Source of the DNA: Gammaproteobacteria bacterium
GTDB taxonomy: Bacteria > Pseudomonadota > Gammaproteobacteria > Eutrophobiales > Eutrophobiaceae
Direction of reading: 5' to 3'
Assembly: GCA_965243105.1 (NCBI GenBank)
Contig: CBDEUC010000003.1
Coordinates: 769,217 to 833,216 of the forward strand
Length of the DNA stretch: 64,000 nt
Position 1 is the stretch's first letter, and each line of letters starts with the position of its first letter. A program made the translations under genes and the position numbers. This document shows, piece by piece, positions 1 to 64,000 of the stretch. The notes beneath the pieces were generated by a model. That model saw only the letters and a program-made list of their open reading frames with translations. It did no database searches and had not been told where the DNA came from.

Positions 1-2
1 CT

Positions 3-1436
3 GTCGAAACCAACACCAACGGTTTCTACAATCGCGATCACTACGGTTTCACAGGTACTATCACCTGGAATACCGCATTCGGTGAAATCACCTCTATCAC
101 TGACTGGCAGGATTTCAAGAAGCGCTACCTGGAAGACACCGACTCCACGCCGCTTCAGCTTTTTGACTTCTTCCAGGACATGGATTCCAACCAGATTTCA
201 CAGGAATTGCGCCTGCGTGGCGAAAATGAACGCATGAAATGGACGGTTGGTTTCTACTACCTGAATATCGACAGTGACTTCAGGGTAGGTGTTGATGGTG
301 CTGGTACCGGTGTCAATGTTGACCCCGCAACCGGTGCACCTATTGGACCTCTTGACCAGGACAGCTTTGGTGCCATCGGTATCAGCCTGGACAACAGGTA
401 TTCGCTGGAAACAGACACCTACGCCTTCTTCGGTCAGCTGGAATATGACCTGACCGACCAGTTCACTCTCTCTGCAGGTATTCGTTATACCCATGACGAG
501 AAGGATATCAACGTGACACCGCTTTGCGGCTTTGCACCTGGACTTGCTGACATTAGTAATGCCAACTGCCAGTTCCTTGCTAGCCTTGGTACCTTCGCCC
601 AGGGTGGTTTTGGCGACATCGTACAGGGTCTCGGTCTTGTTGATAGCCGTACAGAGGAAGACTGGTCAGGCCACGTTGAGTTGAACTATCGACACAACGA
701 TAACTGGCTCTACTACGGTAAGATTACCCGTGGTCACAAGGCTGGTGGCTTCAACTCCGGCGGTACGCTTTTCTTTACCCCTGCTCAGGCAGAGTTTGAC
801 AGCGAACTGCCTATCTCCTACGAAGTTGGTTTTAAAGGTACCTTCTGGGATGGCCGTGCCAGGTTGAACGCTGCAGCTTTCTACATCGATTACGAAGACT
901 TCCAGACTTTTACCCAGCTGGGTCTGAGCCTGCTGCTGTTCAACATCGATGCCCGAGTCTATGGTTCTGAAATCGAGCTGGCACTGAACCCGGCCGACGG
1001 TTGGGATGTGCTGTTCGGACTTTCACTGCTGGATGCAGAACAGGAAGACCTGTTTGGGCCCGGTGGAGCTATCAACCGCCCCATGCCGAACTCGCCTGAC
1101 GTGAGCTTTAACGCACTGGTACGATACGAGTTCCCGGTCAACGTCGACATGTTCAAAGGCAACATGGCCCTGCAGCTGGACGGTCAGTATGTTGATGAAC
1201 GTTCACTGAACGGCATCAACCACCCTTCCCTTCTCGATGGCAATTATGTTGTTATGAATGCCAGCGTCGGCTGGAGGTCTGATGATGACAAGTGGGAAGC
1301 CAGGCTCTACGTGAAGAACTTCACCGACGAGTATTACATTCCTACCGTATTTGACCTTGCCACGATTCAGGGTACCAACATTGAGCAGGCACCTGCTCCA
1401 CGCTGGTTCGGTGGCAGCCTCAGGTACAACTTCTAA
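3..1436 (+). CDS. TonB-dependent outer membrane receptor, C-terminal beta-barrel part (5' end lies outside the window)
   Basis: Frame is open from base 3 (VETNTNGFYNRDHY...) through ORF 180..1436. TBDR barrel motifs 'GHKAGGFN', 'SYEVGFKG', 'LYVKNFTDEYY'; C-terminal 'PRWFGGSLRYNF' ending in Phe. Confidence 0.93.
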   Translation, partial: VETNTNGFYNRDHYGFTGTITWNTAFGEITSITDWQDFKKRYLEDTDSTPLQLFDFFQDMDSNQISQELRLRGENERMKWTVGFYYLNIDSDFRVGVDGAGTGVNVDPATGAPIGPLDQDSFGAIGISLDNRYSLETDTYAFFGQLEYDLTDQFTLSAGIRYTHDEKDINVTPLCGFAPGLADISNANCQFLASLGTFAQGGFGDIVQGLGLVDSRTEEDWSGHVELNYRHNDNWLYYGKITRGHKAGGFNSGGTLFFTPAQAEFDSELPISYEVGFKGTFWDGRARLNAAAFYIDYEDFQTFTQLGLSLLLFNIDARVYGSEIELALNPADGWDVLFGLSLLDAEQEDLFGPGGAINRPMPNSPDVSFNALVRYEFPVNVDMFKGNMALQLDGQYVDERSLNGINHPSLLDGNYVVMNASVGWRSDDDKWEARLYVKNFTDEYYIPTVFDLATIQGTNIEQAPAPRWFGGSLRYNF

Positions 1437-1460
1437 TTATGTAAGTATTATGTAGTTACC

Positions 1461-1488
1461 AAAACCCCGCTTCGGCGGGGTTTTTTTT
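1461..1488 (+). terminator. Rho-independent terminator
   Basis: AAAACCCCGC-TTCG-GCGGGGTTTTTTTT: GC stem, UUCG loop and U-tract shortly after the TBDR stop. Confidence 0.9.
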
Positions 1489-1528
1489 GCCTGTATAATT
1501 TTAATTTCATCATAAGGATGAATTCCAA

Positions 1529-2881
1529 ATGTTGAAATTCAGCGGCGCCAGCATCGTAGCCGGTACATCCCGTGCCGACAAAATAGAAGGTGATACACAA
1601 TTACCCGCCGAAGTCGATGTTGTAATTATCGGTGGTGGCATCATCGGTTGCGTCACTGCCCTTGAACTGGCCGAACGTGGCGTTTCCGTAGCCCTTTGTG
1701 AGAAAGGCGCCGTCGCCGGTGAAGCATCAGGTCGGGCTGTGGGCTTACTTGAGTACGAACTTCTCTCTCCTATCAAGATGGAGCTCCTCGCCCACTCCCT
1801 TGAACGCTGGCGCACCCTGCCTGAACGCGTAGGCGGTGATATGGGTTTCAAAGATCAAGGTATGGTTTCCCTCTTCAATGATGAGAATCACGCTGCTGTT
1901 GCGGAGAGCTGGCTCAAAGACATGCAGGGTATAGCGGGAATCGATGCCCGCATGCTATCGCCCGAGGAAATAAATCAACTGGATCCGGCCTTTGGAACAA
2001 ACTGGCAAAGTGGCCTTCACCAGGCCAATGCCATTGCAGTTGAACCGCGTCTCGCAGCACCTGCAATAGCAAGAGCGGCCAGGGAAAAAGGCGCCAAAGT
2101 ATTGCAATCCTGCGCTGTGAGGACAATCGAACGACAGGCCGGACGCATCACTTCGGTCGTAACAGAAAAGGGGGCAATTAAAACCAGCAATATTGTTATT
2201 GCTGGTGGAATCTGGTCATCAATGTTGATTGCCCATCTTGGTATTGAACTACCGCAAATGATGATCTTCGCGCAACAGAACAGTGTGGAACCCATAGAGA
2301 ATGGTCCCAGGATAGATGGCATGAATCCCGCCGGGTACTTTCGCCGCGAGCCGGACGGTGGCTATTTATTTGGCGCCGCGGCCGGGCGAGTACCCATCAC
2401 TCTTCCACTGTTAAAAAGTATTCCAAAGTTAATGAAGGCGCCCACGGACGTGGACCAGGAAATGTATCCGGCAGTAAGCTTAAATACTTTTCTCTGGGAA
2501 ATGAGGGCGAGTCGAAAGCCCGCCGTTGGCATACCTTCAGTCTTTGAAGAGTACCGTGTATTCCAACCTGCACCTATGGATGAGCTGGAAGGCGCTGTCG
2601 AGGAAATGGGCAAGTACATACCTGCTTTTGCAAATTGCAAAGTGAGGGAACGTTATACCGGCTCACTTATGACCACCATGGACAACCTGGGGGTTATCTC
2701 GCCGGTGCAAAGTATTCCCGGCCTTTTTATTGCTACGGGGATGCTCTATGGGCTTACCACCAGCGCAGCTACCGGTGAAATTCTCGCCGACATGATCACT
2801 GGCGAAACACCGAAGGTGAACGTTTCGCCCTATCGCTATGAACGTCTTATTGATGGCACGCCCTTTGTGTTTCATCCCTGA
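1529..2881 (+). CDS. FAD-dependent oxidoreductase, DAO/DadA (D-amino acid/sarcosine oxidase-like) family
   Basis: Rossmann 'VVIIGGGIIG', 'LCEKG...AGEASGR', 'VIAGGIWS', C-terminal 'GLFIATG...ATGEILAD'; 450 aa. Confidence 0.85.
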   Translation: MLKFSGASIVAGTSRADKIEGDTQLPAEVDVVIIGGGIIGCVTALELAERGVSVALCEKGAVAGEASGRAVGLLEYELLSPIKMELLAHSLERWRTLPERVGGDMGFKDQGMVSLFNDENHAAVAESWLKDMQGIAGIDARMLSPEEINQLDPAFGTNWQSGLHQANAIAVEPRLAAPAIARAAREKGAKVLQSCAVRTIERQAGRITSVVTEKGAIKTSNIVIAGGIWSSMLIAHLGIELPQMMIFAQQNSVEPIENGPRIDGMNPAGYFRREPDGGYLFGAAAGRVPITLPLLKSIPKLMKAPTDVDQEMYPAVSLNTFLWEMRASRKPAVGIPSVFEEYRVFQPAPMDELEGAVEEMGKYIPAFANCKVRERYTGSLMTTMDNLGVISPVQSIPGLFIATGMLYGLTTSAATGEILADMITGETPKVNVSPYRYERLIDGTPFVFHP

Positions 2882-2893
2882 ATAGAAAAACGG

Positions 2894-4351
2894 CTAGGTA
2901 AATATCTCCCTTGCCTCGCTGACAATGTCATCTTTTTCCTGGTGCGGGCCATTGAGGAAAAACATGGATGTGCTGAGGTATTGCCTGCGCCAGGGTGACT
3001 GCATCCATTGATAGTTTTCAATCACGGCTTCAGCGTACTTGAAATCGTGGGAGTTGCCGGCATAGTCAAGGGTATATTGCCTTGCCAGTCGAATAAACCT
3101 GGCTGCTTCACCTCCCTCATTTAAAACAGTAAAAGCCTTTTGAATCGACTGGTAGCGGCTGTTCGGCATCTCTGTAAAAGCCTCTTCAACACTGTCGCAG
3201 GGAAGGCCTTCAAGATCTTCCAGCTTCAAATCGCGTCGGCTTGGACCGCTGTCTCTTCTAAACAGGGCGACCATGGCGGCGGATTGAAGCAGCAGTAGTG
3301 TTCTCGCTTTCGCATCAGTGGTTTCCAGGTACATGTAATACAGTGCATTGACCATGGTGTTAGCATGCAGGGCAAAGAAGCTGGACTTGTTCAGCATGGT
3401 TTCACCTGCACCGCCGAGCAATGCCTCCCACAGTACAGGTGGCATTACTGCATCATTTAGCATGGAAGCGACAGCCAGGCTTGCCTCACGGTGATTTCCG
3501 CTACGCAGCGACTGGATTAATTCATACCCTGCCGACCAGTCCGGTTTACTGTTGCCAGCATTGAGATTAATTGTGTGCAGCAGCTCCCTGTTCAATCGCC
3601 ATGCGCGATCAGCAAAGTAATCATTCTCATGTGGTTTCTCATCACCTTCGTCATTGATGATGGCTGCCACTGTCGAGCGCAGCATGGATTCAGCTCCGTA
3701 GCCCCGGTTAACCTTTAACATGCGTAATGCATTCGCAGCAGTGATGGGTTTATGCCCAAGAGAACGGTAGTCACGGGCTGAGTAAGGCATTAGCACCTGC
3801 ATCACATCCCCCGCGGAACTTGCCCTGCTGAGTTGCACCACGGCAACTTCGGCGCCTTCTCTGTCCCAGTTATGCAATGCATCCTCCAGGTTCTTTCTCG
3901 CCTGCCTGGCGCTGACCTTGTTGATATTCAGCTCCGTCATTTGCCAACCACTTCGCCTGAGCTCATCGCGCTGGGTGCGCTTGAAATAATCAAGCTGCCA
4001 CAGCATAGGCAGCACCCTTTCCTTTTCCGGCAAAGATTCAATCAGCAAATGCAGTGACTGCAGCACCATCACGTTGTGGTACTTGTAACCCACGCTCGGG
4101 TAGGGCTGAACATTGCGCGTTGCCGCCTTGCTGCCAGCCGCCAGCAGGGTCCTGTAGTCAAGGCCTTGTCTTATCCTGTTGATGCCCTGTTCGAGAATTT
4201 GATCGCGGGGAGTTTCTTCCATCCATGTAACAAGCTCATCCAGCGCAGTCTTGCCTGACCTGGCGAATAGTGAGGAAGAAAAAGCGCTGGAACCGACCAG
4301 GCCGGCGCTAGTCTTGAGAAAGCTCCTGCGGGTCAGGGGATGAATTGCCAT
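2894..4351 (-). CDS. Tat-exported protein of unknown function (485 aa, mostly helical)
   Basis: Twin-arginine signal 'TRRSFLK' followed by a hydrophobic segment and 'LFA'; long ORF co-oriented with upstream genes. Confidence 0.7.
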   Translation of the reverse strand: MAIHPLTRRSFLKTSAGLVGSSAFSSSLFARSGKTALDELVTWMEETPRDQILEQGINRIRQGLDYRTLLAAGSKAATRNVQPYPSVGYKYHNVMVLQSLHLLIESLPEKERVLPMLWQLDYFKRTQRDELRRSGWQMTELNINKVSARQARKNLEDALHNWDREGAEVAVVQLSRASSAGDVMQVLMPYSARDYRSLGHKPITAANALRMLKVNRGYGAESMLRSTVAAIINDEGDEKPHENDYFADRAWRLNRELLHTINLNAGNSKPDWSAGYELIQSLRSGNHREASLAVASMLNDAVMPPVLWEALLGGAGETMLNKSSFFALHANTMVNALYYMYLETTDAKARTLLLLQSAAMVALFRRDSGPSRRDLKLEDLEGLPCDSVEEAFTEMPNSRYQSIQKAFTVLNEGGEAARFIRLARQYTLDYAGNSHDFKYAEAVIENYQWMQSPWRRQYLSTSMFFLNGPHQEKDDIVSEAREIFT

Positions 4352-4395
4352 ACCCCAAGTATAGTGCCTTTTTGAGAAGTAACCCCGAACCGGAG

Positions 4396-4938
4396 CTAGT
4401 CTTTCACTTCAAACAACTCGAAAGTCATCGCGCCGGGGCCGTTTACAAAGAGTACGCGAAATTCCTTTCCTTCAAAACTGGAATAACCATCGTCGTAACT
4501 ATCGGGGATTCGACCAAGAATCTCATAGCCCATGGAACCCAGTTTTTCTTCGAGTGCCATGGCGTTCTCAACCCAGATAGAAATATGCGCCACACCGGCG
4601 ACTTTTCCAACCGGGTGCAGCGGCAGGTCAGGATGAGGGGCCACTTCACCGGGGGCAGACAGTAATTCGAGTTTCTGGCCTCGACTGTCCTCGATGATAA
4701 TCCTTTCTCCCCCGGCTCGCCGCTCCGCCCTGAGTACGATGTTGTAATCCATCACCGCGCCCAGGAAAGCCAGCATTTCATCAGCATCTTCCACCCATAA
4801 GCCGGTGTGAAAAATACTTTTCACATGCTCTGCTGGCCTGTCGAGGATAGACATTTTATTTTCGGCAATGGCGGTAATTGATGTGAAAAAACATAAGGTG
4901 CTAAAGAGTAACAACGACCTGGAGTATATTAAATGCAT
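4396..4938 (-). CDS. VOC/glyoxalase-family protein with N-terminal signal peptide
   Basis: Paired VOC metal motifs 'FHTGLWV...LELL' and 'AHISIWV...FELFE'; hydrophobic N-terminus ending 'AIA'. Confidence 0.8.
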   Translation of the reverse strand: MHLIYSRSLLLFSTLCFFTSITAIAENKMSILDRPAEHVKSIFHTGLWVEDADEMLAFLGAVMDYNIVLRAERRAGGERIIIEDSRGQKLELLSAPGEVAPHPDLPLHPVGKVAGVAHISIWVENAMALEEKLGSMGYEILGRIPDSYDDGYSSFEGKEFRVLFVNGPGAMTFELFEVKD

Positions 4939-4975
4939 GGGTATTAACCTGCCCTTGATTTCTCAATGTATTTGC

Positions 4976-6376
4976 CTACCTTGGATCGATGGGTAAATGC
5001 TCGTCCACGTTTTTTTCAATGGCTTCGGCCACCTGCAGACAGCGCATTTCCTGGAATGGCGCACCAATCACTTGCACAGCCCGGGGTAAGCCATCTTTCT
5101 CTCCCATGGGAACAATGACTGAAGGTAGGCCAAGGGCATTGATGGCGACGACCATACGCATTGATTGGATGCTTTCCTTCGTCGATTCGTCGCTTTCGAT
5201 ATCAAAATCGATGGGCATCGGCGGATTTGTGCTAACCGGGGCAACAATCACCGAGTATTCCTGGAAGAATCCCATCCAGTCCCTGAGCACCCGTCTTCTA
5301 TCGCGGAAGGCCTGGAAGTATTTTTCGGCACTGAGATCGGGAAAGGCGGCCTGGTAGCGTTCAAAAGCCTGCTTGAGTGCCGCCCCACAAAATTCCTGAA
5401 CCGCGGGTTTCAGGTTATTAATCACTTCGAAATGCATCACGTCGAGCCAGATGTTTACTGCGTCCGCCAGTGTCGCGGGCTCGGCGTGTTCGGTGGCGTA
5501 TCCGGCGAACTTCAAACTTTCCTCCGCGTGCTGAATACCGCTGGCCACCTGCTCTGTCACACCTCGCTTCATGGGGTCCTTGATGATGGCGATGGGAAGA
5601 TCACTTTTTGCCGGTTCATCCAGGGGTGCGGGCACCCACCAGGGATCACGCCAGTCGCCTCTTGCCATGGCTCGAAGGCCAAGCCTGACATCGGCAATAC
5701 GACGTGCCATGGGGCCATCGGTGTTAAACAGCTGTGAACTGATCGAGGCCTCGTGTTCACTTGGGACATAATCCGGAATCCGACCCCATGAAGATCGAAT
5801 TGAAGCAATACCGCAGGCCTGGGCAGGCTGCCTGAGAGAGCCACCAATATCTGTGCCGTGGGCAAGTGGTGTCATACCTGCTGCAATGGATGATGCCGCT
5901 CCACCGCTGGAACCACCGGGTGTAATTGTTGAATCCCAAGGATTATAGGTCTGCCCGTAAACCTCGTTATTGGTATCCCAACGCACGCAAAACTCCGGGC
6001 AGTTGCTGCGCCCCACTACAACCGCACCTGCATCCAGCCAGTTTTGTACGGCCGGCGAGTTCTCCTTTGCAATATTATCTTTTAGCGCAGCACAGCCGTT
6101 GACCGTGGCCGAGCCTTCAAGATCAACGTTAAGCTTGATGCTGACCGGGACCCCGTGAAGTAAACCAAGTTCATCGCCACTTGCCACTGCCCTGTCCGCC
6201 GCATTCGCCGCTTCAAGTGCGGCATCAGCCGTGACTTCTGTCAGGGCATTGAGCCTGTCATTCGTGTCACCAATTCGGTCAAGGCAACTCTGTACCGCCT
6301 CGCGGCTGCTGAATTGCTTGTTGCGAATGCCATCTGCCATCTCGCATGCGCCCATGCGCCAGAGTTCATTACTCAT
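4976..6376 (-). CDS. Amidase signature family amidase
   Basis: 'LHGVPVSIK' (catalytic Lys), 'PGGSSGG', 'GTDIGGSLRQPA' (Ser-cisSer-Lys triad). Confidence 0.92.
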   Translation of the reverse strand: MSNELWRMGACEMADGIRNKQFSSREAVQSCLDRIGDTNDRLNALTEVTADAALEAANAADRAVASGDELGLLHGVPVSIKLNVDLEGSATVNGCAALKDNIAKENSPAVQNWLDAGAVVVGRSNCPEFCVRWDTNNEVYGQTYNPWDSTITPGGSSGGAASSIAAGMTPLAHGTDIGGSLRQPAQACGIASIRSSWGRIPDYVPSEHEASISSQLFNTDGPMARRIADVRLGLRAMARGDWRDPWWVPAPLDEPAKSDLPIAIIKDPMKRGVTEQVASGIQHAEESLKFAGYATEHAEPATLADAVNIWLDVMHFEVINNLKPAVQEFCGAALKQAFERYQAAFPDLSAEKYFQAFRDRRRVLRDWMGFFQEYSVIVAPVSTNPPMPIDFDIESDESTKESIQSMRMVVAINALGLPSVIVPMGEKDGLPRAVQVIGAPFQEMRCLQVAEAIEKNVDEHLPIDPR

Positions 6377-6446
6377 ATCATCACACTCCCTTCAGATTGG
6401 GTGACTTCATCTGCCAGTTATATACCTACACCAGCATGGCCAGCAT

Positions 6447-7541
6447 CTAGGAAAATACTTCCCCGGCTATTTCAACGATCAACTCCAGCTTACGCCACTG
6501 CTCTTCTTCTGCAAGCAGATTTCCTTCTTCGGTGCTGGCAAAGCCACATTGCGGGCTTATGCAGAGCTGATCAATATCGGCATACTGGCTGGCTTCATCG
6601 ATGCGCCTTTTTACATCATCCTTATTTTCTATCTCACCCGTCTTGCTGGTGATGAGTCCAAGCACGGCCTGCTTGCCTTCTGGCAGGTACCGCAGCGGCT
6701 GAAAGTCTCCGGCCCTGTCAGTGTCATACTCAAGGAAATAGCCATCGACATTAGTCTGGTTAAACAGGATATCCGCGATGGGTTCATAGCCGCCCTGGCT
6801 GAACCAGCTTGAACGGTAATTACCTCGGCAGCTGTGAGTGGTAATACGTAGATCTTCAGGCCGCCCCTCAAGCGCGCGGTTGATAGTCCTGGTATAGGTC
6901 TGCGCCAGCGCATCCGGATCTGTGCCCGCACTTTTCAGCTTCTCTCTTTGTTCCGCATCACAAAGGTGGGCAAATATGGTGTCATCCAGCTGCAGGTAAC
7001 GACAACCGGCATCATAAAAGGCCGTAATCGCATCATGATAAGTTTGAGCCAGGTCATCAAAGAAGACTTCAAGGTCGGGATAGACTTCTTCGCTGATTTC
7101 CTCCCGCCCGGTGCGAAAATGCAAAACACTGGGAGAGGGTATCGTCATCTTGGGGACGGCTGTGGTATTTTCAGCAAGAAACCTGAAATGTTCCAGCATG
7201 GCATGTCCCTTGAAAGCTACCTTGCCTGTCACCCTGACATTGTCACTGGTGGTCGTTACATCCCTGAACTGGATCGTTCGCTCGACCTTTTCTATGCCTT
7301 CAAGCCCCCAGTAAAAATCAAAGTGCCACTGGGAACGTCGAAACTCACCATCGGTGACGGCTTTAAGACCAATGGATTCCTGCTTGCTGATGATTTTTAG
7401 AATTTCTTGGTCTTCTACCTGCTTCAATGCTTCCCGCCCTAGCTCGCCAGCCAGGTATTTTTCCCTCGCCCGCTTCAGGGGCCCGGTGCGAAGAAGGGAG
7501 CCAACCATGTCAGCGCGAAAGGGGGCGAGCCGGGAAGTCAT
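6447..7541 (-). CDS. Cobalamin-independent methionine synthase II-like protein (single C-terminal barrel, YxjH-type)
   Basis: 'ADMVGSLLR', 'VTDGEFRR..WHFDF', Zn ligands 'THSCRGN', 'FLEYD', 'SPQCGFAS'; 364 aa, about half of MetE. Confidence 0.88.
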   Translation of the reverse strand: MTSRLAPFRADMVGSLLRTGPLKRAREKYLAGELGREALKQVEDQEILKIISKQESIGLKAVTDGEFRRSQWHFDFYWGLEGIEKVERTIQFRDVTTTSDNVRVTGKVAFKGHAMLEHFRFLAENTTAVPKMTIPSPSVLHFRTGREEISEEVYPDLEVFFDDLAQTYHDAITAFYDAGCRYLQLDDTIFAHLCDAEQREKLKSAGTDPDALAQTYTRTINRALEGRPEDLRITTHSCRGNYRSSWFSQGGYEPIADILFNQTNVDGYFLEYDTDRAGDFQPLRYLPEGKQAVLGLITSKTGEIENKDDVKRRIDEASQYADIDQLCISPQCGFASTEEGNLLAEEEQWRKLELIVEIAGEVFS

Positions 7542-7545
7542 GTCA

Positions 7546-8349
7546 TTACTTTATCACATCAGGATAGAACAGCTGTTCCCCACCAACCTTGAAATTACCG
7601 ATAATTGACTGGCCTTTTTCACCTCGAAGAAAGTCAACGTATTTGCGGGCGAGCTCACTTTTAACGTGCGAGTGTCGCGCGGGGTTAACCAGTATCACGT
7701 GGTAAGGGTTAAGCAGTTCGCTGGCTCCCTCGTACAGGACTTTCAGTTCCAGTTTGCCCCTGTAGGCGAGGTAAGTGCCGCGGTCAGTTAATGTATAGGC
7801 CAGTTTCTCGTTGGCGATCTGCAAAACCGCACCCATGCCCTGCCCCACGGACAGGTACCAGTCACCAGCGGGCGAGAGGGAAGCAGCCTGCCACAGGCCC
7901 AACTCCTTTTTATGGGTGCCGGAATCGTCGCCCCGGGAAATAAACCCTGCGGTGGAGGCGGAAATAAGGCTCATCACTTTTGCCAGGTCTTTTGCACCTT
8001 GAAGACCGGCGGGGTCAGAAAGCGGGCCGACAATAACAAAGTCATTGTGCATGACCGGTAAGCGTTCCACGCCAAAGCCACTCTCAACAAATTTCATTTC
8101 AGCACGGGGTGCATGCACCATGACAAGATCCACGTCACCATTTTCTCCAAGCTTGAGTGCCTTGCCCGTACCCACGGCTATCACGTCAACCTTTATCCCG
8201 GTCATTTTCTCAAACGGTGGATGCAGCTGGGCAAGTAAACCGGAATTGTCCGTACTGGTCGTGGTGGCCAATCTCAGGCGTTGCTCTGCCTGGACACTAC
8301 CTGCGATGCAAAGCATGGACAGGGTTATCGCGATAAATATTCTTTGCAT
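7546..8349 (-). CDS. tupA: Tungstate ABC-transporter substrate-binding protein (TupA family)
   Basis: Signal peptide, then 'LRLATTTSTDNSGLL' (TTTS motif), 'AVGTGKALKLG', 'FISRGDDSGTH', 'YTLTDRGTY', 'LLNPYHVI'. Confidence 0.9.
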   Translation of the reverse strand: MQRIFIAITLSMLCIAGSVQAEQRLRLATTTSTDNSGLLAQLHPPFEKMTGIKVDVIAVGTGKALKLGENGDVDLVMVHAPRAEMKFVESGFGVERLPVMHNDFVIVGPLSDPAGLQGAKDLAKVMSLISASTAGFISRGDDSGTHKKELGLWQAASLSPAGDWYLSVGQGMGAVLQIANEKLAYTLTDRGTYLAYRGKLELKVLYEGASELLNPYHVILVNPARHSHVKSELARKYVDFLRGEKGQSIIGNFKVGGEQLFYPDVIK

Positions 8350-8358
8350 TGATTTTCC

Positions 8359-9729
8359 CTAGAAATAAAAAACGGCCTGGGTATAAAAATAGCTGGCATC
8401 TTCCTTGCCGGCATTTTCCAGCAGGTCACCGGCAATGATGTGTGCCGCACCCGCTTCAAGTCGAAGGTTACCGGGAAAGACATCCCAGCGTACCCGTGTC
8501 TCTAGCTGGGTGCCAATGTAATTATCAGAAAATCCGGCAGGGTTCCTGAGCCCGGATGTCGTCCAGGCATCGTCATCTGAGGCCAGCCAGAAACCACGCA
8601 GCGCAGCCATAACATTGAATTTCTTTCGCGGTTTAAAGGCGATCCTTAAGCCGGGGGAACTCAGGTTGGAACGCGCAAAGGCACCAAAGATACTGGTCGG
8701 GCCAAAGTCAAAACGACGCGCCCCGAAAAGTGTACTGAAGCGATTGTTATCACCATCGAGTGGACTGTCATCACCGCTGGCGTAGTCATACTGGAAACGC
8801 AGGCGCGGAGACCAGGCAGTATCAAAGGAATAACCCACTTCAAAGTGTTGAAAGTGTGCGAAATGATCGAGGTCAACCGTTGCGGTGCGTGAAGCGCGGG
8901 ACTCGCCAAATTGAAAGATAGACTCAAGCGTGTAATCAAACTTTCCCTTTGAAGCCTTGCGATAAAGACGAAAGCCCGTTGTATAGATATCGCGATCGGA
9001 GGTAGCGAGTTCAGTGGTGTCATCCTCGTTCAGGCCAAAGAGGTACACCTCGCCTTTGTCCCCCCATGGCAGGGAAGCGGGAGAATAGTAGATACCCCAG
9101 AACCTCACATCGTCGCGCTCCTTGTCAAAGCGGGCATCGTTGTCCAGGATGCTGCTGCCGACGCGGCGCTGCACCGGCAGTGTATAAAACAGTCGAAACT
9201 GCTGCTGGTCTGCACCTGTCCACTGCCAGTCAACACCGGTAAAGGCGTTAATGGTGTTGCGGTAACGGTTTCGAGCAACCAGGCGACGGCTGCCCACGTC
9301 CATGGTGATTCGACCTGCCCTGATGCGGCTCTTGCTGCCGCTGGCAAACAGGTCGTCGATACTTGCTTCAACATACCCTTGAAGGAGCTCCAGCGGGTTC
9401 ACAATAGTGGTATTCAGGGGTGTGCCACTGTCTGCCAGCTCAGCACGGGAGTCCTGCAACTCCGCACCGAGAGTGAAAGCGTCAAGTTTCAACTTGCCAT
9501 GAACCAGGGTGCGAAATACGAATACCTGGTCACCACCATCACGCCCTGCCCTGAACTGTCCATCCAGGTTTTCAAGACGCATGCGGTGGGTTCCGGAGAG
9601 TGAAAGCCACGGAGGCAGCCCGGCACCCGTGTCGAGACGCCATGGTCCATCCTCGGCACGCAGGGCGCTGGCCATGAGCAGGCACAGGCAGGCGGTCAGC
9701 CACAGGGCGATGTTGAACAGGCGATACAT
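8359..9729 (-). CDS. Alginate-export (AlgE-like) family outer membrane beta-barrel protein
   Basis: Signal peptide; 'GRITMDVGSRRLVARNRYRNTINAFTG', 'YDYASGD', 'FSTLFGARRFDFGPT'; C-terminal 'YTQAVFYF'. Confidence 0.8.
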   Translation of the reverse strand: MYRLFNIALWLTACLCLLMASALRAEDGPWRLDTGAGLPPWLSLSGTHRMRLENLDGQFRAGRDGGDQVFVFRTLVHGKLKLDAFTLGAELQDSRAELADSGTPLNTTIVNPLELLQGYVEASIDDLFASGSKSRIRAGRITMDVGSRRLVARNRYRNTINAFTGVDWQWTGADQQQFRLFYTLPVQRRVGSSILDNDARFDKERDDVRFWGIYYSPASLPWGDKGEVYLFGLNEDDTTELATSDRDIYTTGFRLYRKASKGKFDYTLESIFQFGESRASRTATVDLDHFAHFQHFEVGYSFDTAWSPRLRFQYDYASGDDSPLDGDNNRFSTLFGARRFDFGPTSIFGAFARSNLSSPGLRIAFKPRKKFNVMAALRGFWLASDDDAWTTSGLRNPAGFSDNYIGTQLETRVRWDVFPGNLRLEAGAAHIIAGDLLENAGKEDASYFYTQAVFYF

Positions 9730-9902
9730 ATACGGGTTAAAGACGCGACAAGATTATTCCAGGGATACGAGAGAAGCTCAGTTGTTTTATTGCGGTTACA
9801 GCCGGTTACAGTTTCGTTGAAGAAATTGGTAAATGTCCGCCCATTATAAGGAATTTATCAGCGAGGTTCTTCTAATAAACTGCGCTCAAAAGCAGGTATT
9901 TT

Positions 9903-10838
9903 CTAAATAGTCAGCACGTCGCCGAGCTCTGTCGCGGCAACTTCCCGAATCCGCTCGCCGAGGCTTTTAAACAGGCCCCGCGCCGGTGAGCTGGCGCGCC
10001 AGGCCAGGACATGGTTTCGTCGTTCGCTAATACCCTGTACATCGCTGATGATCAGCTCGTCCCTCGCTCGAATTTCAGACTTGACGTACAGCGCAGGTAG
10101 AAAGGCGATACCCATTCCCATCACCACCATGTGGCGCAGGGTATCAAGACTCGTGCCTTCATAATCCCTTCGTACCGTGGCGCCTATTCGCTGGCACAGG
10201 TTGCTGATTTGGTGATGAAACAGGTGATGTTCACCGATTGTCAGCACTTCTTCGCCAAACAGGTCGGAAATGTTGATACGGTGCTTACGCGCAAGACGAT
10301 GATCCCTCGCCATGACCAGCCTGAGCGGCTCGGAAAAAAGGGGCGTCACGATCAGTTCCTGGGATTGAACCGGTTGCGTTGTCAGGACGAGATCATGATG
10401 CCCGTTCACCACCTCCTGCTCAAGATCGCTGGGCGCAGCTTCTCTCACGTAGAGCTTCAGGTTTACAAAATCCTCGTGGATGGTGGGTAATATCGCTGGT
10501 AGAAGGTAAGGGCCAAGGGTCGGCGTGACGCCGAGCCGGTAAGTGCCACCCAGTCCGTGGGTTACCGAGTTGGCCTGGTCGCAGAAACCTTCCACCTGCT
10601 CCATGATTCGCCGTGCACTGGGGATCAGTTCCCGGCCCGTGGGGGTCAGGTTGGCGCCCGAGCGGGTCCTCTCGAAAAGCGAGGTGTCCAGGCTCTCTTC
10701 CAGTGCCGCGATCTGCGCGGTCAGGGTGGGCTGGGTTACCCCTAACCTGTCCGCTGCGCGACGAAAGCTACCGGCCTCTGAAATTGCCAGGAAATACCGG
10801 ATTTGTCGCAGGGTGATACGTTCCAGCGTGTCCACCAC
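9903..10838 (-). CDS. LysR-family transcriptional regulator (OxyR-like substrate domain), divergent from carbonic anhydrase
   Basis: HTH 'TLRQIRYFLAI..GSFRRAADRLGVTQPTLTAQIAALE'; 'LGVTPTLGPYLLP', 'TSLDTLRHMV'. Start placed at GTG 10838 (or 10835); the longer 10919 start runs through the operator region. Confidence 0.9.
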   Translation of the reverse strand: MVDTLERITLRQIRYFLAISEAGSFRRAADRLGVTQPTLTAQIAALEESLDTSLFERTRSGANLTPTGRELIPSARRIMEQVEGFCDQANSVTHGLGGTYRLGVTPTLGPYLLPAILPTIHEDFVNLKLYVREAAPSDLEQEVVNGHHDLVLTTQPVQSQELIVTPLFSEPLRLVMARDHRLARKHRINISDLFGEEVLTIGEHHLFHHQISNLCQRIGATVRRDYEGTSLDTLRHMVVMGMGIAFLPALYVKSEIRARDELIISDVQGISERRNHVLAWRASSPARGLFKSLGERIREVAATELGDVLTI

Positions 10839-10865
10839 GGGTAATAGCCTCGTCTTTGAAATTTC

Positions 10866-10890
10866 CAGTGATAATAAAATACTATCACTG
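10866..10890. promoter_or_regulatory. LysR-type operator (T-N11-A inverted repeat)
   Basis: CAGTGATA-ataaaatac-TATCACTG, perfect 8-bp arms containing T-N11-A, in the divergent LysR/carbonic anhydrase intergenic region. Confidence 0.7.
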
Positions 10891-10987
10891 ATAATGGAAT
10901 TTTTTCTATTCCTTATCACCTCTAGCCGTCTAAGATGGCTCCATATTTAGCCACGCACCTCGAGTGCAAGAATTAAGCGGAGCAACC

Positions 10988-11638
10988 ATGGAAAAAGTCA
11001 TTAAAGGCATCATCGATTTTCAAAACGGTGATTTTAAATCCAGGGAAGCACTTTTCGCCGAGCTGGCCAATGGCCAGGCGCCGGAAGTGCTTTTCATCAC
11101 CTGTGCCGACTCGCGTATTGACCCCGGTCTCATTACGCAGACGGAACCAGGTGATCTCTTTGTCTGTCGTAATGCCGGTAACATTGTTCCGCCCCACGCG
11201 AAAATAAGCGGCGGCACGGTGGCTTCCATTGAATACGCAGTGGCGGTACTCGGCGTGAAGCATATCGTGGTTTGCGGTCACACCGACTGCGGTGCAATGA
11301 AGGGTGCACTGAATCCACAGGGCCTGGATGCCCTGCCCCATGTGCAGGACTGGCTGGAGCATGCGCGCGGCGCCGTGGAAGTGGTTGAAGCCAAGCGTGG
11401 CAAGGCAACGGCAGATGAATTATTGATGGTGATTGAAGAAAACGTGTTACTGCAGCTGCAGCATCTTCGCACGCACCCGGCGGTTGCAGCCGCCCTGGCT
11501 GCCGCGGAGGTGGAACTGCATGGCTGGGTTTACCACATCGGCGACGGCACGGTGACATGCCACGATGAGTCCACCGATGCGTTTGTGAACCTGGAGCAGC
11601 GTTACGCCCAGTATGTGAATAAATCAGAAGCCGCGTAG
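10988..11638 (+). CDS. Beta-class carbonic anhydrase (CynT/Can-like)
   Basis: Zn motifs 'CADSR' and 'HTDCG', plus 'GQAP', 'RNAGN'; start ATG 10988 after the GCGGAG RBS. Confidence 0.95.
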   Translation: MEKVIKGIIDFQNGDFKSREALFAELANGQAPEVLFITCADSRIDPGLITQTEPGDLFVCRNAGNIVPPHAKISGGTVASIEYAVAVLGVKHIVVCGHTDCGAMKGALNPQGLDALPHVQDWLEHARGAVEVVEAKRGKATADELLMVIEENVLLQLQHLRTHPAVAAALAAAEVELHGWVYHIGDGTVTCHDESTDAFVNLEQRYAQYVNKSEAA

Positions 11639-11701
11639 AACCTGGCTTCAAACAATAAAAAGTAGTTATTAAAAATAAACAACTCTACCTGGAGACATAG
11701 A

Positions 11702-13393
11702 ATGAAATTCGATTTGTCTAACTTGCGTGGTGATATTTACGGCGGCATCACTGCCGGTATTATCGCCCTTCCCCTGGCGCTGGCCTTTGGTGAAGCTTCC
11801 GGTGCCGGACCCATGGCGGGTCTTTACGGCGCCATTTTCGTCGGATTCTTTGCTGCCCTTTTTGGTGGCACCGGCTCGCAGATTTCCGGCCCGACAGGTC
11901 CGATGATCGTGGTTTTTGCCAGTGTTTATGCATCCCTTCACGGCAACCTTGGACTGATTTTCGCCACGGTGATCCTTGCCGGCGTGATACAGATTGCCAT
12001 GGGTGTCTTCAAGCTGGGCCAGTACATTCGACTGGTGCCCTACCCTGTAGTCTCCGGCTTCATGAGTGGTATCGGCTGTATCATCATCGCCCTGCAAACC
12101 GCCAGGCTCTTCGGCCACGAACCTGAAGGCGGCGGCACGGTACCGGCGCTGCTGGAAATTCCCGGTGCGGTTGCCGACCCCAATCTCGTGGCGTTGCTAG
12201 TCGGTGTTGTCACATTGATTATCGTGTTCAAGTGGCCCAAGCCCTGGGGCAAGTTTGTACCACCACCGCTGGCCGCCCTGCTTATCGGCACCACCCTGAG
12301 CCTGTTTGTGCCGGGTGCGCCAATACTGGGAGATATTCCAACGGGCTTACCCTCAATCATCGTGCCGCATTTCTCCACGGAATTTGCGCTGATCATGATA
12401 GAGGCCGCATTCATACTGGCCCTGCTGGGTGCCATCGACAGCCTGCTGACCTCGCTGGTGGCGGATAACATGACCCGCACCCGTCACAACTCCAATAAGG
12501 AGCTTATCGGACAGGGTATCGGTAACGTGGCCGCCGGTTTCTTTGGCGGTATTCCTGGCGCCGGCGCCACCATGAGGACCGTAGTTAACATCCGTACCGG
12601 TGGTCTTACGCGGATTTCCGGTATGCTTCACAGTATTCTCCTGCTGGCGATTGTTATTGCACTGGCACCGCTTGCTTCAAAGATTCCCCACGCGGTACTT
12701 GCTGGCATCCTGGTCAAAGTCGGCTATGACATTATCGATGTGTCCTATCTCAAGCGTGCCCACCAGGGACCACGCTGGGATCTTGGCCTGATGATGCTGG
12801 TACTACTGCTGACGGTATTTGTCGACCTCATTACCGCGGTAGCCACCGGCGTGGTACTGGCCGCCCTTGCCTTCGTCAAGCAAATGGCCGATGCCCAGCT
12901 TGAGGCCATCATGGAAAGTGATGCCGAGTCTCATAACCTGAGTGACGAGGAAAATTCCTTGCTGGAAAATGCTCGACATCACATCACCCTGTTTGATTTT
13001 GGCGGACCGCTTAGCTTTGGCGCTGCCGCTGACGTGGGTCACCAGGTAAGAGACCAGGCAAGAAAGAATGAGTCTCTCGCCATCATTCTCGATTTTACCA
13101 AGGTACCTTTTGTGGATGTCTCCTCTGCCCGCGCAGTGGAAACCATTGGCTGCGATGCCAACCACGCTGGCAAGAAGGTGTTTACTTCCGGTATGAATGA
13201 CGAGGTAAAGAAAATGCTCAGTGGTTTAAATGCAGACCATTGCCTGGGTAAGGATTCCCATTTCGGAAGCCGCCTCGAGGCCATCAGGGCTGCCTCCGAC
13301 TACGTGAATTCAAATGACCCGGGTACCAATGAAATGCCCCCTGGTTGTGATACACCGGAAAAGCCCGAGGCCGAAGCCGAGGCTAGCAATTAA
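11702..13393 (+). CDS. SulP/SLC26-family anion transporter with STAS domain (BicA-like, probably bicarbonate)
   Basis: 'GDIYGGITAGIIALPLALAFG', 'QISGPTGP', 'ELIGQGIGN', 'GAGATMRT'; STAS 'GPLSFGAA...LDFTKVPFVDVS'; directly behind carbonic anhydrase. Confidence 0.92.
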   Translation: MKFDLSNLRGDIYGGITAGIIALPLALAFGEASGAGPMAGLYGAIFVGFFAALFGGTGSQISGPTGPMIVVFASVYASLHGNLGLIFATVILAGVIQIAMGVFKLGQYIRLVPYPVVSGFMSGIGCIIIALQTARLFGHEPEGGGTVPALLEIPGAVADPNLVALLVGVVTLIIVFKWPKPWGKFVPPPLAALLIGTTLSLFVPGAPILGDIPTGLPSIIVPHFSTEFALIMIEAAFILALLGAIDSLLTSLVADNMTRTRHNSNKELIGQGIGNVAAGFFGGIPGAGATMRTVVNIRTGGLTRISGMLHSILLLAIVIALAPLASKIPHAVLAGILVKVGYDIIDVSYLKRAHQGPRWDLGLMMLVLLLTVFVDLITAVATGVVLAALAFVKQMADAQLEAIMESDAESHNLSDEENSLLENARHHITLFDFGGPLSFGAAADVGHQVRDQARKNESLAIILDFTKVPFVDVSSARAVETIGCDANHAGKKVFTSGMNDEVKKMLSGLNADHCLGKDSHFGSRLEAIRAASDYVNSNDPGTNEMPPGCDTPEKPEAEAEASN

Positions 13394-13416
13394 ACCGGTA
13401 AGGGCTGTGGTATAAG

Positions 13417-13447
13417 AAAAGGGCCAGCATTTAGCTGGCCCTTTTTT
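13417..13447. terminator. Bidirectional Rho-independent terminator
   Basis: AAAAGGGCCAGC-attta-GCTGGCCCTTTTTT between the convergent SulP and AraC genes. Confidence 0.85.
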
Positions 13448-14240
13448 ATTTATGCTGTGACTGCAGGTATTTTTTTGGCGGATAGCCAATCTTGTCGCGG
13501 AACATCGCAATAAAAGCGCTGGAACTGGTATAGCCCAGTTCATAGGCGACTGCAGTTACTGACATGCCCTCTGATAACAGCTTTACCGCCGAGAGTAGTC
13601 GCAAATGCTGGCGCCATTGCCTGAAACTCATTCCCAGTTCTTCGCGAAAATGCCTTTCAAGTGTGCGTTCACTGGCACCCACTTTTGCCGTCCAGTCTTT
13701 CAGTGAGCGGGCATCACCGGGGTTTGCCATCAGCGCATTACAAATCAGCTGCAGACGTCGATCTGCTGGCAGCGGTAGTTGTAAAGGCTGGGGCTCCAGG
13801 CTGGCCAGCATTTCCGGTATCAATGTCATCAGCTGTGTTTGCAGTGATTCTGACAGTAAAGAGTTTTCAGAGGTGACAGACAGGATCAGCTCCCTTAACA
13901 ACGCGGGAACATTAACCACCACGCATTCTTTCGGCAGTTTTGTTGCTACCCCCGGGTGCAGGTACAGGGTTCGAAAGGCCACAGAACTTTCATTGATCAC
14001 CGAGTGAGTCACCCCGGGCGGCACCCAGACCGCCTGCTGGGGTGGTACCACCCAGGTGGCCTGCTCGGTGCGAACACGCATAACCCCCTCGGCAGCGTAG
14101 ACCAGCTGCGCGCGAAAATGGTCATGGGCCGGCACTTCAAAGGTCTCGGGGCGATCGTGGGCAATAGCAATTACCGGTCGCGAGACATCCTCGTCATCAC
14201 CATGGCGATCGCGATTATCATGTTGGCGGGAAATCGACAT
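13446..14240 (-). CDS. AraC/XylS-family regulator with cupin sensor domain
   Basis: 'HDHFRAQLVYA', 'WVVPPQQAVWVPPGVTH'; double HTH 'ASERTLERHF', 'VAYELGYTSSSAFIAMFR'; divergent from the Mo/W enzyme gene. Confidence 0.92.
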   Translation of the reverse strand: MSISRQHDNRDRHGDDEDVSRPVIAIAHDRPETFEVPAHDHFRAQLVYAAEGVMRVRTEQATWVVPPQQAVWVPPGVTHSVINESSVAFRTLYLHPGVATKLPKECVVVNVPALLRELILSVTSENSLLSESLQTQLMTLIPEMLASLEPQPLQLPLPADRRLQLICNALMANPGDARSLKDWTAKVGASERTLERHFREELGMSFRQWRQHLRLLSAVKLLSEGMSVTAVAYELGYTSSSAFIAMFRDKIGYPPKKYLQSQHK

Positions 14241-14330
14241 AACCTGACGAAATATAGCATAAACGGCAAGTCCCGATGAACTAGAATTTCATCCATAAAA
14301 TGCAAAATTGCCCCTCTAAAGGAGAGCGCC

Positions 14331-16481
14331 GTGGATACAAAGACATCAAAAGAAAACCTGGAAAAAACCGGCAACAAGGTGGTTCATACCAACTGCCGTG
14401 CCTGTGGACATGCCGGCTGCGGCGCCTTTATTACCCTGGAAGATAACAAAGTGGTGAAAATCCAGGGGGACAAAGATCACCCCATCAGCAAAGGTTACCT
14501 GTGTCGAAAGGCAAGGGGGTTTGTCCAGGACATGCAATATCACAAGGACCGATTGCTGTATCCAAAGAAAAGAGTGGGCAAGAAAGGCGAAGGCAAGTGG
14601 GAACGTATCAGCTGGGATGAAGCACTCACCACCATTGCCGAGAAATTTAACCAGATCAAGGAAGAAAACGGACCTGAGTCCGTGATCTTTGGGCATGGCA
14701 CGGGGCGCAGTCATCACCGCTTTGTTTACCGTGTCGCCAACGCCTTTGGATCACCCAACGTGCTGGCGAACGGGCATGTCTGCTACCTGCCAAGGCTTGC
14801 CGTGTCAAAGCAGCTGGGTATGTCGGTCCCCATCGTCGATTACGACAACCACCCGGAGTGCATCATGTCCTGGGGTTCCAACACGATTAAATCCAACGCG
14901 GATGAATATATTGGTGTGAACCTTGGGCTTAACCTGAAGCGCAAACCCCGTTACATCGTGGTAGACCCGCAGCGAACTGACCTGGCCAAGAAAGCCGAGA
15001 TTCATCTTCAACTCAGGCCCGGTACCGACGTTGCGCTGTCCATGGCCATGATGCACGTGATGGTGAAAGAGGATCTTTACGACAAGAACTTCGTGGAAAA
15101 CTACAGCACGGGTTTTGAACAATTCTGCGAACGTCTTGAAGAATACAGCCCGGAAGTTGCCGAGAAAATCACCTGGGTACCAAAGGAAAAAATCATCGAA
15201 GCGGCGCGTCTTTTTGCTTCGATCAAGCCAGCCGCGATTCAATGGGGTGTTGGCATTGAACACGGAGTTAACTGTGCTGATTCCGACCGCACGCTGATCT
15301 TTATGTCAGCGCTGACTGGCAACCTTGACGCACCTGGTGGCAATGTCATGTTTGGCCCACCACCCGGATTACCACGCATGGAATTTTGCGGCACCAACTT
15401 CCATGACAATGTTGACAAGATGCTGGGAGGTAACCGCTACCGCCTGGCAGCCTCAATCAACAGGATCACTCCCCACGTAATCTGGGACGCCATCGAGACA
15501 GGCGAACCCTACCCCGTGCGTGGCATGATCATTAACGGCTCCAACCCTCTTGCAGTGAGAGCCAACACGTCACGGGTCTATGAATCCCTGATGAACCTGG
15601 AGTTCCTGGTAGTGATGGATATCTATCCCACGCCGACCGCGGAGCTGGCAGACATTGTTCTTCCCGCTGCAACCTGGCTTGAGCACAACAATATTGCCGA
15701 CTACTGGAAATCCCATGGCTACATATTCCCAAGACCCAAGGTGGTCGAACCACCCGGTGAGTGCATGAGCGACGTGGAAATGCTCAACAAGCTTGGCAAA
15801 TACCTTGGTTTTGAAGACCAGTTCTGGGATAACTATGAAGACTCGCTGGATTACATCCTCGAACCAGCCGGCGTCACCTGGGAAGAATTCAAGGACATGG
15901 ATTACCTGCGCAACGAACCGAAGTTTCGAAAATATGAAACCGAGGGCTTCAAGTCGAAGTCAGGCAAGTTCGACTTCTACATTGAGCAAAATAAGGAATG
16001 GGGTTACGACCCGATGCCAAAACATCACGAACCACCGGAAAGCCCTGCAAGAGAAGCCGAGTTTGTTGAGAAGTATCCACTGGTGTTAACCACGGGTACA
16101 CGCACCGCGGAGTACTTTGGATCGGAACATCGTCATAGTGAATTACTTCGCAAGATGCATCCCTATCCGCTTCTTAATATTCACCCCGAAGCTGCGGCTG
16201 CGCGCGGTATCGAGCATGGAGACTGGGTGTATATCGAGAGCCCGCGTGGAAAGGTCAAGCACAAGGCAAACGTGACTGAAGATGTTGATTCAAGGGTAGT
16301 CGCCGCGGAATTTGCCTGGTGGTACCCGGAAATGAAAGCGCCGGACTATGGCTTCCGCGATTGCAGTATTAACTTTCTTACCGATGACAAGAACGTCGGG
16401 CCTGAATCAGGTTCAACCAATCTCAAGGGCCTGATGTGCCAGGTCAGCAAGGCAGATGAACCGCCGGCGGCTTATCAATAG
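14331..16481 (+). CDS. Mo/W-bis-PGD oxidoreductase, DMSO-reductase superfamily, acetylene-hydratase-like subfamily; cytoplasmic, single gene
   Basis: N-terminal [4Fe-4S] motif 'CRACGHAGC...YLCRK'; 'RLLYP...WERISWDEAL'; putative Cys metal ligand in 'GHVCY'; 'LRPGTDVAL', 'PYPVRG', 'PTAELADIVLPAATWLE', 'HGDWVYIESPRG'; no Tat signal; GTG start with AAGGAG RBS. Confidence 0.88.
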   Translation: MDTKTSKENLEKTGNKVVHTNCRACGHAGCGAFITLEDNKVVKIQGDKDHPISKGYLCRKARGFVQDMQYHKDRLLYPKKRVGKKGEGKWERISWDEALTTIAEKFNQIKEENGPESVIFGHGTGRSHHRFVYRVANAFGSPNVLANGHVCYLPRLAVSKQLGMSVPIVDYDNHPECIMSWGSNTIKSNADEYIGVNLGLNLKRKPRYIVVDPQRTDLAKKAEIHLQLRPGTDVALSMAMMHVMVKEDLYDKNFVENYSTGFEQFCERLEEYSPEVAEKITWVPKEKIIEAARLFASIKPAAIQWGVGIEHGVNCADSDRTLIFMSALTGNLDAPGGNVMFGPPPGLPRMEFCGTNFHDNVDKMLGGNRYRLAASINRITPHVIWDAIETGEPYPVRGMIINGSNPLAVRANTSRVYESLMNLEFLVVMDIYPTPTAELADIVLPAATWLEHNNIADYWKSHGYIFPRPKVVEPPGECMSDVEMLNKLGKYLGFEDQFWDNYEDSLDYILEPAGVTWEEFKDMDYLRNEPKFRKYETEGFKSKSGKFDFYIEQNKEWGYDPMPKHHEPPESPAREAEFVEKYPLVLTTGTRTAEYFGSEHRHSELLRKMHPYPLLNIHPEAAAARGIEHGDWVYIESPRGKVKHKANVTEDVDSRVVAAEFAWWYPEMKAPDYGFRDCSINFLTDDKNVGPESGSTNLKGLMCQVSKADEPPAAYQ

Positions 16482-16505
16482 CAGGCTTTAAGTAAGCAAT
16501 GCGAG

Positions 16506-16535
16506 AAAGGCCGCCCAATGGGCGGCCTTTTTTTT
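16506..16535. terminator. Rho-independent terminator between convergent genes
   Basis: AAAGGCCGCCC-aat-GGGCGGCCTTTTTTTT. Confidence 0.88.
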
Positions 16536-16541
16536 GAGTGA

Positions 16542-17579
16542 TTAAACCGATTCCGCGGATACAGCGGTGTGAATATCCATGAGTTCCGCCAGGGTCTCGC
16601 GTGGACGACGCCCAAAACCACATTCCGTGGCAACGCCAAAACGAGATGCGTATTTTTTTGCGCTCTCGATTCGCCGGCGTGCTCCCTCTTCTCCATCGGT
16701 GTAATGTACCAGGCCGAGATATAACTCTGTCTCGCCCGGAAGATTGAGCCTGACCAGCGGCTTGAAGTAGTCCTCGTCGCTGCGGTCCCTTGGCACCGGC
16801 ATGTGTATCCAGTTCAGGCTGCGTGAAAGTCCAGCTACGATGTCATTAGAAACTGAGACCAGTAACTCAGTGTCTTTCGGTTCACAAAAATGCTTGTGCT
16901 GGGAATCCCCGTAGCAAAGATGAAAACCCATCTCTATTGAAGCCGGGACCCTGTGAGCCAGTCGCAGCAGGCGCTCTACAATGCCCTGCTGCAGATCATC
17001 CATGTAGGAAGGCATCACGCCCTCGAGCACGGCAAATTCCACGGCCGTATCCCACTGGATTGCCAGCTCGTCATGAGGAATAGCTGCAATAATTGTCTCA
17101 AGATCCTGCAATAGTTTTTCCTCGTACTGCGGCTCAAAATCTTCCTGCAGGGTCGGCTCAACATAGATATGGCTAATTGCCAGGGGTGTTGGCAGGCACA
17201 CGAGGAACTTGTGCGCTGGCGACACTTTACCTTCGGATTTCAAGCGGGAAAATATCTCGTAGGATTCCAGCGCCACTTCTGCGTAGGCCAGGTCGGCCAG
17301 TTCCAGCTTCTTGCTGTTGCCCCCGGGGCTTAAACCCAGCTGGTGAATTTGCGTGTACTTGAAGCTGTCGTTTTCCACCAGCTGTAAATTCGGATTGTCT
17401 TTCAGTCTTTTTAACTGCCAATCTATCCAGTTTGTCCTTATGCCGGTCTCGCCATCCGGTATGCGCTTTACATGCTTACCCAGGTGTTGCACAACATGCT
17501 GAAAGACCTCGGTGCTATTGTCATAGGGAACACTTCCAACGAGGTGTACACCGCATACATGGTCTGTAGAACTGTTCAT
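16542..17579 (-). CDS. Divergent MetE/UROD-fold (methionine synthase-like) protein
   Basis: 'VHLVGSVP', 'RIPDGETG.R..WI', 'AIQWD', Zn-ligand-like 'FHLCYGD' and 'ATECGFGR'; 345 aa. Confidence 0.75.
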   Translation of the reverse strand: MNSSTDHVCGVHLVGSVPYDNSTEVFQHVVQHLGKHVKRIPDGETGIRTNWIDWQLKRLKDNPNLQLVENDSFKYTQIHQLGLSPGGNSKKLELADLAYAEVALESYEIFSRLKSEGKVSPAHKFLVCLPTPLAISHIYVEPTLQEDFEPQYEEKLLQDLETIIAAIPHDELAIQWDTAVEFAVLEGVMPSYMDDLQQGIVERLLRLAHRVPASIEMGFHLCYGDSQHKHFCEPKDTELLVSVSNDIVAGLSRSLNWIHMPVPRDRSDEDYFKPLVRLNLPGETELYLGLVHYTDGEEGARRRIESAKKYASRFGVATECGFGRRPRETLAELMDIHTAVSAESV

Positions 17580-17588
17580 CGTTACTCC

Positions 17589-19652
17589 TTAATGTTGTGG
17601 CTGGTACCATATGGGAGAAGTCCAGGCCATCTCCTGGATGATCCTGGGCACGCCTGGATCCGTGCACGCCGCCGGCCTGCGCTCTTCTTCAAGTCGCAGG
17701 CACTCCAGGTGACTCCAGCGGGGACTCGGGTTTTCCACTACACGAAGATAATAGTAGGCCGGTTCCTGCGGGTTAAAATCGGGGTCACGATACACCGTGC
17801 ACAACTGGCTGAATCCATCACCTGTCCTTTCACCTGTTTCCAGGTTTACGCTGGCACCGTTATCAGCATTACCGGCAACGGTGGTGACGCTATAGCGGCT
17901 GTCCCCCTGTTCATTCACCCAGCCTTTTACTAACTGCAGCTGCTGCAGGGGTGCACCCTCTTCACCGGGGTCACGCTGCGCCGCCAGTAAAAATGCCGGG
18001 GCCTGTTCATTTACCCTTGCAGGTAAATCCCCCCCCATGGGGACACCATTAGCATAGGCCTGTTCAATCATGTTTGCCTGGTCACACATACCTTCTGCAA
18101 AATTCCAGGCGGCAAAAAGACGCGGCTTGATACGCGGGCCGGAGGTACCAAACACCTCGCGTCGTTGAAACGCATCAAAGATCGCATCCCGTGAATTCTC
18201 AACTGCCCAGACCCCGGCGAGACCACCCGCATTTCCCACGATACCGCTGGTCAGGTAGCCCGGCACCAGTCTTTCTTCCGGCGTGGATTCTTTTGATACA
18301 TGTCCCTGCCAGTTGGATTCAGAAACTGCGCCGGGCGTAGAAAGGTGAGTATCAGTACTCGCTATGACACCCAGTTTTACCGGGTTTAGACCAATGTCCT
18401 TTTCTTCCTGTAATCCGGTCAACAGCATCGATCTCAAAAAGTCATTTTTAGACACGCAGCCAGCTCCACGCATGCCAAACCTGCCAATGCCATCGCCACA
18501 GTCCTCGGTGACCACTTCTTCTTTCTCTACCTGCAGCTTTCCATCCTTGAGGCTGATAGGTGTTCCGATATTAACCTCGCCCATGGTTCGCACCGATTCA
18601 AAATTACAAAGTTCATCGGGCTCACCAAGAATACCCGCCAGCCCGTTAAAGCACTCGGAGTTACCCTTGTGCTGGAATATCTCGATGACGGGTTCGCGCT
18701 GCAGGCGCTTGCCGGCATATGCCAGCTTGTTGTCGATACTTGCCTCCATTCCCAGGTAAGGCGACATACGTCCATTAGCAAGGTTGCTGTTGTGGGGTAT
18801 GGTCAGGTAATCACAGTTATTCTCAGCGCTGCAGCCATCATCCAGCTGTTGCCAGAGCTGGTGGTCATAGCGTGCTTCGACATAGGAGACGGGCAAGGCG
18901 GGTACGTTGGCATTCCTGAAGATCACGTTGTGATGATAGTTGGCGAGCTGTGGTGTACCGGTATATTCATAGCCGACAAAGCTGCTAAAGCTGCACTCAC
19001 TGCTGCGATCGTAGGCAGCCTCGGCACTGTCGATAATGCGTTGCCAGGGCGCTGATGCATACTCCCTGCAAATGCCACCGTCGCTGCCGCAAAGTTGCTC
19101 AATACGCGCGGGAGTCTCAGAGGTGACGACTGTACCCAGAAGTCTCATACCATGGCGTTCGGATGTACGGTAATCCCTGCAAAAATCACTGTCATAGCGA
19201 GGTGAACTCTCGTCACGACAAAGACGTCTTTCCCCGAGGAATTCGGCGTGATCCGTAACCGCGAGGAAATCCAGTGGTTCGGAAAGCTTTATCTGCCCGG
19301 TAACAGTGCCATTTTCATCAACCGGAAAGAAAGGAATGTTCTTTCCCCTGGCAAAACGGTAGGCATCTTCCGGGTAAGTGCCGGTACTGTTTGCAGCGGC
19401 ATCAAACGACAGCGCGGTATGCACATGTACATCGCCAAATAATGCCTGTCGATTTGCCGTGTAGTTATCACAGGCTTCTCTCTCTTCGCTATAGCTTACC
19501 AGCCTGTCCTGTTCAACCTTGACCGTCGCATGCGCGCCAGTGCTTCCAGGCAGGCTATTTGAAGTAGCCGCAGGTTCCTCATTGTCACTGCAGGCTGTCA
19601 GAGAAAAAATAATGGACAGAAAAACCGCGTGAACAATCTTTGAATATCTCAT
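17589..19652 (-). CDS. DUF3604-family lipoprotein (PHP-like metal-binding hydrolase fold)
   Basis: Lipobox 'LTAC'; 'LFGDVHVHTALSFDA', 'LDFLAVTDHAE', 'GYEYT', 'IPHNSN', 'EIFQHKGNSEC', 'STDTH', 'EMAWTSPIWY'. Start moved to ATG 19652 because 19697 lies inside the upstream terminator. Confidence 0.85.
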   Translation of the reverse strand: MRYSKIVHAVFLSIIFSLTACSDNEEPAATSNSLPGSTGAHATVKVEQDRLVSYSEEREACDNYTANRQALFGDVHVHTALSFDAAANSTGTYPEDAYRFARGKNIPFFPVDENGTVTGQIKLSEPLDFLAVTDHAEFLGERRLCRDESSPRYDSDFCRDYRTSERHGMRLLGTVVTSETPARIEQLCGSDGGICREYASAPWQRIIDSAEAAYDRSSECSFSSFVGYEYTGTPQLANYHHNVIFRNANVPALPVSYVEARYDHQLWQQLDDGCSAENNCDYLTIPHNSNLANGRMSPYLGMEASIDNKLAYAGKRLQREPVIEIFQHKGNSECFNGLAGILGEPDELCNFESVRTMGEVNIGTPISLKDGKLQVEKEEVVTEDCGDGIGRFGMRGAGCVSKNDFLRSMLLTGLQEEKDIGLNPVKLGVIASTDTHLSTPGAVSESNWQGHVSKESTPEERLVPGYLTSGIVGNAGGLAGVWAVENSRDAIFDAFQRREVFGTSGPRIKPRLFAAWNFAEGMCDQANMIEQAYANGVPMGGDLPARVNEQAPAFLLAAQRDPGEEGAPLQQLQLVKGWVNEQGDSRYSVTTVAGNADNGASVNLETGERTGDGFSQLCTVYRDPDFNPQEPAYYYLRVVENPSPRWSHLECLRLEEERRPAACTDPGVPRIIQEMAWTSPIWYQPQH

Positions 19653-19681
19653 GAATGGACCCGGAAAAAAATTATCAAGAT

Positions 19682-19717
19682 AAAAAAAAGCCGGCAATGC
19701 ATGACATTGCCGGCTTT
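19682..19717 (-). terminator. Rho-independent terminator of the TonB receptor gene
   Basis: Minus strand AAAGCCGGCAATG-tcatg-CATTGCCGGCTTTTTTTT just after the TBDR stop. Confidence 0.88.
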
Positions 19718-19737
19718 CATGCTGAAATCAACTACAT

Positions 19738-22161
19738 TTAGAACCTGATGGAACCCTGGACCGCGATGCTGCGCGGCCTGTCGTAAAAACCATAATAGGC
19801 TGTACCAGTGCCACCCGTAAGCGTCGTTGAGACCGGGAGGATATTACCAAAGGTAACAACTTCCTGGTCTGTCAGGTTCCTGCCAACCACGGCTATTTCC
19901 CAGCTACCGTCAGGTGCACCGACACCGATACGTGCATTCACCTTCATGTAGGCATCCTGGCTCAGCCTTGTATCCAGGGTTGGCGCGGCGATGTAATCAT
20001 CCATGTAAATCAGGTCAAGCGTGGTGTGTACTTCCAGGTTGTCACTGATAGCCCAGGTATGATCGCCTGTCAGGTTACCGGTAAAACTCGGTGTGTATTC
20101 GCGGCGCTGACCGGATACATCACAGAGACCCGGGTTGGTGGTGCTGTTTGGCGCCTGGCCAAATGCACACTGGGCATTTGGAAACCTGTCATATTCAAAG
20201 TCCAGGTGGGCAAAGGCACCGATGAGTGTGAGGTTATCCGTCACGGCCCAGCGACCATCGATTTCAATACCCTGCACCGTTGCTTCACCGGCATTGGTTA
20301 CGTTAAAACCGAGGGTACCATCAAACTGGCTGGTTTGAAGGTCGGTGTACTCGGTACGGTAGAGTGCGATATTCAACTCAGCGGCGCCGTTAAGCAGGGT
20401 AAACTTGCCGCCAAGTTCAAAGGTGTCCGCCACTTCCTCTTCATACTCCAGCACACCAGTCAACTGGGCTGCCGCGGCAGCGGCTACCGGGTCACCGGTT
20501 GCGCCAAGAACGCCAAGAAAAGTCGGCGTGTGGATGGCGTTGCTGGTAGTGGGATCAGGGCTGGCATTGGAACGTACGTCAAACCCGCCAGCCTTGAAGC
20601 CTTCACTGTAGGTGAAGTAAAGCATGGCATCGTCGGTGGCATCCCACTGCAGGTTTACGTGCGGAGTGAACCTGTCTTCACTACGGCTGCCATTAACCGT
20701 CGCATATGGCTCAATGCGGAACAGTCCAAAAAGTGTATTCAGCAGGGGATTGGCGAAGCCATTATCGACCCCGGCTGCATCAACATGGAACTGTCTTCGT
20801 GATGCATCTTTTTGCTCGTCGGTATAGCGCCCGCCAACCGTCAGCCTCCAGTCATCAGTCACGTTCCAGGTTACCTGGGCAAACACCGCCCACAGGTCGC
20901 TCTCCTGTTCAAAGGTGCGCTGCGTTGATGCGCCTGCCAGTGCCGGTGATAAACCGCCGGTCGCGGCAAACAGCGCTGGAGGAAGAATACTGTTGGTGGG
21001 AACGTTAATACCGTCACGGAAATCCAGGTCGCTATGCTGGTAGAAAAAACCACCGATGTATTCAATGGTTTCACCTACCGGTGAGGCGATGCGAATTTCC
21101 TGGCTGATCTGGTCAAACTCTTCATCCTGGTCTGCAGTAAACACCACTGCATCGATAAAGTCGCAATCACATTCCTCGTCGAATTCGTAACCGTTGTATC
21201 CGGTGATGGAGGTAATGGTATGCTCGCCCCAGGCATATTCAGCAGTAAAGGTGACATTCATGGTCTCGTTGTTGCTGATATCGCCGTTGGATTGACGGTC
21301 AAAGTTCTGGTCGGTTTCCAGTGCTGTACCGAAAAGTCCAAGCACGGCTGAGTAGGGAGTGCCGCCAGGTAACTCGACCGGGTTTACCGCTTCAAGGAAA
21401 CGACCCTTTGCGTCAAAGGAACCTGCTTCCACTTTCAGGGTAGCCGTAAGATCGGCGGTGACGTCCCATTCAAAGGTTGCTCGACCCAGCATTTCATCCT
21501 CGTTAGGCTCGCCACGTCCATTGGTGGTGTTGTCGTAATAGCCATCCATACCACTTATCAGCAGGGCAACACGACCACGGAAATTTTCGCTAAAAGGGCC
21601 GGATACTACGCCGCGGATGTTGTATTCCTCGTCACCTGGCTCATACAGGGCGGTGAAGGAACCTTCGAATTCGTCAGTGGGCTTTGCCGTGGTCAGGCTG
21701 ATAGCACCGGCAATACTGTTTTTACCAAAGAGAATTGACTGGGGACCACGCAGCACCTCTGCCCGTTCAATATCGAGAAATGGCGCCCTTGCCAGCTGTG
21801 CCCGGCCATAGTAAATGCCGTCAATGTACATACCGGCGGATTGCTCAAAACCCTGGTTGATACCGGAGCTGACGCCGCGAATAGTGATATTGGTTCCAAT
21901 ACCGGTTTCATTCATGGTCAGGTTAGGTACATAGGCCGTCATGTCCTGCAACTCCGTGATACCTGCCTGGACAATCTTGGTTCCATTGATGGCGCTGACC
22001 GAAATAGGCACATCCTGCAGGCTTTCAACACGTTTCTGTGCAGTAACAACAACTTCCTCAAGCATCTGTGCCTGGGCTGAAGCAAGGAATACAAAACTGC
22101 ACACTACAGCACAGCAGTTTCGCAAAATGGAATTATGATCCTTAAAAAAGAATGCCTTCAT
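19738..22161 (-). CDS. TonB-dependent outer membrane receptor
   Basis: Signal peptide, TonB box 'LEEVVVTAQKR', plug 'EVLRGPQSILFGKN', 'GFKAGGF', C-terminal 'PRSIAVQGSIRF'; ATG 22161 has a GGAGGGGAG RBS. Confidence 0.95.
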   Translation of the reverse strand: MKAFFFKDHNSILRNCCAVVCSFVFLASAQAQMLEEVVVTAQKRVESLQDVPISVSAINGTKIVQAGITELQDMTAYVPNLTMNETGIGTNITIRGVSSGINQGFEQSAGMYIDGIYYGRAQLARAPFLDIERAEVLRGPQSILFGKNSIAGAISLTTAKPTDEFEGSFTALYEPGDEEYNIRGVVSGPFSENFRGRVALLISGMDGYYDNTTNGRGEPNEDEMLGRATFEWDVTADLTATLKVEAGSFDAKGRFLEAVNPVELPGGTPYSAVLGLFGTALETDQNFDRQSNGDISNNETMNVTFTAEYAWGEHTITSITGYNGYEFDEECDCDFIDAVVFTADQDEEFDQISQEIRIASPVGETIEYIGGFFYQHSDLDFRDGINVPTNSILPPALFAATGGLSPALAGASTQRTFEQESDLWAVFAQVTWNVTDDWRLTVGGRYTDEQKDASRRQFHVDAAGVDNGFANPLLNTLFGLFRIEPYATVNGSRSEDRFTPHVNLQWDATDDAMLYFTYSEGFKAGGFDVRSNASPDPTTSNAIHTPTFLGVLGATGDPVAAAAAAQLTGVLEYEEEVADTFELGGKFTLLNGAAELNIALYRTEYTDLQTSQFDGTLGFNVTNAGEATVQGIEIDGRWAVTDNLTLIGAFAHLDFEYDRFPNAQCAFGQAPNSTTNPGLCDVSGQRREYTPSFTGNLTGDHTWAISDNLEVHTTLDLIYMDDYIAAPTLDTRLSQDAYMKVNARIGVGAPDGSWEIAVVGRNLTDQEVVTFGNILPVSTTLTGGTGTAYYGFYDRPRSIAVQGSIRF

Positions 22162-22565
22162 ACGTCTCCCCTCCAAACGAACAAAAATGACACCTTAAAA
22201 TATGTAAGGCTAATGGCCCCATACTAGTTATATTGGGTAATTGATGCAACACGATAAGAAGCGCTCGATAATCGATTGAAATTAAACGCTAAAAGCCCGA
22301 ATCAAGCGGATGTGGCTGGGTCAGCGGGGAAAGAAGGTATAAACGAAATTATTACTTTAAAGATCATGAGCTTATCCGGTTATTTCCGGCCCCGGCAGGA
22401 ACAGTGCGGGTCAGGACCGTAGCAAAATCACAACATACCCTCTGTTTGACCCTGCTTTTACCCGCACAACTGCCTGTTTCAGTACTGCAGCAAATCCATT
22501 GTTTGCCACGACATTTTTCAACTATAAAATCCGGTGAAGACTAAAAATACTTGAAGGTAAAAACG

Positions 22566-23711
22566 ATGCTGGAACACAAGTCCCCGTGGATGAACGAAGA
22601 GCTGGAAATTTTTCGCGATGCCGTGCAAAAGTTTGTCGCCGCTGAAATGGCTCCCAACGAGGAAAAGTGGTGTGAGCAACACCACGTCGACCTGGAGTTC
22701 TGGCGCAAGTGCGGAGAGATGGGTCTCCTTTGCACGGACATTCCGGAAGAATACGGCGGTGTCGGCGCGGATTTCCGCTACGAAGCCGTTCTTTACGAGG
22801 AAACCGCCGGCAAAGGCTACAGCTCCTGGGGACAGGGTGTGCATAGCATCATGGCGAACTACCTGCTTCGTCATGGCACCGAGGAGCAAAAGCAGCACTT
22901 CCTTCCCCGCATGGCCGCCGGTGAGCTTGTCGGCGCCATTGCCATGAGTGAACCGGGAGCGGGCTCCGATTTACAGAATATTCGCACCCGCGCTACCCGG
23001 GACGGCGATCATTACACGATAAACGGTTCCAAGATGTTTATTACCAACGGTTACGTGGCAGGTATTATCGGTGTCGTGTGCAAAACCGATCCCGCGGAGG
23101 GAGCAAAAGGAACATCAATAGTCCTGGTAGAAACAAAAGATCTTGAGGGATTCCAGGTCGGTCGCATCCTGGAAAAGATCGGTATGAAGGGCCAGGACAC
23201 CAGTGAACTGTTTTTTGATGACGTAAAAGTGCCTGTTTCGAATTTGCTCGGTGGTGAGGAAGGTCGGGGCTTTTACCAGTTGATGAACGATCTGCCCTAT
23301 GAACGAACCCTGCTGGCATTAAGCGGCGTCGCGGCAATGGAAACTGCGCTTCAATTGACCATTGACTACACGAGGGAGAGAAAAGCATTTAACAAGAGCC
23401 TGCTGGAAATGCAGACCATTCGACACAAGCTTGCGGAACTGAAAACTATTACACGGGTGGCACGGGTATTTATCGATGATTGTGTTGAAAAAGTGGTCGA
23501 CGGTACTCTCGACAATGAAACAGCTTCCATGGCGAAATGGTGGTGCACGGACATGCAGTGCAAGGTGATGGATGAATGCCTGCAGTTATTCGGCGGCTAT
23601 GGGTACATGATGGAATACCCTATTGCTCGCCTGTACACAGACGCACGGGTACAAAAGATTTACGGTGGCACCAATGAAATCATGAAGGAACTGATTTCTC
23701 GCTCTCTTTAA
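22566..23711 (+). CDS. Acyl-CoA dehydrogenase (long-chain-specific type)
   Basis: 'GAIAMSEPGAGSDL', 'INGSKMFITNG', 'QDTSELFFDDV', 'QLFGGYGYMMEYPIAR', 'IYGGTNEIMKE'. Confidence 0.95.
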   Translation: MLEHKSPWMNEELEIFRDAVQKFVAAEMAPNEEKWCEQHHVDLEFWRKCGEMGLLCTDIPEEYGGVGADFRYEAVLYEETAGKGYSSWGQGVHSIMANYLLRHGTEEQKQHFLPRMAAGELVGAIAMSEPGAGSDLQNIRTRATRDGDHYTINGSKMFITNGYVAGIIGVVCKTDPAEGAKGTSIVLVETKDLEGFQVGRILEKIGMKGQDTSELFFDDVKVPVSNLLGGEEGRGFYQLMNDLPYERTLLALSGVAAMETALQLTIDYTRERKAFNKSLLEMQTIRHKLAELKTITRVARVFIDDCVEKVVDGTLDNETASMAKWWCTDMQCKVMDECLQLFGGYGYMMEYPIARLYTDARVQKIYGGTNEIMKELISRSL

Positions 23712-23718
23712 GACAAGA

Positions 23719-24231
23719 GTGACTGGCAAAACGCTTTATACTATCGGGCACTCCACCCACCCTGTTGATACTTTCGTGACACTGTTGCGGTCGCATGATA
23801 TCGAGGCAGTCGCGGATATCCGTTCATCCCCCTACAGTCGCTATAACCCACAGTACAATCGAGAGACCTTAAAAAAATCTCTCTTATCAAGTGATATCGC
23901 CTACGTATTTCTCGGCGATGAACTTGGCGCAAGAAGACGTGAAGCGGAATGCTACCGTAATGACAAGGTGGATTTTAAGCTGGTCCAGGAATTACCGCTG
24001 TTTCTTTCCGGCATCGATCGTTTGCTCAAAGGCAGTGAAAAAATGCGTATCGCCATCATGTGTGCCGAGAAAGATCCGTTGCACTGTCATCGAACCTTCC
24101 TGGTTTCGGATTACCTGGCAGCGCGAGATCTTGATATTCAGCATATCCTCGCCGAAGGGGACCTGGTAAAGCACGATGACCTGCTACATGAACAGGGACC
24201 GGCAAATTCCACCGGGGACCTGTTTGACTAG
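23719..24231 (+). CDS. DUF488-family protein
   Basis: 'LYTIGHST', 'DIRSSPYSR', 'ELGARR', 'IMCAEKDPLHCHR'. Confidence 0.85.
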   Translation: MTGKTLYTIGHSTHPVDTFVTLLRSHDIEAVADIRSSPYSRYNPQYNRETLKKSLLSSDIAYVFLGDELGARRREAECYRNDKVDFKLVQELPLFLSGIDRLLKGSEKMRIAIMCAEKDPLHCHRTFLVSDYLAARDLDIQHILAEGDLVKHDDLLHEQGPANSTGDLFD

Positions 24232-24285
24232 GGAGCACCGCTTCCCGTCAAACACTCCCCTGCTGAGACTGTTAGAATCTCGCCC

Positions 24286-25170
24286 ATGAAAGCTGGTATT
24301 GTGTATTCATTTCTTGCCTCGGTAATATTCGCCTCGATGCCGGCCTACCTGCAGTGGTTACCCGGCTCCATCCATAGTTTTGCCATTATTGGCCAACGTG
24401 TTACCTGGACCTGCATCCTACTGATGCTGGTCTTTGTTATTTCGGGACAGCTGGGGAAAGTCCTGCAACCAGCGATGAAGCTGAAGAACTGGCCCGGCCT
24501 TCTCGCAGGTACGCTACTCATCAGTATTCCCTGGAGTCTATTCGTGTGGGGACCGTTAAATGGAGAGACCCTGGCGGTCGCACTTGGCTTTTTTCTCGGC
24601 CCCCTGCTGCTGGTACTGGTTGGGTTGGTGGTATTTAGAGAGAGATTGTCGTTCCTGCAGTGGCTCGCCACTGCCCTGACCGTGCTTGCTGTTATTAGTA
24701 GCATCTGGTTGACGGGTGGGTTTTCCTGGATAGCCATCACTATCGCCATTTGTTTTGCGCTATACGTGGTTGTAAGAAAGTACCAGCCGGTACCTGTACT
24801 GAGTGCCTTTTTTATTGAAAACCTCGTCTTGTTACCGGCGGGAATTTGGGCATGCATTGAATTTGGTGACGTAGCACATCCTTTCGCCTACAACCTTGAC
24901 TTGATATTGAAATTTTCCGGTATTGCCGTACTTGGTACGCTTGGTATGAGTTGCTGGCTTTCTGCGAGCAGGAAACTACCTCTGACCCTGCTTGGATTAA
25001 TGAGTTACCTCGAGCCCTTTTTTATTTTCCTGGTGGCGATTATTTTCCTTGCGGAAAAACCCGGGCCAGGAGAGGGCCTGGCTTATGCCCTGATTGGATT
25101 ATCGGTATTGCTGCTGGTTGCCGACGGCATACGGCACTTAAAAAGAAACCCGCTATCGGCGTCTAAATAA
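24286..25170 (+). CDS. rarD: EamA/DMT-family transporter, RarD-like
   Basis: About 10 hydrophobic helices; 'ALGFFLGPL..VLVG..VFRERLS..QW', 'LGLMSYLEP'. Confidence 0.75.
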   Translation: MKAGIVYSFLASVIFASMPAYLQWLPGSIHSFAIIGQRVTWTCILLMLVFVISGQLGKVLQPAMKLKNWPGLLAGTLLISIPWSLFVWGPLNGETLAVALGFFLGPLLLVLVGLVVFRERLSFLQWLATALTVLAVISSIWLTGGFSWIAITIAICFALYVVVRKYQPVPVLSAFFIENLVLLPAGIWACIEFGDVAHPFAYNLDLILKFSGIAVLGTLGMSCWLSASRKLPLTLLGLMSYLEPFFIFLVAIIFLAEKPGPGEGLAYALIGLSVLLLVADGIRHLKRNPLSASK

Positions 25171-25174
25171 AAAC

Positions 25175-26359
25175 TCACGCGCTAAACAATAAATCCCGAA
25201 TTTCGTCCAGGGCATGCATCAGGATATCGATGTCCTGCGGGGTATTGTAAAAGTGCCAGGCCGTGCGCAGGTTATTGTCCCGACCGGTGCTTGTAATGCC
25301 CCGGTTTGCCAGTTCCCTTACCGCAGCGTCCACGTCTTTTGCGCGTATTGCCACCTGGGCAGCTCGTTGTTTTGGATCAGAAGGCGTCGCCGGAACAAAA
25401 CCTTCTTCCTTCAACCTTCGCATGACCTCGGCCGTCAGGTAATCAATCCAGCATTCGATCTTGTCCATGCCGATGGACTTGATCAGCTCCAGTCCCGCGA
25501 GGCTGTCATAGATTGGAGAAAGGGATGGCGTGCCGCTCTGAAAACGTATGGCGCTATCTGCTTCTTCATGGGCCTCGATATTCATGGAGCCCTGTTGTTG
25601 TTGACCAAACCAGCCGGTGATAGTTGGATGTAATTCATCCAGTAATTCTTCCTTTACGTACATCAGGCCAAGGCCGGGAGAACCAAGCATGTATTTCACC
25701 GTACCGGTGACCAGTACATCTATACCCATGGATTGAACATCGATCTTGCGACTGCCGCAGCCCTGGTATGCATCAACAATAAAAATTGCGCCGGCATCAT
25801 GTACTTTTTTTGCAGTCGCCTTCACGTCGAGCAAGTGGCCATTCTTGTAACACACCTGGGCGGCGGATACGGCCTTAACCTTGTCATCAAGATGCTCATC
25901 AAAATGCTCCGGTAGCAGCAGGCCCTCGTCGTTAGGTGCAACGCGACGTAACTTCGCTCCCCGGGATTGCTGCGCACGCCACAATTGTGCAACAGAGGGA
26001 AAGGCATAATCATCCACGACAAGGTACTGGCGGTCACCGTACCAGTCAAAACAGGTGGCCAGCGTACCCATGGCCTGGCTGGCGGAATAACATATTGCAA
26101 TTTCACCGGGTTTAGCACCGATAAAATCGGCGAAAGATTTGCGCAATTCTTCCTGGCGGGGAATGGCGACTTCCCAGCTGGCACCGTACTTGTTCCTGTC
26201 ATCGAGGAAGTCCCTGTGCGCCTGTTCCATCATGTCGCTTACCGCTCCCATGGCGTTACTGGCCAGGTGTACCTTGTCCTGGAAAATAGGAAATCGCTGG
26301 CGAAATGCCAGCACTTCAGGCAGTAAATCTGCCGCAGCGGTGTTTTCGGCTGTACTCAT
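25175..26359 (-). CDS. PLP-dependent aminotransferase class V protein, kynureninase-like
   Basis: 'HLASNAMGA', 'FPSV', 'VDAYQGCG', Schiff-base Lys in 'TGTVKYMLGSPG', 'PTITGWFG', 'RFQSGTP', 'HFYNT'. Confidence 0.8.
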   Translation of the reverse strand: MSTAENTAAADLLPEVLAFRQRFPIFQDKVHLASNAMGAVSDMMEQAHRDFLDDRNKYGASWEVAIPRQEELRKSFADFIGAKPGEIAICYSASQAMGTLATCFDWYGDRQYLVVDDYAFPSVAQLWRAQQSRGAKLRRVAPNDEGLLLPEHFDEHLDDKVKAVSAAQVCYKNGHLLDVKATAKKVHDAGAIFIVDAYQGCGSRKIDVQSMGIDVLVTGTVKYMLGSPGLGLMYVKEELLDELHPTITGWFGQQQQGSMNIEAHEEADSAIRFQSGTPSLSPIYDSLAGLELIKSIGMDKIECWIDYLTAEVMRRLKEEGFVPATPSDPKQRAAQVAIRAKDVDAAVRELANRGITSTGRDNNLRTAWHFYNTPQDIDILMHALDEIRDLLFSA

Positions 26360-26451
26360 TGTGAGACCCTGGTTCGGTGGTTTTTGTTAGTGAATTTTAG
26401 AGGCTTATCCAACGACGGGATACGGCAAAAATAGTGCCTGCGGACTAATCA

Positions 26452-26482
26452 TTGACAGCCCCGTTCCGGCCTGTAGTACCAT
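26452..26482 (+). promoter_or_regulatory. Candidate sigma70 promoter for the CarAa-like gene
   Basis: Perfect TTGACA at 26452 with TAGTAC (16-nt spacer) or TACCAT (19-nt spacer), about 40 nt before the start codon; the -10 match is imperfect. Confidence 0.4.
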
Positions 26483-26519
26483 TATCTTTCCATCAAAATA
26501 CGGCCCCGGAAAATACGCG

Positions 26520-27671
26520 ATGTCCAGGAAACACATGGTAGCCCCTGAAATACTCGAACAATGCTCGACATACCGGGATTACGTCGAGGCCAAGCTGGGC
26601 TTTCGAAATCACTGGTATCCCACCCTTTTCTCCCATGAATTAAAAGAAGGCGAATTTGTGCAGCACAGGATGCTCGGCGACAAGCTACTTCTCACCCGTA
26701 TTGACGGAGAGGTGCTGGCGGTGAGAGACCGCTGCCTGCACCGGGGTGTGCCGTTTTCGCGAAAACCGGAGTGTTACAAGAAAGGGACCATCACCTGCTG
26801 GTACCATGGCTTCACCTACGACCTGCGTAGTGGCAAGCTATGTGACATCATCACCAATCCCCAGAGCAACATGATTGGGCAGGCCAGCATCCCTGTTTAT
26901 CCAGTGCAGGAAGCCAAGGGACTGATCTTTGTTTTTATAGGGGATATTGAACCACCGCCACTCGCCCACGATGTCCCACCCGGTTTTCTCGATGACGACC
27001 GTGCCATTCGCGGTATGCGCCAGGAGGTTGAGTCTGACTGGCGTATTGGCTGCGAGAACGGTTTTGATAGCACCCATGTCTTTATACACAAGGATTCAAT
27101 CCTCGTTGAAGGAAATGACATTGCCCTGCCCCTTGGCTTCGTTCCAACCAGTCGCGATACCTTCAAGATCGTTGATGACGACAATGGCCCCAAGGGTGTT
27201 TTTGACCTGCTTGCTGACCACTGTGAGCCAGTCTTTGAAGGTACCGTTGAAGGAGAAAAGGTGCTGGATGGACATCTCGGTTCCAATCGTGTCGCCTTTG
27301 ACATCAGTATCTGGTTGCCCGGTGTTCTACGCGTGCAGCCCTGGCCCGATCCGAGCCTGACTCAATTCGAGTGGTATGTCCCCATCGAACCAGGCCGGCA
27401 TTATTACCTTCCAACACTGGGTCGCGTGGTTGAAAATGAAGATGAAGAAACCAGGTTTGCCGAGGAGTTTGACTCAAAATGGAAAGACCTTGCCCTGATT
27501 GGCTTCAATTCTGATGATATCTGGGCGCGCGAGGCACAGCAGGAGTTTTACGAGAATGACGAGGGCTGGTTCAGGGAAAAGCTTTTTGAACCGGATCGTA
27601 ATATCAGTATCTGGCGCCAGGTAGCAAGTAAGAACCACAGGGGTATTCAGCACTTTGATGATCTGAATTAA
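26520..27671 (+). CDS. carAa: Rieske non-heme iron oxygenase of the carbazole 1,9a-dioxygenase (CarAa) / diphenylamine dioxygenase family
   Basis: Family-specific 'YVEAKLGFRNHWYP'; Rieske 'CLHRG...TITCWYHG'; 'ENGFDSTHVFIH'; 'ALPLGF'; 'DISIWLPGVL'; 'QFEWYVP'; 'GFNSDDIWARE'; 383 aa, colinear with CarAa as remembered. The symbol denotes family, not proven substrate. Confidence 0.88.
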   Translation: MSRKHMVAPEILEQCSTYRDYVEAKLGFRNHWYPTLFSHELKEGEFVQHRMLGDKLLLTRIDGEVLAVRDRCLHRGVPFSRKPECYKKGTITCWYHGFTYDLRSGKLCDIITNPQSNMIGQASIPVYPVQEAKGLIFVFIGDIEPPPLAHDVPPGFLDDDRAIRGMRQEVESDWRIGCENGFDSTHVFIHKDSILVEGNDIALPLGFVPTSRDTFKIVDDDNGPKGVFDLLADHCEPVFEGTVEGEKVLDGHLGSNRVAFDISIWLPGVLRVQPWPDPSLTQFEWYVPIEPGRHYYLPTLGRVVENEDEETRFAEEFDSKWKDLALIGFNSDDIWAREAQQEFYENDEGWFREKLFEPDRNISIWRQVASKNHRGIQHFDDLN

Positions 27672-27704
27672 GCTGTCCCCTGGTTCAACAAAAAGCCAAC
27701 TAAC

Positions 27705-28829
27705 GTGCAGGAAAGCAAAACAGTATTCGCAGCCTCGGCGATATCTGCAACATCGTCCACGCTATTCCTGTTGATGCCTCTCCTTATTGGTGTCCTTATA
27801 GACGACCTTGCTCTCTCCAATAGTGACGCGGGATTTCTCGCCTCTATCTATTTTGCCGGCTACCTGGGTGTATGCCTGAGTATCGTGTTCTGGGTTCACA
27901 AGGTGAACTGGCGCTGGCTGTCGCTTGTTGCCCATGGACTTTTAATTGGAGGGCTTACAGCAGCAGCATTTACTGCGAACTACAGTTTATTATTGTGCCT
28001 TTTTTTTATCGCTGGCTGTGGTGGTGGCACCCTGTTTAGCCTGTGTATAAAAATTCTCAGTGCAAGCAGTAAACCTGACCGAAACTTCGGCTTCAAGCTT
28101 GCAGCGGAGCAACTTGTCGCTGCAGTACTGTTATTCCTTTTGCCGTGGTTGGTGATTAGTACCTGGGGCTTCAAGGGTTTCTGCATTAGCGTGGCCCTGG
28201 TATTTCTCCTGCTATCAATTTCCACTGGCTGGTTACCCGGCGCACTCAACAGGCCCGACGAGGCCAGCCACGTTTCCAGTTCCAAGGGAAGCGCGGCAAC
28301 CTGGTTGGCGCTATTCTGCCTGATGCTATTCATGGCCGGACTGTCCGGCGTATGGGCATTTGTGGAGCGTATCGCCAGCAGCAATGACATCAGCGCGGTG
28401 AATATTGGACGCGCACTTTCCTACGGCGTCATTGGTGGAGGCCTGGGCGCCTTCGCCGCCGCGGCGCTCAATGACCGTCACGGCCGGGCCATTCCCCTGC
28501 TGGTTTCCCTTGTTCTTTTATCGGCCGTTCTGTTTGTGCTATCGATAAATTTTGATACCGCCGTGTTTGTTGTCGTGTGTATTTTTCTCTCGGGCATGTG
28601 GAATTTTTCCATGGCTTACCAGATGGGCGTTGTCGCCAGCGTAGACCGGGGTGGAAAGCTATCAGTACTGATGTCCTCGAGCCTTGCCCTCGGTGCCATG
28701 GTTGGCCCGGCCATCGCCGGCCTTTTGATCGAGGACAATAACTTTGTTCCCGCTACTGCTTTTGCCTTCGTTTCAATACTCCTGGCCAGCCTTGCACTGG
28801 CGCGGATAGACAGCAGGTCTCGAGTTTAA
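27705..28829 (+). CDS. Major facilitator superfamily transporter
   Basis: About 12 hydrophobic segments; 'PDRNFG', 'WAFVERIA', 'LNDRHGR'; starts about 33 nt after the CarAa-like gene. Confidence 0.85.
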   Translation: MQESKTVFAASAISATSSTLFLLMPLLIGVLIDDLALSNSDAGFLASIYFAGYLGVCLSIVFWVHKVNWRWLSLVAHGLLIGGLTAAAFTANYSLLLCLFFIAGCGGGTLFSLCIKILSASSKPDRNFGFKLAAEQLVAAVLLFLLPWLVISTWGFKGFCISVALVFLLLSISTGWLPGALNRPDEASHVSSSKGSAATWLALFCLMLFMAGLSGVWAFVERIASSNDISAVNIGRALSYGVIGGGLGAFAAAALNDRHGRAIPLLVSLVLLSAVLFVLSINFDTAVFVVVCIFLSGMWNFSMAYQMGVVASVDRGGKLSVLMSSSLALGAMVGPAIAGLLIEDNNFVPATAFAFVSILLASLALARIDSRSRV

Positions 28830-30089
28830 CTACCCGGTACTGTCGAGATACCTGTTATAGGGTGCGAAAAAATTCAGCGATACAATACATAGCAGCAACA
28901 GGCCCGCGGAAAGAACGAGAATGTTGTCGTAATTCCCGTAAGTATCAAACGCAGCGCCAAAGACAAAGGGTCCTACACCTGTCCCCATCATGTAGGCGCT
29001 GAATACACAGCCAAAAATAGTGCCAAAGTGAGCCATGCCAAAGTAACGGCTTACCAGGTAGGCAACAAGATCTCCCTCGGCACCAATGCCAAAACCCACC
29101 AGCATGGCCCCGGCAAAGTACAGTGCTACGTGGTTTCCCAGTAACAGGAAGAGCACACCGAGCAATGACAGTCCAAACAGGAACATGGCGAGGCGTGGTG
29201 CAAAGAAATGATCCAGCAGAAATCCCACCAGCAGTCGCGCGACGGCCATGCTGATCCCCACCGTGGATGCAATAAAGGCAGCAAGGGTCGCATCAATACC
29301 CCTGTCCCCCATCATGGGCACAAGCTGCGAGAACGTGCCATAAAGTGCAAATGCCAGCGTGGGTGCAAGGATCACAAGAAGAACAAACGCCGGTGTTTTT
29401 ACGGCCTGCCTGAAATTCAGGTTGGATTGCAGCCCGTCCTTCTCGGCTTCATCATCCTGCGTCGCTGCCTTGCCATCAACTTCGAGGCCAATATCTGCAG
29501 GCTCATCGACGACCAACAGGAATATGCAAGGCAATACCACCAGCAGCATGATCCCTGCCAATAGATAGTAACCCGCATGCCAGCCACCGTGATCCAGCAC
29601 CTGGTTTGTCAGCAGGGGCACTAGCGCAAAGCCGGTTCCCATCCCGGAAGCATTGATACCTATGAACAGTCCGCGACGTCGGTCAAACCAGCTTGCGACA
29701 ACCCTGGCATAGGCTACGGTATTGGTGGGGCCGCCAATAAGGGAACCCAGGAATATCATCAGGTAGAAAGTTGGCAGGCTGTTTACATAAAACGGTGCAG
29801 GAGCAACAACTAGAATGGACAGCGCAACGGAGACAAGCAGCACCTTACGTGAACCATAGCGATCAAGTAGTGGACCACTGGCAAGTATGCCGAGAATAAT
29901 ACCCACCGTGAGTACGCTTATGGCAAAAAATATTTCTCCACGACTCCAGCCAAATTCTGCGGCGAGAGGACTGGCCAGTACACCGAGACTGGAAAATAAC
30001 ATTCCCCCGGTACTTCCAACCATGCCGATAAAACAGCCCAGCACAACGGTAGAGCCAAAAAAGAGGGGGAATTTTTTGATGTTCTTCAT
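28830..30089 (-). CDS. Major facilitator superfamily transporter
   Basis: MFS motif A 'GPLLDRYGSR', 'WFDRRRGL', 'SRYFG..HFG'. True start ATG 30089 (MKNIKK), 7 nt after the TauD stop. Confidence 0.88.
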   Translation of the reverse strand: MKNIKKFPLFFGSTVVLGCFIGMVGSTGGMLFSSLGVLASPLAAEFGWSRGEIFFAISVLTVGIILGILASGPLLDRYGSRKVLLVSVALSILVVAPAPFYVNSLPTFYLMIFLGSLIGGPTNTVAYARVVASWFDRRRGLFIGINASGMGTGFALVPLLTNQVLDHGGWHAGYYLLAGIMLLVVLPCIFLLVVDEPADIGLEVDGKAATQDDEAEKDGLQSNLNFRQAVKTPAFVLLVILAPTLAFALYGTFSQLVPMMGDRGIDATLAAFIASTVGISMAVARLLVGFLLDHFFAPRLAMFLFGLSLLGVLFLLLGNHVALYFAGAMLVGFGIGAEGDLVAYLVSRYFGMAHFGTIFGCVFSAYMMGTGVGPFVFGAAFDTYGNYDNILVLSAGLLLLCIVSLNFFAPYNRYLDSTG

Positions 30090-30096
30090 GATGACA

Positions 30097-30906
30097 TCAA
30101 GCGGATGGCCAGCCACGCACCGAGACCCTGTGCATGATTCTCCTGTCGGCGTCAGTTTTTGAGCGCTGTAATACTTCCGCCGCATGGAGTAGTTGCGAGT
30201 TGTCCCAGATAACAAGATCGTGAAGATGATACTGGTGTCGATAAACGAAATCGTCGCCTGTCGCATACTCGCTGACATCGTGGTAAAGACGCCTGAACTC
30301 TTCTTCACTTTGACCTAGAATGCCGATACCCGTGCCGCAGGCACCGTAAAGCGCCGGCCTGCCCGTGACGGGATGCCGTCTTACCAGCGGATACTCCAGT
30401 ACCGGCATTGAGCCATCGGTGCGTCCCTCGTAACAGTGCTGAATCACGAGTTCGCGATATAACTCCTGGGTTTCAGCACTCAATCCATCATAGGCCTGTG
30501 CCTGGTTGGCAAACAGGGTTCGTCCACCGGATGCAGGCACGGCAACAGCATTGAGCATGGTAAAACTGGCCGGCTCGTCCGTATGAATAAGATCCGTATG
30601 CCAGTGGGCACCACCATTTAGCTGGCGGTCATCCCTGTTGTCGGCATTGGACAACGACATGACTTCTGATATGCCATCAAGGTGGAGTGACTCTTCGACG
30701 TGGGGTACAGGGGTACCAAGACGTTGTGCAAAATCGGCCAACTGCGTCGGCGACATTACCTGCTCGCTGATGCAGATAATCGCATGCTGATAAAGTAAGT
30801 GAGTAAGTTGCTGAACTGTATCCTCGTCCACCCCGCCCGCCAGGTCGATGCCACTGATTCGAACACCGGTGTGTTCACTGAGTGCCTCTGTTACGAGCCG
30901 GGACAT
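30097..30906 (-). CDS. TauD/TfdA-family Fe(II)/2-oxoglutarate dioxygenase
   Basis: 'TGVRISGIDL', HxD 'WHTD', 'GRTLFAN', 'PLVRRHPVTGRPALY', 'IWDNSQLLHAA', 'RIMHR'; start ATG 30906. Confidence 0.9.
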   Translation of the reverse strand: MSRLVTEALSEHTGVRISGIDLAGGVDEDTVQQLTHLLYQHAIICISEQVMSPTQLADFAQRLGTPVPHVEESLHLDGISEVMSLSNADNRDDRQLNGGAHWHTDLIHTDEPASFTMLNAVAVPASGGRTLFANQAQAYDGLSAETQELYRELVIQHCYEGRTDGSMPVLEYPLVRRHPVTGRPALYGACGTGIGILGQSEEEFRRLYHDVSEYATGDDFVYRHQYHLHDLVIWDNSQLLHAAEVLQRSKTDADRRIMHRVSVRGWPSA

Positions 30907-30916
30907 GATTGCCTTG

Positions 30917-31549
30917 TTAGCCAGGCATGGGAATGTCTGCCGGATTGGGTACAACAAAACCTTTTTGTACGGCCGGACGTTCGGCGATCTCCCTATACCA
31001 GCGCAGTGCGTTTGGATAGTTATTGAAATCAACTCCCTGCCACTCATAGCGTGATATCCAGGGCCAGGTCGCGATATCGGCAATACTGTATTCATCGCCA
31101 GCGAGGTAGGGTGAATCTGCAAGTCGCTTATCAAGCACGGAATACAGGCGTGCCGCTTCCTTGCTATAACGCTCCTTTGCGTATTCAGATTTATCAGGAT
31201 TAAAGTGAACAAAGTGATGTGCCTGGCCCAGCATAGGACCTGCTCCGCCCATTTGCCACATGAGCCATTCAAGCGTGCTGGCACGCCCGGCGATATCCTT
31301 CGCAATTAGGCAGTCATGCTTTTCGGCCAGGTAAAGAAGTATCGCCCCTGATTCCATCATGCTGATCCCCGCCTCGCGATCGACTATGGCTGGGATCTTG
31401 TTGTTAGGACTAATTTCCAGGAAATCTTCGGCAAACTGCTCATCTTTCAAAATATTAATGGGATGAACATCGTACTCGGCACCGATTTCCTCGAGCATGA
31501 TGGAGACCTTGCGACCGTTTGGCGTAGACCATGTGTATAGATCGTACAT
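30917..31549 (-). CDS. yfcG: Glutathione S-transferase, Nu class (YfcG-like disulfide reductase/glutathione lyase)
   Basis: 'LYTWSTPNGRKVSIMLEE', 'ISPNNKIPAIVD', 'ESGAILLYLA', 'WQMGGAGPMLGQAHHF', 'YSIADIATWPW'. Confidence 0.88.
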   Translation of the reverse strand: MYDLYTWSTPNGRKVSIMLEEIGAEYDVHPINILKDEQFAEDFLEISPNNKIPAIVDREAGISMMESGAILLYLAEKHDCLIAKDIAGRASTLEWLMWQMGGAGPMLGQAHHFVHFNPDKSEYAKERYSKEAARLYSVLDKRLADSPYLAGDEYSIADIATWPWISRYEWQGVDFNNYPNALRWYREIAERPAVQKGFVVPNPADIPMPG

Positions 31550-31668
31550 TGTTATTCCTTTGCTTACTTATAAAAAACTTTTGCCATTCTGGTGAAAAGC
31601 AGAATCCGATTAATTGAATTGTTCACTGGATGCTGGTTTACACCAGCATGACATTCTTCTGTTTCCCT

Positions 31669-32949
31669 CTACCGCCCCTTCTTACGTAGAGTCTGAACGG
31701 TGAAATCCGTCTCCTTCAATTTCCGCTCCGGCAATCTTGCCTTGAATTGCAATGTCGTACAATGCATAGCCTGGATATCAATCATCGATACCACATCGAT
31801 AATGGGCGTCCCGGAACCATGGTTGGCCGGGTGATGGCTGTCAGGATGGGCATAACCCGCCAGTGCAACTTTCCACAAGTTCCCGGCACGGTCAAAGATG
31901 TTACCGTAGGCGGGTTGCATGGTTTGAGCATCAACATAGAACAGCCTTTTTGATAGTGGATGACGCTCATCGTAGGGCGCAGCCTCGAGTACATAAGCCT
32001 TTCTCAGTTGCCAGGTGATATCTGGAAAACAATCGGATTTTCCGGTAAAGCCGATAAACCGGAAGCCATCCTGCTGGTTGTTTACATCAACCAGTGGCAT
32101 CTTGCTGTGATCAAAAAAAGGTAGAAGTACATGGCGTGTTTCAAGGTAGGTCCACTTTTGATCCATGATACGACCGTTATAACCAAGAAAGTCTTCAATC
32201 ATGATGTCGCTTCCCAGGAAGGCATCGGTGGTTTGCCCCGAAGCAAGGCGTCGCACCCTTCGTTGAGTTGCCAGATAAAGCCATGCCTGCTCCTGCTTGG
32301 TGTCATCTTCCATGCGCTGGATTAAAAGCTGCGTACCCCGCAGGTCCGGTGGTGCCAGTACCTTGAGATACAATGTGTTATATATCTCCGATGGGTTTCT
32401 CTTCAATGCCGGCAGGGGTTCTTCCACGTGGCGGTGCATAAAGCGAAGAGAGCTCGCATAGAATGACAGGGTGCGCTCGAGTTTTTCCTTGCGCATATCA
32501 CGATAATTCCAGAAAAAGTCTGTTACCTCGCCACTATCGTAGGCATAGGTATAACGCAGGTTCCAGGCCAGCTTGTCCCCTGCCCTTGGATCGTTAATAT
32601 CCGGCTCCTCGGGGAATGGTCTGCCCGCAACATAATCATTGATAATGCCGGGCTTGTCACCAAGGGTGGTTTTTCCCAGGTGCTCCCTCGTGGCATCGAT
32701 ATATTCCTGGGCGGGTTTAAATGAAAGCTTCTCACCAATTTTAACGGTGTAGAAACCATCGGCGATCAGTTCACCCAGCTTTGGCGCCAGGTATTGCTGG
32801 TAGTCGGCAACATTTGTCGCGTCGATAACCAGGCCAGCCTGCTCACCAGCAGTCGAACTCTCGTCAATGGAGAAGGCATCATCAACGACGTCGGCTGTTG
32901 CAGCGAGGCTGGCGAAAACAAGAAAAAAAAGAACCGCGGTGGTATGCAT
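31669..32949 (-). CDS. DUF1329-family periplasmic protein (second paralogue)
   Basis: Signal peptide; 'AGRPFP..P...DP.AGDKLAWN', 'AWLY....RRVRRLASGQTTDAFLGSDIMIEDF.GYNG', 'HPLSKR..YVD', 'FT...LRK.GR'. Confidence 0.85.
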   Translation of the reverse strand: MHTTAVLFFLVFASLAATADVVDDAFSIDESSTAGEQAGLVIDATNVADYQQYLAPKLGELIADGFYTVKIGEKLSFKPAQEYIDATREHLGKTTLGDKPGIINDYVAGRPFPEEPDINDPRAGDKLAWNLRYTYAYDSGEVTDFFWNYRDMRKEKLERTLSFYASSLRFMHRHVEEPLPALKRNPSEIYNTLYLKVLAPPDLRGTQLLIQRMEDDTKQEQAWLYLATQRRVRRLASGQTTDAFLGSDIMIEDFLGYNGRIMDQKWTYLETRHVLLPFFDHSKMPLVDVNNQQDGFRFIGFTGKSDCFPDITWQLRKAYVLEAAPYDERHPLSKRLFYVDAQTMQPAYGNIFDRAGNLWKVALAGYAHPDSHHPANHGSGTPIIDVVSMIDIQAMHCTTLQFKARLPERKLKETDFTVQTLRKKGR

Positions 32950-32966
32950 GACGACTTCGGCGTTGA

Positions 32967-35198
32967 TTACATTGATGCGCGGTATTTTTCCGGCTTCATG
33001 GCTTCCTTGTATCGCACCCGGCCTTCTTTTCGGTCCGGTGTGACCGGCGATTCAGAAACGGGTGGCGATGCAATATCTGCGGGATAGCAAGCCATGGATT
33101 GTTTTTCGGCAGTGATATTTCGATGAAACGTCAGCTGCCGTTCGTTCGACTTGCTGGCCATAACGACTTCACCCTGTTCGTTGGTATCCATATCCCACCA
33201 CCACTTCTTTACCGGGTTAATCGTGCCATTACCTACCTTGTCATCCAGTTTTGCAATCCACTCCCGGGTAAACGGTAAATGCATTGCCGCCTTGAGAAAA
33301 GGCCACTCCTTCAATACCCCCTCGATATTCCATGGACAGGTCTTCATACACCGACCGCACATGGAGCCCGCGCTATTTGTGATGCGATACTTTGCGCATT
33401 TTTCCACGTCCGGCTTCCAGATCTCGTAACCGTTAAACATGATCTTGTCACCAAAGGGGATCGCCGTGCAGGGGCATTCACGCGCACACTTGGTACATTT
33501 CTCACAGAAATCCTGCAGGCCGAAATCAATGGGTTTGTCTGGAACAAGTGGCATATCCGTGGTGATGACACCGGATTTGAACCTTGGCCCCACAAAGGGA
33601 TTCAACACCAGCTCACCAATACGACTGAGTTCACCCAGGCCTGACTCAAGTATTGCAGGAATATGCAGCACATCCTGGTCCATTACACTGTGGCCACGAG
33701 CTGAATATCCAAGGTTCCTGACATGAGCTCCGACGATGCCGCCGATTAACTGTGCTCGCATGTAGGCACGCATACTTTGAGCTCCGCTGATCCAGTCATC
33801 TCCACTGGCACCCTCCATGGTCTCATGTCCCTGGTCAATCAGCACCGCGATACCATACTTGTGATAGGGTTTAATCTCTGAACCATCAGTGTCATGGGAG
33901 TACCACGCGTATTCCGGTAATTCACAGATACCCACCATGTCCGCACCAAGATAATAGAGTGCGGCCTTTATCGCATCACTATTGGCCTGGGCATCTTCAG
34001 TCCCGGGCGTAATTTCATCCGCCTCCTTACCATACTGTAACGGCACCATACCACCCAGTGGTGGTACCAGCGCATGTCCAAAAGGGGACTTGGTAATCAT
34101 GCGAAAATTATTTAACTCACCCTGGGGCTTGGGCCCAAGATCACCAAGCGCTGCTCGAATAAACATGTCATGACGCTTGGGTATCCGGGGGACATTAGGG
34201 CGGTCTATTAATGTAGTCGGTTCATTTACACGCTTGACGGTCTCCATGGGATAAGGCCCAAGATGAAAAGGCCTGTTATTAAAAAGACGTCCTTTAAATC
34301 CCGGTCGCGATCCGCCCACACCCAGCCACCATGCCGGGCCATGGGACTTAAATTTATTCAAACCCTCACGTTTTGCCAGTGGTTTATCTACCTGTAACTC
34401 CATGCTGGTTGATATGACTGCCACGCTATAGGCATCGCCCAGGTAGGGATTACTAATTCTCGTTGAACCATTGCTTCCTGCAATTTCACCAAGACCTGAC
34501 GCAAGTACCAGGTGATCAAGACTGAGGTCAGACGCGGTATGAGTATGTAGACTCGCCTCAAAACCAAGAAAGCGAATGTAATTGCTCAGTACCGCCGCCA
34601 CTTCCGCGGCTCTGACAGCTGCGCGTTGTTCCTGAGTACCCTGCAACCACTTTGCCCCCGGCTCATCCTGTTTTATATCCCGGGTATGTTCAACAAGTAC
34701 AACAATCGCAAAAGACTGCTCTTCCGGTTTAAAACTATCCTCCGCCGTTCTTGCCCAGGTTTCCCGACCTTCTTTCACGCTACTTTGTGCCATCGCATTA
34801 TCAGCAGACCCTGCGGCATATTCTCTTTCTTCAGCCTGTAGCAATGATTCATTAACGAGTGGGTTTTTAAGAACTGCAACAGGTTCAATACGGCAAACTC
34901 CAACCATACTGGCATCAAGGTAATAGGCCGCCGCTTTGAGGTGATTAGATCGTTCCTCTGTAGAATCAGGTACCGGTGCTTTCCTGGGTGCAGCCTCTCC
35001 CAAACGCACCCGATCAAAAAAATTGATGTAGTCACGAAAGGCATTCGCCATGGACAGGGGCTGACCCGGAATCTCAACTTGCATGGCTTGCATACTTTCG
35101 ACGGCATCGAGAGCTGGTATCTCATCGCACCTGGCAAGTCGTTCCAGTGGATAAGGTCCAAGATGAACTGGTCGATTCTTGTTAGAAAAAATTCTCAT
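32967..35198 (-). CDS. rdhA: Catabolic cobalamin-dependent reductive dehalogenase (NpRdhA/BhbA-type), no Tat signal, no fused reductase
   Basis: Duplicated architecture: 'RPVHLGPYPLERLAR...LKAAAYYLDASMVGVC' (vestigial domain) and 'RPFHLGPYPMETVKRV...IKAALYYLGADMVGIC' (B12 domain). 'DQGHETMEGASGDDWISGAQSMRAYMR', 'GLGELSRIG..VLNPFVGPRFKS...TTDMPL.PDKPIDFG'; two Fe-S motifs 'FCEKCTKCARECP' and 'C..YR......CGRCMKTCPWN'. ATG 35198 has a GAGGTG RBS. Confidence 0.93.
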   Translation of the reverse strand: MRIFSNKNRPVHLGPYPLERLARCDEIPALDAVESMQAMQVEIPGQPLSMANAFRDYINFFDRVRLGEAAPRKAPVPDSTEERSNHLKAAAYYLDASMVGVCRIEPVAVLKNPLVNESLLQAEEREYAAGSADNAMAQSSVKEGRETWARTAEDSFKPEEQSFAIVVLVEHTRDIKQDEPGAKWLQGTQEQRAAVRAAEVAAVLSNYIRFLGFEASLHTHTASDLSLDHLVLASGLGEIAGSNGSTRISNPYLGDAYSVAVISTSMELQVDKPLAKREGLNKFKSHGPAWWLGVGGSRPGFKGRLFNNRPFHLGPYPMETVKRVNEPTTLIDRPNVPRIPKRHDMFIRAALGDLGPKPQGELNNFRMITKSPFGHALVPPLGGMVPLQYGKEADEITPGTEDAQANSDAIKAALYYLGADMVGICELPEYAWYSHDTDGSEIKPYHKYGIAVLIDQGHETMEGASGDDWISGAQSMRAYMRAQLIGGIVGAHVRNLGYSARGHSVMDQDVLHIPAILESGLGELSRIGELVLNPFVGPRFKSGVITTDMPLVPDKPIDFGLQDFCEKCTKCARECPCTAIPFGDKIMFNGYEIWKPDVEKCAKYRITNSAGSMCGRCMKTCPWNIEGVLKEWPFLKAAMHLPFTREWIAKLDDKVGNGTINPVKKWWWDMDTNEQGEVVMASKSNERQLTFHRNITAEKQSMACYPADIASPPVSESPVTPDRKEGRVRYKEAMKPEKYRASM

Positions 35199-35221
35199 GT
35201 TATTCACCTCAAGTTACATGC

Positions 35222-35815
35222 TTACGCCTTTACCATGCGTAACTCGACAAGGTAGTCCTCGACAAAATCAATGCGATCATTTCCCCAGAAGATTTGATCG
35301 TTGACGATAAAAGAAGGCACACCAATCACTCCCAGCTCCTGCGCCTCGCTCCAGTTGTCTTCCAGTTGCTTCGCATTGGCCGGGTCATCGATAAAAGATT
35401 CAAAGTCATTTGCATCAAGCCCAATCGCTTCAGCCACTGGGATAAGAATATCTTTCTGGCCAATGTCATTGCTACCGGCCCATTCACAACGCATCACTTC
35501 AACAATGTACTCAAGCAGGCAGCCTTCTCTCTCTGCCATTAATGAGCCGATGCCGGCCATGGTTGGATCGGTGGTAGGAGGCGGCGGGTTGCAGGGAATG
35601 CCCATGCGCTTTGCCCAGCGTGCCACGTCCTGTCGAGCCAGCGGCATTTTTACCTTGGCTCGATCCGGTGGTGAACGCCCATCCCAACCACCCAGTGGAC
35701 GCCAGACCAGGTTGACGTTGTAGTCTTCCAGCAGTGTAAACATGGTCTTGCTGGCGAGATAGCAATAGGGGCTTCTGAAATTGAAGAATATTTTTAGATC
35801 GACGGAATCAGTCAT
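35222..35815 (-). CDS. 2-hydroxychromene-2-carboxylate isomerase-like protein (NahD/kappa-class GST, DsbA fold)
   Basis: 'FFNFRSPYCYL', 'QDVARWAKRMG', 'GVIGVPSFIVNDQIFWGNDRI'; 197 aa. Confidence 0.85.
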   Translation of the reverse strand: MTDSVDLKIFFNFRSPYCYLASKTMFTLLEDYNVNLVWRPLGGWDGRSPPDRAKVKMPLARQDVARWAKRMGIPCNPPPPTTDPTMAGIGSLMAEREGCLLEYIVEVMRCEWAGSNDIGQKDILIPVAEAIGLDANDFESFIDDPANAKQLEDNWSEAQELGVIGVPSFIVNDQIFWGNDRIDFVEDYLVELRMVKA

Positions 35816-35843
35816 TCAATTCACCTGTATACGATAATTTCAG

Positions 35844-35870
35844 AAAAAAAAGGGGGCTTAAGCCCCCTTT
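35844..35870 (-). terminator. Rho-independent terminator between DUF1329 and the nahD-like gene
   Basis: Minus strand AAAGGGGGCT-ta-AGCCCCCTTTTTTTT, shortly after the DUF1329 stop. Confidence 0.8.
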
Positions 35871-35887
35871 CGTCAATGCCGTAAAAA

Positions 35888-37207
35888 CTAGCGACCGCTC
35901 TTACGCAGGTTCTGCACGGTAAACTTCGATACCGGGTTCAGGGATGGATCGACCTGTCCCTTGAACTGCCCGGTAGTACAGTGCTGTGCCTGTACATCCT
36001 GCATCATGAAGCAATCGTCGATGGATACACCGGTACCCTTGTTCTTTGCCATGTGCTTGTCAGGATAGGCCTGGCAAATGGTAAAGGACTTCCACAGGTC
36101 TCCCTTGCGGTCGAACTCTGCCTGTCTCGGAATCGTGGCAGTTTGTGCATCAAGATACATGACTCGCTTGCTGAGCGGGTGGTTCTTGTCTTTTGGTGTA
36201 CCGTGTAATTCATACACCTTGCGCAGCTCCCAGGTCGTCTCGGGGTAGCAACCGCCTTTTCCACCAAAGTCCACGTACTGGTAACCGTCCGCTTCAGGCG
36301 GCATATCAGTGGCCAGTGCAAGATCATTATGATTGTGGAAAGGCAGAAGGCCATTCTTGGTACCTACAAAAGTCCAGTCATAGTCAGACACGCGGTTATT
36401 ATAGCCCTCGAAGTCCTCGATCATGATGTCGGTGCCAAGGAATGCGTCCGTGGTCTGGCCTGTTGCCAGTCGTCGAACGCGACGCTGAAAGCCCAGGTAG
36501 AGCCAGGCATCGTCACGCTTGAGGTCATTCTTATACCGGTGAATCAGTACCTGCGTGTTGGCAATGTCAAAGGGCTCGGCAGCATGCAGGTAAATGGAGC
36601 GGAACAGGCCGCCAGGGTTGTCCTCGAATTCAGGGACCGGGGCCTGGTTGACACGGTGCTTCCAGTTAAGAAAGTGAAATGCCCATTTAATGGTCCTTTC
36701 CACTTTTCCGCTCTTCATACTGCGGAACTTCCAGTAGAAAGGTTTAATTGCAGCATTATCACCCCAGTTATAACCGTACTGGTAGTTCCACGCCAGCTTG
36801 AGACCGGCCTGCGGATCGTTAGTGTCAGGCTCTGCAGGAAAGGCGCGACCGGCAACAAAATTGTCCACCAGTCCATCACCACTCAGGCTGGGTGGATTAT
36901 TCACCGCGTTCATGGTTGCCTTGATGTAGTTGGGATGCAGCTCAAGTGACTCGGTTGCCTTTGTCTGCAGTTCCACGTCACCCCTTTTCACGTGGTCATA
37001 CAGCGCGGGGTCGAGAATATCCTTGAACTGGTCCACGTTACCCTGGTTGATTTTCATTCCAGGTGTGTAACCGGGAAACTCCGGTGTGAAGTTCTCGTAG
37101 GGATAAAAGGAGTTCTTCACATCCTCTTCGGTGAACTGCGCCTGGGTTGCTGTCGCGGTGACAGCCAGTATGCCTGCCAGGACTGCAATTTTTGTTAACT
37201 TAAACAT
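35888..37207 (-). CDS. DUF1329-family periplasmic protein
   Basis: Signal peptide; 'AGRAFP.EP...DPQAGLKLAWN', 'AWLYLGFQRRVRRLATGQTTDAFLGTDIMIEDFEGYN', 'HPLSKRVMYLD', 'FTVQNLRKSGR'. Confidence 0.88.
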   Translation of the reverse strand: MFKLTKIAVLAGILAVTATATQAQFTEEDVKNSFYPYENFTPEFPGYTPGMKINQGNVDQFKDILDPALYDHVKRGDVELQTKATESLELHPNYIKATMNAVNNPPSLSGDGLVDNFVAGRAFPAEPDTNDPQAGLKLAWNYQYGYNWGDNAAIKPFYWKFRSMKSGKVERTIKWAFHFLNWKHRVNQAPVPEFEDNPGGLFRSIYLHAAEPFDIANTQVLIHRYKNDLKRDDAWLYLGFQRRVRRLATGQTTDAFLGTDIMIEDFEGYNNRVSDYDWTFVGTKNGLLPFHNHNDLALATDMPPEADGYQYVDFGGKGGCYPETTWELRKVYELHGTPKDKNHPLSKRVMYLDAQTATIPRQAEFDRKGDLWKSFTICQAYPDKHMAKNKGTGVSIDDCFMMQDVQAQHCTTGQFKGQVDPSLNPVSKFTVQNLRKSGR

Positions 37208-37230
37208 ACTTCGCCCTCCAAAAATTATTC

Positions 37231-39351
37231 TTAGAATCTGTATCTAACAAGCAACTGGATTTCGTCTTCGTGCTGGGCCATGCCAATTGGGCCAGACTTG
37301 AAGCGGCCCAGTGGTTCAAAGCCGCGACGAATACCGATACTGGAAAACTCACCACCACCGGGGAAACAAGCCGGCCCGGGAGCTGTTGCATCACAGGCTG
37401 GGCCTGCGGTAAACGGAGGCAGGGAGTTGGATGTACGACCGTCATCTGATTCACGATGACCCGTACCAAACTTGAAGTTACCCGCCAGGGTGATTCTCCA
37501 GTTATCGTTGACCAGCCAGTCAACCCCGGGAGATATCACACCCGCCTGTGCGCCGGTGTCATACGCCGTGATGACGCGTGGCAATACCCGGTCGTTGGCA
37601 TAGAACCCTTGAAACAGGAAGGTAGCAATGTAGTTATCTTTCCAGTCCTGGAATCCAATCTGGTGCCCAAACGGCGTGGTAATGGATTCGTGATCCAGGA
37701 TATGTTGACCAAACAGCTGCGCGGACAACAGGAAGGTTCGGTTCGGGTTAAGGAAACGGATATATGTTGGCCTGTCCCATCCAATGACCCAACGCAGTAC
37801 GTTGGATTCAGAAAACAGCCTGAACTGCGAGGTGTCGGCAAACTCCTCGCCGGAGGTATGTGCCACCTCGACCCTGATGGCAGACTTGATCGGGTCAATA
37901 TAGAAGTCGGCAGAACCACCAACCAGGTTCACACGTGGAAAGTGCACGTCAAAGGCTGGCACAAATCCGCGGGTTCGCAAAGCTCCCGGAACGTCTGTCG
38001 GATCAAAGGGGTTAAAGCCAAGCGGACAGAGTGCGAAATCCGGGCTCACAGCAGCAGGCGGACAACCAGCAGCAGGAATGGTTGAACCTACGAAGGGGTT
38101 GCGCGTTGGAATACCACCACGCAGGGACGGCAACTGTGAGTAGTAACTCAGGAAGTTAACAGAGAAACCTACGCTCTTGAACACACCCTCGATACGGAAA
38201 CCACCCTGGTCAGCCTTCCAGTCAGGGATATTCACATTACGAATACCGATGGTCTGGGCCGGGAAGTCCGTTGCCAGGTTTCCTTCGGTGGCAAGGCCCG
38301 TGGCAAAGTTACTTACCGTACAACCGTTCTGCCAGCAGTTACCCAGCGCCCTGAAAAGGTCACCGGCAAGCAGGATGTTGTAAGGCATACCACCCTGACC
38401 AAGGAAGTTGGGTCGGAATTTTTCAAAGTTCCAGATGAGCTGGAAGTTCAGGTCATCAAAGGCACCCACTGCACCGGCGCGATACTCGGCGGAGAAAATG
38501 CCCACCGGAATACGTGAGTCTTCCAGTTCTTCGTAAATGTTCTGGATGGAATAGTCGACCGGGTTAACCACGTCGAGGACTCGAAACAGGTCAGTACGAC
38601 CCCAGACAACCTGCTGGCGGCCAACGCGAAAGTTAATTTCGTCACCATTGTCAAAAGGCATGGTGGCATCAATGTACATTTCACGAAGGAAACCAAGACG
38701 GCTGGTGAACTCGGGAAAGCGCAAATCATTTTCATCCCAGTTCATGTAGCCCGGCAAACAGCCGCGGGAGTCAACATCGCAGGGGCGGGTCGGGGTGTAG
38801 AAATCGAGACCGCCACCAAAGGCGCCGTTGTTATTGCTGTTACCCAGTTCGCTACTGACTCGTTTCAGACCCTCGTTGGGGTTTGCGGTCAGGTCAAAAC
38901 CAAAGTCACCACCGCCGGGTAGCAGGGGAACACCGGCCGTTACTGGTGAAGCACCCCAGGCTGTCTCATTGGGAAACACTAGAGAGGGCAGGTTTGTCAC
39001 CGGTACCGTGCTGCCGGAGCTGCGCCCCATCACTGCACCACCGGAGTCATCACCGTATTCATCAGAGTTGAGATCGTACACACCGTCGTATACCGCGCGG
39101 AAGGTACCGTGCATGGATATCTCTGAGAAAACACCGTTGGGTTTAAAAATCTTTGACCACTCGACCTGTCCACGGACACGTTGCTTGGACAGGCCATAGT
39201 CAAATCGACCATGGGTGGTACTGTCCACGAACCCGTGTACTTCAAGTGAACCATCCTTGGAGTTCCAGGCGCCAACCTGGGTCGATGTACTTGCAAGGAA
39301 TGCAAGGATTACCACACTGAGAAAGCGTGTGTTTGAGCACGGCTTTATCAT
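37231..39351 (-). CDS. DUF1302-family outer membrane beta-barrel protein
   Basis: Signal peptide; 'LREMYID', 'RVGRQQVVWGRTDLFRVLDVVNPVDYS', 'ELEDSRIP'; C-terminal 'EIQLLVRYRF'; adjacent to DUF1329/RND/YCF48. Confidence 0.85.
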   Translation of the reverse strand: MIKPCSNTRFLSVVILAFLASTSTQVGAWNSKDGSLEVHGFVDSTTHGRFDYGLSKQRVRGQVEWSKIFKPNGVFSEISMHGTFRAVYDGVYDLNSDEYGDDSGGAVMGRSSGSTVPVTNLPSLVFPNETAWGASPVTAGVPLLPGGGDFGFDLTANPNEGLKRVSSELGNSNNNGAFGGGLDFYTPTRPCDVDSRGCLPGYMNWDENDLRFPEFTSRLGFLREMYIDATMPFDNGDEINFRVGRQQVVWGRTDLFRVLDVVNPVDYSIQNIYEELEDSRIPVGIFSAEYRAGAVGAFDDLNFQLIWNFEKFRPNFLGQGGMPYNILLAGDLFRALGNCWQNGCTVSNFATGLATEGNLATDFPAQTIGIRNVNIPDWKADQGGFRIEGVFKSVGFSVNFLSYYSQLPSLRGGIPTRNPFVGSTIPAAGCPPAAVSPDFALCPLGFNPFDPTDVPGALRTRGFVPAFDVHFPRVNLVGGSADFYIDPIKSAIRVEVAHTSGEEFADTSQFRLFSESNVLRWVIGWDRPTYIRFLNPNRTFLLSAQLFGQHILDHESITTPFGHQIGFQDWKDNYIATFLFQGFYANDRVLPRVITAYDTGAQAGVISPGVDWLVNDNWRITLAGNFKFGTGHRESDDGRTSNSLPPFTAGPACDATAPGPACFPGGGEFSSIGIRRGFEPLGRFKSGPIGMAQHEDEIQLLVRYRF

Positions 39352-39389
39352 AACTTCCCCCTCATCTATCGTTATGTCGTGACTATTAG

Positions 39390-39405
39390 AAAATATCGAT
39401 ATTTT
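39390..39405. promoter_or_regulatory. Palindromic operator, copy 1 (putative GntR/FCD site)
   Basis: Perfect palindrome AAAATATCGATATTTT about 40 nt upstream of DUF1302; identical copies at 49628 and 59818. Confidence 0.8.
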
Positions 39406-39543
39406 TGTACTATAACTATTTTTTCAACAATTACTACCGCTTTTTAGCCTTTCTACTACGGGTAATTTTCCTGCACTTTACCTCTTATATTTCAGCAACT
39501 TACGAGTTGTATTTTTTACACAATTCGAATCCTGGCGACCATC

Positions 39544-41922
39544 CTAGACCTCGTGCACATGATCCTTCTCGCTCCAGTGCTCTTTCGCCGCATCCATGAT
39601 GAACTTCGGCTTGAAGATATCCACCCAGGCCGGCACCAGGAACATGGCGGAACAGGCATTGAGTACCAGCATAATGATGAGCAGGCGCGCCGCATCAGCC
39701 TGGAACCTGAGGTCAGAAATAAACACCCACATGATAATGCCGCCTATAAGCGTGGTCGCGGTAAAAGCAATAGCCACACCCGTGGTACCCACGGCGCGCG
39801 TGACCGCTTCCTGCAGGTTACTGGCAAAGTGCATCTCCTCCTTGATACGGTCCATCATGTAAATGGCATAGTCCACGCCGAGCCCGATACCTACAGCAAT
39901 CATGGGCACCGTGTTGACGTTCAGACCCATATCAAGAATACCCATGCAGGCGTAGGTGAGAGTCGTGGCGAAACCCATGGAAGCGAGCATCATCACACCA
40001 CTGTGCACGGTACCGTAAAACCAGAAGGTAAATGCGAGGATAAGAAGCAGCACTGCAGGCACCACGATGAGGTTGGTTTCGTATGCCTCTTCGTCAATGG
40101 CTGCCGTCACACCCACCGGGCCACCGGCAAGATCAATTTGTAGTCCTTCCACCTGGTTAGCCGGATCGTTAATCCATTCCTTCGCCATGTGAATGGAACG
40201 TCGTATGGTTTCACCGGTGTGATCCTTGTAGTAGAAAACCATGTTGGCGATCTTTTCATCGGTATCGATGTATTCAAGCAATGCGCCCGGTGTCGGAGCT
40301 GACATCATGTACATGAACATCAGCCCACCAATATTGGAATTCACCGTGGGCACCACGCCCCAGCGTGGATCGTCATTGCGGGTCATCTGGTTGACCTGTT
40401 TGATCAAATCATTAACACCCTTTACACCACCGAGGTTGGGATCCAGCATCATGTGGTTTTTAAAATCGGTTAGTGCTTTCAGTACTTCCGGTCGCTTCAA
40501 TCCACCCTTCTCATCAGCGCGGGCAATAATAAACATTTCTTCAGAACCGGGAAAACTGCTATTGATGGTTTCAGAGGAAATGTTGTAGTCATGATCGCGA
40601 TAAAGCAGGGGTGAGCCCGGTTCCGGTTCGCCGACCTTGACTTCCTTGGCCATGTAGCTGGCACCAATGGAGATCAACAGGCAGGCAATCAGTACATTAC
40701 GGGAACGCTTCTGCGTAGAGACAACCAGCGCCAGCTTGGGAAAGATCTTGCGAATCACCGTTGTCTTCAGGGCCGTGTTCTTCGGTCGCGGTAACTCCGC
40801 CAGCGTCATGGGAATCACGATGAGTACGGTAACCACCATGATGAGCGCCCAGAAAGACGCGTACACTGCCATCTTGTCATTGATAGGCACCGATCCCAGT
40901 CCAATGAGGTATAGCGCAGCCGCGTCAGCAACGATGGCCAGCGCACCCGGACGGAACAGCGAGTTAAAGGTATTCCTCGCCGCCTGGATGGTGTCTTCAG
41001 TGAGTGAAAGCTCGAGAAAGTAGCGCTCGATTTTCTGGATACCGTGGGACATGGAACGTGCAGAAATCAGGAAAGGCACAACCAGCATCAATGGATCCAG
41101 GTTGTAGCCAAACAGGCCCATGAAGCCCACACCCCAGATGGTGGTCAGGATCATCCCCAGTAGTGGCAGGAAAATGCCGTAAACACGCCGGGTATAGACA
41201 ACCAGTATGGCGAGCACGATGAGAATGGTGATACTGAAAATCTGCAGGATTTGCCCACTGTAGGAATCTACCCAGCCCACCAGCACCGGGTTACCGGTAG
41301 CGTGAATAGTCACGCCGGGTGCGGACTCTTCTTCGCGAATTTTCTGTAACTCGTCAAACACAACCCGGTAACGCAGCTGGCCCTCGTTGAGCGTGCCTTT
41401 TACCAGGGCGGATTTAAGATCCGGTGATACAAGCAGGCCGTAGACGTTATTACTTGAAATGACGTCGCGCTGGATCTTTGCCAGCTCTTCTTCAGTGTAT
41501 TCACCACGCTGGGGGTCATAATAGGTCTTGGATCGAATCGTGCCATCCGGTGTGATCCATATCTTTCGCGTATTTCGATGGGTCAGGCTGGTCACCAGGT
41601 TATGATTGATGTTGGTGACCTCATCGAGCTTTTGCGTGATACGATGAATACGATCCAGCGTGTCATTGTTAAAAATCGTTCCTTCATCCACAGTCACGGA
41701 CATCACGATAATATTCGCGCCGCCAAAGGTGTCGCGGATCTCGTTATGGAGCTTGATGTACTCATGCTCCTGCGGCAGCAGGTCGGCAAAGTCAGACAGC
41801 ATTCTTACCGAGGGGATCTGCCAGGCAAAAAAGGCCGTGATGAGTGCGATAACAGCAAGAACAACCCGCCTGTTATCAAACAGGAAGTTACTTAGCTTGG
41901 GAAAGAAACCGGTATTTTCCAT
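39544..41922 (-). CDS. RND/MMPL-family inner membrane transporter
   Basis: Two repeats of TM1 + periplasmic domain + 5 TM; 'FGGAN', 'VPFLISARSMSHGIQ', 'AVGIGLGVDYAIY', 'SDLRFQAD'; 792 aa. Confidence 0.9.
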   Translation of the reverse strand: MENTGFFPKLSNFLFDNRRVVLAVIALITAFFAWQIPSVRMLSDFADLLPQEHEYIKLHNEIRDTFGGANIIVMSVTVDEGTIFNNDTLDRIHRITQKLDEVTNINHNLVTSLTHRNTRKIWITPDGTIRSKTYYDPQRGEYTEEELAKIQRDVISSNNVYGLLVSPDLKSALVKGTLNEGQLRYRVVFDELQKIREEESAPGVTIHATGNPVLVGWVDSYSGQILQIFSITILIVLAILVVYTRRVYGIFLPLLGMILTTIWGVGFMGLFGYNLDPLMLVVPFLISARSMSHGIQKIERYFLELSLTEDTIQAARNTFNSLFRPGALAIVADAAALYLIGLGSVPINDKMAVYASFWALIMVVTVLIVIPMTLAELPRPKNTALKTTVIRKIFPKLALVVSTQKRSRNVLIACLLISIGASYMAKEVKVGEPEPGSPLLYRDHDYNISSETINSSFPGSEEMFIIARADEKGGLKRPEVLKALTDFKNHMMLDPNLGGVKGVNDLIKQVNQMTRNDDPRWGVVPTVNSNIGGLMFMYMMSAPTPGALLEYIDTDEKIANMVFYYKDHTGETIRRSIHMAKEWINDPANQVEGLQIDLAGGPVGVTAAIDEEAYETNLIVVPAVLLLILAFTFWFYGTVHSGVMMLASMGFATTLTYACMGILDMGLNVNTVPMIAVGIGLGVDYAIYMMDRIKEEMHFASNLQEAVTRAVGTTGVAIAFTATTLIGGIIMWVFISDLRFQADAARLLIIMLVLNACSAMFLVPAWVDIFKPKFIMDAAKEHWSEKDHVHEV

Positions 41923-41925
41923 GGC

Positions 41926-42960
41926 CTACTCCCCCTCACTGTTGGCGGCAAGATTGATGTTCTCGTCGAACAATCCCGCGTACTTTGGTTTAAGCTGGTT
42001 CATATCCAGGATGTGCAGAATTCCGCCAGGCCCCGCAACGAGGACACGGTTGTTTTGCAGGGATACGATGCCGCCAAGATAAAGACGTATGGTCTGTCCA
42101 TGATCCATTTCGGACCACTGGTCGTTTTCCAGGCCCAGAATTTTTCCTTCACCCCCGACAACCAGTAAGGGGCCACTTGTTTTTTCCATGCGAAAAAGTG
42201 AAACCAGGGTATTGCTTTCCTGTGGCGTCCAGCTACGCCCACCGTCGCTGGTATGCAGGATGACGCCGACAAGGCCGACCACCCAGCCCATCTGGCTGTT
42301 TTCAAAATACATGTCCTGTGGATAGAAGTCTTCCTGCATGGGTGGCATGGTCTCCCAGTTCTGGCCACCGTCCGAAGACTTCATCAGGGTACCAAATTCA
42401 CCGCTGACAAATACTTCGTCGTCATTAATAAACTGGATATTGTTGAGGATGATGTCTTCCTCGGTCGAGTAAGAGGACCAGCTTGTCCCCTTGTCCGCTG
42501 AGTTCAGTATCGTTGCAAAGGCACCCACGACCCACAGCTTGTTGCTGCTGTCACAGGTAATCGCCTGGGTTGTTTCTTCCGTACCCACTTTTCGCGCATT
42601 CCAGCTGGCGCCGGCATCTTCTGAAATCCACACGTCGCCTTCAAAGGACAGCGCGGCGACCGTCGTATCATCACAGGTGGTGATATCAATCAGGGCCGGG
42701 TAGCCCGGCAGTTCCTGTCGATTCCAGGACTCGCCGTCATCATTGGAACTCAGTACCAGTCCATGGGAACCAACCACGAAGATGTTCTCATCCTGTGCTG
42801 CCACCGCGAGGAATGTATCGGTGCGCCTGGCGTGCTGTTTCTTTGCTTCTTCTACCGCATCCAGTACCAGTGGCGCTTCGCAGGCAGTGAGTAACAAGGA
42901 CAATAAGGCGAATAATGCTAACCTCGATGTCGTGCTACTGTTCAAGTAAAGCTTTTGCAA
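41926..42960 (-). CDS. YCF48/BNR (Asp-box) beta-propeller lipoprotein
   Basis: Lipobox 'LLTAC'; repeated Asp-boxes 'SNDDGESW', 'SEDAGASW', 'SADKGTSW', 'SSDGGQNW', 'TSDGGRSW'; TTG start after GGGGAGAG. Confidence 0.88.
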   Translation of the reverse strand: MQKLYLNSSTTSRLALFALLSLLLTACEAPLVLDAVEEAKKQHARRTDTFLAVAAQDENIFVVGSHGLVLSSNDDGESWNRQELPGYPALIDITTCDDTTVAALSFEGDVWISEDAGASWNARKVGTEETTQAITCDSSNKLWVVGAFATILNSADKGTSWSSYSTEEDIILNNIQFINDDEVFVSGEFGTLMKSSDGGQNWETMPPMQEDFYPQDMYFENSQMGWVVGLVGVILHTSDGGRSWTPQESNTLVSLFRMEKTSGPLLVVGGEGKILGLENDQWSEMDHGQTIRLYLGGIVSLQNNRVLVAGPGGILHILDMNQLKPKYAGLFDENINLAANSEGE

Positions 42961-42989
42961 TTTCTCTCCCCCGAGTAAATTTAATACTG

Positions 42990-43778
42990 CTACACAAAAC
43001 GCATAGAAACCGTGCCAAGATCCTGGCAGCGCATGGTGATGTTATCGCCTTTCTCAACGCCCACTGCCGCGGTGATGCCACCGGTCATGATGAAAGTACC
43101 TGCAGGGATCTCCTCGCCCCTTTCTGCAAGCATGTTGGCGAGCATGGCAACACTGGCTGCGGGATGACCTAACACAGCTGCCCCTGCTCCGAGTTCAACC
43201 ACTTCGCCATTTTTCTCCAGCACAACACCCAGGGTCGGCAGGTCCAGGTTTTCTACTTTGGCAATGTTGCTGCCCGTAACAAAACCCGCGGCAGAGGTGT
43301 TATCAGCAATCACGCTTTTGAGATCAAATTTAAAATCCTTGTAGCGTGAATCGATGATTTCGACTGCAGGAATGACAAAGTCGATCGCGGCCAGCACAGA
43401 ACCTATGTGGCAACCCGGTCCTTTAAGAGTTTTCTTGGTCATCACCGCCACTTCACCTTCAATACGAGGGTGAATAAATTTTGATGTATCGATCTCTGCA
43501 CCATCGGCATGGGAACCATAGTCAGTAAGAAAACCAAACACCGGTGTCTCTACACCCATCTGTTTCATCTTGGCATGGGATGTCAGACCCATCTTGAGGC
43601 CGGCGAGGCCGGTGCCACGATCCAGCTTTCGTTGCCTGATGGCATATTGGATAGCGTAGGCGTCGTCCCAGTCCATATCCGGATGGTCGTCGGTAATCTT
43701 GGTGATAGCCGACTTGTTCAGCTCAGCGTTCTCGACATGCTCCGCCAGGGAAGCGATAGTTTTTTCATCTAAATTCAT
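42990..43778 (-). CDS. dmpH: 4-oxalocrotonate (2-oxo-3-hexenedioate) decarboxylase
   Basis: '[17 protein letters not shown]', 'IHPRIEGEV', '[23 protein letters not shown]', 'TGGITAA'. Confidence 0.92.
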
Positions 43779-44818
43779 GCGTTCGCACCTTCTTCGGTTT
43801 CAAGGGCTTTTTTCATATTCAATGCCACGTCTTCGATCATGTCTTCCTGCCCGCCAACGGTTTTCATTCGACCTAGTTCAACCAGGATTTTTTCTGAAGG
43901 CACGCCGTGTTTCTCACCGGCGCGCTTGGCATGTAAAAGGAAAGAGGAATAAACACCGGCATAGCCCATGACGAGGGAGTCACGATCTACCCTGATGGCC
44001 TGGTCCATCATCGGCACGACCAGTTCCTCAGCCGCGTCCATTAACTTGAAGACATCAACACCGGTTTCAACACCCATGCGGTCCAGCACGGCATTAAAAA
44101 CTTCAAGGGGTGTGTTGCCAGCGCCGGCACCGAGGCCAGCGGCGGAACCATCAATCCTGTCAGCACCTGCTTCGATTGCAGCAAGCGAGTTTGCTACGCC
44201 CATGGCAAGGTTGTGATGACCGTGAAAACCGATCTCGGTTTCCGGCTTGAGGTGCTCTCTCAGGGTCGAAATCCTCGCAGTGACATCGTCCGGCAACATG
44301 TAGCCGGCAGAATCCGTGCAATAGATACAGTTGGCGCCATAGCTTTCCATCAACTTCGCCTGTTCAAGCAAACCATCGGGCTCGTTCATATGCGCCATCA
44401 TCAGGAAACCGACAGTATCCATTTCCAGTTTACGTGCCAGGGCAATGTGTTGCTCGGAGACATCGGCCTCGGTGCAGTGGGTTGCAACACGCATTGTGTG
44501 TACGCCAATTTCATAGGCCATGTTGAGATGATCAACCGTCGCGATACCCGGAAGCAGGAGTGCAGAAATTTTTGCCTGCTTCATTTTTGGAATCACTGCG
44601 CCGAGGTACTCTTCATCGGAATTGCAGGGGAATCCATAATTAATGGATGAACCACCCAGTCCATCACCGTGGGTTACTTCAATAAGCGGTATACCCGCTT
44701 CGTCCAGCGCTGATGCCACGCTGACCATTTCATCCAGGGTGATCTGGTGACGCTTGGCATGCATGCCATCGCGCAGGCACATATCGTGCAGTTTTACTTT
44801 CTTTCCTCTTAAATCCAT
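43775..44818 (-). CDS. dmpG: 4-hydroxy-2-oxovalerate aldolase
   Basis: '[11 protein letters not shown]', '[11 protein letters not shown]', '[15 protein letters not shown]', 'GFHGHHNL', '[10 protein letters not shown]', 'VGGQEDMI'. Confidence 0.96.
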
Positions 44819-44829
44819 CTTGTTTTTCC

Positions 44830-45738
44830 TCAGGCGTTAACCGCTTCAAGGGTGATTTCGCCGTTAACAATTTCCTCGGCAAACATTTCTGCTGTTCTCA
44901 AAGCAGCAGCGGTCATGATGTCCAGGTTGCCGGCATAATTTGGCAGGTAGTCTCCAAGACCTTCCACTTCCAGGAATATGGAGACACGCTTACCGTCAAA
45001 CACGGGACCGTTCTTCAGCGTATAGCCAGGCACATATTTTTGAACTTCCTTGATCATGTCATGCACCGATCTTGTGATCGCCTCTTCATCGGGATCGTCC
45101 TTAACAAGACAGTGCACTGTGTCGCGCATGATGATGGGTGGTTCTGCAGGATTGAGAATAATGATGGCCTTGCCCTTATCGGCTCCGCCAATCTCTGCAA
45201 CGGCGCCTGCGGTGGTGCGGGTAAATTCATCAATATTCTTTCTTGTGCCGGGACCGGCGGACTTTGAAGATACAGTGGCGACGATCTCGCCGTATTCGAC
45301 GGGCTGCACGCGACTCACCGCGGCCACCATGGGAATAGTCGCCTGTCCGCCACAGGTCACCATGTTGACATTCATTTCGCGCTTGCCCACGTGATCGGAC
45401 AGGTTCACCGGTGGAACGCAGTAAGGTCCAATAGCGGCGGGTGTCAGGTCAATCATCATGGCGCCCTTTGACTGTACTTTTTTTGAATTCTCCTCGTGTA
45501 CGTAGGCAGAAGTCGCGTCAAAGGCAATTTGAATATTGTCTTCGATCATGTGCGGCAGTAAGCCATCAACACCTTCATGGGTGGTCTTTAAACCCGCTTC
45601 CCTGGCCTTTGCCAGGCCATCGGAGTCAGGATCAATGCCCACCATCCACACCGGGTTGATCCACTCACTGCGCAGTGCCTTGATCATCAGGTCAGTTCCA
45701 ATGTTGCCGGAACCAATCAGTGCTGCGTTAACCTTCAT
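44830..45738 (-). CDS. dmpF: Acetaldehyde dehydrogenase (acylating)
   Basis: '[10 protein letters not shown]', 'DATSA', '[10 protein letters not shown]', '[12 protein letters not shown]', '[13 protein letters not shown]', 'YAGNLDIMT'. Confidence 0.96.
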
Positions 45739-45779
45739 TTCACATTTCCTCTACTTACATTAGCCGCTTCAATTGATTA

Positions 45780-45880
45780 AGTTTGCATGTACAAAAGAGC
45801 TGACCTTCAGTGGCATGGATGCCACTGTTGAGCGTACATGGATGTATTCACAGCGCGTCAGCGTTTTGTGCATGCGAACT
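45780..45880. repeat. About 100-bp structured intergenic repeat, copy A
   Basis: Outer IR agtttgcatgtacaaaa/ttttgtgcatgcgaact, inner gctgac/gtcagc, hairpins cagtggc-ATGGAT-gccactg and tac-ATGGAT-gta; homologous to 53341..53448. Confidence 0.85.
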
Positions 45881-45887
45881 AAAACTT

Positions 45888-46673
45888 TTAAGTAAATCTC
45901 ACCGACGCCGTACCGATACCGCCGACGGATAAATGCATGGAATCACCGGGCACTATGGCGTGCAGTGGTACCAGGGAACCGGACAGTATTACTTCTCCCG
46001 CTTCCAGCTTGATGCCAAATTCTCCCAGCGTATTGGCCAGCCAGGCGACACAATTTACCGGTGAACCCAGTGCCGCAGCACCGGCACCTGTTGCTATCAC
46101 TTCGCCGTTTTTCTCGTGCACCATGCCACAGGTGACGAGATCCACCTTGTCCGGGCTCACCGCCCTGTCACCCAGTACGAATAAGCCACAGGAGGCATTG
46201 TCAGACACGGTGTCCTGGATCTTTATTTTCCAGTCCTTGATGCGTGAATCGACGATTTCAAAGCAGGGCATTACACATTCCGTGGCACGGATGACGTCGG
46301 CATTTGTGACACCCGGGCCTTCAAGATCATGCTTCAGGATGAAAGCAATCTCCCCTTCTGCCTTGGGCTGGATCAACTGCTCGCTGATTGGCATTTCGGT
46401 GCCATTGTCATACACCATGCGATCCGTGAGATAACCAAAATCCGGCTGGTGCACGTTGAGCATGTTCTGCACCGCCTTGCTGGTCACACCGATTTTCTTT
46501 CCAATAATCTTTTCGCCATCATCAAGACGACGCTGCAGCATCTGCAAAGAAATGTGATAGGCATCCTCGATGGTGATATCACTTTCCTGGTCAGTGATGG
46601 GATCGATAGTGGTCCTGTTTTTCATACACTCAAAAAGTGTATCGCCGTAATGCTTTATTTTTTCTTTGTCCAT
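45888..46673 (-). CDS. dmpE: 2-oxopent-4-enoate (2-keto-4-pentenoate) hydratase
   Basis: 'GKKIGVTSKAVQNMLNVHQPDFGYL', 'IQPKAEGEIAF', 'EIVDSRIKDWKIKIQDTVSDNASCG', 'ILSGSLVP'. Confidence 0.95.
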   Translation of the reverse strand: MDKEKIKHYGDTLFECMKNRTTIDPITDQESDITIEDAYHISLQMLQRRLDDGEKIIGKKIGVTSKAVQNMLNVHQPDFGYLTDRMVYDNGTEMPISEQLIQPKAEGEIAFILKHDLEGPGVTNADVIRATECVMPCFEIVDSRIKDWKIKIQDTVSDNASCGLFVLGDRAVSPDKVDLVTCGMVHEKNGEVIATGAGAAALGSPVNCVAWLANTLGEFGIKLEAGEVILSGSLVPLHAIVPGDSMHLSVGGIGTASVRFT

Positions 46674-46698
46674 TTCCAATCAATTCTCTAGAAAGGTT

Positions 46699-46762
46699 GG
46701 CCGAATAAATTCGGCCCTACGAATGCTTACCTGTTTTATTGTAGGGTCGAATTCATTCGACC
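46699..46762. repeat. GTAG-family REP doublet
   Basis: Reverse GTAGGGCCGAATTTATTCGGCC (46699-46720) and forward GTAGGGTCGAATTCATTCGACC (46741-46762) between dmpC and dmpE. Confidence 0.85.
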
Positions 46763-46780
46763 ATCATTGTCTGTGTGGTT

Positions 46781-48280
46781 TTATAATTTAAGGCAGACGT
46801 TGCGCATCTCTGTATAAAACTCGAGAGAATGCACACCACCTTCACGACCGATACCGGATTGCCCTGAACCGCCAAAGGGTGTCCTGAGATCTCTCAGGAA
46901 CCAGCAGTTGACCCAGGAAATACCCACTTCGATTTTTCCTGCTACGCGATGGGCTGTTGCTGCATTCTCGGTCCAGATCGCGGTTGCAAGGCCATAAGGC
47001 GTGTCATTGGCCAGGGCAATCGCCTCATCTTCCGTATCAAATGGGGTGATATGACAGCAGGGGCCAAAAATTTCTTCCTGTATCACTGCCGAGCTCTCTG
47101 GCAGCCCGGTCCATATTGTTGGTTCGATCCAGAAACCATTTGCGTACTCTTCGGGCATCTCCGGAATACCGCCGCCTGTAATGATGTTCGCTCCGTCTTC
47201 TTCAGCTTTCTTATAATAAGAAAGCACCTTGTCTCTTTGCTGCAGGCTGATCATGGGACCAAAATTGGTATCCTTGTCTGAAGGCAGCCCCGGCTTGAGT
47301 TTTTCTGCTGCCTCTTTCAGTCGCGACACGAACTCATCAAAAATCGGACGTTCCACGTAAACCCTCTCTGTGCCAAGACAGACCTGCCCACAGTTGGCAA
47401 ATGCAGAACGCATGGTGCCCTCGATGGCCTTGTCCATGTCACAATCAGCAAACACCACACCGGCGTTTTTACCACCGAGTTCGAAACTGACATCACGGAT
47501 ACCGATTGCCGCCTGTTGCATGATGGCCGTGCCGGTAACGGTTTCCCCGGTAAAGGTTATGGCGTCTACATCCGGGTGCTGGGTAAGAAATTCACCGGCG
47601 GACTCCGGTCCGAAACCATGGATCACGTTATACACACCGGCCGGTATGCCAACCTCATTCATGACTTCACCAAGCAAGGCAGTTGTCGCAGGTGTTTCTT
47701 CCGACGGTTTGACCACCACGGTGTTGCCACACGCAAGTGCGGGGCCTACTTTCCAGGTCATCAAAAGCAATGGCAGGTTCCATGGGCTGATGACTGCAAC
47801 CACACCTTTTGGCACACGCAGGGCGTAGTTGAGTGCGCCTGTGCCATCGGGGGTTTCCATCATGAAAGATTCCGTGGGAACATTTTTTATGGTGTCGGCG
47901 AATACCTTGAAATTGGCAGCGCCCCTTGGAATGTCTATGTGGCTTGCCAGTGAATAGGGCTTGCCAGTATCCAGGCACTCGGCTGCGAGAAAATCATCAA
48001 ACCTCTCATTGATTCCGTCAGCAAGCTTGTAAAGCAGATCAAGCCGCTGCTGAAGTGGCATTTGCCCCCACTCACCGTCAAGTGCATTTTTTGCCGCCCT
48101 GACCGCCGCATCAACCTCGTCCCTGCCCGCCTCGTGTACCATGGCATAGGCCTCACCACTGACCGGGTTGAATGTCTCGAACATTTTACCGTTGGCGGAA
48201 CCGACAAATTCGCCATTGATAAAATGACAGATGGGGTCTCTTTCAGTACCTGCTTCTGTGGATTCTACTTTTGCATGCAT
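46781..48280 (-). CDS. dmpC: 2-hydroxymuconic semialdehyde dehydrogenase
   Basis: 'HIDIPRGAANFKVFAD', 'ISPWNLPLLLMTWKVGPALACGN', 'FTGETVTG', 'ELGGKN', 'NCGQVCLG', 'WFLRDLRTPFGG'. Confidence 0.95.
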   Translation of the reverse strand: MHAKVESTEAGTERDPICHFINGEFVGSANGKMFETFNPVSGEAYAMVHEAGRDEVDAAVRAAKNALDGEWGQMPLQQRLDLLYKLADGINERFDDFLAAECLDTGKPYSLASHIDIPRGAANFKVFADTIKNVPTESFMMETPDGTGALNYALRVPKGVVAVISPWNLPLLLMTWKVGPALACGNTVVVKPSEETPATTALLGEVMNEVGIPAGVYNVIHGFGPESAGEFLTQHPDVDAITFTGETVTGTAIMQQAAIGIRDVSFELGGKNAGVVFADCDMDKAIEGTMRSAFANCGQVCLGTERVYVERPIFDEFVSRLKEAAEKLKPGLPSDKDTNFGPMISLQQRDKVLSYYKKAEEDGANIITGGGIPEMPEEYANGFWIEPTIWTGLPESSAVIQEEIFGPCCHITPFDTEDEAIALANDTPYGLATAIWTENAATAHRVAGKIEVGISWVNCWFLRDLRTPFGGSGQSGIGREGGVHSLEFYTEMRNVCLKL

Positions 48281-48308
48281 GATCTTTTCTCGAACTTGAA
48301 AGCTTTAT

Positions 48309-48728
48309 TTATAAACTCGATATAGCGTGCTGCGCTATTTCCTCATCCTGTTTTTCACTGGCGCCTGATACACCTATACCAGCAATACGAACTCCATCTA
48401 CTTCTACCGGCAGGCCACCACCACAGGGCAGTAACCTGTCTGTTGAAAACAATCCGGCCTGGCTCAGGGCGGACATGCTGTCCGCTACAGGTTGCCAACC
48501 CGAGGTGGGCAGGCCAAAACTCATGGCAGTGTAAGCCTTGTTCATCGCAATATCGATGGAATGAAAGGCGGAACCGGGCATTCGAAGAAAAGCAGCCAGG
48601 TGTCCTCCGCTATCAACCACAGCCACGTTGACACAGAGCCCCTGCTCTTCGGCGTAGCTGACCGCGGCATTCACCAGCTTGTTTGCAGCCTGCCAGCTGA
48701 TGTTTTTTTGTTCCACGGTGTTGCTCAT
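48309..48728 (-). CDS. GlcG/HbpS (DUF336) heme-binding family protein, NahX-like
   Basis: 'VNVAVVDSGG.L.AFLRM', 'IAMNKAYTA', 'GGGLPV', 'GIGVSG...QDEEIA'; start overlaps the GST stop codon. Confidence 0.88.
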   Translation of the reverse strand: MSNTVEQKNISWQAANKLVNAAVSYAEEQGLCVNVAVVDSGGHLAAFLRMPGSAFHSIDIAMNKAYTAMSFGLPTSGWQPVADSMSALSQAGLFSTDRLLPCGGGLPVEVDGVRIAGIGVSGASEKQDEEIAQHAISSL

Positions 48729-49525
48729 GCCTGTTTACTGCCTGAAGTGTATTCCTGGATTTTTTTCCAGGCGGCTTCACCGCGGGTTTTGAGGTCAGCC
48801 AGTGTTTCCTCGCTGAAATCTGCGGCTACACCACTTTGATAAGAATTACGTGATGTTACCCGCTGGTACCAGTCATATACCCTGTCCCGGGATTTGTACC
48901 AGTCTTCCCAGCCAAACTGGTAAAGCGTTTGAAAATAAGGTGCCATCGCGGCATCGGCCAGGCTGAATTCATCTCCCGCCAGCCAGGCCTGCTCAGAAAG
49001 CGTATCCTGCATATCAGCAATGGTCTTTTCGTAAACCCCGACAGCGTCCTTGATGTCCGGTGCATCGTAGCCCATTTTTAGCAGGCGCCGCTGTCTTTCA
49101 CGACGTGGTTTCTCAACCACCTTGTCAATCATCGCCTCCTGCTCCTCTTCCGACATTTGCATCAACTTGTCGCGCATTACCAGCGGCCATTGAAGGGCAC
49201 CACAGCTGGGATGGACCTTGATGTCGATATGCTTCATCCAGAAACGCATCTTTGAACGCTGGTAAGGATCGTTGGGTTTCAATCCCGGCTTCGGAAACTT
49301 GTCATCGAGGTATTCGCATATGATAGAGGATTCGATGACCGGCATACCGTCATCGACCAGCGTGGGTACCACGCCAAGGGGGTTGAGCTTGAGATATTCT
49401 GGTTTGAGATTTTCCTTGGACGGTAAATCCACGTGCTGCTTGTCCCAATCAAGGTCCTTTTCAGCAAGGACAATACGTACCTTTTGCGCACAGGGTGACA
49501 TCGGATGTGTATATAAAGTGAGCAT
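48725..49525 (-). CDS. Glutathione S-transferase, long form (266 aa) with MSxCxxK motif, PcpC/LigF-like architecture
   Basis: 'LYTHPMSPCAQKVRIVLAEK', 'YLKLNPLGVVPTL', 'IESSIICEYLD', long helical insert, 'WLAGDEFSLAD'. Confidence 0.85.
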   Translation of the reverse strand: MLTLYTHPMSPCAQKVRIVLAEKDLDWDKQHVDLPSKENLKPEYLKLNPLGVVPTLVDDGMPVIESSIICEYLDDKFPKPGLKPNDPYQRSKMRFWMKHIDIKVHPSCGALQWPLVMRDKLMQMSEEEQEAMIDKVVEKPRRERQRRLLKMGYDAPDIKDAVGVYEKTIADMQDTLSEQAWLAGDEFSLADAAMAPYFQTLYQFGWEDWYKSRDRVYDWYQRVTSRNSYQSGVAADFSEETLADLKTRGEAAWKKIQEYTSGSKQA

Positions 49526-49609
49526 CAGTCCCGGCTTTTCCCCCTAAAATTGTATTGTTCGCCCGCACTGCAAGTATATAATGCGTGGCTAGTATATCGG
49601 TAAGCGGAG

Positions 49610-49644
49610 ATTATATCGATAAAATTAAAAATATCGATATTTTT
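49610..49644. promoter_or_regulatory. Tandem palindromic operators (copy 2 plus variant) in the GST/gntR divergent promoter
   Basis: AAAAATATCGATATTTTT (49627-49644) preceded by ATTATATCGATAAAAT (49610-49625), centres 18 bp apart; weaker TATATCGGTA at about 49593. Confidence 0.82.
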
Positions 49645-49703
49645 TTATTCCAGGACCTTAGTTATTGATATACATGGATTTTCCAGGAGAAAGACCTAGC
49701 AGA

Positions 49704-50375
49704 ATGGCCACAACGGCGGCAAAAACCCTTGTAGAATCAGCCTATGACCGGCTTCGTAATGATATTGTCGAAGGCCGGCTGGTGCCGAACGCGAAACTCC
49801 GCATCGAGGAACTACGAAGCCAGTATGAAACCGGTGCCAGTCCCCTGCGTGAGGCCCTGAATCGCCTGGCGGGTGAAGGTTTTGTCACCGTCGAAGGCCA
49901 GCGCGGTTTCCGTGTTTCCCCGGTATCCCTCGCAGACCTGGAAGACCTGACCCGAATGCGCATCCTGCTTGAATGCGAAGCACTGAAAGAAAGCATCGAA
50001 AACGGAGATGACAACTGGGAAGCGGAAGTCGTTGCCTCCTTTCATCGACTCACCCGCGCCGAGGAACAAAGAAGCAGCCAGTTCAGCGAGTGGGAAAAAC
50101 GCAATGATGAATTTCACGAGGCCCTGGTTTCGGCAAGTCATTCCCCGTGGCTTTTAAAATTCCGTCATACCCTCTACGAGCAACACAAGCGTTACCGTTT
50201 ACTGGCAATACTGGCCAGCGACCCCACGCGGGACCTGCACGCTGAACACCAGGCTATCAACGACGCAGCAATTGCACGGGACGTCAAGGCCGCCTGCAAG
50301 GCCACAGAAGATCACATCCTTCGTACCTTAAAGACTGATGAAGAAGTGCTGGCCAAGTTGTCCAGCAACAAGTAA
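49704..50375 (+). CDS. GntR-family (FCD domain) transcriptional repressor, AphS/BphS-like context
   Basis: wHTH 'AYDRLRNDIVEGRL.P..KL....L......SPLREALNRL..EGFV....QRGFRV'; FCD 'NDEFHEAL', 'EHQAI', 'EDHI'. Start uncertain (49674 or 49704). Confidence 0.9.
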   Translation: MATTAAKTLVESAYDRLRNDIVEGRLVPNAKLRIEELRSQYETGASPLREALNRLAGEGFVTVEGQRGFRVSPVSLADLEDLTRMRILLECEALKESIENGDDNWEAEVVASFHRLTRAEEQRSSQFSEWEKRNDEFHEALVSASHSPWLLKFRHTLYEQHKRYRLLAILASDPTRDLHAEHQAINDAAIARDVKAACKATEDHILRTLKTDEEVLAKLSSNK

Positions 50376-50410
50376 GACTTCAAGCAGGTTCGTTTTTTCA
50401 GAGTCACCCC

Positions 50411-50869
50411 ATGAGAATTCTTGTTTTTTTACTTTGTAGTTATTCGGCAGTTGCTATTGCCGGGGCTAACAATGATAGCTGTTCCAGCCTGCAGGACCTG
50501 GGCTGGCTCGAGGGAAACTGGCTGGAGCAGAAAGAAAAAAAGGTCTCAGCCGAGCTATGGAAAAAAGTGAGTCCCGGCACCATGGAGGGCAGTGCCAGGG
50601 TACTGAAGAATGGCAAGTTAATGCATTACGAAACGATCCGCCTTGTGGAAATGTCCGGCCATGTGTTTTACATGGTCAAGGTGGATAAAAACCCTTTTCC
50701 TATCCCTTTCAAGCTGGTTGTTTGCAGCAATAAGCAGTACTTCTTTCAAAATCTTCAGCATGATTTTCCCCGGCGCATAGACTACACGCGACTGGATAAT
50801 TCCAGCATGCGCGTGGACGTCACTGACGGACAGGATCGGGGCTTTAGTATTAACTACAGCAGACAATAA
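50411..50869 (+). CDS. Small secreted protein, DUF6265-like
   Basis: Signal peptide; 'LGWLEGNW', 'FQNLQHDFPRRIDY'. Confidence 0.6.
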   Translation: MRILVFLLCSYSAVAIAGANNDSCSSLQDLGWLEGNWLEQKEKKVSAELWKKVSPGTMEGSARVLKNGKLMHYETIRLVEMSGHVFYMVKVDKNPFPIPFKLVVCSNKQYFFQNLQHDFPRRIDYTRLDNSSMRVDVTDGQDRGFSINYSRQ

Positions 50870-50898
50870 CAGGACGGCCGGGAAAGGGCCGCCCTGTT
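50868..50898. terminator. Hairpin between convergent genes, possible terminator of dmpB
   Basis: AACAGGACGGCC-gggaaag-GGCCGCCCTGTT; weak U-tracts. Confidence 0.45.
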
Positions 50899-50910
50899 AA
50901 CAGGGATGAA

Positions 50911-51834
50911 TCAGGTTACAACACCGAGGAAGTTCTCGTTGAGCTTCCTGTCATGGTAGAAAATCGCACGACCCAGTTCCTCTGCTTCCCAGGTAATCGG
51001 ACCCTGGTCCGGGTACCAGGTGTAGTCGCCGCAGAACACTTCGTTGCGGTTTCCTGACGGGTCAAAGAAATAAATTGTACGACCGCGTGTAATACCGTGA
51101 CGGGTCGGGCCGATATCAATAGAGATGTCATGCATGCTCATCAGGTCCGCTGCATTCAGCACCTCTTCCCAGCTCTGCAACATGAATGACACGTGATGCA
51201 GCTTGTTGGGCTCGGCATGCTCAAGGATGGCAATGTCATGGGCCTTGTTGGAACAACTCATGAAGGCCGCAATACGGTTGCCCTCAGGATCAAGCACCTG
51301 CTCGGTTAAATCAAAACCCAGTACATTGGTAAAGAGATCCACCGTACCTGCCGCGTTGCTTCCATACAGCAGGCAATGATCAAAACGATAGACCTTCATA
51401 CCCTTGATCCCTTCCGGCCACGGGTGTGGGTTGGTTCGACCAAGGCCGTTGCCTACCTGCTTCTTGTCGGCATACAGTTCAAAGGTATGGCCTGAAGGAG
51501 AATCAAAGCGCACCCTTTCACCGCAGTTGTTTAACTCACCTTCAGGAATGCGTTCTACGTTCTGACCGTATTCTTTTATCTTTGCTTCAAAGTGATCGAG
51601 ATCGGACTGCTGGTAAACTTTAAAGCCCATGTAGTCGATACCGGGAGAATCAGCTTCACGCAGCACGATGGAGAAACAGTCGTGCTCGTCCCAGGCTTTG
51701 AGATAGACGCGACCCTCGCTGTCTTCATCTGTCTGTATCAGGCCAACCCTTTCCGTGTAGTATTCCACCGACTCTTTCATATCCAGTACACGTATGGCAG
51801 CGTGTCCTGGTCTCATAACACCTGTGAATGACAT
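50911..51834 (-). CDS. dmpB: Catechol 2,3-dioxygenase (XylE/DmpB family)
   Basis: 'GVMRPGH..IRVLDM', '[10 protein letters not shown]', 'FDHCLLYG', 'KAHDIA', 'LHHVSF', '[28 protein letters not shown]'; 307 aa. Confidence 0.97.
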
Positions 51835-51854
51835 GCTCTCCTCCTTTGGGCTAA

Positions 51855-52199
51855 TCAGTTATTAGCCTGCTTAACTTGTTTAAAAAATGTATCAGCATCG
51901 AAATGCTTTTTCCACTTCCCCAGTGCCTTGATTCGCAGGTCGCTATCCGGAATGAGCTTGCAGGCAAGGCAAATGCCATTTGCTTCATCTTCTTTCGAGA
52001 TGTGTTCACGACTCATTTTTCCCGTGTGATACTTTGCGTCCTCGCCCAGTACCTGGACCTTGCATACACCGCAGCCGCCACCGCGACAGCCAACCGGGAT
52101 ACCCTTTCGGCCGAGCTGCTCCATGGCTTTCAGTACATTCTTTTCTCCAGAACAGCTAAAGACATCTCCCGATCCCTCAATGCTGATGGTAAAAGCCAT
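51855..52199 (-). CDS. dmpQ: XylT/DmpQ-type [2Fe-2S] ferredoxin (C23O reactivation)
   Basis: '[18 protein letters not shown]', 'KMSREHIS', 'CLAC'; directly upstream of C23O. Confidence 0.93.
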
Positions 52200-52210
52200 G
52201 GCTGTTCTTA

Positions 52211-53275
52211 TTAGAATTTCTTGAACAGTGCGCTGCGTCGCGCCGGCTTGGCGCTGTCAGCGGCGGTAAAGAAATTCTCCATGAAAATATGATCTTCAAA
52301 CAGGCGCCCCTGCATGAGGGATGTGATCGATGCATCGATCATCGGCGGTGGCCCGCAGAGATAAGCATTGTGCCCCTCGAAATTCCTGTCAAAGCATGAT
52401 TCGGCCAGCTCATGGACAAAACCCCTTGCACCATCCCAGTCGTCTGTTTCTACGGGCTCTGAAAGAGCAACGTGGTAGTGAAAGTTGGCATGCTTTTCTG
52501 CAAGCTCGCTGAAGAGGTCGTCGTAGTAAAGCTCATCTTTATTGCGCGCGCCATAAAGCAGCGTTATTTCCCTTTCATCACCCTGCTCAAGCAAATCAAG
52601 AATCATTGACTTTGGACTGGATAAACCTGAACCACCGGCGATAAACATCATTGCCTCGGAGGCAGACTTGCGCACGTAAAATCGTCCAAGCGGTGCTGTA
52701 AAGGTCAGCTCATCACCTTCCTTTAACTGCTTGTGAAGATAGGTGGTGGCCTGGCCTCCTTCGACATGGCGAATATTAAGTTCAATAAGGTTACGCTCTG
52801 TGGGGGAATTGGCGATGGAGAACGCGCGTGGCTCGTCCAGCCCGGGAATATTCAGGTTCAGGTACTGCCCCGCCTGGAACTCTACCCCGTCACCGGGAAC
52901 TTCAAGCCAGATCCCTTTTATGGTTGGAGTCAGATCTTCAATGCGGACCACTGTACCGCTGAAATCCTCGATAGCCAGGTTCTCAGCATCTTCGTCCTCT
53001 TCCACGTCAGCTTCTATAACGATGTCGGAGCCCAGGGTTGCGCAACAGGCCAGGGTCTTGCCTTCATCTCTTTCCATGTCCATGAGTGCAAAGGCCGATG
53101 CCTCGTTATGCTCCACTTCCCCTTCCAGCACCTGCACCTTGCAGGTTCCACAGACGCCATGGTTGCACGCATAGGGTAAATAGATGCCGGCCCTCAAGGC
53201 GGCATCGAGAAGTTTTTGATCTTCCTCTACCTCGATGGTTTCACCGAGTGGTTCGATTGTTACCTGGTAGGACAT
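52211..53275 (-). CDS. dmpP: Phenol hydroxylase reductase (FAD/[2Fe-2S])
   Basis: 'YACNHGVCGTCK...LACC', 'FQAGQY', 'RAFSIAN', 'FIAGGSGLSSPKSMI', 'AYLCGPPPMID', 'RSALFKKF'. Confidence 0.96.
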   Translation of the reverse strand: MSYQVTIEPLGETIEVEEDQKLLDAALRAGIYLPYACNHGVCGTCKVQVLEGEVEHNEASAFALMDMERDEGKTLACCATLGSDIVIEADVEEDEDAENLAIEDFSGTVVRIEDLTPTIKGIWLEVPGDGVEFQAGQYLNLNIPGLDEPRAFSIANSPTERNLIELNIRHVEGGQATTYLHKQLKEGDELTFTAPLGRFYVRKSASEAMMFIAGGSGLSSPKSMILDLLEQGDEREITLLYGARNKDELYYDDLFSELAEKHANFHYHVALSEPVETDDWDGARGFVHELAESCFDRNFEGHNAYLCGPPPMIDASITSLMQGRLFEDHIFMENFFTAADSAKPARRSALFKKF

Positions 53276-53340
53276 AAAAGTAGTTACACATGTTTTATAA
53301 ATTCGCCCGACAACTGTTTATTATGAAAATATTTAAGAGT

Positions 53341-53448
53341 CTTTAAGAGCATGAACTGTAGAGCAGACCCTCAGCGGCATGGACGCCGCTGTGGAGCGTA
53401 CATGGATGTATTTACAGCGTGTCTGCGAACAATTCATGCTTCTTGAAG
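53341..53448. repeat. About 100-bp structured intergenic repeat, copy B
   Basis: Outer IR agcatgaactgt/acaattcatgct, inner gcagac/gtctgc, hairpins cagcggc-ATGGAC-gccgctg and tac-ATGGAT-gta; core nearly identical to 45780..45880. Confidence 0.85.
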
Positions 53449-53455
53449 CTAGACA

Positions 53456-53818
53456 CTAATTTCCCACTCCGTGCATGCCTTCAAGGCCGGGAGTTTTAAC
53501 TCGAATAAAAGAACAATGGGCGATACCGTTTTCTTCCAGGGTCTTGTCGAAGTCCGGTGTCCAGGGCTCGTTTTCCATTTGCCATTCAGCATTTTCAAAG
53601 TCGGCTTTCTCGGCATCTGGATGGTGCCGGTAATCCGGCCTCAGCATCTGCTCAACAAAATCCCGGAAAGTAATGTTTCCCGGTGTTGGATAGGCATTGG
53701 GCGCGCAGTACATCAGGTGATGGTCCCAGACCACATAAAGGTTCATGATGCCGTTATAGTTTTCCACCAGGTTAGCAGGAGGAAAGTCGTAGGATTCACC
53801 AACAAATTTCACAGCCAT
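53456..53818 (-). CDS. dmpO: Phenol hydroxylase gamma subunit (P4)
   Basis: MAVK...'YDFPPAN..ENY', 'YVVWDHHLMYCAP', 'YRHHPD', 'WTPDFDKTLEENGIAH', 'TPGLEG'; true start ATG 53818 with GAGGA RBS. Confidence 0.92.
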   Translation of the reverse strand: MAVKFVGESYDFPPANLVENYNGIMNLYVVWDHHLMYCAPNAYPTPGNITFRDFVEQMLRPDYRHHPDAEKADFENAEWQMENEPWTPDFDKTLEENGIAHCSFIRVKTPGLEGMHGVGN

Positions 53819-53840
53819 ATTAATATCCTCGTATTCTTGT

Positions 53841-55367
53841 TTAAGCAGCTTCGTCGCTGGGCTTGGCGGCCTTTGCCTGCCATTCTTCCCACATCTGGTG
53901 ATCTTCAGAACCGTAGTATTCACCGGTGTCTTCATCACGTATATGGAGCCAATTCTTATAGTCCTCCAGGGTTGCTCCTCCGCAGTTACCCTGGTAGATC
54001 TGCTGAGGTGGAATATAAGCCTGGCAATATTTCTCCGGCTCCCGGTCAAAGATGTCCTTGCAGCCATGGGAACACATTTGTTGCTTGGTACCCTTGAACT
54101 CGGATACCAGGCACTCGTTCTTGTAGGGATCGTCGGGCTGGGTATGGAAGATTGGAATCTGGCAAACATTACACACTGCGGGCAGACGCTTCTGGAAGAA
54201 ACGTTCACCGTCTTTATGCATTTCAGCCCAGTGTCTGTAGCGAGGCGCATAGAGATTATCAAACAGCTCACCGTACTCCGCTGACAACCAATCCATTTCT
54301 TCGTCCGTAGGCAGCCAGGTATAGAGCGCGGTCGCATGAGAGAACTGGTAAATGGTCGACCAGAATTCATGGGTGATACGGTACTTTTCCTTTGTCGCTG
54401 TCTCGTGATGCTTTGGCAGCCTGATGCCGTAGCGTGCAAGATCATTGAAAAGAGCGATACCGTTTTCTTCCCAGTAAATTTCCCAGGCCTGGCGCCAGGA
54501 CATGACTTTCTTTGGCAACATATAGTCCATCATGGTGCCCACAAGACCCAGCAGGCGATAGCCACGCCAGAACCACTTGTCCAGCCATTCCTGCACGATA
54601 GGTACGTTGTCCTCGTGCTGCTCCAGCATGAACTTGATGATTTCAAGTCCAAGGGTCATGTGCCGGGATTCATCGGACTGGGCTGAAAAACCAAAAGTGG
54701 TTGTAGCCATGTCACCGTTGTAGGCAGCACCCGAGACAAAGGGCATGAACAGCAGGTTGGTCAGTACGTATTCAAAAGAAAACGAGATGGCCGTGATAAA
54801 TTCAAAGGGGCCAGCAGTCATGGCATCTTCAAAGTAGGACTTTGGAATCGACAGGTACCAGGCTCGGTCTCGAATACGGGCATGCTGGTTAAAGCCATTG
54901 AAGTACTTGTTGTAATGGCTGAATGCATGCACCTGGGTCTGGTGATGACGCATCTCGTCAATTGCCTGGAACTGGGTTGCAACCCTTGCCCCGGCACCAC
55001 GGAAATTTCGGCCCAGCATGTTAAAACCACGAAATGCCGCATACTCCAGTGGCGTCACACCCTGCATCCATATCTTTACCGCGTTCATGTAGCGGGCGTC
55101 GGAGATACTCTGCTGGCTGTTGTTCTGAGCAACGCTATCGAGAATCGCGTATAGCTTTCGTTCTTTTTCAGCCTGGTACTTCCAGTAGGCATCCATGGTC
55201 AGGCGAAACGGATCCTGCCACTTGTCCCAGTCCTTGACGATGATTCCCTCGTACTTGTCGTAGGGAAATACATCATCCATGTCCTGGTAAGTGGTTTCCC
55301 AGTCAAGACCACGGGTCATGAGCTGGTATTTCTGGTTCAGGTTAAGGCGCTTTGCTTTTCCCGACAT
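53841..55367 (-). CDS. dmpN: Phenol hydroxylase alpha (diiron) subunit (P3)
   Basis: 'DWDKWQDPFRLTMDAYWKYQAEKE', diiron ligands 'PLEY', 'IDEMRH', 'SFEYVLTN', 'QSDESRH'; YHS-like 'CNVCQ...CSHGC'; start ATG 55367. Confidence 0.97.
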   Translation of the reverse strand: MSGKAKRLNLNQKYQLMTRGLDWETTYQDMDDVFPYDKYEGIIVKDWDKWQDPFRLTMDAYWKYQAEKERKLYAILDSVAQNNSQQSISDARYMNAVKIWMQGVTPLEYAAFRGFNMLGRNFRGAGARVATQFQAIDEMRHHQTQVHAFSHYNKYFNGFNQHARIRDRAWYLSIPKSYFEDAMTAGPFEFITAISFSFEYVLTNLLFMPFVSGAAYNGDMATTTFGFSAQSDESRHMTLGLEIIKFMLEQHEDNVPIVQEWLDKWFWRGYRLLGLVGTMMDYMLPKKVMSWRQAWEIYWEENGIALFNDLARYGIRLPKHHETATKEKYRITHEFWSTIYQFSHATALYTWLPTDEEMDWLSAEYGELFDNLYAPRYRHWAEMHKDGERFFQKRLPAVCNVCQIPIFHTQPDDPYKNECLVSEFKGTKQQMCSHGCKDIFDREPEKYCQAYIPPQQIYQGNCGGATLEDYKNWLHIRDEDTGEYYGSEDHQMWEEWQAKAAKPSDEAA

Positions 55368-55412
55368 AAGTCTATTCCTCAATATTGTTAAATCGATTTG
55401 TTATTTCAATCC

Positions 55413-55557
55413 AAAAACTTAAATATAAATGAGAGATTTTTTCTTCAGGCAAGGCACGAGTCTTTCGACAAGCGGAGTGTACACGGCAGTACATGAGCAT
55501 TGGAGAAAGGCGAGAACGCAGCATGAAGGAAAAAGAGTCATTTAGATTAAGTTTTTT
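55413..55557. repeat. About 145-bp palindromic (MITE-like) element filling the dmpM-dmpN spacer
   Basis: Imperfect terminal IRs aaaaacttaa..taaatga..ttttttcttca / tgaaggaaaaa..tcattta..ttaagttttt around gtctttc/gaaaggc and a central tgtac-acggca-gtaca hairpin; single copy in the window. Confidence 0.55.
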
Positions 55558-55828
55558 AGAAATTCCAGTGTAAGACAAACTCATCCTCGTCCTCGTCAAT
55601 ATTTCCCGACAGGGAAATCAGGCTGAGATGAATATCCTGCAGGTTAAATTCCTGCCCCAGCTTCTCCTCTACGGTTTCACGCCTGATAACAAGACGCTTG
55701 GGACAGTCGATTTTCACCATGCCCGGTGTTTCATTGACGACGGCATTTTCATTGTCCTCGGCAATAGCCTCGATGATTGGCTGGGCCTCGGGGTTATTCT
55801 GAAGTGCGATAAATACATTCTCAGCCAT
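55556..55828 (-). CDS. dmpM: Phenol hydroxylase activator/regulatory subunit (P2, MmoB/DmpM family)
   Basis: 'NVFIALQ', 'IIEAIAEDN', 'PGMVKID', 'LISLSGNIDEDEDEF.L.W'; 90 aa. Confidence 0.95.
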   Translation of the reverse strand: MAENVFIALQNNPEAQPIIEAIAEDNENAVVNETPGMVKIDCPKRLVIRRETVEEKLGQEFNLQDIHLSLISLSGNIDEDEDEFVLHWNF

Positions 55829-55837
55829 GCTGTTCTC

Positions 55838-56836
55838 CTAGCCCTGTAAACCCAGTTTTTTTGAACGGGCATTGAGTTCATCTTCAATTTCCTGCATGAC
55901 CCCGTCAGACCTTTCTTTAAATACTTCATTCGCGATGAGCTTTGCCGCGACCACGATTTCCGGCTGCCACTTCTCGATCCACGACTGGATTAACTGCCGG
56001 TTTTCGTCAGATTCACTGGCCGCCGTCTTGATGGTAGCGTCGGTCCAGCGCTTTGATTCCGCATACCAGTCAACGAAAAACTCGGTAAGCATGGCAAATG
56101 CTGCGCCACCATTTGCGACGATGTGCCCTTCCACGTGCTGGAACAACAGGGGCTGAAAAATGCCGTCGAGCAGGTAGTTCTGGATGAGGTGAACTTCGAA
56201 CCAGTCCTTTTCCACAAAGCAGTCTTCGATGACCTTGCGTAAACCCTGCCACATGGGGTCATTCATCCAGCTTTCTTTTGCGGTATCAAGAATGGCCGGG
56301 TCATTCTCACTGAGGATAAGACCAATGCGGGTGAGGTATTGTGCGTTGCCCAGCCTGTCCATACCCTGCATGGTGGCAGCACTGACTATGGGTGTTTGAA
56401 ACCCGTATGAAGAAACAAAAAAATTGTTGGTGTTAGCACCCCACTCGGCATGGCGGAAGGGAACGATGACCTTTTCGATTGTCTCCTTGAGTTCATTATC
56501 CAGGCCGGTAAGCAAACCGCGCTTTTCTACCACGCTGAAATTCTTCTCCTGGGACTCCTGCTGCTTGGAACGCTGGATAACATAGGTGCCGTAGTAGTAT
56601 TGTCTCGGATCAACGAGGTCCTCAAAGTCCTCCATCTTGATCGCAGAGCGGCGTTCATCGAACAGTTGATGCTGAGGATCCCAGGTTGGCCTGTAGTGAA
56701 ATACATCCTCGGCCTGGTGGCCGAACATTACCTCCTGGTAGCGTGTTGGCTTTTTACCTTCACCCAGCTTTCTCTCGATGTGGTCAAAGGTTGTTCTCTT
56801 GGCTTCCAGGTTGGCTGTTTTAAGATCGATAGACAT
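55838..56836 (-). CDS. dmpL: Phenol hydroxylase beta subunit (P1)
   Basis: 'TRYQE', 'FHYRPTWDP', 'DPRQYYYGTY', 'PFRHAEWGAN', 'DRLGNAQYLTRIG', 'WQGLR', 'DWFE'. Confidence 0.95.
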   Translation of the reverse strand: MSIDLKTANLEAKRTTFDHIERKLGEGKKPTRYQEVMFGHQAEDVFHYRPTWDPQHQLFDERRSAIKMEDFEDLVDPRQYYYGTYVIQRSKQQESQEKNFSVVEKRGLLTGLDNELKETIEKVIVPFRHAEWGANTNNFFVSSYGFQTPIVSAATMQGMDRLGNAQYLTRIGLILSENDPAILDTAKESWMNDPMWQGLRKVIEDCFVEKDWFEVHLIQNYLLDGIFQPLLFQHVEGHIVANGGAAFAMLTEFFVDWYAESKRWTDATIKTAASESDENRQLIQSWIEKWQPEIVVAAKLIANEVFKERSDGVMQEIEDELNARSKKLGLQG

Positions 56837-56853
56837 GGTTTGTATCTCTCGGT

Positions 56854-57111
56854 TTAGGAATTGTCATGTACGAGGGAGATATCTGTCACCTCACCGCCGT
56901 ACCACTTGCTTTCTGCTTCGCTTACCTGCTTCACCTGTTCCTCGGTGAGGAAGGTCACGTCGTTGTAACGACAAAAATCTTCAAAGGCCTGTTCCGGCAG
57001 GATCATTTCCAGGAAAAGAGTCGGGTCGTTGATGGAAAAGTTGAACTCGACGAAACCTTCGCGTTCGCGATCGGTGACGTGCACATATTTCTTCAGCGGC
57101 GTGTCGCTCAC
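56854..57111 (-). CDS. dmpK: Phenol hydroxylase assembly protein (P0)
   Basis: 'KYVHVT....GFVEFNFSINDPTLFLEMILPEQAFEDFC..N.V'; GTG start, first gene of the operon. Confidence 0.92.
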   Translation of the reverse strand: MSDTPLKKYVHVTDREREGFVEFNFSINDPTLFLEMILPEQAFEDFCRYNDVTFLTEEQVKQVSEAESKWYGGEVTDISLVHDNS

Positions 57112-57164
57112 TTTTTCCCCCGGTTGAATTGTTGTCGTATTGCCTTATGGCTGCACTAATCTAT

Positions 57165-57180
57165 CGCACGCTCCGTGCCA
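57165..57180 (-). promoter_or_regulatory. Sigma54 (-24/-12) promoter of the phenol hydroxylase operon
   Basis: Minus strand TGGCAC-GGAGC-GTGCG (consensus TGGCAC-N5-TTGC), about 54 nt upstream of dmpK. Confidence 0.85.
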
Positions 57181-57244
57181 TAATCGTCAAGTTACTGAAT
57201 TGCAAAGAATTTGGATATAAGCCAGGGTCAGCAATCATGAATAT

Positions 57245-57293
57245 TTAACCATATGATGAAATATTCCTGATTAAATAGTTACCAAATGATCAA
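57245..57293. promoter_or_regulatory. Two XylR/DmpR-type upstream activating sequences
   Basis: 16-bp imperfect palindromes, minus strand TTCATCATATGGTTAA (57245-57260) and TTGATCATTTGGTAAC (57278-57293), upstream of the sigma54 site; they resemble the TTGATCA..TGATCAA consensus. Confidence 0.72.
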
Positions 57294-58030
57294 TTACTTC
57301 TTGAAAGTTCTATCAACGCCTCGCCAAGCTCCTTTGGGCAGCAGTAAAAGGGGGAATGATCGGCGGCCAGGGTGACACTGCCATCGACCCTGCCATTTGA
57401 CATCTGTCGCTGCTGCATCGACGGAGTAATAGCCGCATCCTCGCTACACTCGATGTAGGTCCGCCGCACCCTTCCATAATTTTCTTCAGTGAGTTCAAGC
57501 GGTGTCGCGTTGGGGGCTATGGCCTGGGGCTTGAGGCGAGCGATAGCATTAGCCACATCCTCGTCACTACATAAACCATAAAAACATTCGCGCAGCTTGT
57601 CTTCGGGTACCGAGATGATGCCTTCATCCTCGTGCACTTCCAGGTAACGCGCGGTGAGCGAACCTTCGTCGGCCTGCGCATACTGCAGCAGGTTCTCGCC
57701 ATTGCGGGGTGAAAAGGCGGTGAGATATACCAGCGTATTGATCCTGTCTGAAACCTTTTCAGCAACCTGGGTCACAACCATGCCGCCCATGCTGTGCCCC
57801 ACCAGTATCACGGGCTCGCCGATGTTGTTGATGACACCAACAACTTTATCCACGTAGCCATCAAGGGAGACTTCATGAACCGGGGTGGGGTCCTCGCCCA
57901 GGCCCGGCAGGTCAAGTGTATGCGCTTCGTGTCCGTGGCTTTCAAGTACCGGCACCACTTTCTCCCAGCACCAGGCCCCGTGCCAGGCGCCGTGTACCAG
58001 GACAAACTGTAACTTGCTTGTATCGTTCAT
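57290..58030 (-). CDS. Alpha/beta hydrolase, methylesterase (SABP2/MES-like) family
   Basis: 'FVLVHGAWHGAWCW', 'DLPG', nucleophile 'GHSMGG', 'YIECSEDAAI', 'DHSPF'; begins 9 nt after the dmpR stop. Confidence 0.88.
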   Translation of the reverse strand: MNDTSKLQFVLVHGAWHGAWCWEKVVPVLESHGHEAHTLDLPGLGEDPTPVHEVSLDGYVDKVVGVINNIGEPVILVGHSMGGMVVTQVAEKVSDRINTLVYLTAFSPRNGENLLQYAQADEGSLTARYLEVHEDEGIISVPEDKLRECFYGLCSDEDVANAIARLKPQAIAPNATPLELTEENYGRVRRTYIECSEDAAITPSMQQRQMSNGRVDGSVTLAADHSPFYCCPKELGEALIELSRSN

Positions 58031-58039
58031 TTGTTTTCC

Positions 58040-59710
58040 TCACTCGTTGAAAGTACTGGCGTGTTTTTTCAGTCGATACGCCAGCTGGGGTCGTGTCATG
58101 CCAAGCATGCGCGCGGCAGAACTGATATTACCCTTACTTCTTGCCACCGCTTCGTCCAGCAGGCGAGCCTCCAGTTTATCCAGGGGAATCTTGTGCCTGA
58201 GCGCGTGGTCAATCAGGCTGGCCAGTCGTGAATCCCGGCGCCCGCCATCCTCCTGGTTATGATCGCTGGGAATCGATAGCAGGCTTCCCGGTTCTATCAG
58301 GCTGGCGCTGTTGGTGAGAATAACACCTCGCTCAATAATATTTTCAAGCTCCCTGATATTCCCAGGCCACTGGTAATCCAGCAGTGCATTCATGGCTTCT
58401 TCGGAACAGCCGGCAATCTTCTTGTTGTGCTGCAGGCTATATCTCTCGATAAACCTGTCCACCAGCAGCGGAATGTCGTCGAGGCGTTCCCTGAGAGGCG
58501 GAATAATCACCGGGTAGGTGTTTAGGCGATAGAAAAGATCGCTGCGAAATTTCCCTTCAGACACGGCCTGCCACAGGTCAATGTTGGTGGCAACAATTAG
58601 CCTCACATCCACTTTTCGCGTGGACGTATCGCCGATGCGTTCCAGTTCGCCTTCCTGGATCACACGTAGTAGCTTTACCTGTGCCCCGGCGGACAGCTCT
58701 CCCACTTCATCGAGAAAAAGTGTACCTCCATGGGCTCTTTCAAAACGTCCCGGTCGTGATCGACTGGCACCGGTAAAGGCTCCTTTTTCAACACCAAACA
58801 GTTCGGATTCAATCAGGTCTTCCGGAATGGCGGCGCAGTTCAGTGTCACGAATGGGCCCTTGCTGCGATTACTGTTGCTGTGAATTCGACGACTGAATAG
58901 CTCCTTCCCCACGCCGGTCTCGCCCAGCAACATCACCGTAACCTGGCTCGGCGCGGCCTTGTCCACCAGGTCCTTGACGTTTTCAATACTGCGCGATGAA
59001 CCGACGATATCCAGTTCAGTATCATCGTCCCGCTTGAGCGAGGCTCGAAGGTTATCTACCTGTTCCTGTAATTCCAGCAGGCGGTCAGCGAGACTGTCGG
59101 GTTTGAGGAATGCCAGGTCTGCGCTTTCATCTTCGCTCAGCTCGCTTTCCATCTTGCCAACAATCCGGCAGCTGGAATCGCCCTTCGCCACGCAGTCCAC
59201 TTCACGAAACAGCACCGTGGAACCGAAAAGCGCGGTGGTATAGCCGGTGGCATAGCCCACCTGCATCCAGCACACCGCTTCGCTATCAACACCGAATGCT
59301 TCGCGGTGAACTTCCGCCTCGTAGGAATTTTCCCAGATAAACTCGCCGCTACAGACATGTTCAGCGACGTCCATTTCAAAACGCACCGGGGTCACCTTGA
59401 CGATGCCCTCGATGTTATGAAGCTGTGGGCCCAGTTCAAACAGCTCGCGATCGCTTTCCTCGGGATACATGGAACGGATGAAGCGTGCGTCGCGCACGCC
59501 GGAGGCGTAGCCCATCCGGGTGAGCACGCCACGGGCCCGCTGGCGTCCCATGGATTCGATCAGCTCCTGGCGCAGTGAACTCATGGCAGCGGTATGCACC
59601 ATGATCATTCTCTGGCTATCGAGCCAGATTTGCCCACTCTCAGGGGAGAACTTGAGCCTCGACTGGATTTCCTGGCGGTGGCCCGTGTCGTTGTGGATTA
59701 CATTTGCCAT
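58040..59710 (-). CDS. dmpR: Sigma54-dependent phenol-responsive activator (XylR/DmpR family)
   Basis: XylR_N/V4R sensor 'GQIWL...RM', 'GPQLHNIEG', 'CWMQVGYATGY', 'EVDC...C'; AAA+ 'GETGVGKE', 'ESELFGVEKGAFTGA', 'LFLDEVGE', 'WPGNIRELEN'; HTH 'AARMLGMTRPQLAYRL'. Confidence 0.95.
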   Translation of the reverse strand: MANVIHNDTGHRQEIQSRLKFSPESGQIWLDSQRMIMVHTAAMSSLRQELIESMGRQRARGVLTRMGYASGVRDARFIRSMYPEESDRELFELGPQLHNIEGIVKVTPVRFEMDVAEHVCSGEFIWENSYEAEVHREAFGVDSEAVCWMQVGYATGYTTALFGSTVLFREVDCVAKGDSSCRIVGKMESELSEDESADLAFLKPDSLADRLLELQEQVDNLRASLKRDDDTELDIVGSSRSIENVKDLVDKAAPSQVTVMLLGETGVGKELFSRRIHSNSNRSKGPFVTLNCAAIPEDLIESELFGVEKGAFTGASRSRPGRFERAHGGTLFLDEVGELSAGAQVKLLRVIQEGELERIGDTSTRKVDVRLIVATNIDLWQAVSEGKFRSDLFYRLNTYPVIIPPLRERLDDIPLLVDRFIERYSLQHNKKIAGCSEEAMNALLDYQWPGNIRELENIIERGVILTNSASLIEPGSLLSIPSDHNQEDGGRRDSRLASLIDHALRHKIPLDKLEARLLDEAVARSKGNISSAARMLGMTRPQLAYRLKKHASTFNE

Positions 59711-59770
59711 GGCTTGGGATATTTCCGATGCAGCAATAATGAACAGGATTATGCCTGTTTCTCGGCAAAT

Positions 59771-59786
59771 TTCACCATATGATCAA
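59771..59786. promoter_or_regulatory. Third XylR/DmpR-type site in the dmpR/dmpD divergent promoter
   Basis: TTCACCATATGATCAA, close match to the two sites upstream of dmpK. Confidence 0.6.
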
Positions 59787-59817
59787 ATTTTTACTTATAT
59801 GGCTCGACATCGCAAAG

Positions 59818-59833
59818 AAAATATCGATATTTT
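59818..59833. promoter_or_regulatory. Palindromic operator, copy 3 (putative GntR/FCD site)
   Basis: AAAATATCGATATTTT between the divergent dmpR and dmpD genes. Confidence 0.8.
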
Positions 59834-59896
59834 TCCATCAATGGCTATTATTCCGCTGCTTGAGTAATAACTTCCACAAAGCAGGGGACATTAGTA

Positions 59897-60727
59897 ATGA
59901 GTACATCACCGGAGATTGGCCTGTCCATCAAGGCGGCCGGCATTGACACCAATTACCACGAGCAGGGGGACGGCCAGCCGCTGGTGTTGTTCCATGGCTC
60001 GGGCCCGGGTGTATCGGCTTTTGCCAACTGGCGTCTAGTGAAACCTGCGCTGTCCGAATCGTTCAGGGTCATCGCCCCGGACATGGTGGGCTTTGGTTAC
60101 ACGGAAAAGCCCGAGGGGCAGAACTACAACATGAAAGCCTGGCTCGATCATGCCCTGGGTATTTTCGACGCTTTGAATATCGAAAAGGCCCACGTCATTG
60201 GTAACTCCTTTGGTGGTGCGCTTTCCCTGGCCCTTGCCATCCACGCACCTGAGCGCGTGCAGCGACTGGTGCTAATGGGAAGTGTTGGTCTTGATTTTGA
60301 ATTGACCGAGGGCCTGGACAAGACATGGGGCTATACGCCATCCATTGAGAACATGAAGGAGCTGCTGGACATCTTTGCCTACGACCGCTCCCTCGTCACC
60401 GATGAACTGGCGGAGTTGCGCTACCAGGCCAGCATGCGTGAAGGTGTGCAGGAAGCTTACGCTTCCATGTTTCCGGCACCACGCCAGGATGGCATTCGCG
60501 GTATGGCGAGTTCAGAAGAAGACATCGCACGTATCGAACATGAAACCCTGATTATCCATGGCCTTGAAGATGAGGTGATCCCCGTTTCCTGCTCTGAACG
60601 CCTGTTAAGACTCATACCAAATTCGCAGTTACATGTTTTCAGGAAGTGCGGTCACTGGACGCAAATAGAACACAATGCACGATTCATTCAGCTGGCAGAA
60701 AATTTCCTTAAAGAAGATGACGATTAG
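59897..60727 (+). CDS. dmpD: 2-hydroxymuconic semialdehyde hydrolase (meta-cleavage product hydrolase)
   Basis: 'PEIG.SI.AAGI.TNYH', 'HGSGPGVSAFANWR', 'GNSFGG', 'WGYTPSIENM', 'MFPAPRQ', 'CGHWTQIEH'. Confidence 0.93.
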   Translation: MSTSPEIGLSIKAAGIDTNYHEQGDGQPLVLFHGSGPGVSAFANWRLVKPALSESFRVIAPDMVGFGYTEKPEGQNYNMKAWLDHALGIFDALNIEKAHVIGNSFGGALSLALAIHAPERVQRLVLMGSVGLDFELTEGLDKTWGYTPSIENMKELLDIFAYDRSLVTDELAELRYQASMREGVQEAYASMFPAPRQDGIRGMASSEEDIARIEHETLIIHGLEDEVIPVSCSERLLRLIPNSQLHVFRKCGHWTQIEHNARFIQLAENFLKEDDD

Positions 60728-60760
60728 TCGTGTTTCACCGTCATTCCCGCAATAACGATT

Positions 60761-60807
60761 GTAGGGTCGAATTTATTCGACCTCTGGCGGAATGAATTCC
60801 GCCCTAC
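60761..60807. repeat. GTAG-family REP doublet (REPIN-like)
   Basis: GTAGGGTCGAATTTATTCGACC (60761-60782) and reverse GTAGGGCGGAATTCATTCCGCC (60786-60807). Confidence 0.85.
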
Positions 60808-60831
60808 CCCTACGTTGGAAGCTTCGGGCTG

Positions 60832-62121
60832 ATGGATAAGTCAAAATTAGCCGGTATCGCCATTTTACTGATGATACTGTTTTCCATCGCCTCAGCAGTG
60901 ACGCCACTCGTTTCACCGCTGGTTTCTGCGGGCTTTGCCTGGCTTGCTTTTGTCCTCCTGCTAAGGCAATTACCCCGGGCCATGATGGTGCAGGTATCAG
61001 CCATGGTCAGCGTGGGTTTACTCACCCTCGCGGTCAGCAAGACGTCGATTGACAGCTCACTCATTACACGCCTGTTTTCTGCAAACCACAGCCTGCTTAC
61101 CGTTATTGCGGCAGTGGGTTTCCTGCGCCTGGTCACGCAACCGGCAAAAGTCGCTGGTGAACAGTTACCCGTCGGCAGGATGGCTGTAACCAGGACGATC
61201 TGGGGACTGCACCTGTTTAGCTCGGTAATCACCCTGTCGGCGATGATGATATTTGGAAGCCGTATTGAAAAAGAGGCAGCGCTAAGCCGAATCCACGCTG
61301 TCGCCTTTTCAAGGACCTTTGCCTGTGGTTGTTTCTGGTCGCCGTTTTATGTATCCATTGCCACTGCCCTGCTCTACGCGCCGGGTTCCGAATTGCTGAC
61401 ACTGGCGCTGGCCGGTTTACCCGTTGCACTGTTTGGCCTTGCCTTCACCAGCTGGGAGGTCAGCAGGGACAGGGAAATTGAAAACACCCCGGGATACCCG
61501 GTACATATTGACGCCCTCTACGTACCACTTGCACTGTCGATACTGATGATTGGCACTCACCTGGTGTTTCCCGGCTTCCCGGTACTCACTCTGATTTCGA
61601 TCATATCCCTCGGCCTGACAGTTGCGCTGCTGCTAGTAAAGGAAAAGAAAGCAAGCGTGGGCATGCTGGGGGAATACATCGTTACTGAATTACCTCGAAT
61701 GAATCGCGAACTCAGTCTTTTTCTCGGGGCCGGCATTATGTCTACCGGTCTCATGGTTTTTCTCGGTAGTAACTACGTGTCCCTTGAGTTACCTGTTTTC
61801 ACTCCTGCCGTTGGAGCCGTTTTCATTATCATCGCTATTTCATTTTCCCTAATCGGCGTGCATCCGATTATTACCATCTCCGCGATTGGTAGCCTGGTGG
61901 CAGCCAGTGATTACTCACCCAACCTGCTCGGACTTTGCATGATGATGATGTGGGGCCTGGCCATCGTTGTGTCACCACTGTCCGGCATAAACCTGGCCAT
62001 ACAGGGGCGATTCGGATTTTCCGGTATGGCAATGATGCGCTGGAATAGCGGCTATACCACTGGCATGCTGGTTTTTTGTACAGCGCTGCTTTACTTCTAT
62101 TCCCTGTCAGGTCTCTTATGA
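60832..62121 (+). CDS. Multi-pass membrane protein, probable transporter of unknown family
   Basis: 429 aa, about 12 hydrophobic segments; 'FWSPFY', 'GVHPII', 'SPLSG'. Confidence 0.6.
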   Translation: MDKSKLAGIAILLMILFSIASAVTPLVSPLVSAGFAWLAFVLLLRQLPRAMMVQVSAMVSVGLLTLAVSKTSIDSSLITRLFSANHSLLTVIAAVGFLRLVTQPAKVAGEQLPVGRMAVTRTIWGLHLFSSVITLSAMMIFGSRIEKEAALSRIHAVAFSRTFACGCFWSPFYVSIATALLYAPGSELLTLALAGLPVALFGLAFTSWEVSRDREIENTPGYPVHIDALYVPLALSILMIGTHLVFPGFPVLTLISIISLGLTVALLLVKEKKASVGMLGEYIVTELPRMNRELSLFLGAGIMSTGLMVFLGSNYVSLELPVFTPAVGAVFIIIAISFSLIGVHPIITISAIGSLVAASDYSPNLLGLCMMMMWGLAIVVSPLSGINLAIQGRFGFSGMAMMRWNSGYTTGMLVFCTALLYFYSLSGLL

Positions 62122-62985
62122 ACTCGGCATCAGTCCGATATCAAATTCCATGTGACTGAAGGTCTCCGGTAAATCAAACTCGCTTGCGAGCTCAGCGTCG
62201 CTTGATGCCTTAAAGTCACCAATCAGCGAACTCTTGGTGGCAAATACTGCATCGGTGTCGAGGTATTCATCACCGGCTGCAAAGATGTGCGTAGTAAGTG
62301 TTTCATAACCGTCCGCTGATACGATCATGTGTACGTGCGCAGGTCTCATGGCATGACGACCGCTGGCATTCAGTAATCTTCCCACCGTTGCATCGGTGGG
62401 GACGGAATACGGCAGGGGTTTTTCAGTGACAAATGCATAGCTGCCATCTTCCCTGCTGCGGAATTTTCCGCGCATGTTGTACTCGGGCATGTCAGGATCC
62501 TGAACATCATACTTGCCGTTGCCGGCAGTCTGCCAGACATCCAGCAAGGCACCTGCAACGGGATTGCCGTCCTTGTCCGTCACTTTTCCTGTCACCAGGC
62601 TGACTTCACCTGCATAGGCCTGCTTTATAATGCTTTCGCCGTATTCTTTCTCTTCCGAGCCTGCCACGTAAAACGGCCCCAGTACCGTTGACTCGGTACC
62701 CGCACCACCTTTTGGATGATTGATAGCGTCGACCAGCATGGAAACCCCAAGCACATCCGAGAGAAGAATAAATTCCTGGCGCTTGTCGTCACAAATTTTG
62801 CCCGTGTCAGTTAAATACATGATGGCTTCAAACCATTCCTTTTCAGTGAGCTCTACGTCCTTGACGAAGTCATGCAGGTGAGTAATCAGTGAGAGAATGA
62901 TCTGCTTGAATCTTGGATCCTGTGTCTTGGAGCCGTACTCTTCCAGTACGATGTCCGTCAGGTTATCAATGGTAAAGTCCCGCAT
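62116..62985 (-). CDS. Intradiol ring-cleavage dioxygenase, hydroxyquinol 1,2-dioxygenase family
   Basis: 'HLHDFVKDVELTEKEW', 'KRQEFILLSDVLGVSMLVD', 'TVLGPFY', 'GKYDVQ', 'PYSVP', 'MRPAHVH', 'DAVFATK'. Confidence 0.9.
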   Translation of the reverse strand: MRDFTIDNLTDIVLEEYGSKTQDPRFKQIILSLITHLHDFVKDVELTEKEWFEAIMYLTDTGKICDDKRQEFILLSDVLGVSMLVDAINHPKGGAGTESTVLGPFYVAGSEEKEYGESIIKQAYAGEVSLVTGKVTDKDGNPVAGALLDVWQTAGNGKYDVQDPDMPEYNMRGKFRSREDGSYAFVTEKPLPYSVPTDATVGRLLNASGRHAMRPAHVHMIVSADGYETLTTHIFAAGDEYLDTDAVFATKSSLIGDFKASSDAELASEFDLPETFSHMEFDIGLMPSS

Positions 62986-63059
62986 GTTATTTAGCCCCTG
63001 TTTTGTCAGTTAAGTTTTGAAAAATATTTTGTGCCATTAAAGACATCGGTCGATGCTGT

Positions 63060-63998
63060 TCAGGGATACAGCGAACAAACATCGTGCCCATATAACCAGG
63101 CCATGCTGGCAAAGTTACCGCCTTTAAATTCTTCCCCGGCCCCATCACTACCCACCCTGTGCTCCTTCTGCCCCTGTTCCCATGCAGCTTTCTGCACATT
63201 GGCTGTACGCTCAATGCGGGCACTTTCATAGGCTTGAAGGGCATCCGTGCTGTCATCGTAGTTTGCAGCAAAATGGGCAAAGACCCAACCATCTTCCATG
63301 GCCATTACCGCGCCCTGTGCCAGGTAGGGCACCATCGGATGCGCTGCATCGCCAAGCAGGGTTATTCGATCGCTGGACCACTTGTGCAATGGCTTTCTCC
63401 GTAAAAGCGCCCACTTGAAACATTCATTTTCTTTTGTCTGGGCAATGATTCGGCAAACCACCGGGTCCCAGCCGTCAAAGCGATTTACCAGCTCCTCTTT
63501 TTCAGCCGGACTCGTCCAAGATTCGGTTTTCCAATCTGGATCTTCAACTATGGCAACATAGTTAAGCATGGCACCTCGACGCAGGTAGTAGGCCACCATG
63601 TGTCTTCCGGGACCAGTCCATATGTTGAGATCAGGTTCCATCAGGTCACTACCCACCGACCCTGTTGTGACGAGTCCCCGGTAGGCTACGTGACCGGTAA
63701 ACTCGGCACCCGGCTCGTCATAAAGATTTGAACGTATGATGGAATGGACACCATCCGCAGCCAGCACTGTTTCAGCCTGTTGAACGCTGCCGTCCTCAAA
63801 TTCAAGTGTCACATGGTCGGGTTCCTCGGCAATGGACACCAGGCGCTTTTTCAAAGCGATTGCTTGTGGGTCCTTACCCAGTACCGCATCACTCAGGGCC
63901 CGGTGCAGGTCAGCACGATGAATGTCAACAAAAGGAGAACCGAATTCCTTCTCAAAGTCCTCGTCAAAAGGCAGGACAAAGCTTGGCTCACCGCTTTG
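63060..63998 (-). CDS. FAD-dependent monooxygenase (salicylate 1-/3-hydroxybenzoate 6-hydroxylase-like), 5' end outside the window
   Basis: Frame open to the window edge ('FGSPFVDIHRADLHRAL'); 'AADGVHS..R', 'VAYRG', 'TLLGDAAHPMVPYLAQGAVMAMEDG', 'YESARIERT'. Confidence 0.88.
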   Translation of the reverse strand, partial: QSGEPSFVLPFDEDFEKEFGSPFVDIHRADLHRALSDAVLGKDPQAIALKKRLVSIAEEPDHVTLEFEDGSVQQAETVLAADGVHSIIRSNLYDEPGAEFTGHVAYRGLVTTGSVGSDLMEPDLNIWTGPGRHMVAYYLRRGAMLNYVAIVEDPDWKTESWTSPAEKEELVNRFDGWDPVVCRIIAQTKENECFKWALLRRKPLHKWSSDRITLLGDAAHPMVPYLAQGAVMAMEDGWVFAHFAANYDDSTDALQAYESARIERTANVQKAAWEQGQKEHRVGSDGAGEEFKGGNFASMAWLYGHDVCSLYP

Positions 63999-64000
63999 AT

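Follow-up and report, generated by a model that had tools for sequence, protein, structure and literature searches.

The window analysed here, a 64,000-nucleotide stretch of gammaproteobacterial DNA, places a reductive dehalogenase gene (rdhA) among genes for aerobic phenol breakdown. We asked what this enzyme might contribute to such a pathway, beginning with the gene order of the locus.

Gene order and putative transcription signals of the island

Pfam/NCBIfam assignments showed that the minus-strand run from 49525 to 28830 comprises 17 co-directional genes separated by gaps of −4 to 192 bp, with rdhA as gene 13 (Table 1). The first-pass annotation had listed these genes in the same order, together with the adjoining dmpR, dmpKLMNOPQB, and dmpD, and all of them were present. 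It lacked the alpha/beta hydrolase gene between dmpR and dmpK, the GntR regulator and its DUF6265 neighbor, the hairpin at 35848–35871, and a hydroxyquinol-pathway operon that continues past the window end with a CoA-transferase, an Fe-ADH (maleylacetate-reductase-like), and a LysR regulator (locus L110). A search of the genome for dmpI (PF01361) did not find it. The protein encoded at 60832–62121 matched no Pfam/NCBIfam model and is labeled only 'hypothetical protein' in the Atlas, and the DsbA-like protein matched the HCCA isomerase structure 2IMD (E 4e-18).

Table 1. Positions and assignments of the features of the locus
Feature	Position	Strand	Remarks
MFS transporter	28830–30089	−	start at 30089 probable
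TauD/TfdA-family dioxygenase	30097–30906	−	start at 30906 probable
YfcG-like GST	30917–31549	−	Pfam/NCBIfam
DUF1329_b (LolA-like lipoprotein)	31669–32949	−	17 bp downstream of rdhA; PF07044 E 1.5e-65
RdhA	32967–35207	−	746 aa, cytoplasmic, no reductase domain; catabolic reductive dehalogenase (B12 + two 4Fe-4S)
DsbA/NahD-like (kappa-GST, 2-hydroxychromene-2-carboxylate isomerase-like)	35222–35815	−	14 bp upstream of rdhA; PF01323 E 2e-33
terminator-like hairpin	35848–35871	−	10-bp stem, 6 GC, then T-run; between DUF1329_a and DsbA
DUF1329_a	35888–37207	−	transport-module member; Pfam/NCBIfam
DUF1302	37231–39351	−	transport-module member; Pfam/NCBIfam
RND/MMPL, HAE3-like	39544–41922	−	transport-module member; Pfam/NCBIfam
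BNR/Ycf48-like	41926–42960	−	transport-module member; Pfam/NCBIfam
dmpH	42990–43778	−	Pfam
dmpG	43775–44818	−	Pfam
dmpF	44830–45738	−	Pfam
dmpE	45888–46679	−	Pfam
dmpC	46781–48280	−	Pfam
HbpS/GlcG-like	48309–48728	−	Pfam
GST	48725–49525	−	first gene of run; best PDB match LigF, 4XT0, E 1.4e-26
GntR/FCD regulator	49665–50375	+	divergent from lower operon
DUF6265 protein	50411–50869	+	next to GntR
dmpK,L,M,N,O,P,Q,B	57111→50911	−	six-subunit phenol hydroxylase, plant-type ferredoxin, catechol 2,3-dioxygenase
dmpB (catechol 2,3-dioxygenase)	50911–51834	−	TIGR03211 435 bits, cut-off 320
dmpQ (plant-type ferredoxin)	51855–52199	−	
dmpO	53456–53815	−	
dmpK	56854–57111	−	
sigma-54-like −24/−12 element TGGCAC-N5-GTGC	57165–57180	−	54 nt upstream of dmpK; 2 mismatches
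alpha/beta hydrolase	57290–58030	−	between dmpR and dmpK
dmpR	58040–59710	−	XylR_N, V4R, sigma-54 AAA+, HTH_8
dmpD-like meta-cleavage product hydrolase	59897–60727	+	
conserved hypothetical protein	60832–62121	+	neighbors dmpR also in G016, L018
hydroxyquinol 1,2-dioxygenase-like	62116–62985	−	PDB PnpC 3N9T E 2e-85; 6-chlorohydroxyquinol dioxygenase 8R2X E 5e-75
FAD monooxygenase, 3′ part	up to 64000	−	hydroxyquinol-pathway operon, running off window

The earlier treatment of the run as one unit held for the shared direction of its genes and not for a simple operon. The hairpin, which lies 33 nt ahead of the DsbA start, was the top-scoring site of a terminator scan (fold −19.2 kcal/mol), and a stem-loop occupies the equivalent place in four other loci (G003, G001, G034, and L016). 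A single 17-gene transcript is therefore doubtful, and since no sigma-70-like promoter was seen between hairpin and DsbA, by scan or by eye, rdhA and the meta-pathway genes could share a transcript only by read-through. The window holds 19 sigma-54-like matches with two mismatches, against 13.1 expected; the putative element near dmpK is credible by its position only.

Family, active site, and genomic linkage of RdhA

The protein had been called a catabolic B12 enzyme of the NpRdhA/BhbA type, and our searches agree: NpRdhA (4RAS) was matched at E 5e-182 in a PDB search, and RdhA scored 236 bits against TIGR02486 (cut-off 160). The 4RAS/6ZXU matches (E about 1e-182) fall in two stretches, an N-terminal domain (residues 3–109) and a catalytic one (164–744). 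RdhA lacks the fused C-terminal reductase, having 746 aa versus about 1070 aa in 72 of the 73 fused-clade rows. It is 42% identical to NpRdhA over residues 3–716, 47% over 164–744, and 43.6% identical to BhbA. In the tree with both enzymes that the first-pass annotation had proposed, RdhA fell in a 10-row clade (SH-aLRT 98), apart from the NpRdhA group and from a 73-row fused BhbA group; in a larger tree it lies within a 91-row unfused clade. By this phylogeny, RdhA is a member of a distinct, large, uncharacterised clade of unfused (reductase-less) catabolic RdhAs.

All NpRdhA residues for phenolic-hydroxyl binding and proton donation are kept: S478, M479, Y482, K544, and R608 of RdhA correspond to S422, M423, Y426, K488, and R552 (numbering of PMC7565698), and these five, along with Q421, are conserved in 88 of 88 alignment rows. 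Six pocket-lining positions differ (F290M, K307L, F310M, P311I plus a 2-aa insert, A419G, and N452V), and 9 of the 10 clade rows have the RdhA-type residues throughout. NpRdhA K307 is a basic residue at the pocket entrance that salt-bridges the benzoate of the ligand in a non-productive pose (PMC7565698); its position is Leu in RdhA, Ser in BhbA, and Arg in a second long RdhA that this genome encodes.

In 25 of the 27 genomes that carry the clade, no more than about 15 kb separates rdhA from meta-pathway genes, the BNR-RND-DUF1302-DUF1329 module, or both; the orthologues are thus linked to dmp lower-pathway or transport genes elsewhere, where the first-pass annotation had named a complete lack of linkage to dmp clusters as the result that would count against it. 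Three arrangements occur among the 25: type A (dmpCEFGH-BNR-RND-DUF1302-DUF1329-DsbA-RdhA; 22 genomes, two genera), type B, in which RdhA lies between dmpK and dmpR or adjoins them (G016 and G064), and type C (BNR-RND-DUF1302-DUF1329-GST-RdhA; G063). Because 20 of the 27 genomes come from one genus, the count overstates independence, and independent support comes down to some three arrangements spread over roughly five genera. In the two remaining clade genomes, G029 (93% complete) and G067, rdhA has no neighboring dmp genes and dmpN was not detectable.

Around rdhA, the DsbA-like gene adjoins in all 22 type-A genomes, and DUF1329_b is conserved in the sister genus downstream of rdhA or of HpaB. 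The YfcG-like GST, TauD, and MFS genes are not conserved beside rdhA in other genera. The GntR gene beside the lower operon recurs in G003, G034, G016, and G024. Genome G003, of the same genus, has an identical island from dmpR to the YfcG-like GST, which retains the DsbA-like gene; there DUF1329_b follows DsbA directly, and inspection between the two found no rdhA and no remnant of it. G024 likewise carries a G016-type island without rdhA. Judged by gene order, an aromatic-catabolic island in one family of marine Gammaproteobacteria has taken up the clade RdhA more than once.

Placement of rdhA in a phenol hydroxylase/meta-cleavage island, as originally described, held for the lower meta-pathway and transport genes, which are conserved neighbors, and less so for phenol hydroxylase, which is adjacent in only three of the seven complete-enough genomes checked. 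The dmpN-rdhA distance is 18.6 kb in the window, 1.9 kb in G016, and 9.6 kb in G064; in four sister-genus genomes the two genes are separated by anything from 0.15 to more than 2 Mb. Among 41 family genomes, dmpN occurs in five, clade RdhA in five, and both in three.

Proposed role and competing explanations

On this evidence, RdhA is probably the ortho-dehalogenation step that feeds aerobic phenol catabolism. Hydrophobic halophenols would cross the envelope aided by the BNR-RND-DUF1302-DUF1329 module (35888–42960), the sole copy in the genome; DUF1302 was found in 11 of the 41 family genomes. The module has been described as a cofit four-gene cluster (10.1101/072470), and DUF1302/DUF1329 genes also occur in aromatic clusters for which the available text gives no dehalogenase (PMC7012976; 10.1101/072470), so they tell nothing halogen-specific. 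RdhA would then remove the halogen ortho to the phenolic hydroxyl by NpRdhA-like chemistry, in which the halogen would ligate cobalt, Lys, Arg, and Ser hold the phenolate, and Tyr give the proton. The freed phenol or 4-substituted phenol would next gain an ortho hydroxyl, in the window's organism from DmpKLMNOP and in the sister genus from an HpaB-type enzyme, and its ring would be opened via catechol 2,3-dioxygenase and DmpC/D/E/F/G/H, or, for para-substituted products, via the neighboring hydroxyquinol route. Shielding of DmpB from 3-halocatechols would be a logical part of such a sequence.

RdhA would depend on another protein for its electrons, and DmpQ, the plant-type ferredoxin, is one candidate. 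Counting against the proposal, no conserved rdhA-linked ferredoxin or reductase was found among the clade loci, and the genome's best match to the reductase domain of the fused relatives (23–25% identity) is far from rdhA. The cell would also need to import B12; the genome (98.6% complete) has two cobalamin riboswitches, and CobS and CobN were not found in it.

It is also conceivable that RdhA acts not on simple halophenols but on brominated 4-hydroxyphenyl acids, such as 3-bromo- or 3,5-dibromo-4-hydroxyphenylacetate or -benzoate (e.g., from bromotyrosine breakdown), whose products an HpaB-type enzyme would ortho-hydroxylate. We judge this unlikely, yet it is a live rival because a homologue of E. 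coli HpaB, 4-hydroxyphenylacetate 3-monooxygenase (E 1.8e-176), comes immediately after rdhA in 16 of the 22 type-A genomes, with hydroxyquinol 1,2-dioxygenase next. Characterized relatives point the same way: JtRdhA reaches 99% of its best rate with 3-bromo-4-hydroxyphenylacetate but only 7% with 2,6-dibromophenol (PMC10463259), and NpRdhA and BhbA prefer 3,5-dibromo-4-hydroxybenzoate (PMC7565698; PMC10463259). The window's own genome, however, yielded no HpaB homologue, and the ring-cleavage genes linked to rdhA belong to the catechol (dmp) type: DmpB satisfies the equivalog model for catechol 2,3-dioxygenase but falls below the cut-off of the HpaD model, and DmpG/DmpF form an HMGL plus acetaldehyde-dehydrogenase pair. 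The linked transporter is of the hydrophobe-type RND/DUF1302/DUF1329 kind; it is the genome's other long RdhA that has sodium:solute symporters on either side. Replacement of the benzoate-bridging residue by Leu (PMC7565698) also speaks for non-carboxylated substrates, but this hydrophobic-pocket argument is weak because BhbA takes a carboxylated substrate yet carries Ser there.

A historical co-location, in which the island is a hot spot for accessory genes and rdhA a separate detoxification or scavenging unit that hands nothing over to the phenol pathway, appears quite improbable. It would fit the hairpin immediately upstream of DsbA-rdhA, the presence or absence of rdhA in otherwise identical islands (G000 versus G003), the varying downstream genes (TauD/MFS here, HpaB plus intradiol dioxygenase elsewhere), and the two clade members without any dmp genes. 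It accords poorly with the entry of the gene into this island at three separate sites, with retention of the gene in 20 of 23 species-level sister-genus genomes at 66–70% identity to the window protein, and with the phenol-hydroxylating or ring-cleaving nature of both alternative downstream neighbors; none of the 73 loci from other RdhA clades has meta-pathway or transport neighbors of this kind. Least probable is another B12-dependent reduction, as in the related epoxyqueuosine reductase QueG: the clade is known from sequence alone and differs from NpRdhA at the six pocket positions, but every halide- and phenolate-handling residue is conserved, identity to NpRdhA runs the whole length, RdhA clears the cut-off of the RDH model but scores 18 bits only on QueG, and the genome has a separate QueG-like gene.

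Taken together, we favor, with moderate confidence, an oxygen-tolerant-type RdhA, repeatedly recruited to the island, that would debrominate or dechlorinate phenols before their aerobic breakdown. The literature searched gave no description of such a coupling between rdhA and a phenol pathway. If the reading is true, the locus is a candidate route by which natural halogenated phenols are consumed aerobically.

Comparison with known systems

The pathway genes belong to the same families as the dmp operon of Pseudomonas sp. CF600 (dmpR, dmpKLMNOPQBCDEFGHI): a sigma-54 activator, a six-subunit hydroxylase, a ferredoxin, a catechol 2,3-dioxygenase, and the two lower branches. Unlike that operon, the island is divided into an upper K–B unit and a lower one, which opens with GST and a GlcG-like gene and has a divergent GntR as its regulator; dmpD is separate on the other strand, dmpI is missing from the genes found, and the island additionally carries the transport module, rdhA, and further genes. 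Physiologically, the proposal resembles Ochrobactrum sp. TB01 in placing debromination first and aerobic phenol degradation after; Yamada et al. in 2008 are reported to have described its aerobic, stepwise reductive debromination of 2,4,6-tribromophenol to phenol. That work is not known to have assigned a gene cluster, identified the enzyme, or linked the activity to dmp genes.

Zoogloea oleivorans BucT also has DUF1302 and DUF1329 within a dmpKLMNOP/catechol 2,3-dioxygenase cluster, but the available description lists no reductive dehalogenase there (PMC7012976). Ros_A3X954, an RdhA of a marine Roseobacter, converts 2,6-dibromophenol to 2-bromophenol, the reaction type proposed here; the likeness drawn here concerns that reported activity, and the abstract mentions no coupling to a phenol pathway (PMC13101508).

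NpRdhA (Nitratireductor pacificus pht-3B; 4RAS, 6ZXU/6ZXX) shares with RdhA the two-domain build without reductase or Tat signal, two 4Fe-4S motifs, and an identical S/M/Y/K/R catalytic and hydroxyl-binding set, but belongs to another clade and differs at the six pocket positions, including K307L. NpRdhA is reportedly accompanied by two ferredoxins and a ferredoxin reductase (PMC10463259), whereas RdhA is surrounded by meta-cleavage and transport genes. BhbA (Comamonas sp. 7D-2, plasmid pBHB) and the self-sufficient JtRdhA have the same catalytic residues and, like RdhA, are catabolic enzymes of aerobic hosts that serve a carbon-source pathway rather than a respiratory chain. Beside bhbA lie transhydrogenase genes and one for the binding protein of a tripartite tricarboxylate transporter, and BhbA feeds a protocatechuate-type route (PMC10463259), whereas the window RdhA is unfused and lies in a catechol meta-cleavage island.

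Family, active site and phylogeny of the window RdhA

The 746-aa product of rdhA scored 236.4 bits against TIGR02486 in a profile search (curated cut-off, 160.35) and matched the NpRdhA structure PDB 4RAS with an E value of 5e-182; matches to NpRdhA structures (~1e-182) run across both the N-terminal and the catalytic domains. The extra N-terminal domain of NpRdhA has its counterpart in residues 3–109 (i-Evalue 1.8e-17), and the protein starts with the N-terminus MR(I/L)FS..R..HLGP..LERL common to the family. Two 4Fe-4S motifs, CEKCTKCARECP and CGRCMKTCPWN, align with those of NpRdhA; the Fer4_7 and Fer4_16 matches fall under the Pfam cut-offs. Residue roles were taken from PMC7565698, with the numbering checked on the NpRdhA gene from its genome. 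S422, M423, Y426, K488, and R552 of NpRdhA correspond to S478, M479, Y482, K544, and R608 of the window RdhA, and all are conserved. The lining of the pocket differs from that of NpRdhA (F290M, K307L, F310M/P311I together with a 2-residue insert, A419G, and N452V), and these changes are invariant in nine of ten members of the clade, that is, the unfused RdhA group containing the window protein. According to PMC7565698, K307 lies at the pocket entrance of NpRdhA and forms a salt bridge with the benzoate group of a ligand. The K307L change may hint at non-carboxylated substrates, a hint that is weak because BhbA has a Ser at this position.

The C-terminal FMN/NAD(P)H/2Fe-2S reductase domain is absent: the protein ends where NpRdhA does and has no Fer2 or NAD_binding match. 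It thus falls outside the self-sufficient subgroup, the fused relatives being ~1070 aa long (72 of 73 rows of the BhbA-type clade). There is also no Tat leader; the protein aligns from residue 3 with the cytoplasmic N-terminus of NpRdhA and carries no twin-arginine motif. No RdhB-like small membrane protein was found among the flanking ORFs, all of which are accounted for, and PceA aligns with the catalytic core only (E 1e-23). By these sequence criteria, the window RdhA is assigned to the catabolic NpRdhA/BhbA type and is neither a fused self-sufficient enzyme nor part of a respiratory RdhA/RdhB pair. It is predicted to bind B12 and to dehalogenate ortho-halophenols.

We built a tree of 88 RdhAs, comprising the window protein, its relatives, 78 of 80 genome loci, three N. 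pacificus paralogues, and BhbA; the two omitted loci are the partial L041 and L085, whose gene is already represented by L097. The window protein falls in a 10-row unfused clade (SH-aLRT 98), NpRdhA in a group of five unfused rows that includes the second long RdhA of the window's own genome, and BhbA in a group of 73 rows, almost all fused. A search of 5.8 billion proteins returned more than 100 clusters (90% identity) that are 55–91% identical to the window RdhA. Nearly all are metagenomic, and one bears the name of a cultured organism, a 61%-identical homologue from Pseudomaricurvus alkylphenolicus according to its source record. In a quick 128-row FastTree, the window protein sits in a 91-row unfused clade; its sister group contains both fused and unfused enzymes, which suggests repeated gain or loss of the reductase domain.

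Gene neighborhood and transcription of rdhA

The first-pass annotation had placed rdhA as a catabolic dehalogenase within a phenol hydroxylase/meta-cleavage island, in a run of 17 co-directional genes. Enzyme family, gene list, and gene order all hold on profile, PDB, and ORF evidence. The run opens with a GST, a GlcG/HbpS-like gene, and dmpC, dmpE, dmpF, dmpG, and dmpH. It continues through BNR/Ycf48-like, RND/MMPL, DUF1302, DUF1329, DsbA/NahD-like, rdhA, and second DUF1329 genes, and ends with a YfcG-like GST, a TauD/TfdA-family dioxygenase, and an MFS transporter (the last two with refined starts). Intergenic distances range from a 4-bp overlap to 192 bp. Upstream of the run are a divergent GntR regulator and a DUF6265 gene, followed by dmpK-L-M-N-O-P-Q-B on the minus strand and, further upstream of dmpK, an alpha/beta hydrolase gene and then dmpR; dmpD is on the plus strand. 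The phenol hydroxylase has six subunits (K, L, M, N, O, and P, recognized by PF06099, PF02332 twice, PF02406, PF04663, and Fer2+FAD+NAD) and is accompanied by the ferredoxin DmpQ, and DmpB matches the catechol 2,3-dioxygenase equivalog TIGR03211 (435 bits; cut-off, 320). Profile searches found C, D, E, F, G, and H of the lower pathway; the 4-oxalocrotonate tautomerase family of dmpI (PF01361) was not found in the whole 98.6%-complete genome. The envelope module is complete and its genes adjacent (PF14870/BNR, PF03176 with TIGR00921 below cut-off, PF06980, and PF07044). The same four-gene module is described in 10.1101/072470, and DUF1302/DUF1329 genes are already known in phenol-hydroxylase clusters (PMC7012976; 10.1101/072470).

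Two genes of the run were considered for further roles. The first GST was rejected as a BphK-like dehalogenase of ring-fission products: its best solved relative is the beta-etherase LigF, and no BphK appears among its 60 best matches. The TauD/TfdA gene, considered as an ether-cleaving source of halophenol from phenoxyalkanoates, is only distantly similar to TauD and TfdA and is not conserved beside rdhA in the other genera compared. As to signs of a mobile element, the window has no tRNA gene and there is no GC anomaly around rdhA.

At the right end of the window begins a hydroxyquinol-type operon encoding an intradiol dioxygenase, a 391-aa FAD monooxygenase, a fused CoA-transferase, and a maleylacetate-reductase-like Fe-ADH, with a divergent LysR regulator. 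The dioxygenase (hydroxyquinol 1,2-) is closest to PnpC (3N9T, E 2e-85) and 6-chlorohydroxyquinol dioxygenase. Several other genes of the window are recorded here as observations. A 429-aa protein without a Pfam or NCBIfam family also occurs beside dmpR in genome G016 and at locus L018 (32–37% identity), and its Atlas clusters are all hypothetical. A Rieske oxygenase matching the "homotrimeric ring hydroxylase" family (PF11723, E 9e-88), without an adjacent reductase partner, and an MFS transporter are convergent with the 17-gene run, the stop codons abutting at 28829/28830. Elsewhere, an 812-aa TonB-dependent receptor is followed by a 702-aa DUF3604 protein (E 5e-161) and a 345-aa protein without a family match.

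The best terminator-like site in 28500–48400 is a 10-bp GC-rich hairpin with a T-run between DUF1329 and DsbA, ending 33 nt before the DsbA start. A stem-loop is found at the same spot in four further loci (those of genomes G003, G001, and G034, and L016). In the window, the stretch from the hairpin to DsbA showed no sigma70-like promoter. Because of the hairpin and the lack of such a promoter behind it, the run is probably not one simple operon, and rdhA would be expressed either by partial read-through, and then more weakly than the genes before it, or from an unseen promoter. In G001, a genome of the window's own genus, the DUF1329–DsbA spacer measures 269 bp versus 72 bp in the window, and the same hairpin is followed by a palindromic REP-like unit of roughly 40 nt, repeated in tandem about four times. 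A pattern search for sigma54-like −24/−12 elements, which overall found little more than chance (19 sites versus 13.1 expected), located one 54 nt before dmpK and none before the lower operon in the 49525–49665 spacer. When sequencing runs were searched with 32967–37207, four rows of one sample contained the stretch and one other metagenome row matched a third of its words; no RNA data set was among the matches.

Features of the window and of its genome (contigs C1–C3)
Feature	Coordinates	Strand	Basis
17-gene run	49525–28830	-	ORF listing, profile searches
rdhA, gene 13 of the run	32967–35207	-	
Terminator-like hairpin	35848–35871		
Hydroxyquinol-type operon	62116–64000 and beyond (locus L110 333–6150)	-	profile + PDB search
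429-aa protein	60832–62121	+	
Rieske oxygenase and MFS transporter	26520–28829	+	
TonB-dependent receptor, DUF3604 protein, 345-aa protein	17589–22176	-	
DUF1329–DsbA spacer of G001	L014 3025–3296		
Cobalamin riboswitches	C2:594220–594437, C3:1679638–1679816		
Second long RdhA	C3:348164–350365 (locus L111 13165–15366)		
Relative of the fused reductase domain	C3:316251–317354		
Short RDH-like paralogues, C1/C2	C2:452621–453574, C1:76504–77508, C1:49364–50341		
Short RDH-like paralogues, C3 (a)	C3:2045457–2046425, C3:2747936–2748949, C3:473498–474583, C3:2688365–2689384		
Short RDH-like paralogues, C3 (b)	C3:335145–336170, C3:336174–337190, C3:1662936–1663985		

Conservation of the linkage and the question of substrate

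Seven of 80 RdhA loci, sampled as one genome per species, belong to the window's clade. Six of these seven have dmp lower-pathway and/or BNR-RND-DUF1302-DUF1329 genes within 10 kb, and none of the other 73 loci has either set. In a sample of the order (126 genomes, all of one family), the clade is present in 24 genomes: 20 of 23 in a sister genus, the window's own genome and two of its five congeners, and members of two further genera. In a 41-genome sample of the family, dmpN was found in 5 genomes, DUF1302 in 11, and clade RdhA in 5, with dmpN and RdhA together in 3.

We compared the neighborhoods of 27 genomes, three of them outside the 126-genome sample, with the window proteins. The order dmpC-E-F-G-H, BNR, RND, DUF1302, DUF1329, DsbA, RdhA occurs in 22 genomes; 18 of them show the meta-pathway genes, and the contigs of the remaining four are too short. 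In two genomes (G016 and G064), RdhA adjoins dmpR and dmpK. The RdhA and dmpK genes of G016 diverge from a spacer of ~270 bp that includes a sigma54-type element. A third arrangement, BNR, RND, DUF1302, DUF1329, GST, RdhA, was seen in G063. G029 and G067 are unlinked, having no such neighbors, and dmpN was not detected in them. Because 20 of the 27 genomes come from one genus, the linkage is independently supported by about three arrangements across about five genera rather than by 25 events. In G003, a genome of the window's genus, every gene of the island between dmpR and the YfcG-like GST, both included, is present except rdhA: DsbA and the second DUF1329 gene are ~78 bp apart, and no trace of rdhA lies between them. 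Likewise, G024 has a G016-type island without rdhA. The island therefore occurs both with and without the dehalogenase gene, which has entered it at different places.

The first reading of the window, which had tied the dehalogenase to a conventional phenol-to-catechol meta-cleavage route, is supported in part. The coupling to aerobic phenol catabolism is well supported by comparative genomics, with linkage in 25 of the 27 clade genomes, but the phenol hydroxylase is not a constant neighbor: in four genomes of the sister genus, the multicomponent enzyme is encoded 0.15 to over 2 Mb from rdhA. Directly after rdhA, 16 of the 22 genomes with the commonest arrangement have a gene whose product is closely related to E. 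coli HpaB (E 1.8e-176), an enzyme that hydroxylates phenols at the ortho position; the top PDB match of this product is 4OO2, titled chlorophenol-4-monooxygenase (E 2e-188). After HpaB, the sister genus has DUF1329 and then one to three hydroxyquinol 1,2-dioxygenase genes homologous to that of the window. HpaB was not found in the window's genome, in which DmpKLMNOP lies 18.6 kb and the hydroxyquinol operon 27 kb from rdhA. That two different phenol-hydroxylating systems, DmpKLMNOP and HpaB, are both found beside the same dehalogenase clade is, in our reading, the strongest single argument for an order in which dehalogenation precedes hydroxylation. The HpaB neighbor also supports a rival reading, in which brominated 4-hydroxyphenylacetates are the substrates; JtRdhA turns over 3-bromo-4-hydroxyphenylacetate as readily as its best substrate (PMC10463259).

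Cobalamin, electron supply and the proposed pathway

Two cobalamin riboswitches were found in the genome, and neither the CobS nor the CobN family was found in its 98.6%-complete assembly. The host must, as predicted from its gene content, import B12 and is likely a B12 auxotroph. No ferredoxin or reductase is conserved beside rdhA across the genomes compared; the nearest 2Fe-2S proteins in the window are DmpQ and DmpP. A stand-alone relative of the fused-RdhA reductase domain was sought in the genome and set aside, the only matches being one distant gene on C3 (23–25% identity) and partial matches to DmpP. From its family, we take DmpQ to be a plant-type ferredoxin. That DmpQ might donate electrons to the window RdhA is a guess, its sole basis being that NpRdhA accepts spinach ferredoxin, of the plant type, in vitro (PMC7565698, PMC10463259).

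The genome (4.05 Mb) holds 12 RDH-family genes, ten short and two long, besides a separate QueG-like gene; a likely B12 auxotroph thus carries a dozen putatively B12-dependent genes of this family. The ten short paralogues (317–361 aa), all outside the window, share an N-terminal SGN(E/A/T/K)(I/V)NG(L/V)G, and the two that were scanned scored 108–122 bits on TIGR02486, under the cut-off of 160. They keep both 4Fe-4S motifs, the catalytic Tyr, and an Arg at the K488 position of NpRdhA, with Phe or Trp as the R552 equivalent; such a Tyr/Arg dyad is a feature of PceA-type enzymes. The second long RdhA (733 aa, unfused) is 44% identical to that of the window and groups with NpRdhA. Arg occupies its K307 position, and its gene lies between sodium:solute symporter genes. 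This RdhA is commoner among the family genomes than the window's type.

The substrate, the electron donor, co-expression, and the protection of DmpB are at this stage inferences. Tentatively, and with the balance somewhat against so complete a scheme, we propose that the RdhAs of this widespread, unassayed clade carry out the first reaction of a full aerobic route by which marine Gammaproteobacteria grow on natural bromophenols. In such a pathway, the dedicated outer-membrane/RND module would bring the hydrophobic halophenol in, and B12-dependent ortho-debromination, with electrons supplied by the pathway's own plant-type ferredoxin DmpQ, would keep suicide 3-halocatechols from forming. The next step would fall to phenol hydroxylase or HpaB, and meta-cleavage or the hydroxyquinol route would complete the degradation. 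With its 12 RDH-family genes and putative B12 auxotrophy, the host would in this scheme be an aerobe specialized in organohalides, relying for its carbon metabolism on cobalamin taken from others.

To our knowledge, very few catabolic oxygen-tolerant RdhAs have been characterized, among them BhbA, NpRdhA, JtRdhA, and a Roseobacter debrominase. The TBBPA dehalogenase of Ochrobactrum sp. T is a further such enzyme (PMC10463259), and the Roseobacter debrominase is active on 2,6-dibromophenol (PMC13101508). In a literature search whose scope lay outside subscription journals and supplements, no title or abstract linked rdhA with dmp genes. The enzyme type and the occurrence of DUF1302/DUF1329 in phenol-hydroxylase clusters are known already; the window's RdhA clade, its conserved insertion into meta-cleavage/transport islands, and the HpaB/hydroxyquinol pairing are not described in the literature searched. 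If the coupling is functional, it would explain how aerobes use ordinary extradiol dioxygenases on ortho-halogenated phenols, add an aerobic reductive branch to the marine bromine cycle, and offer bioremediation work reductase-less, probably oxygen-tolerant debrominases with a different pocket. It would also link B12 cross-feeding to aromatic carbon turnover. The idea is directly testable in the cultured carrier of the 61%-identical homologue. Among BhbA, NpRdhA, JtRdhA, and the Roseobacter and Ochrobactrum enzymes, the only worked-out pathway context that we know of is that of BhbA, which leads from bromoxynil to protocatechuate, whereas the window's clade is separate, large, and tied by conserved gene order to classical phenol/catechol meta-cleavage.
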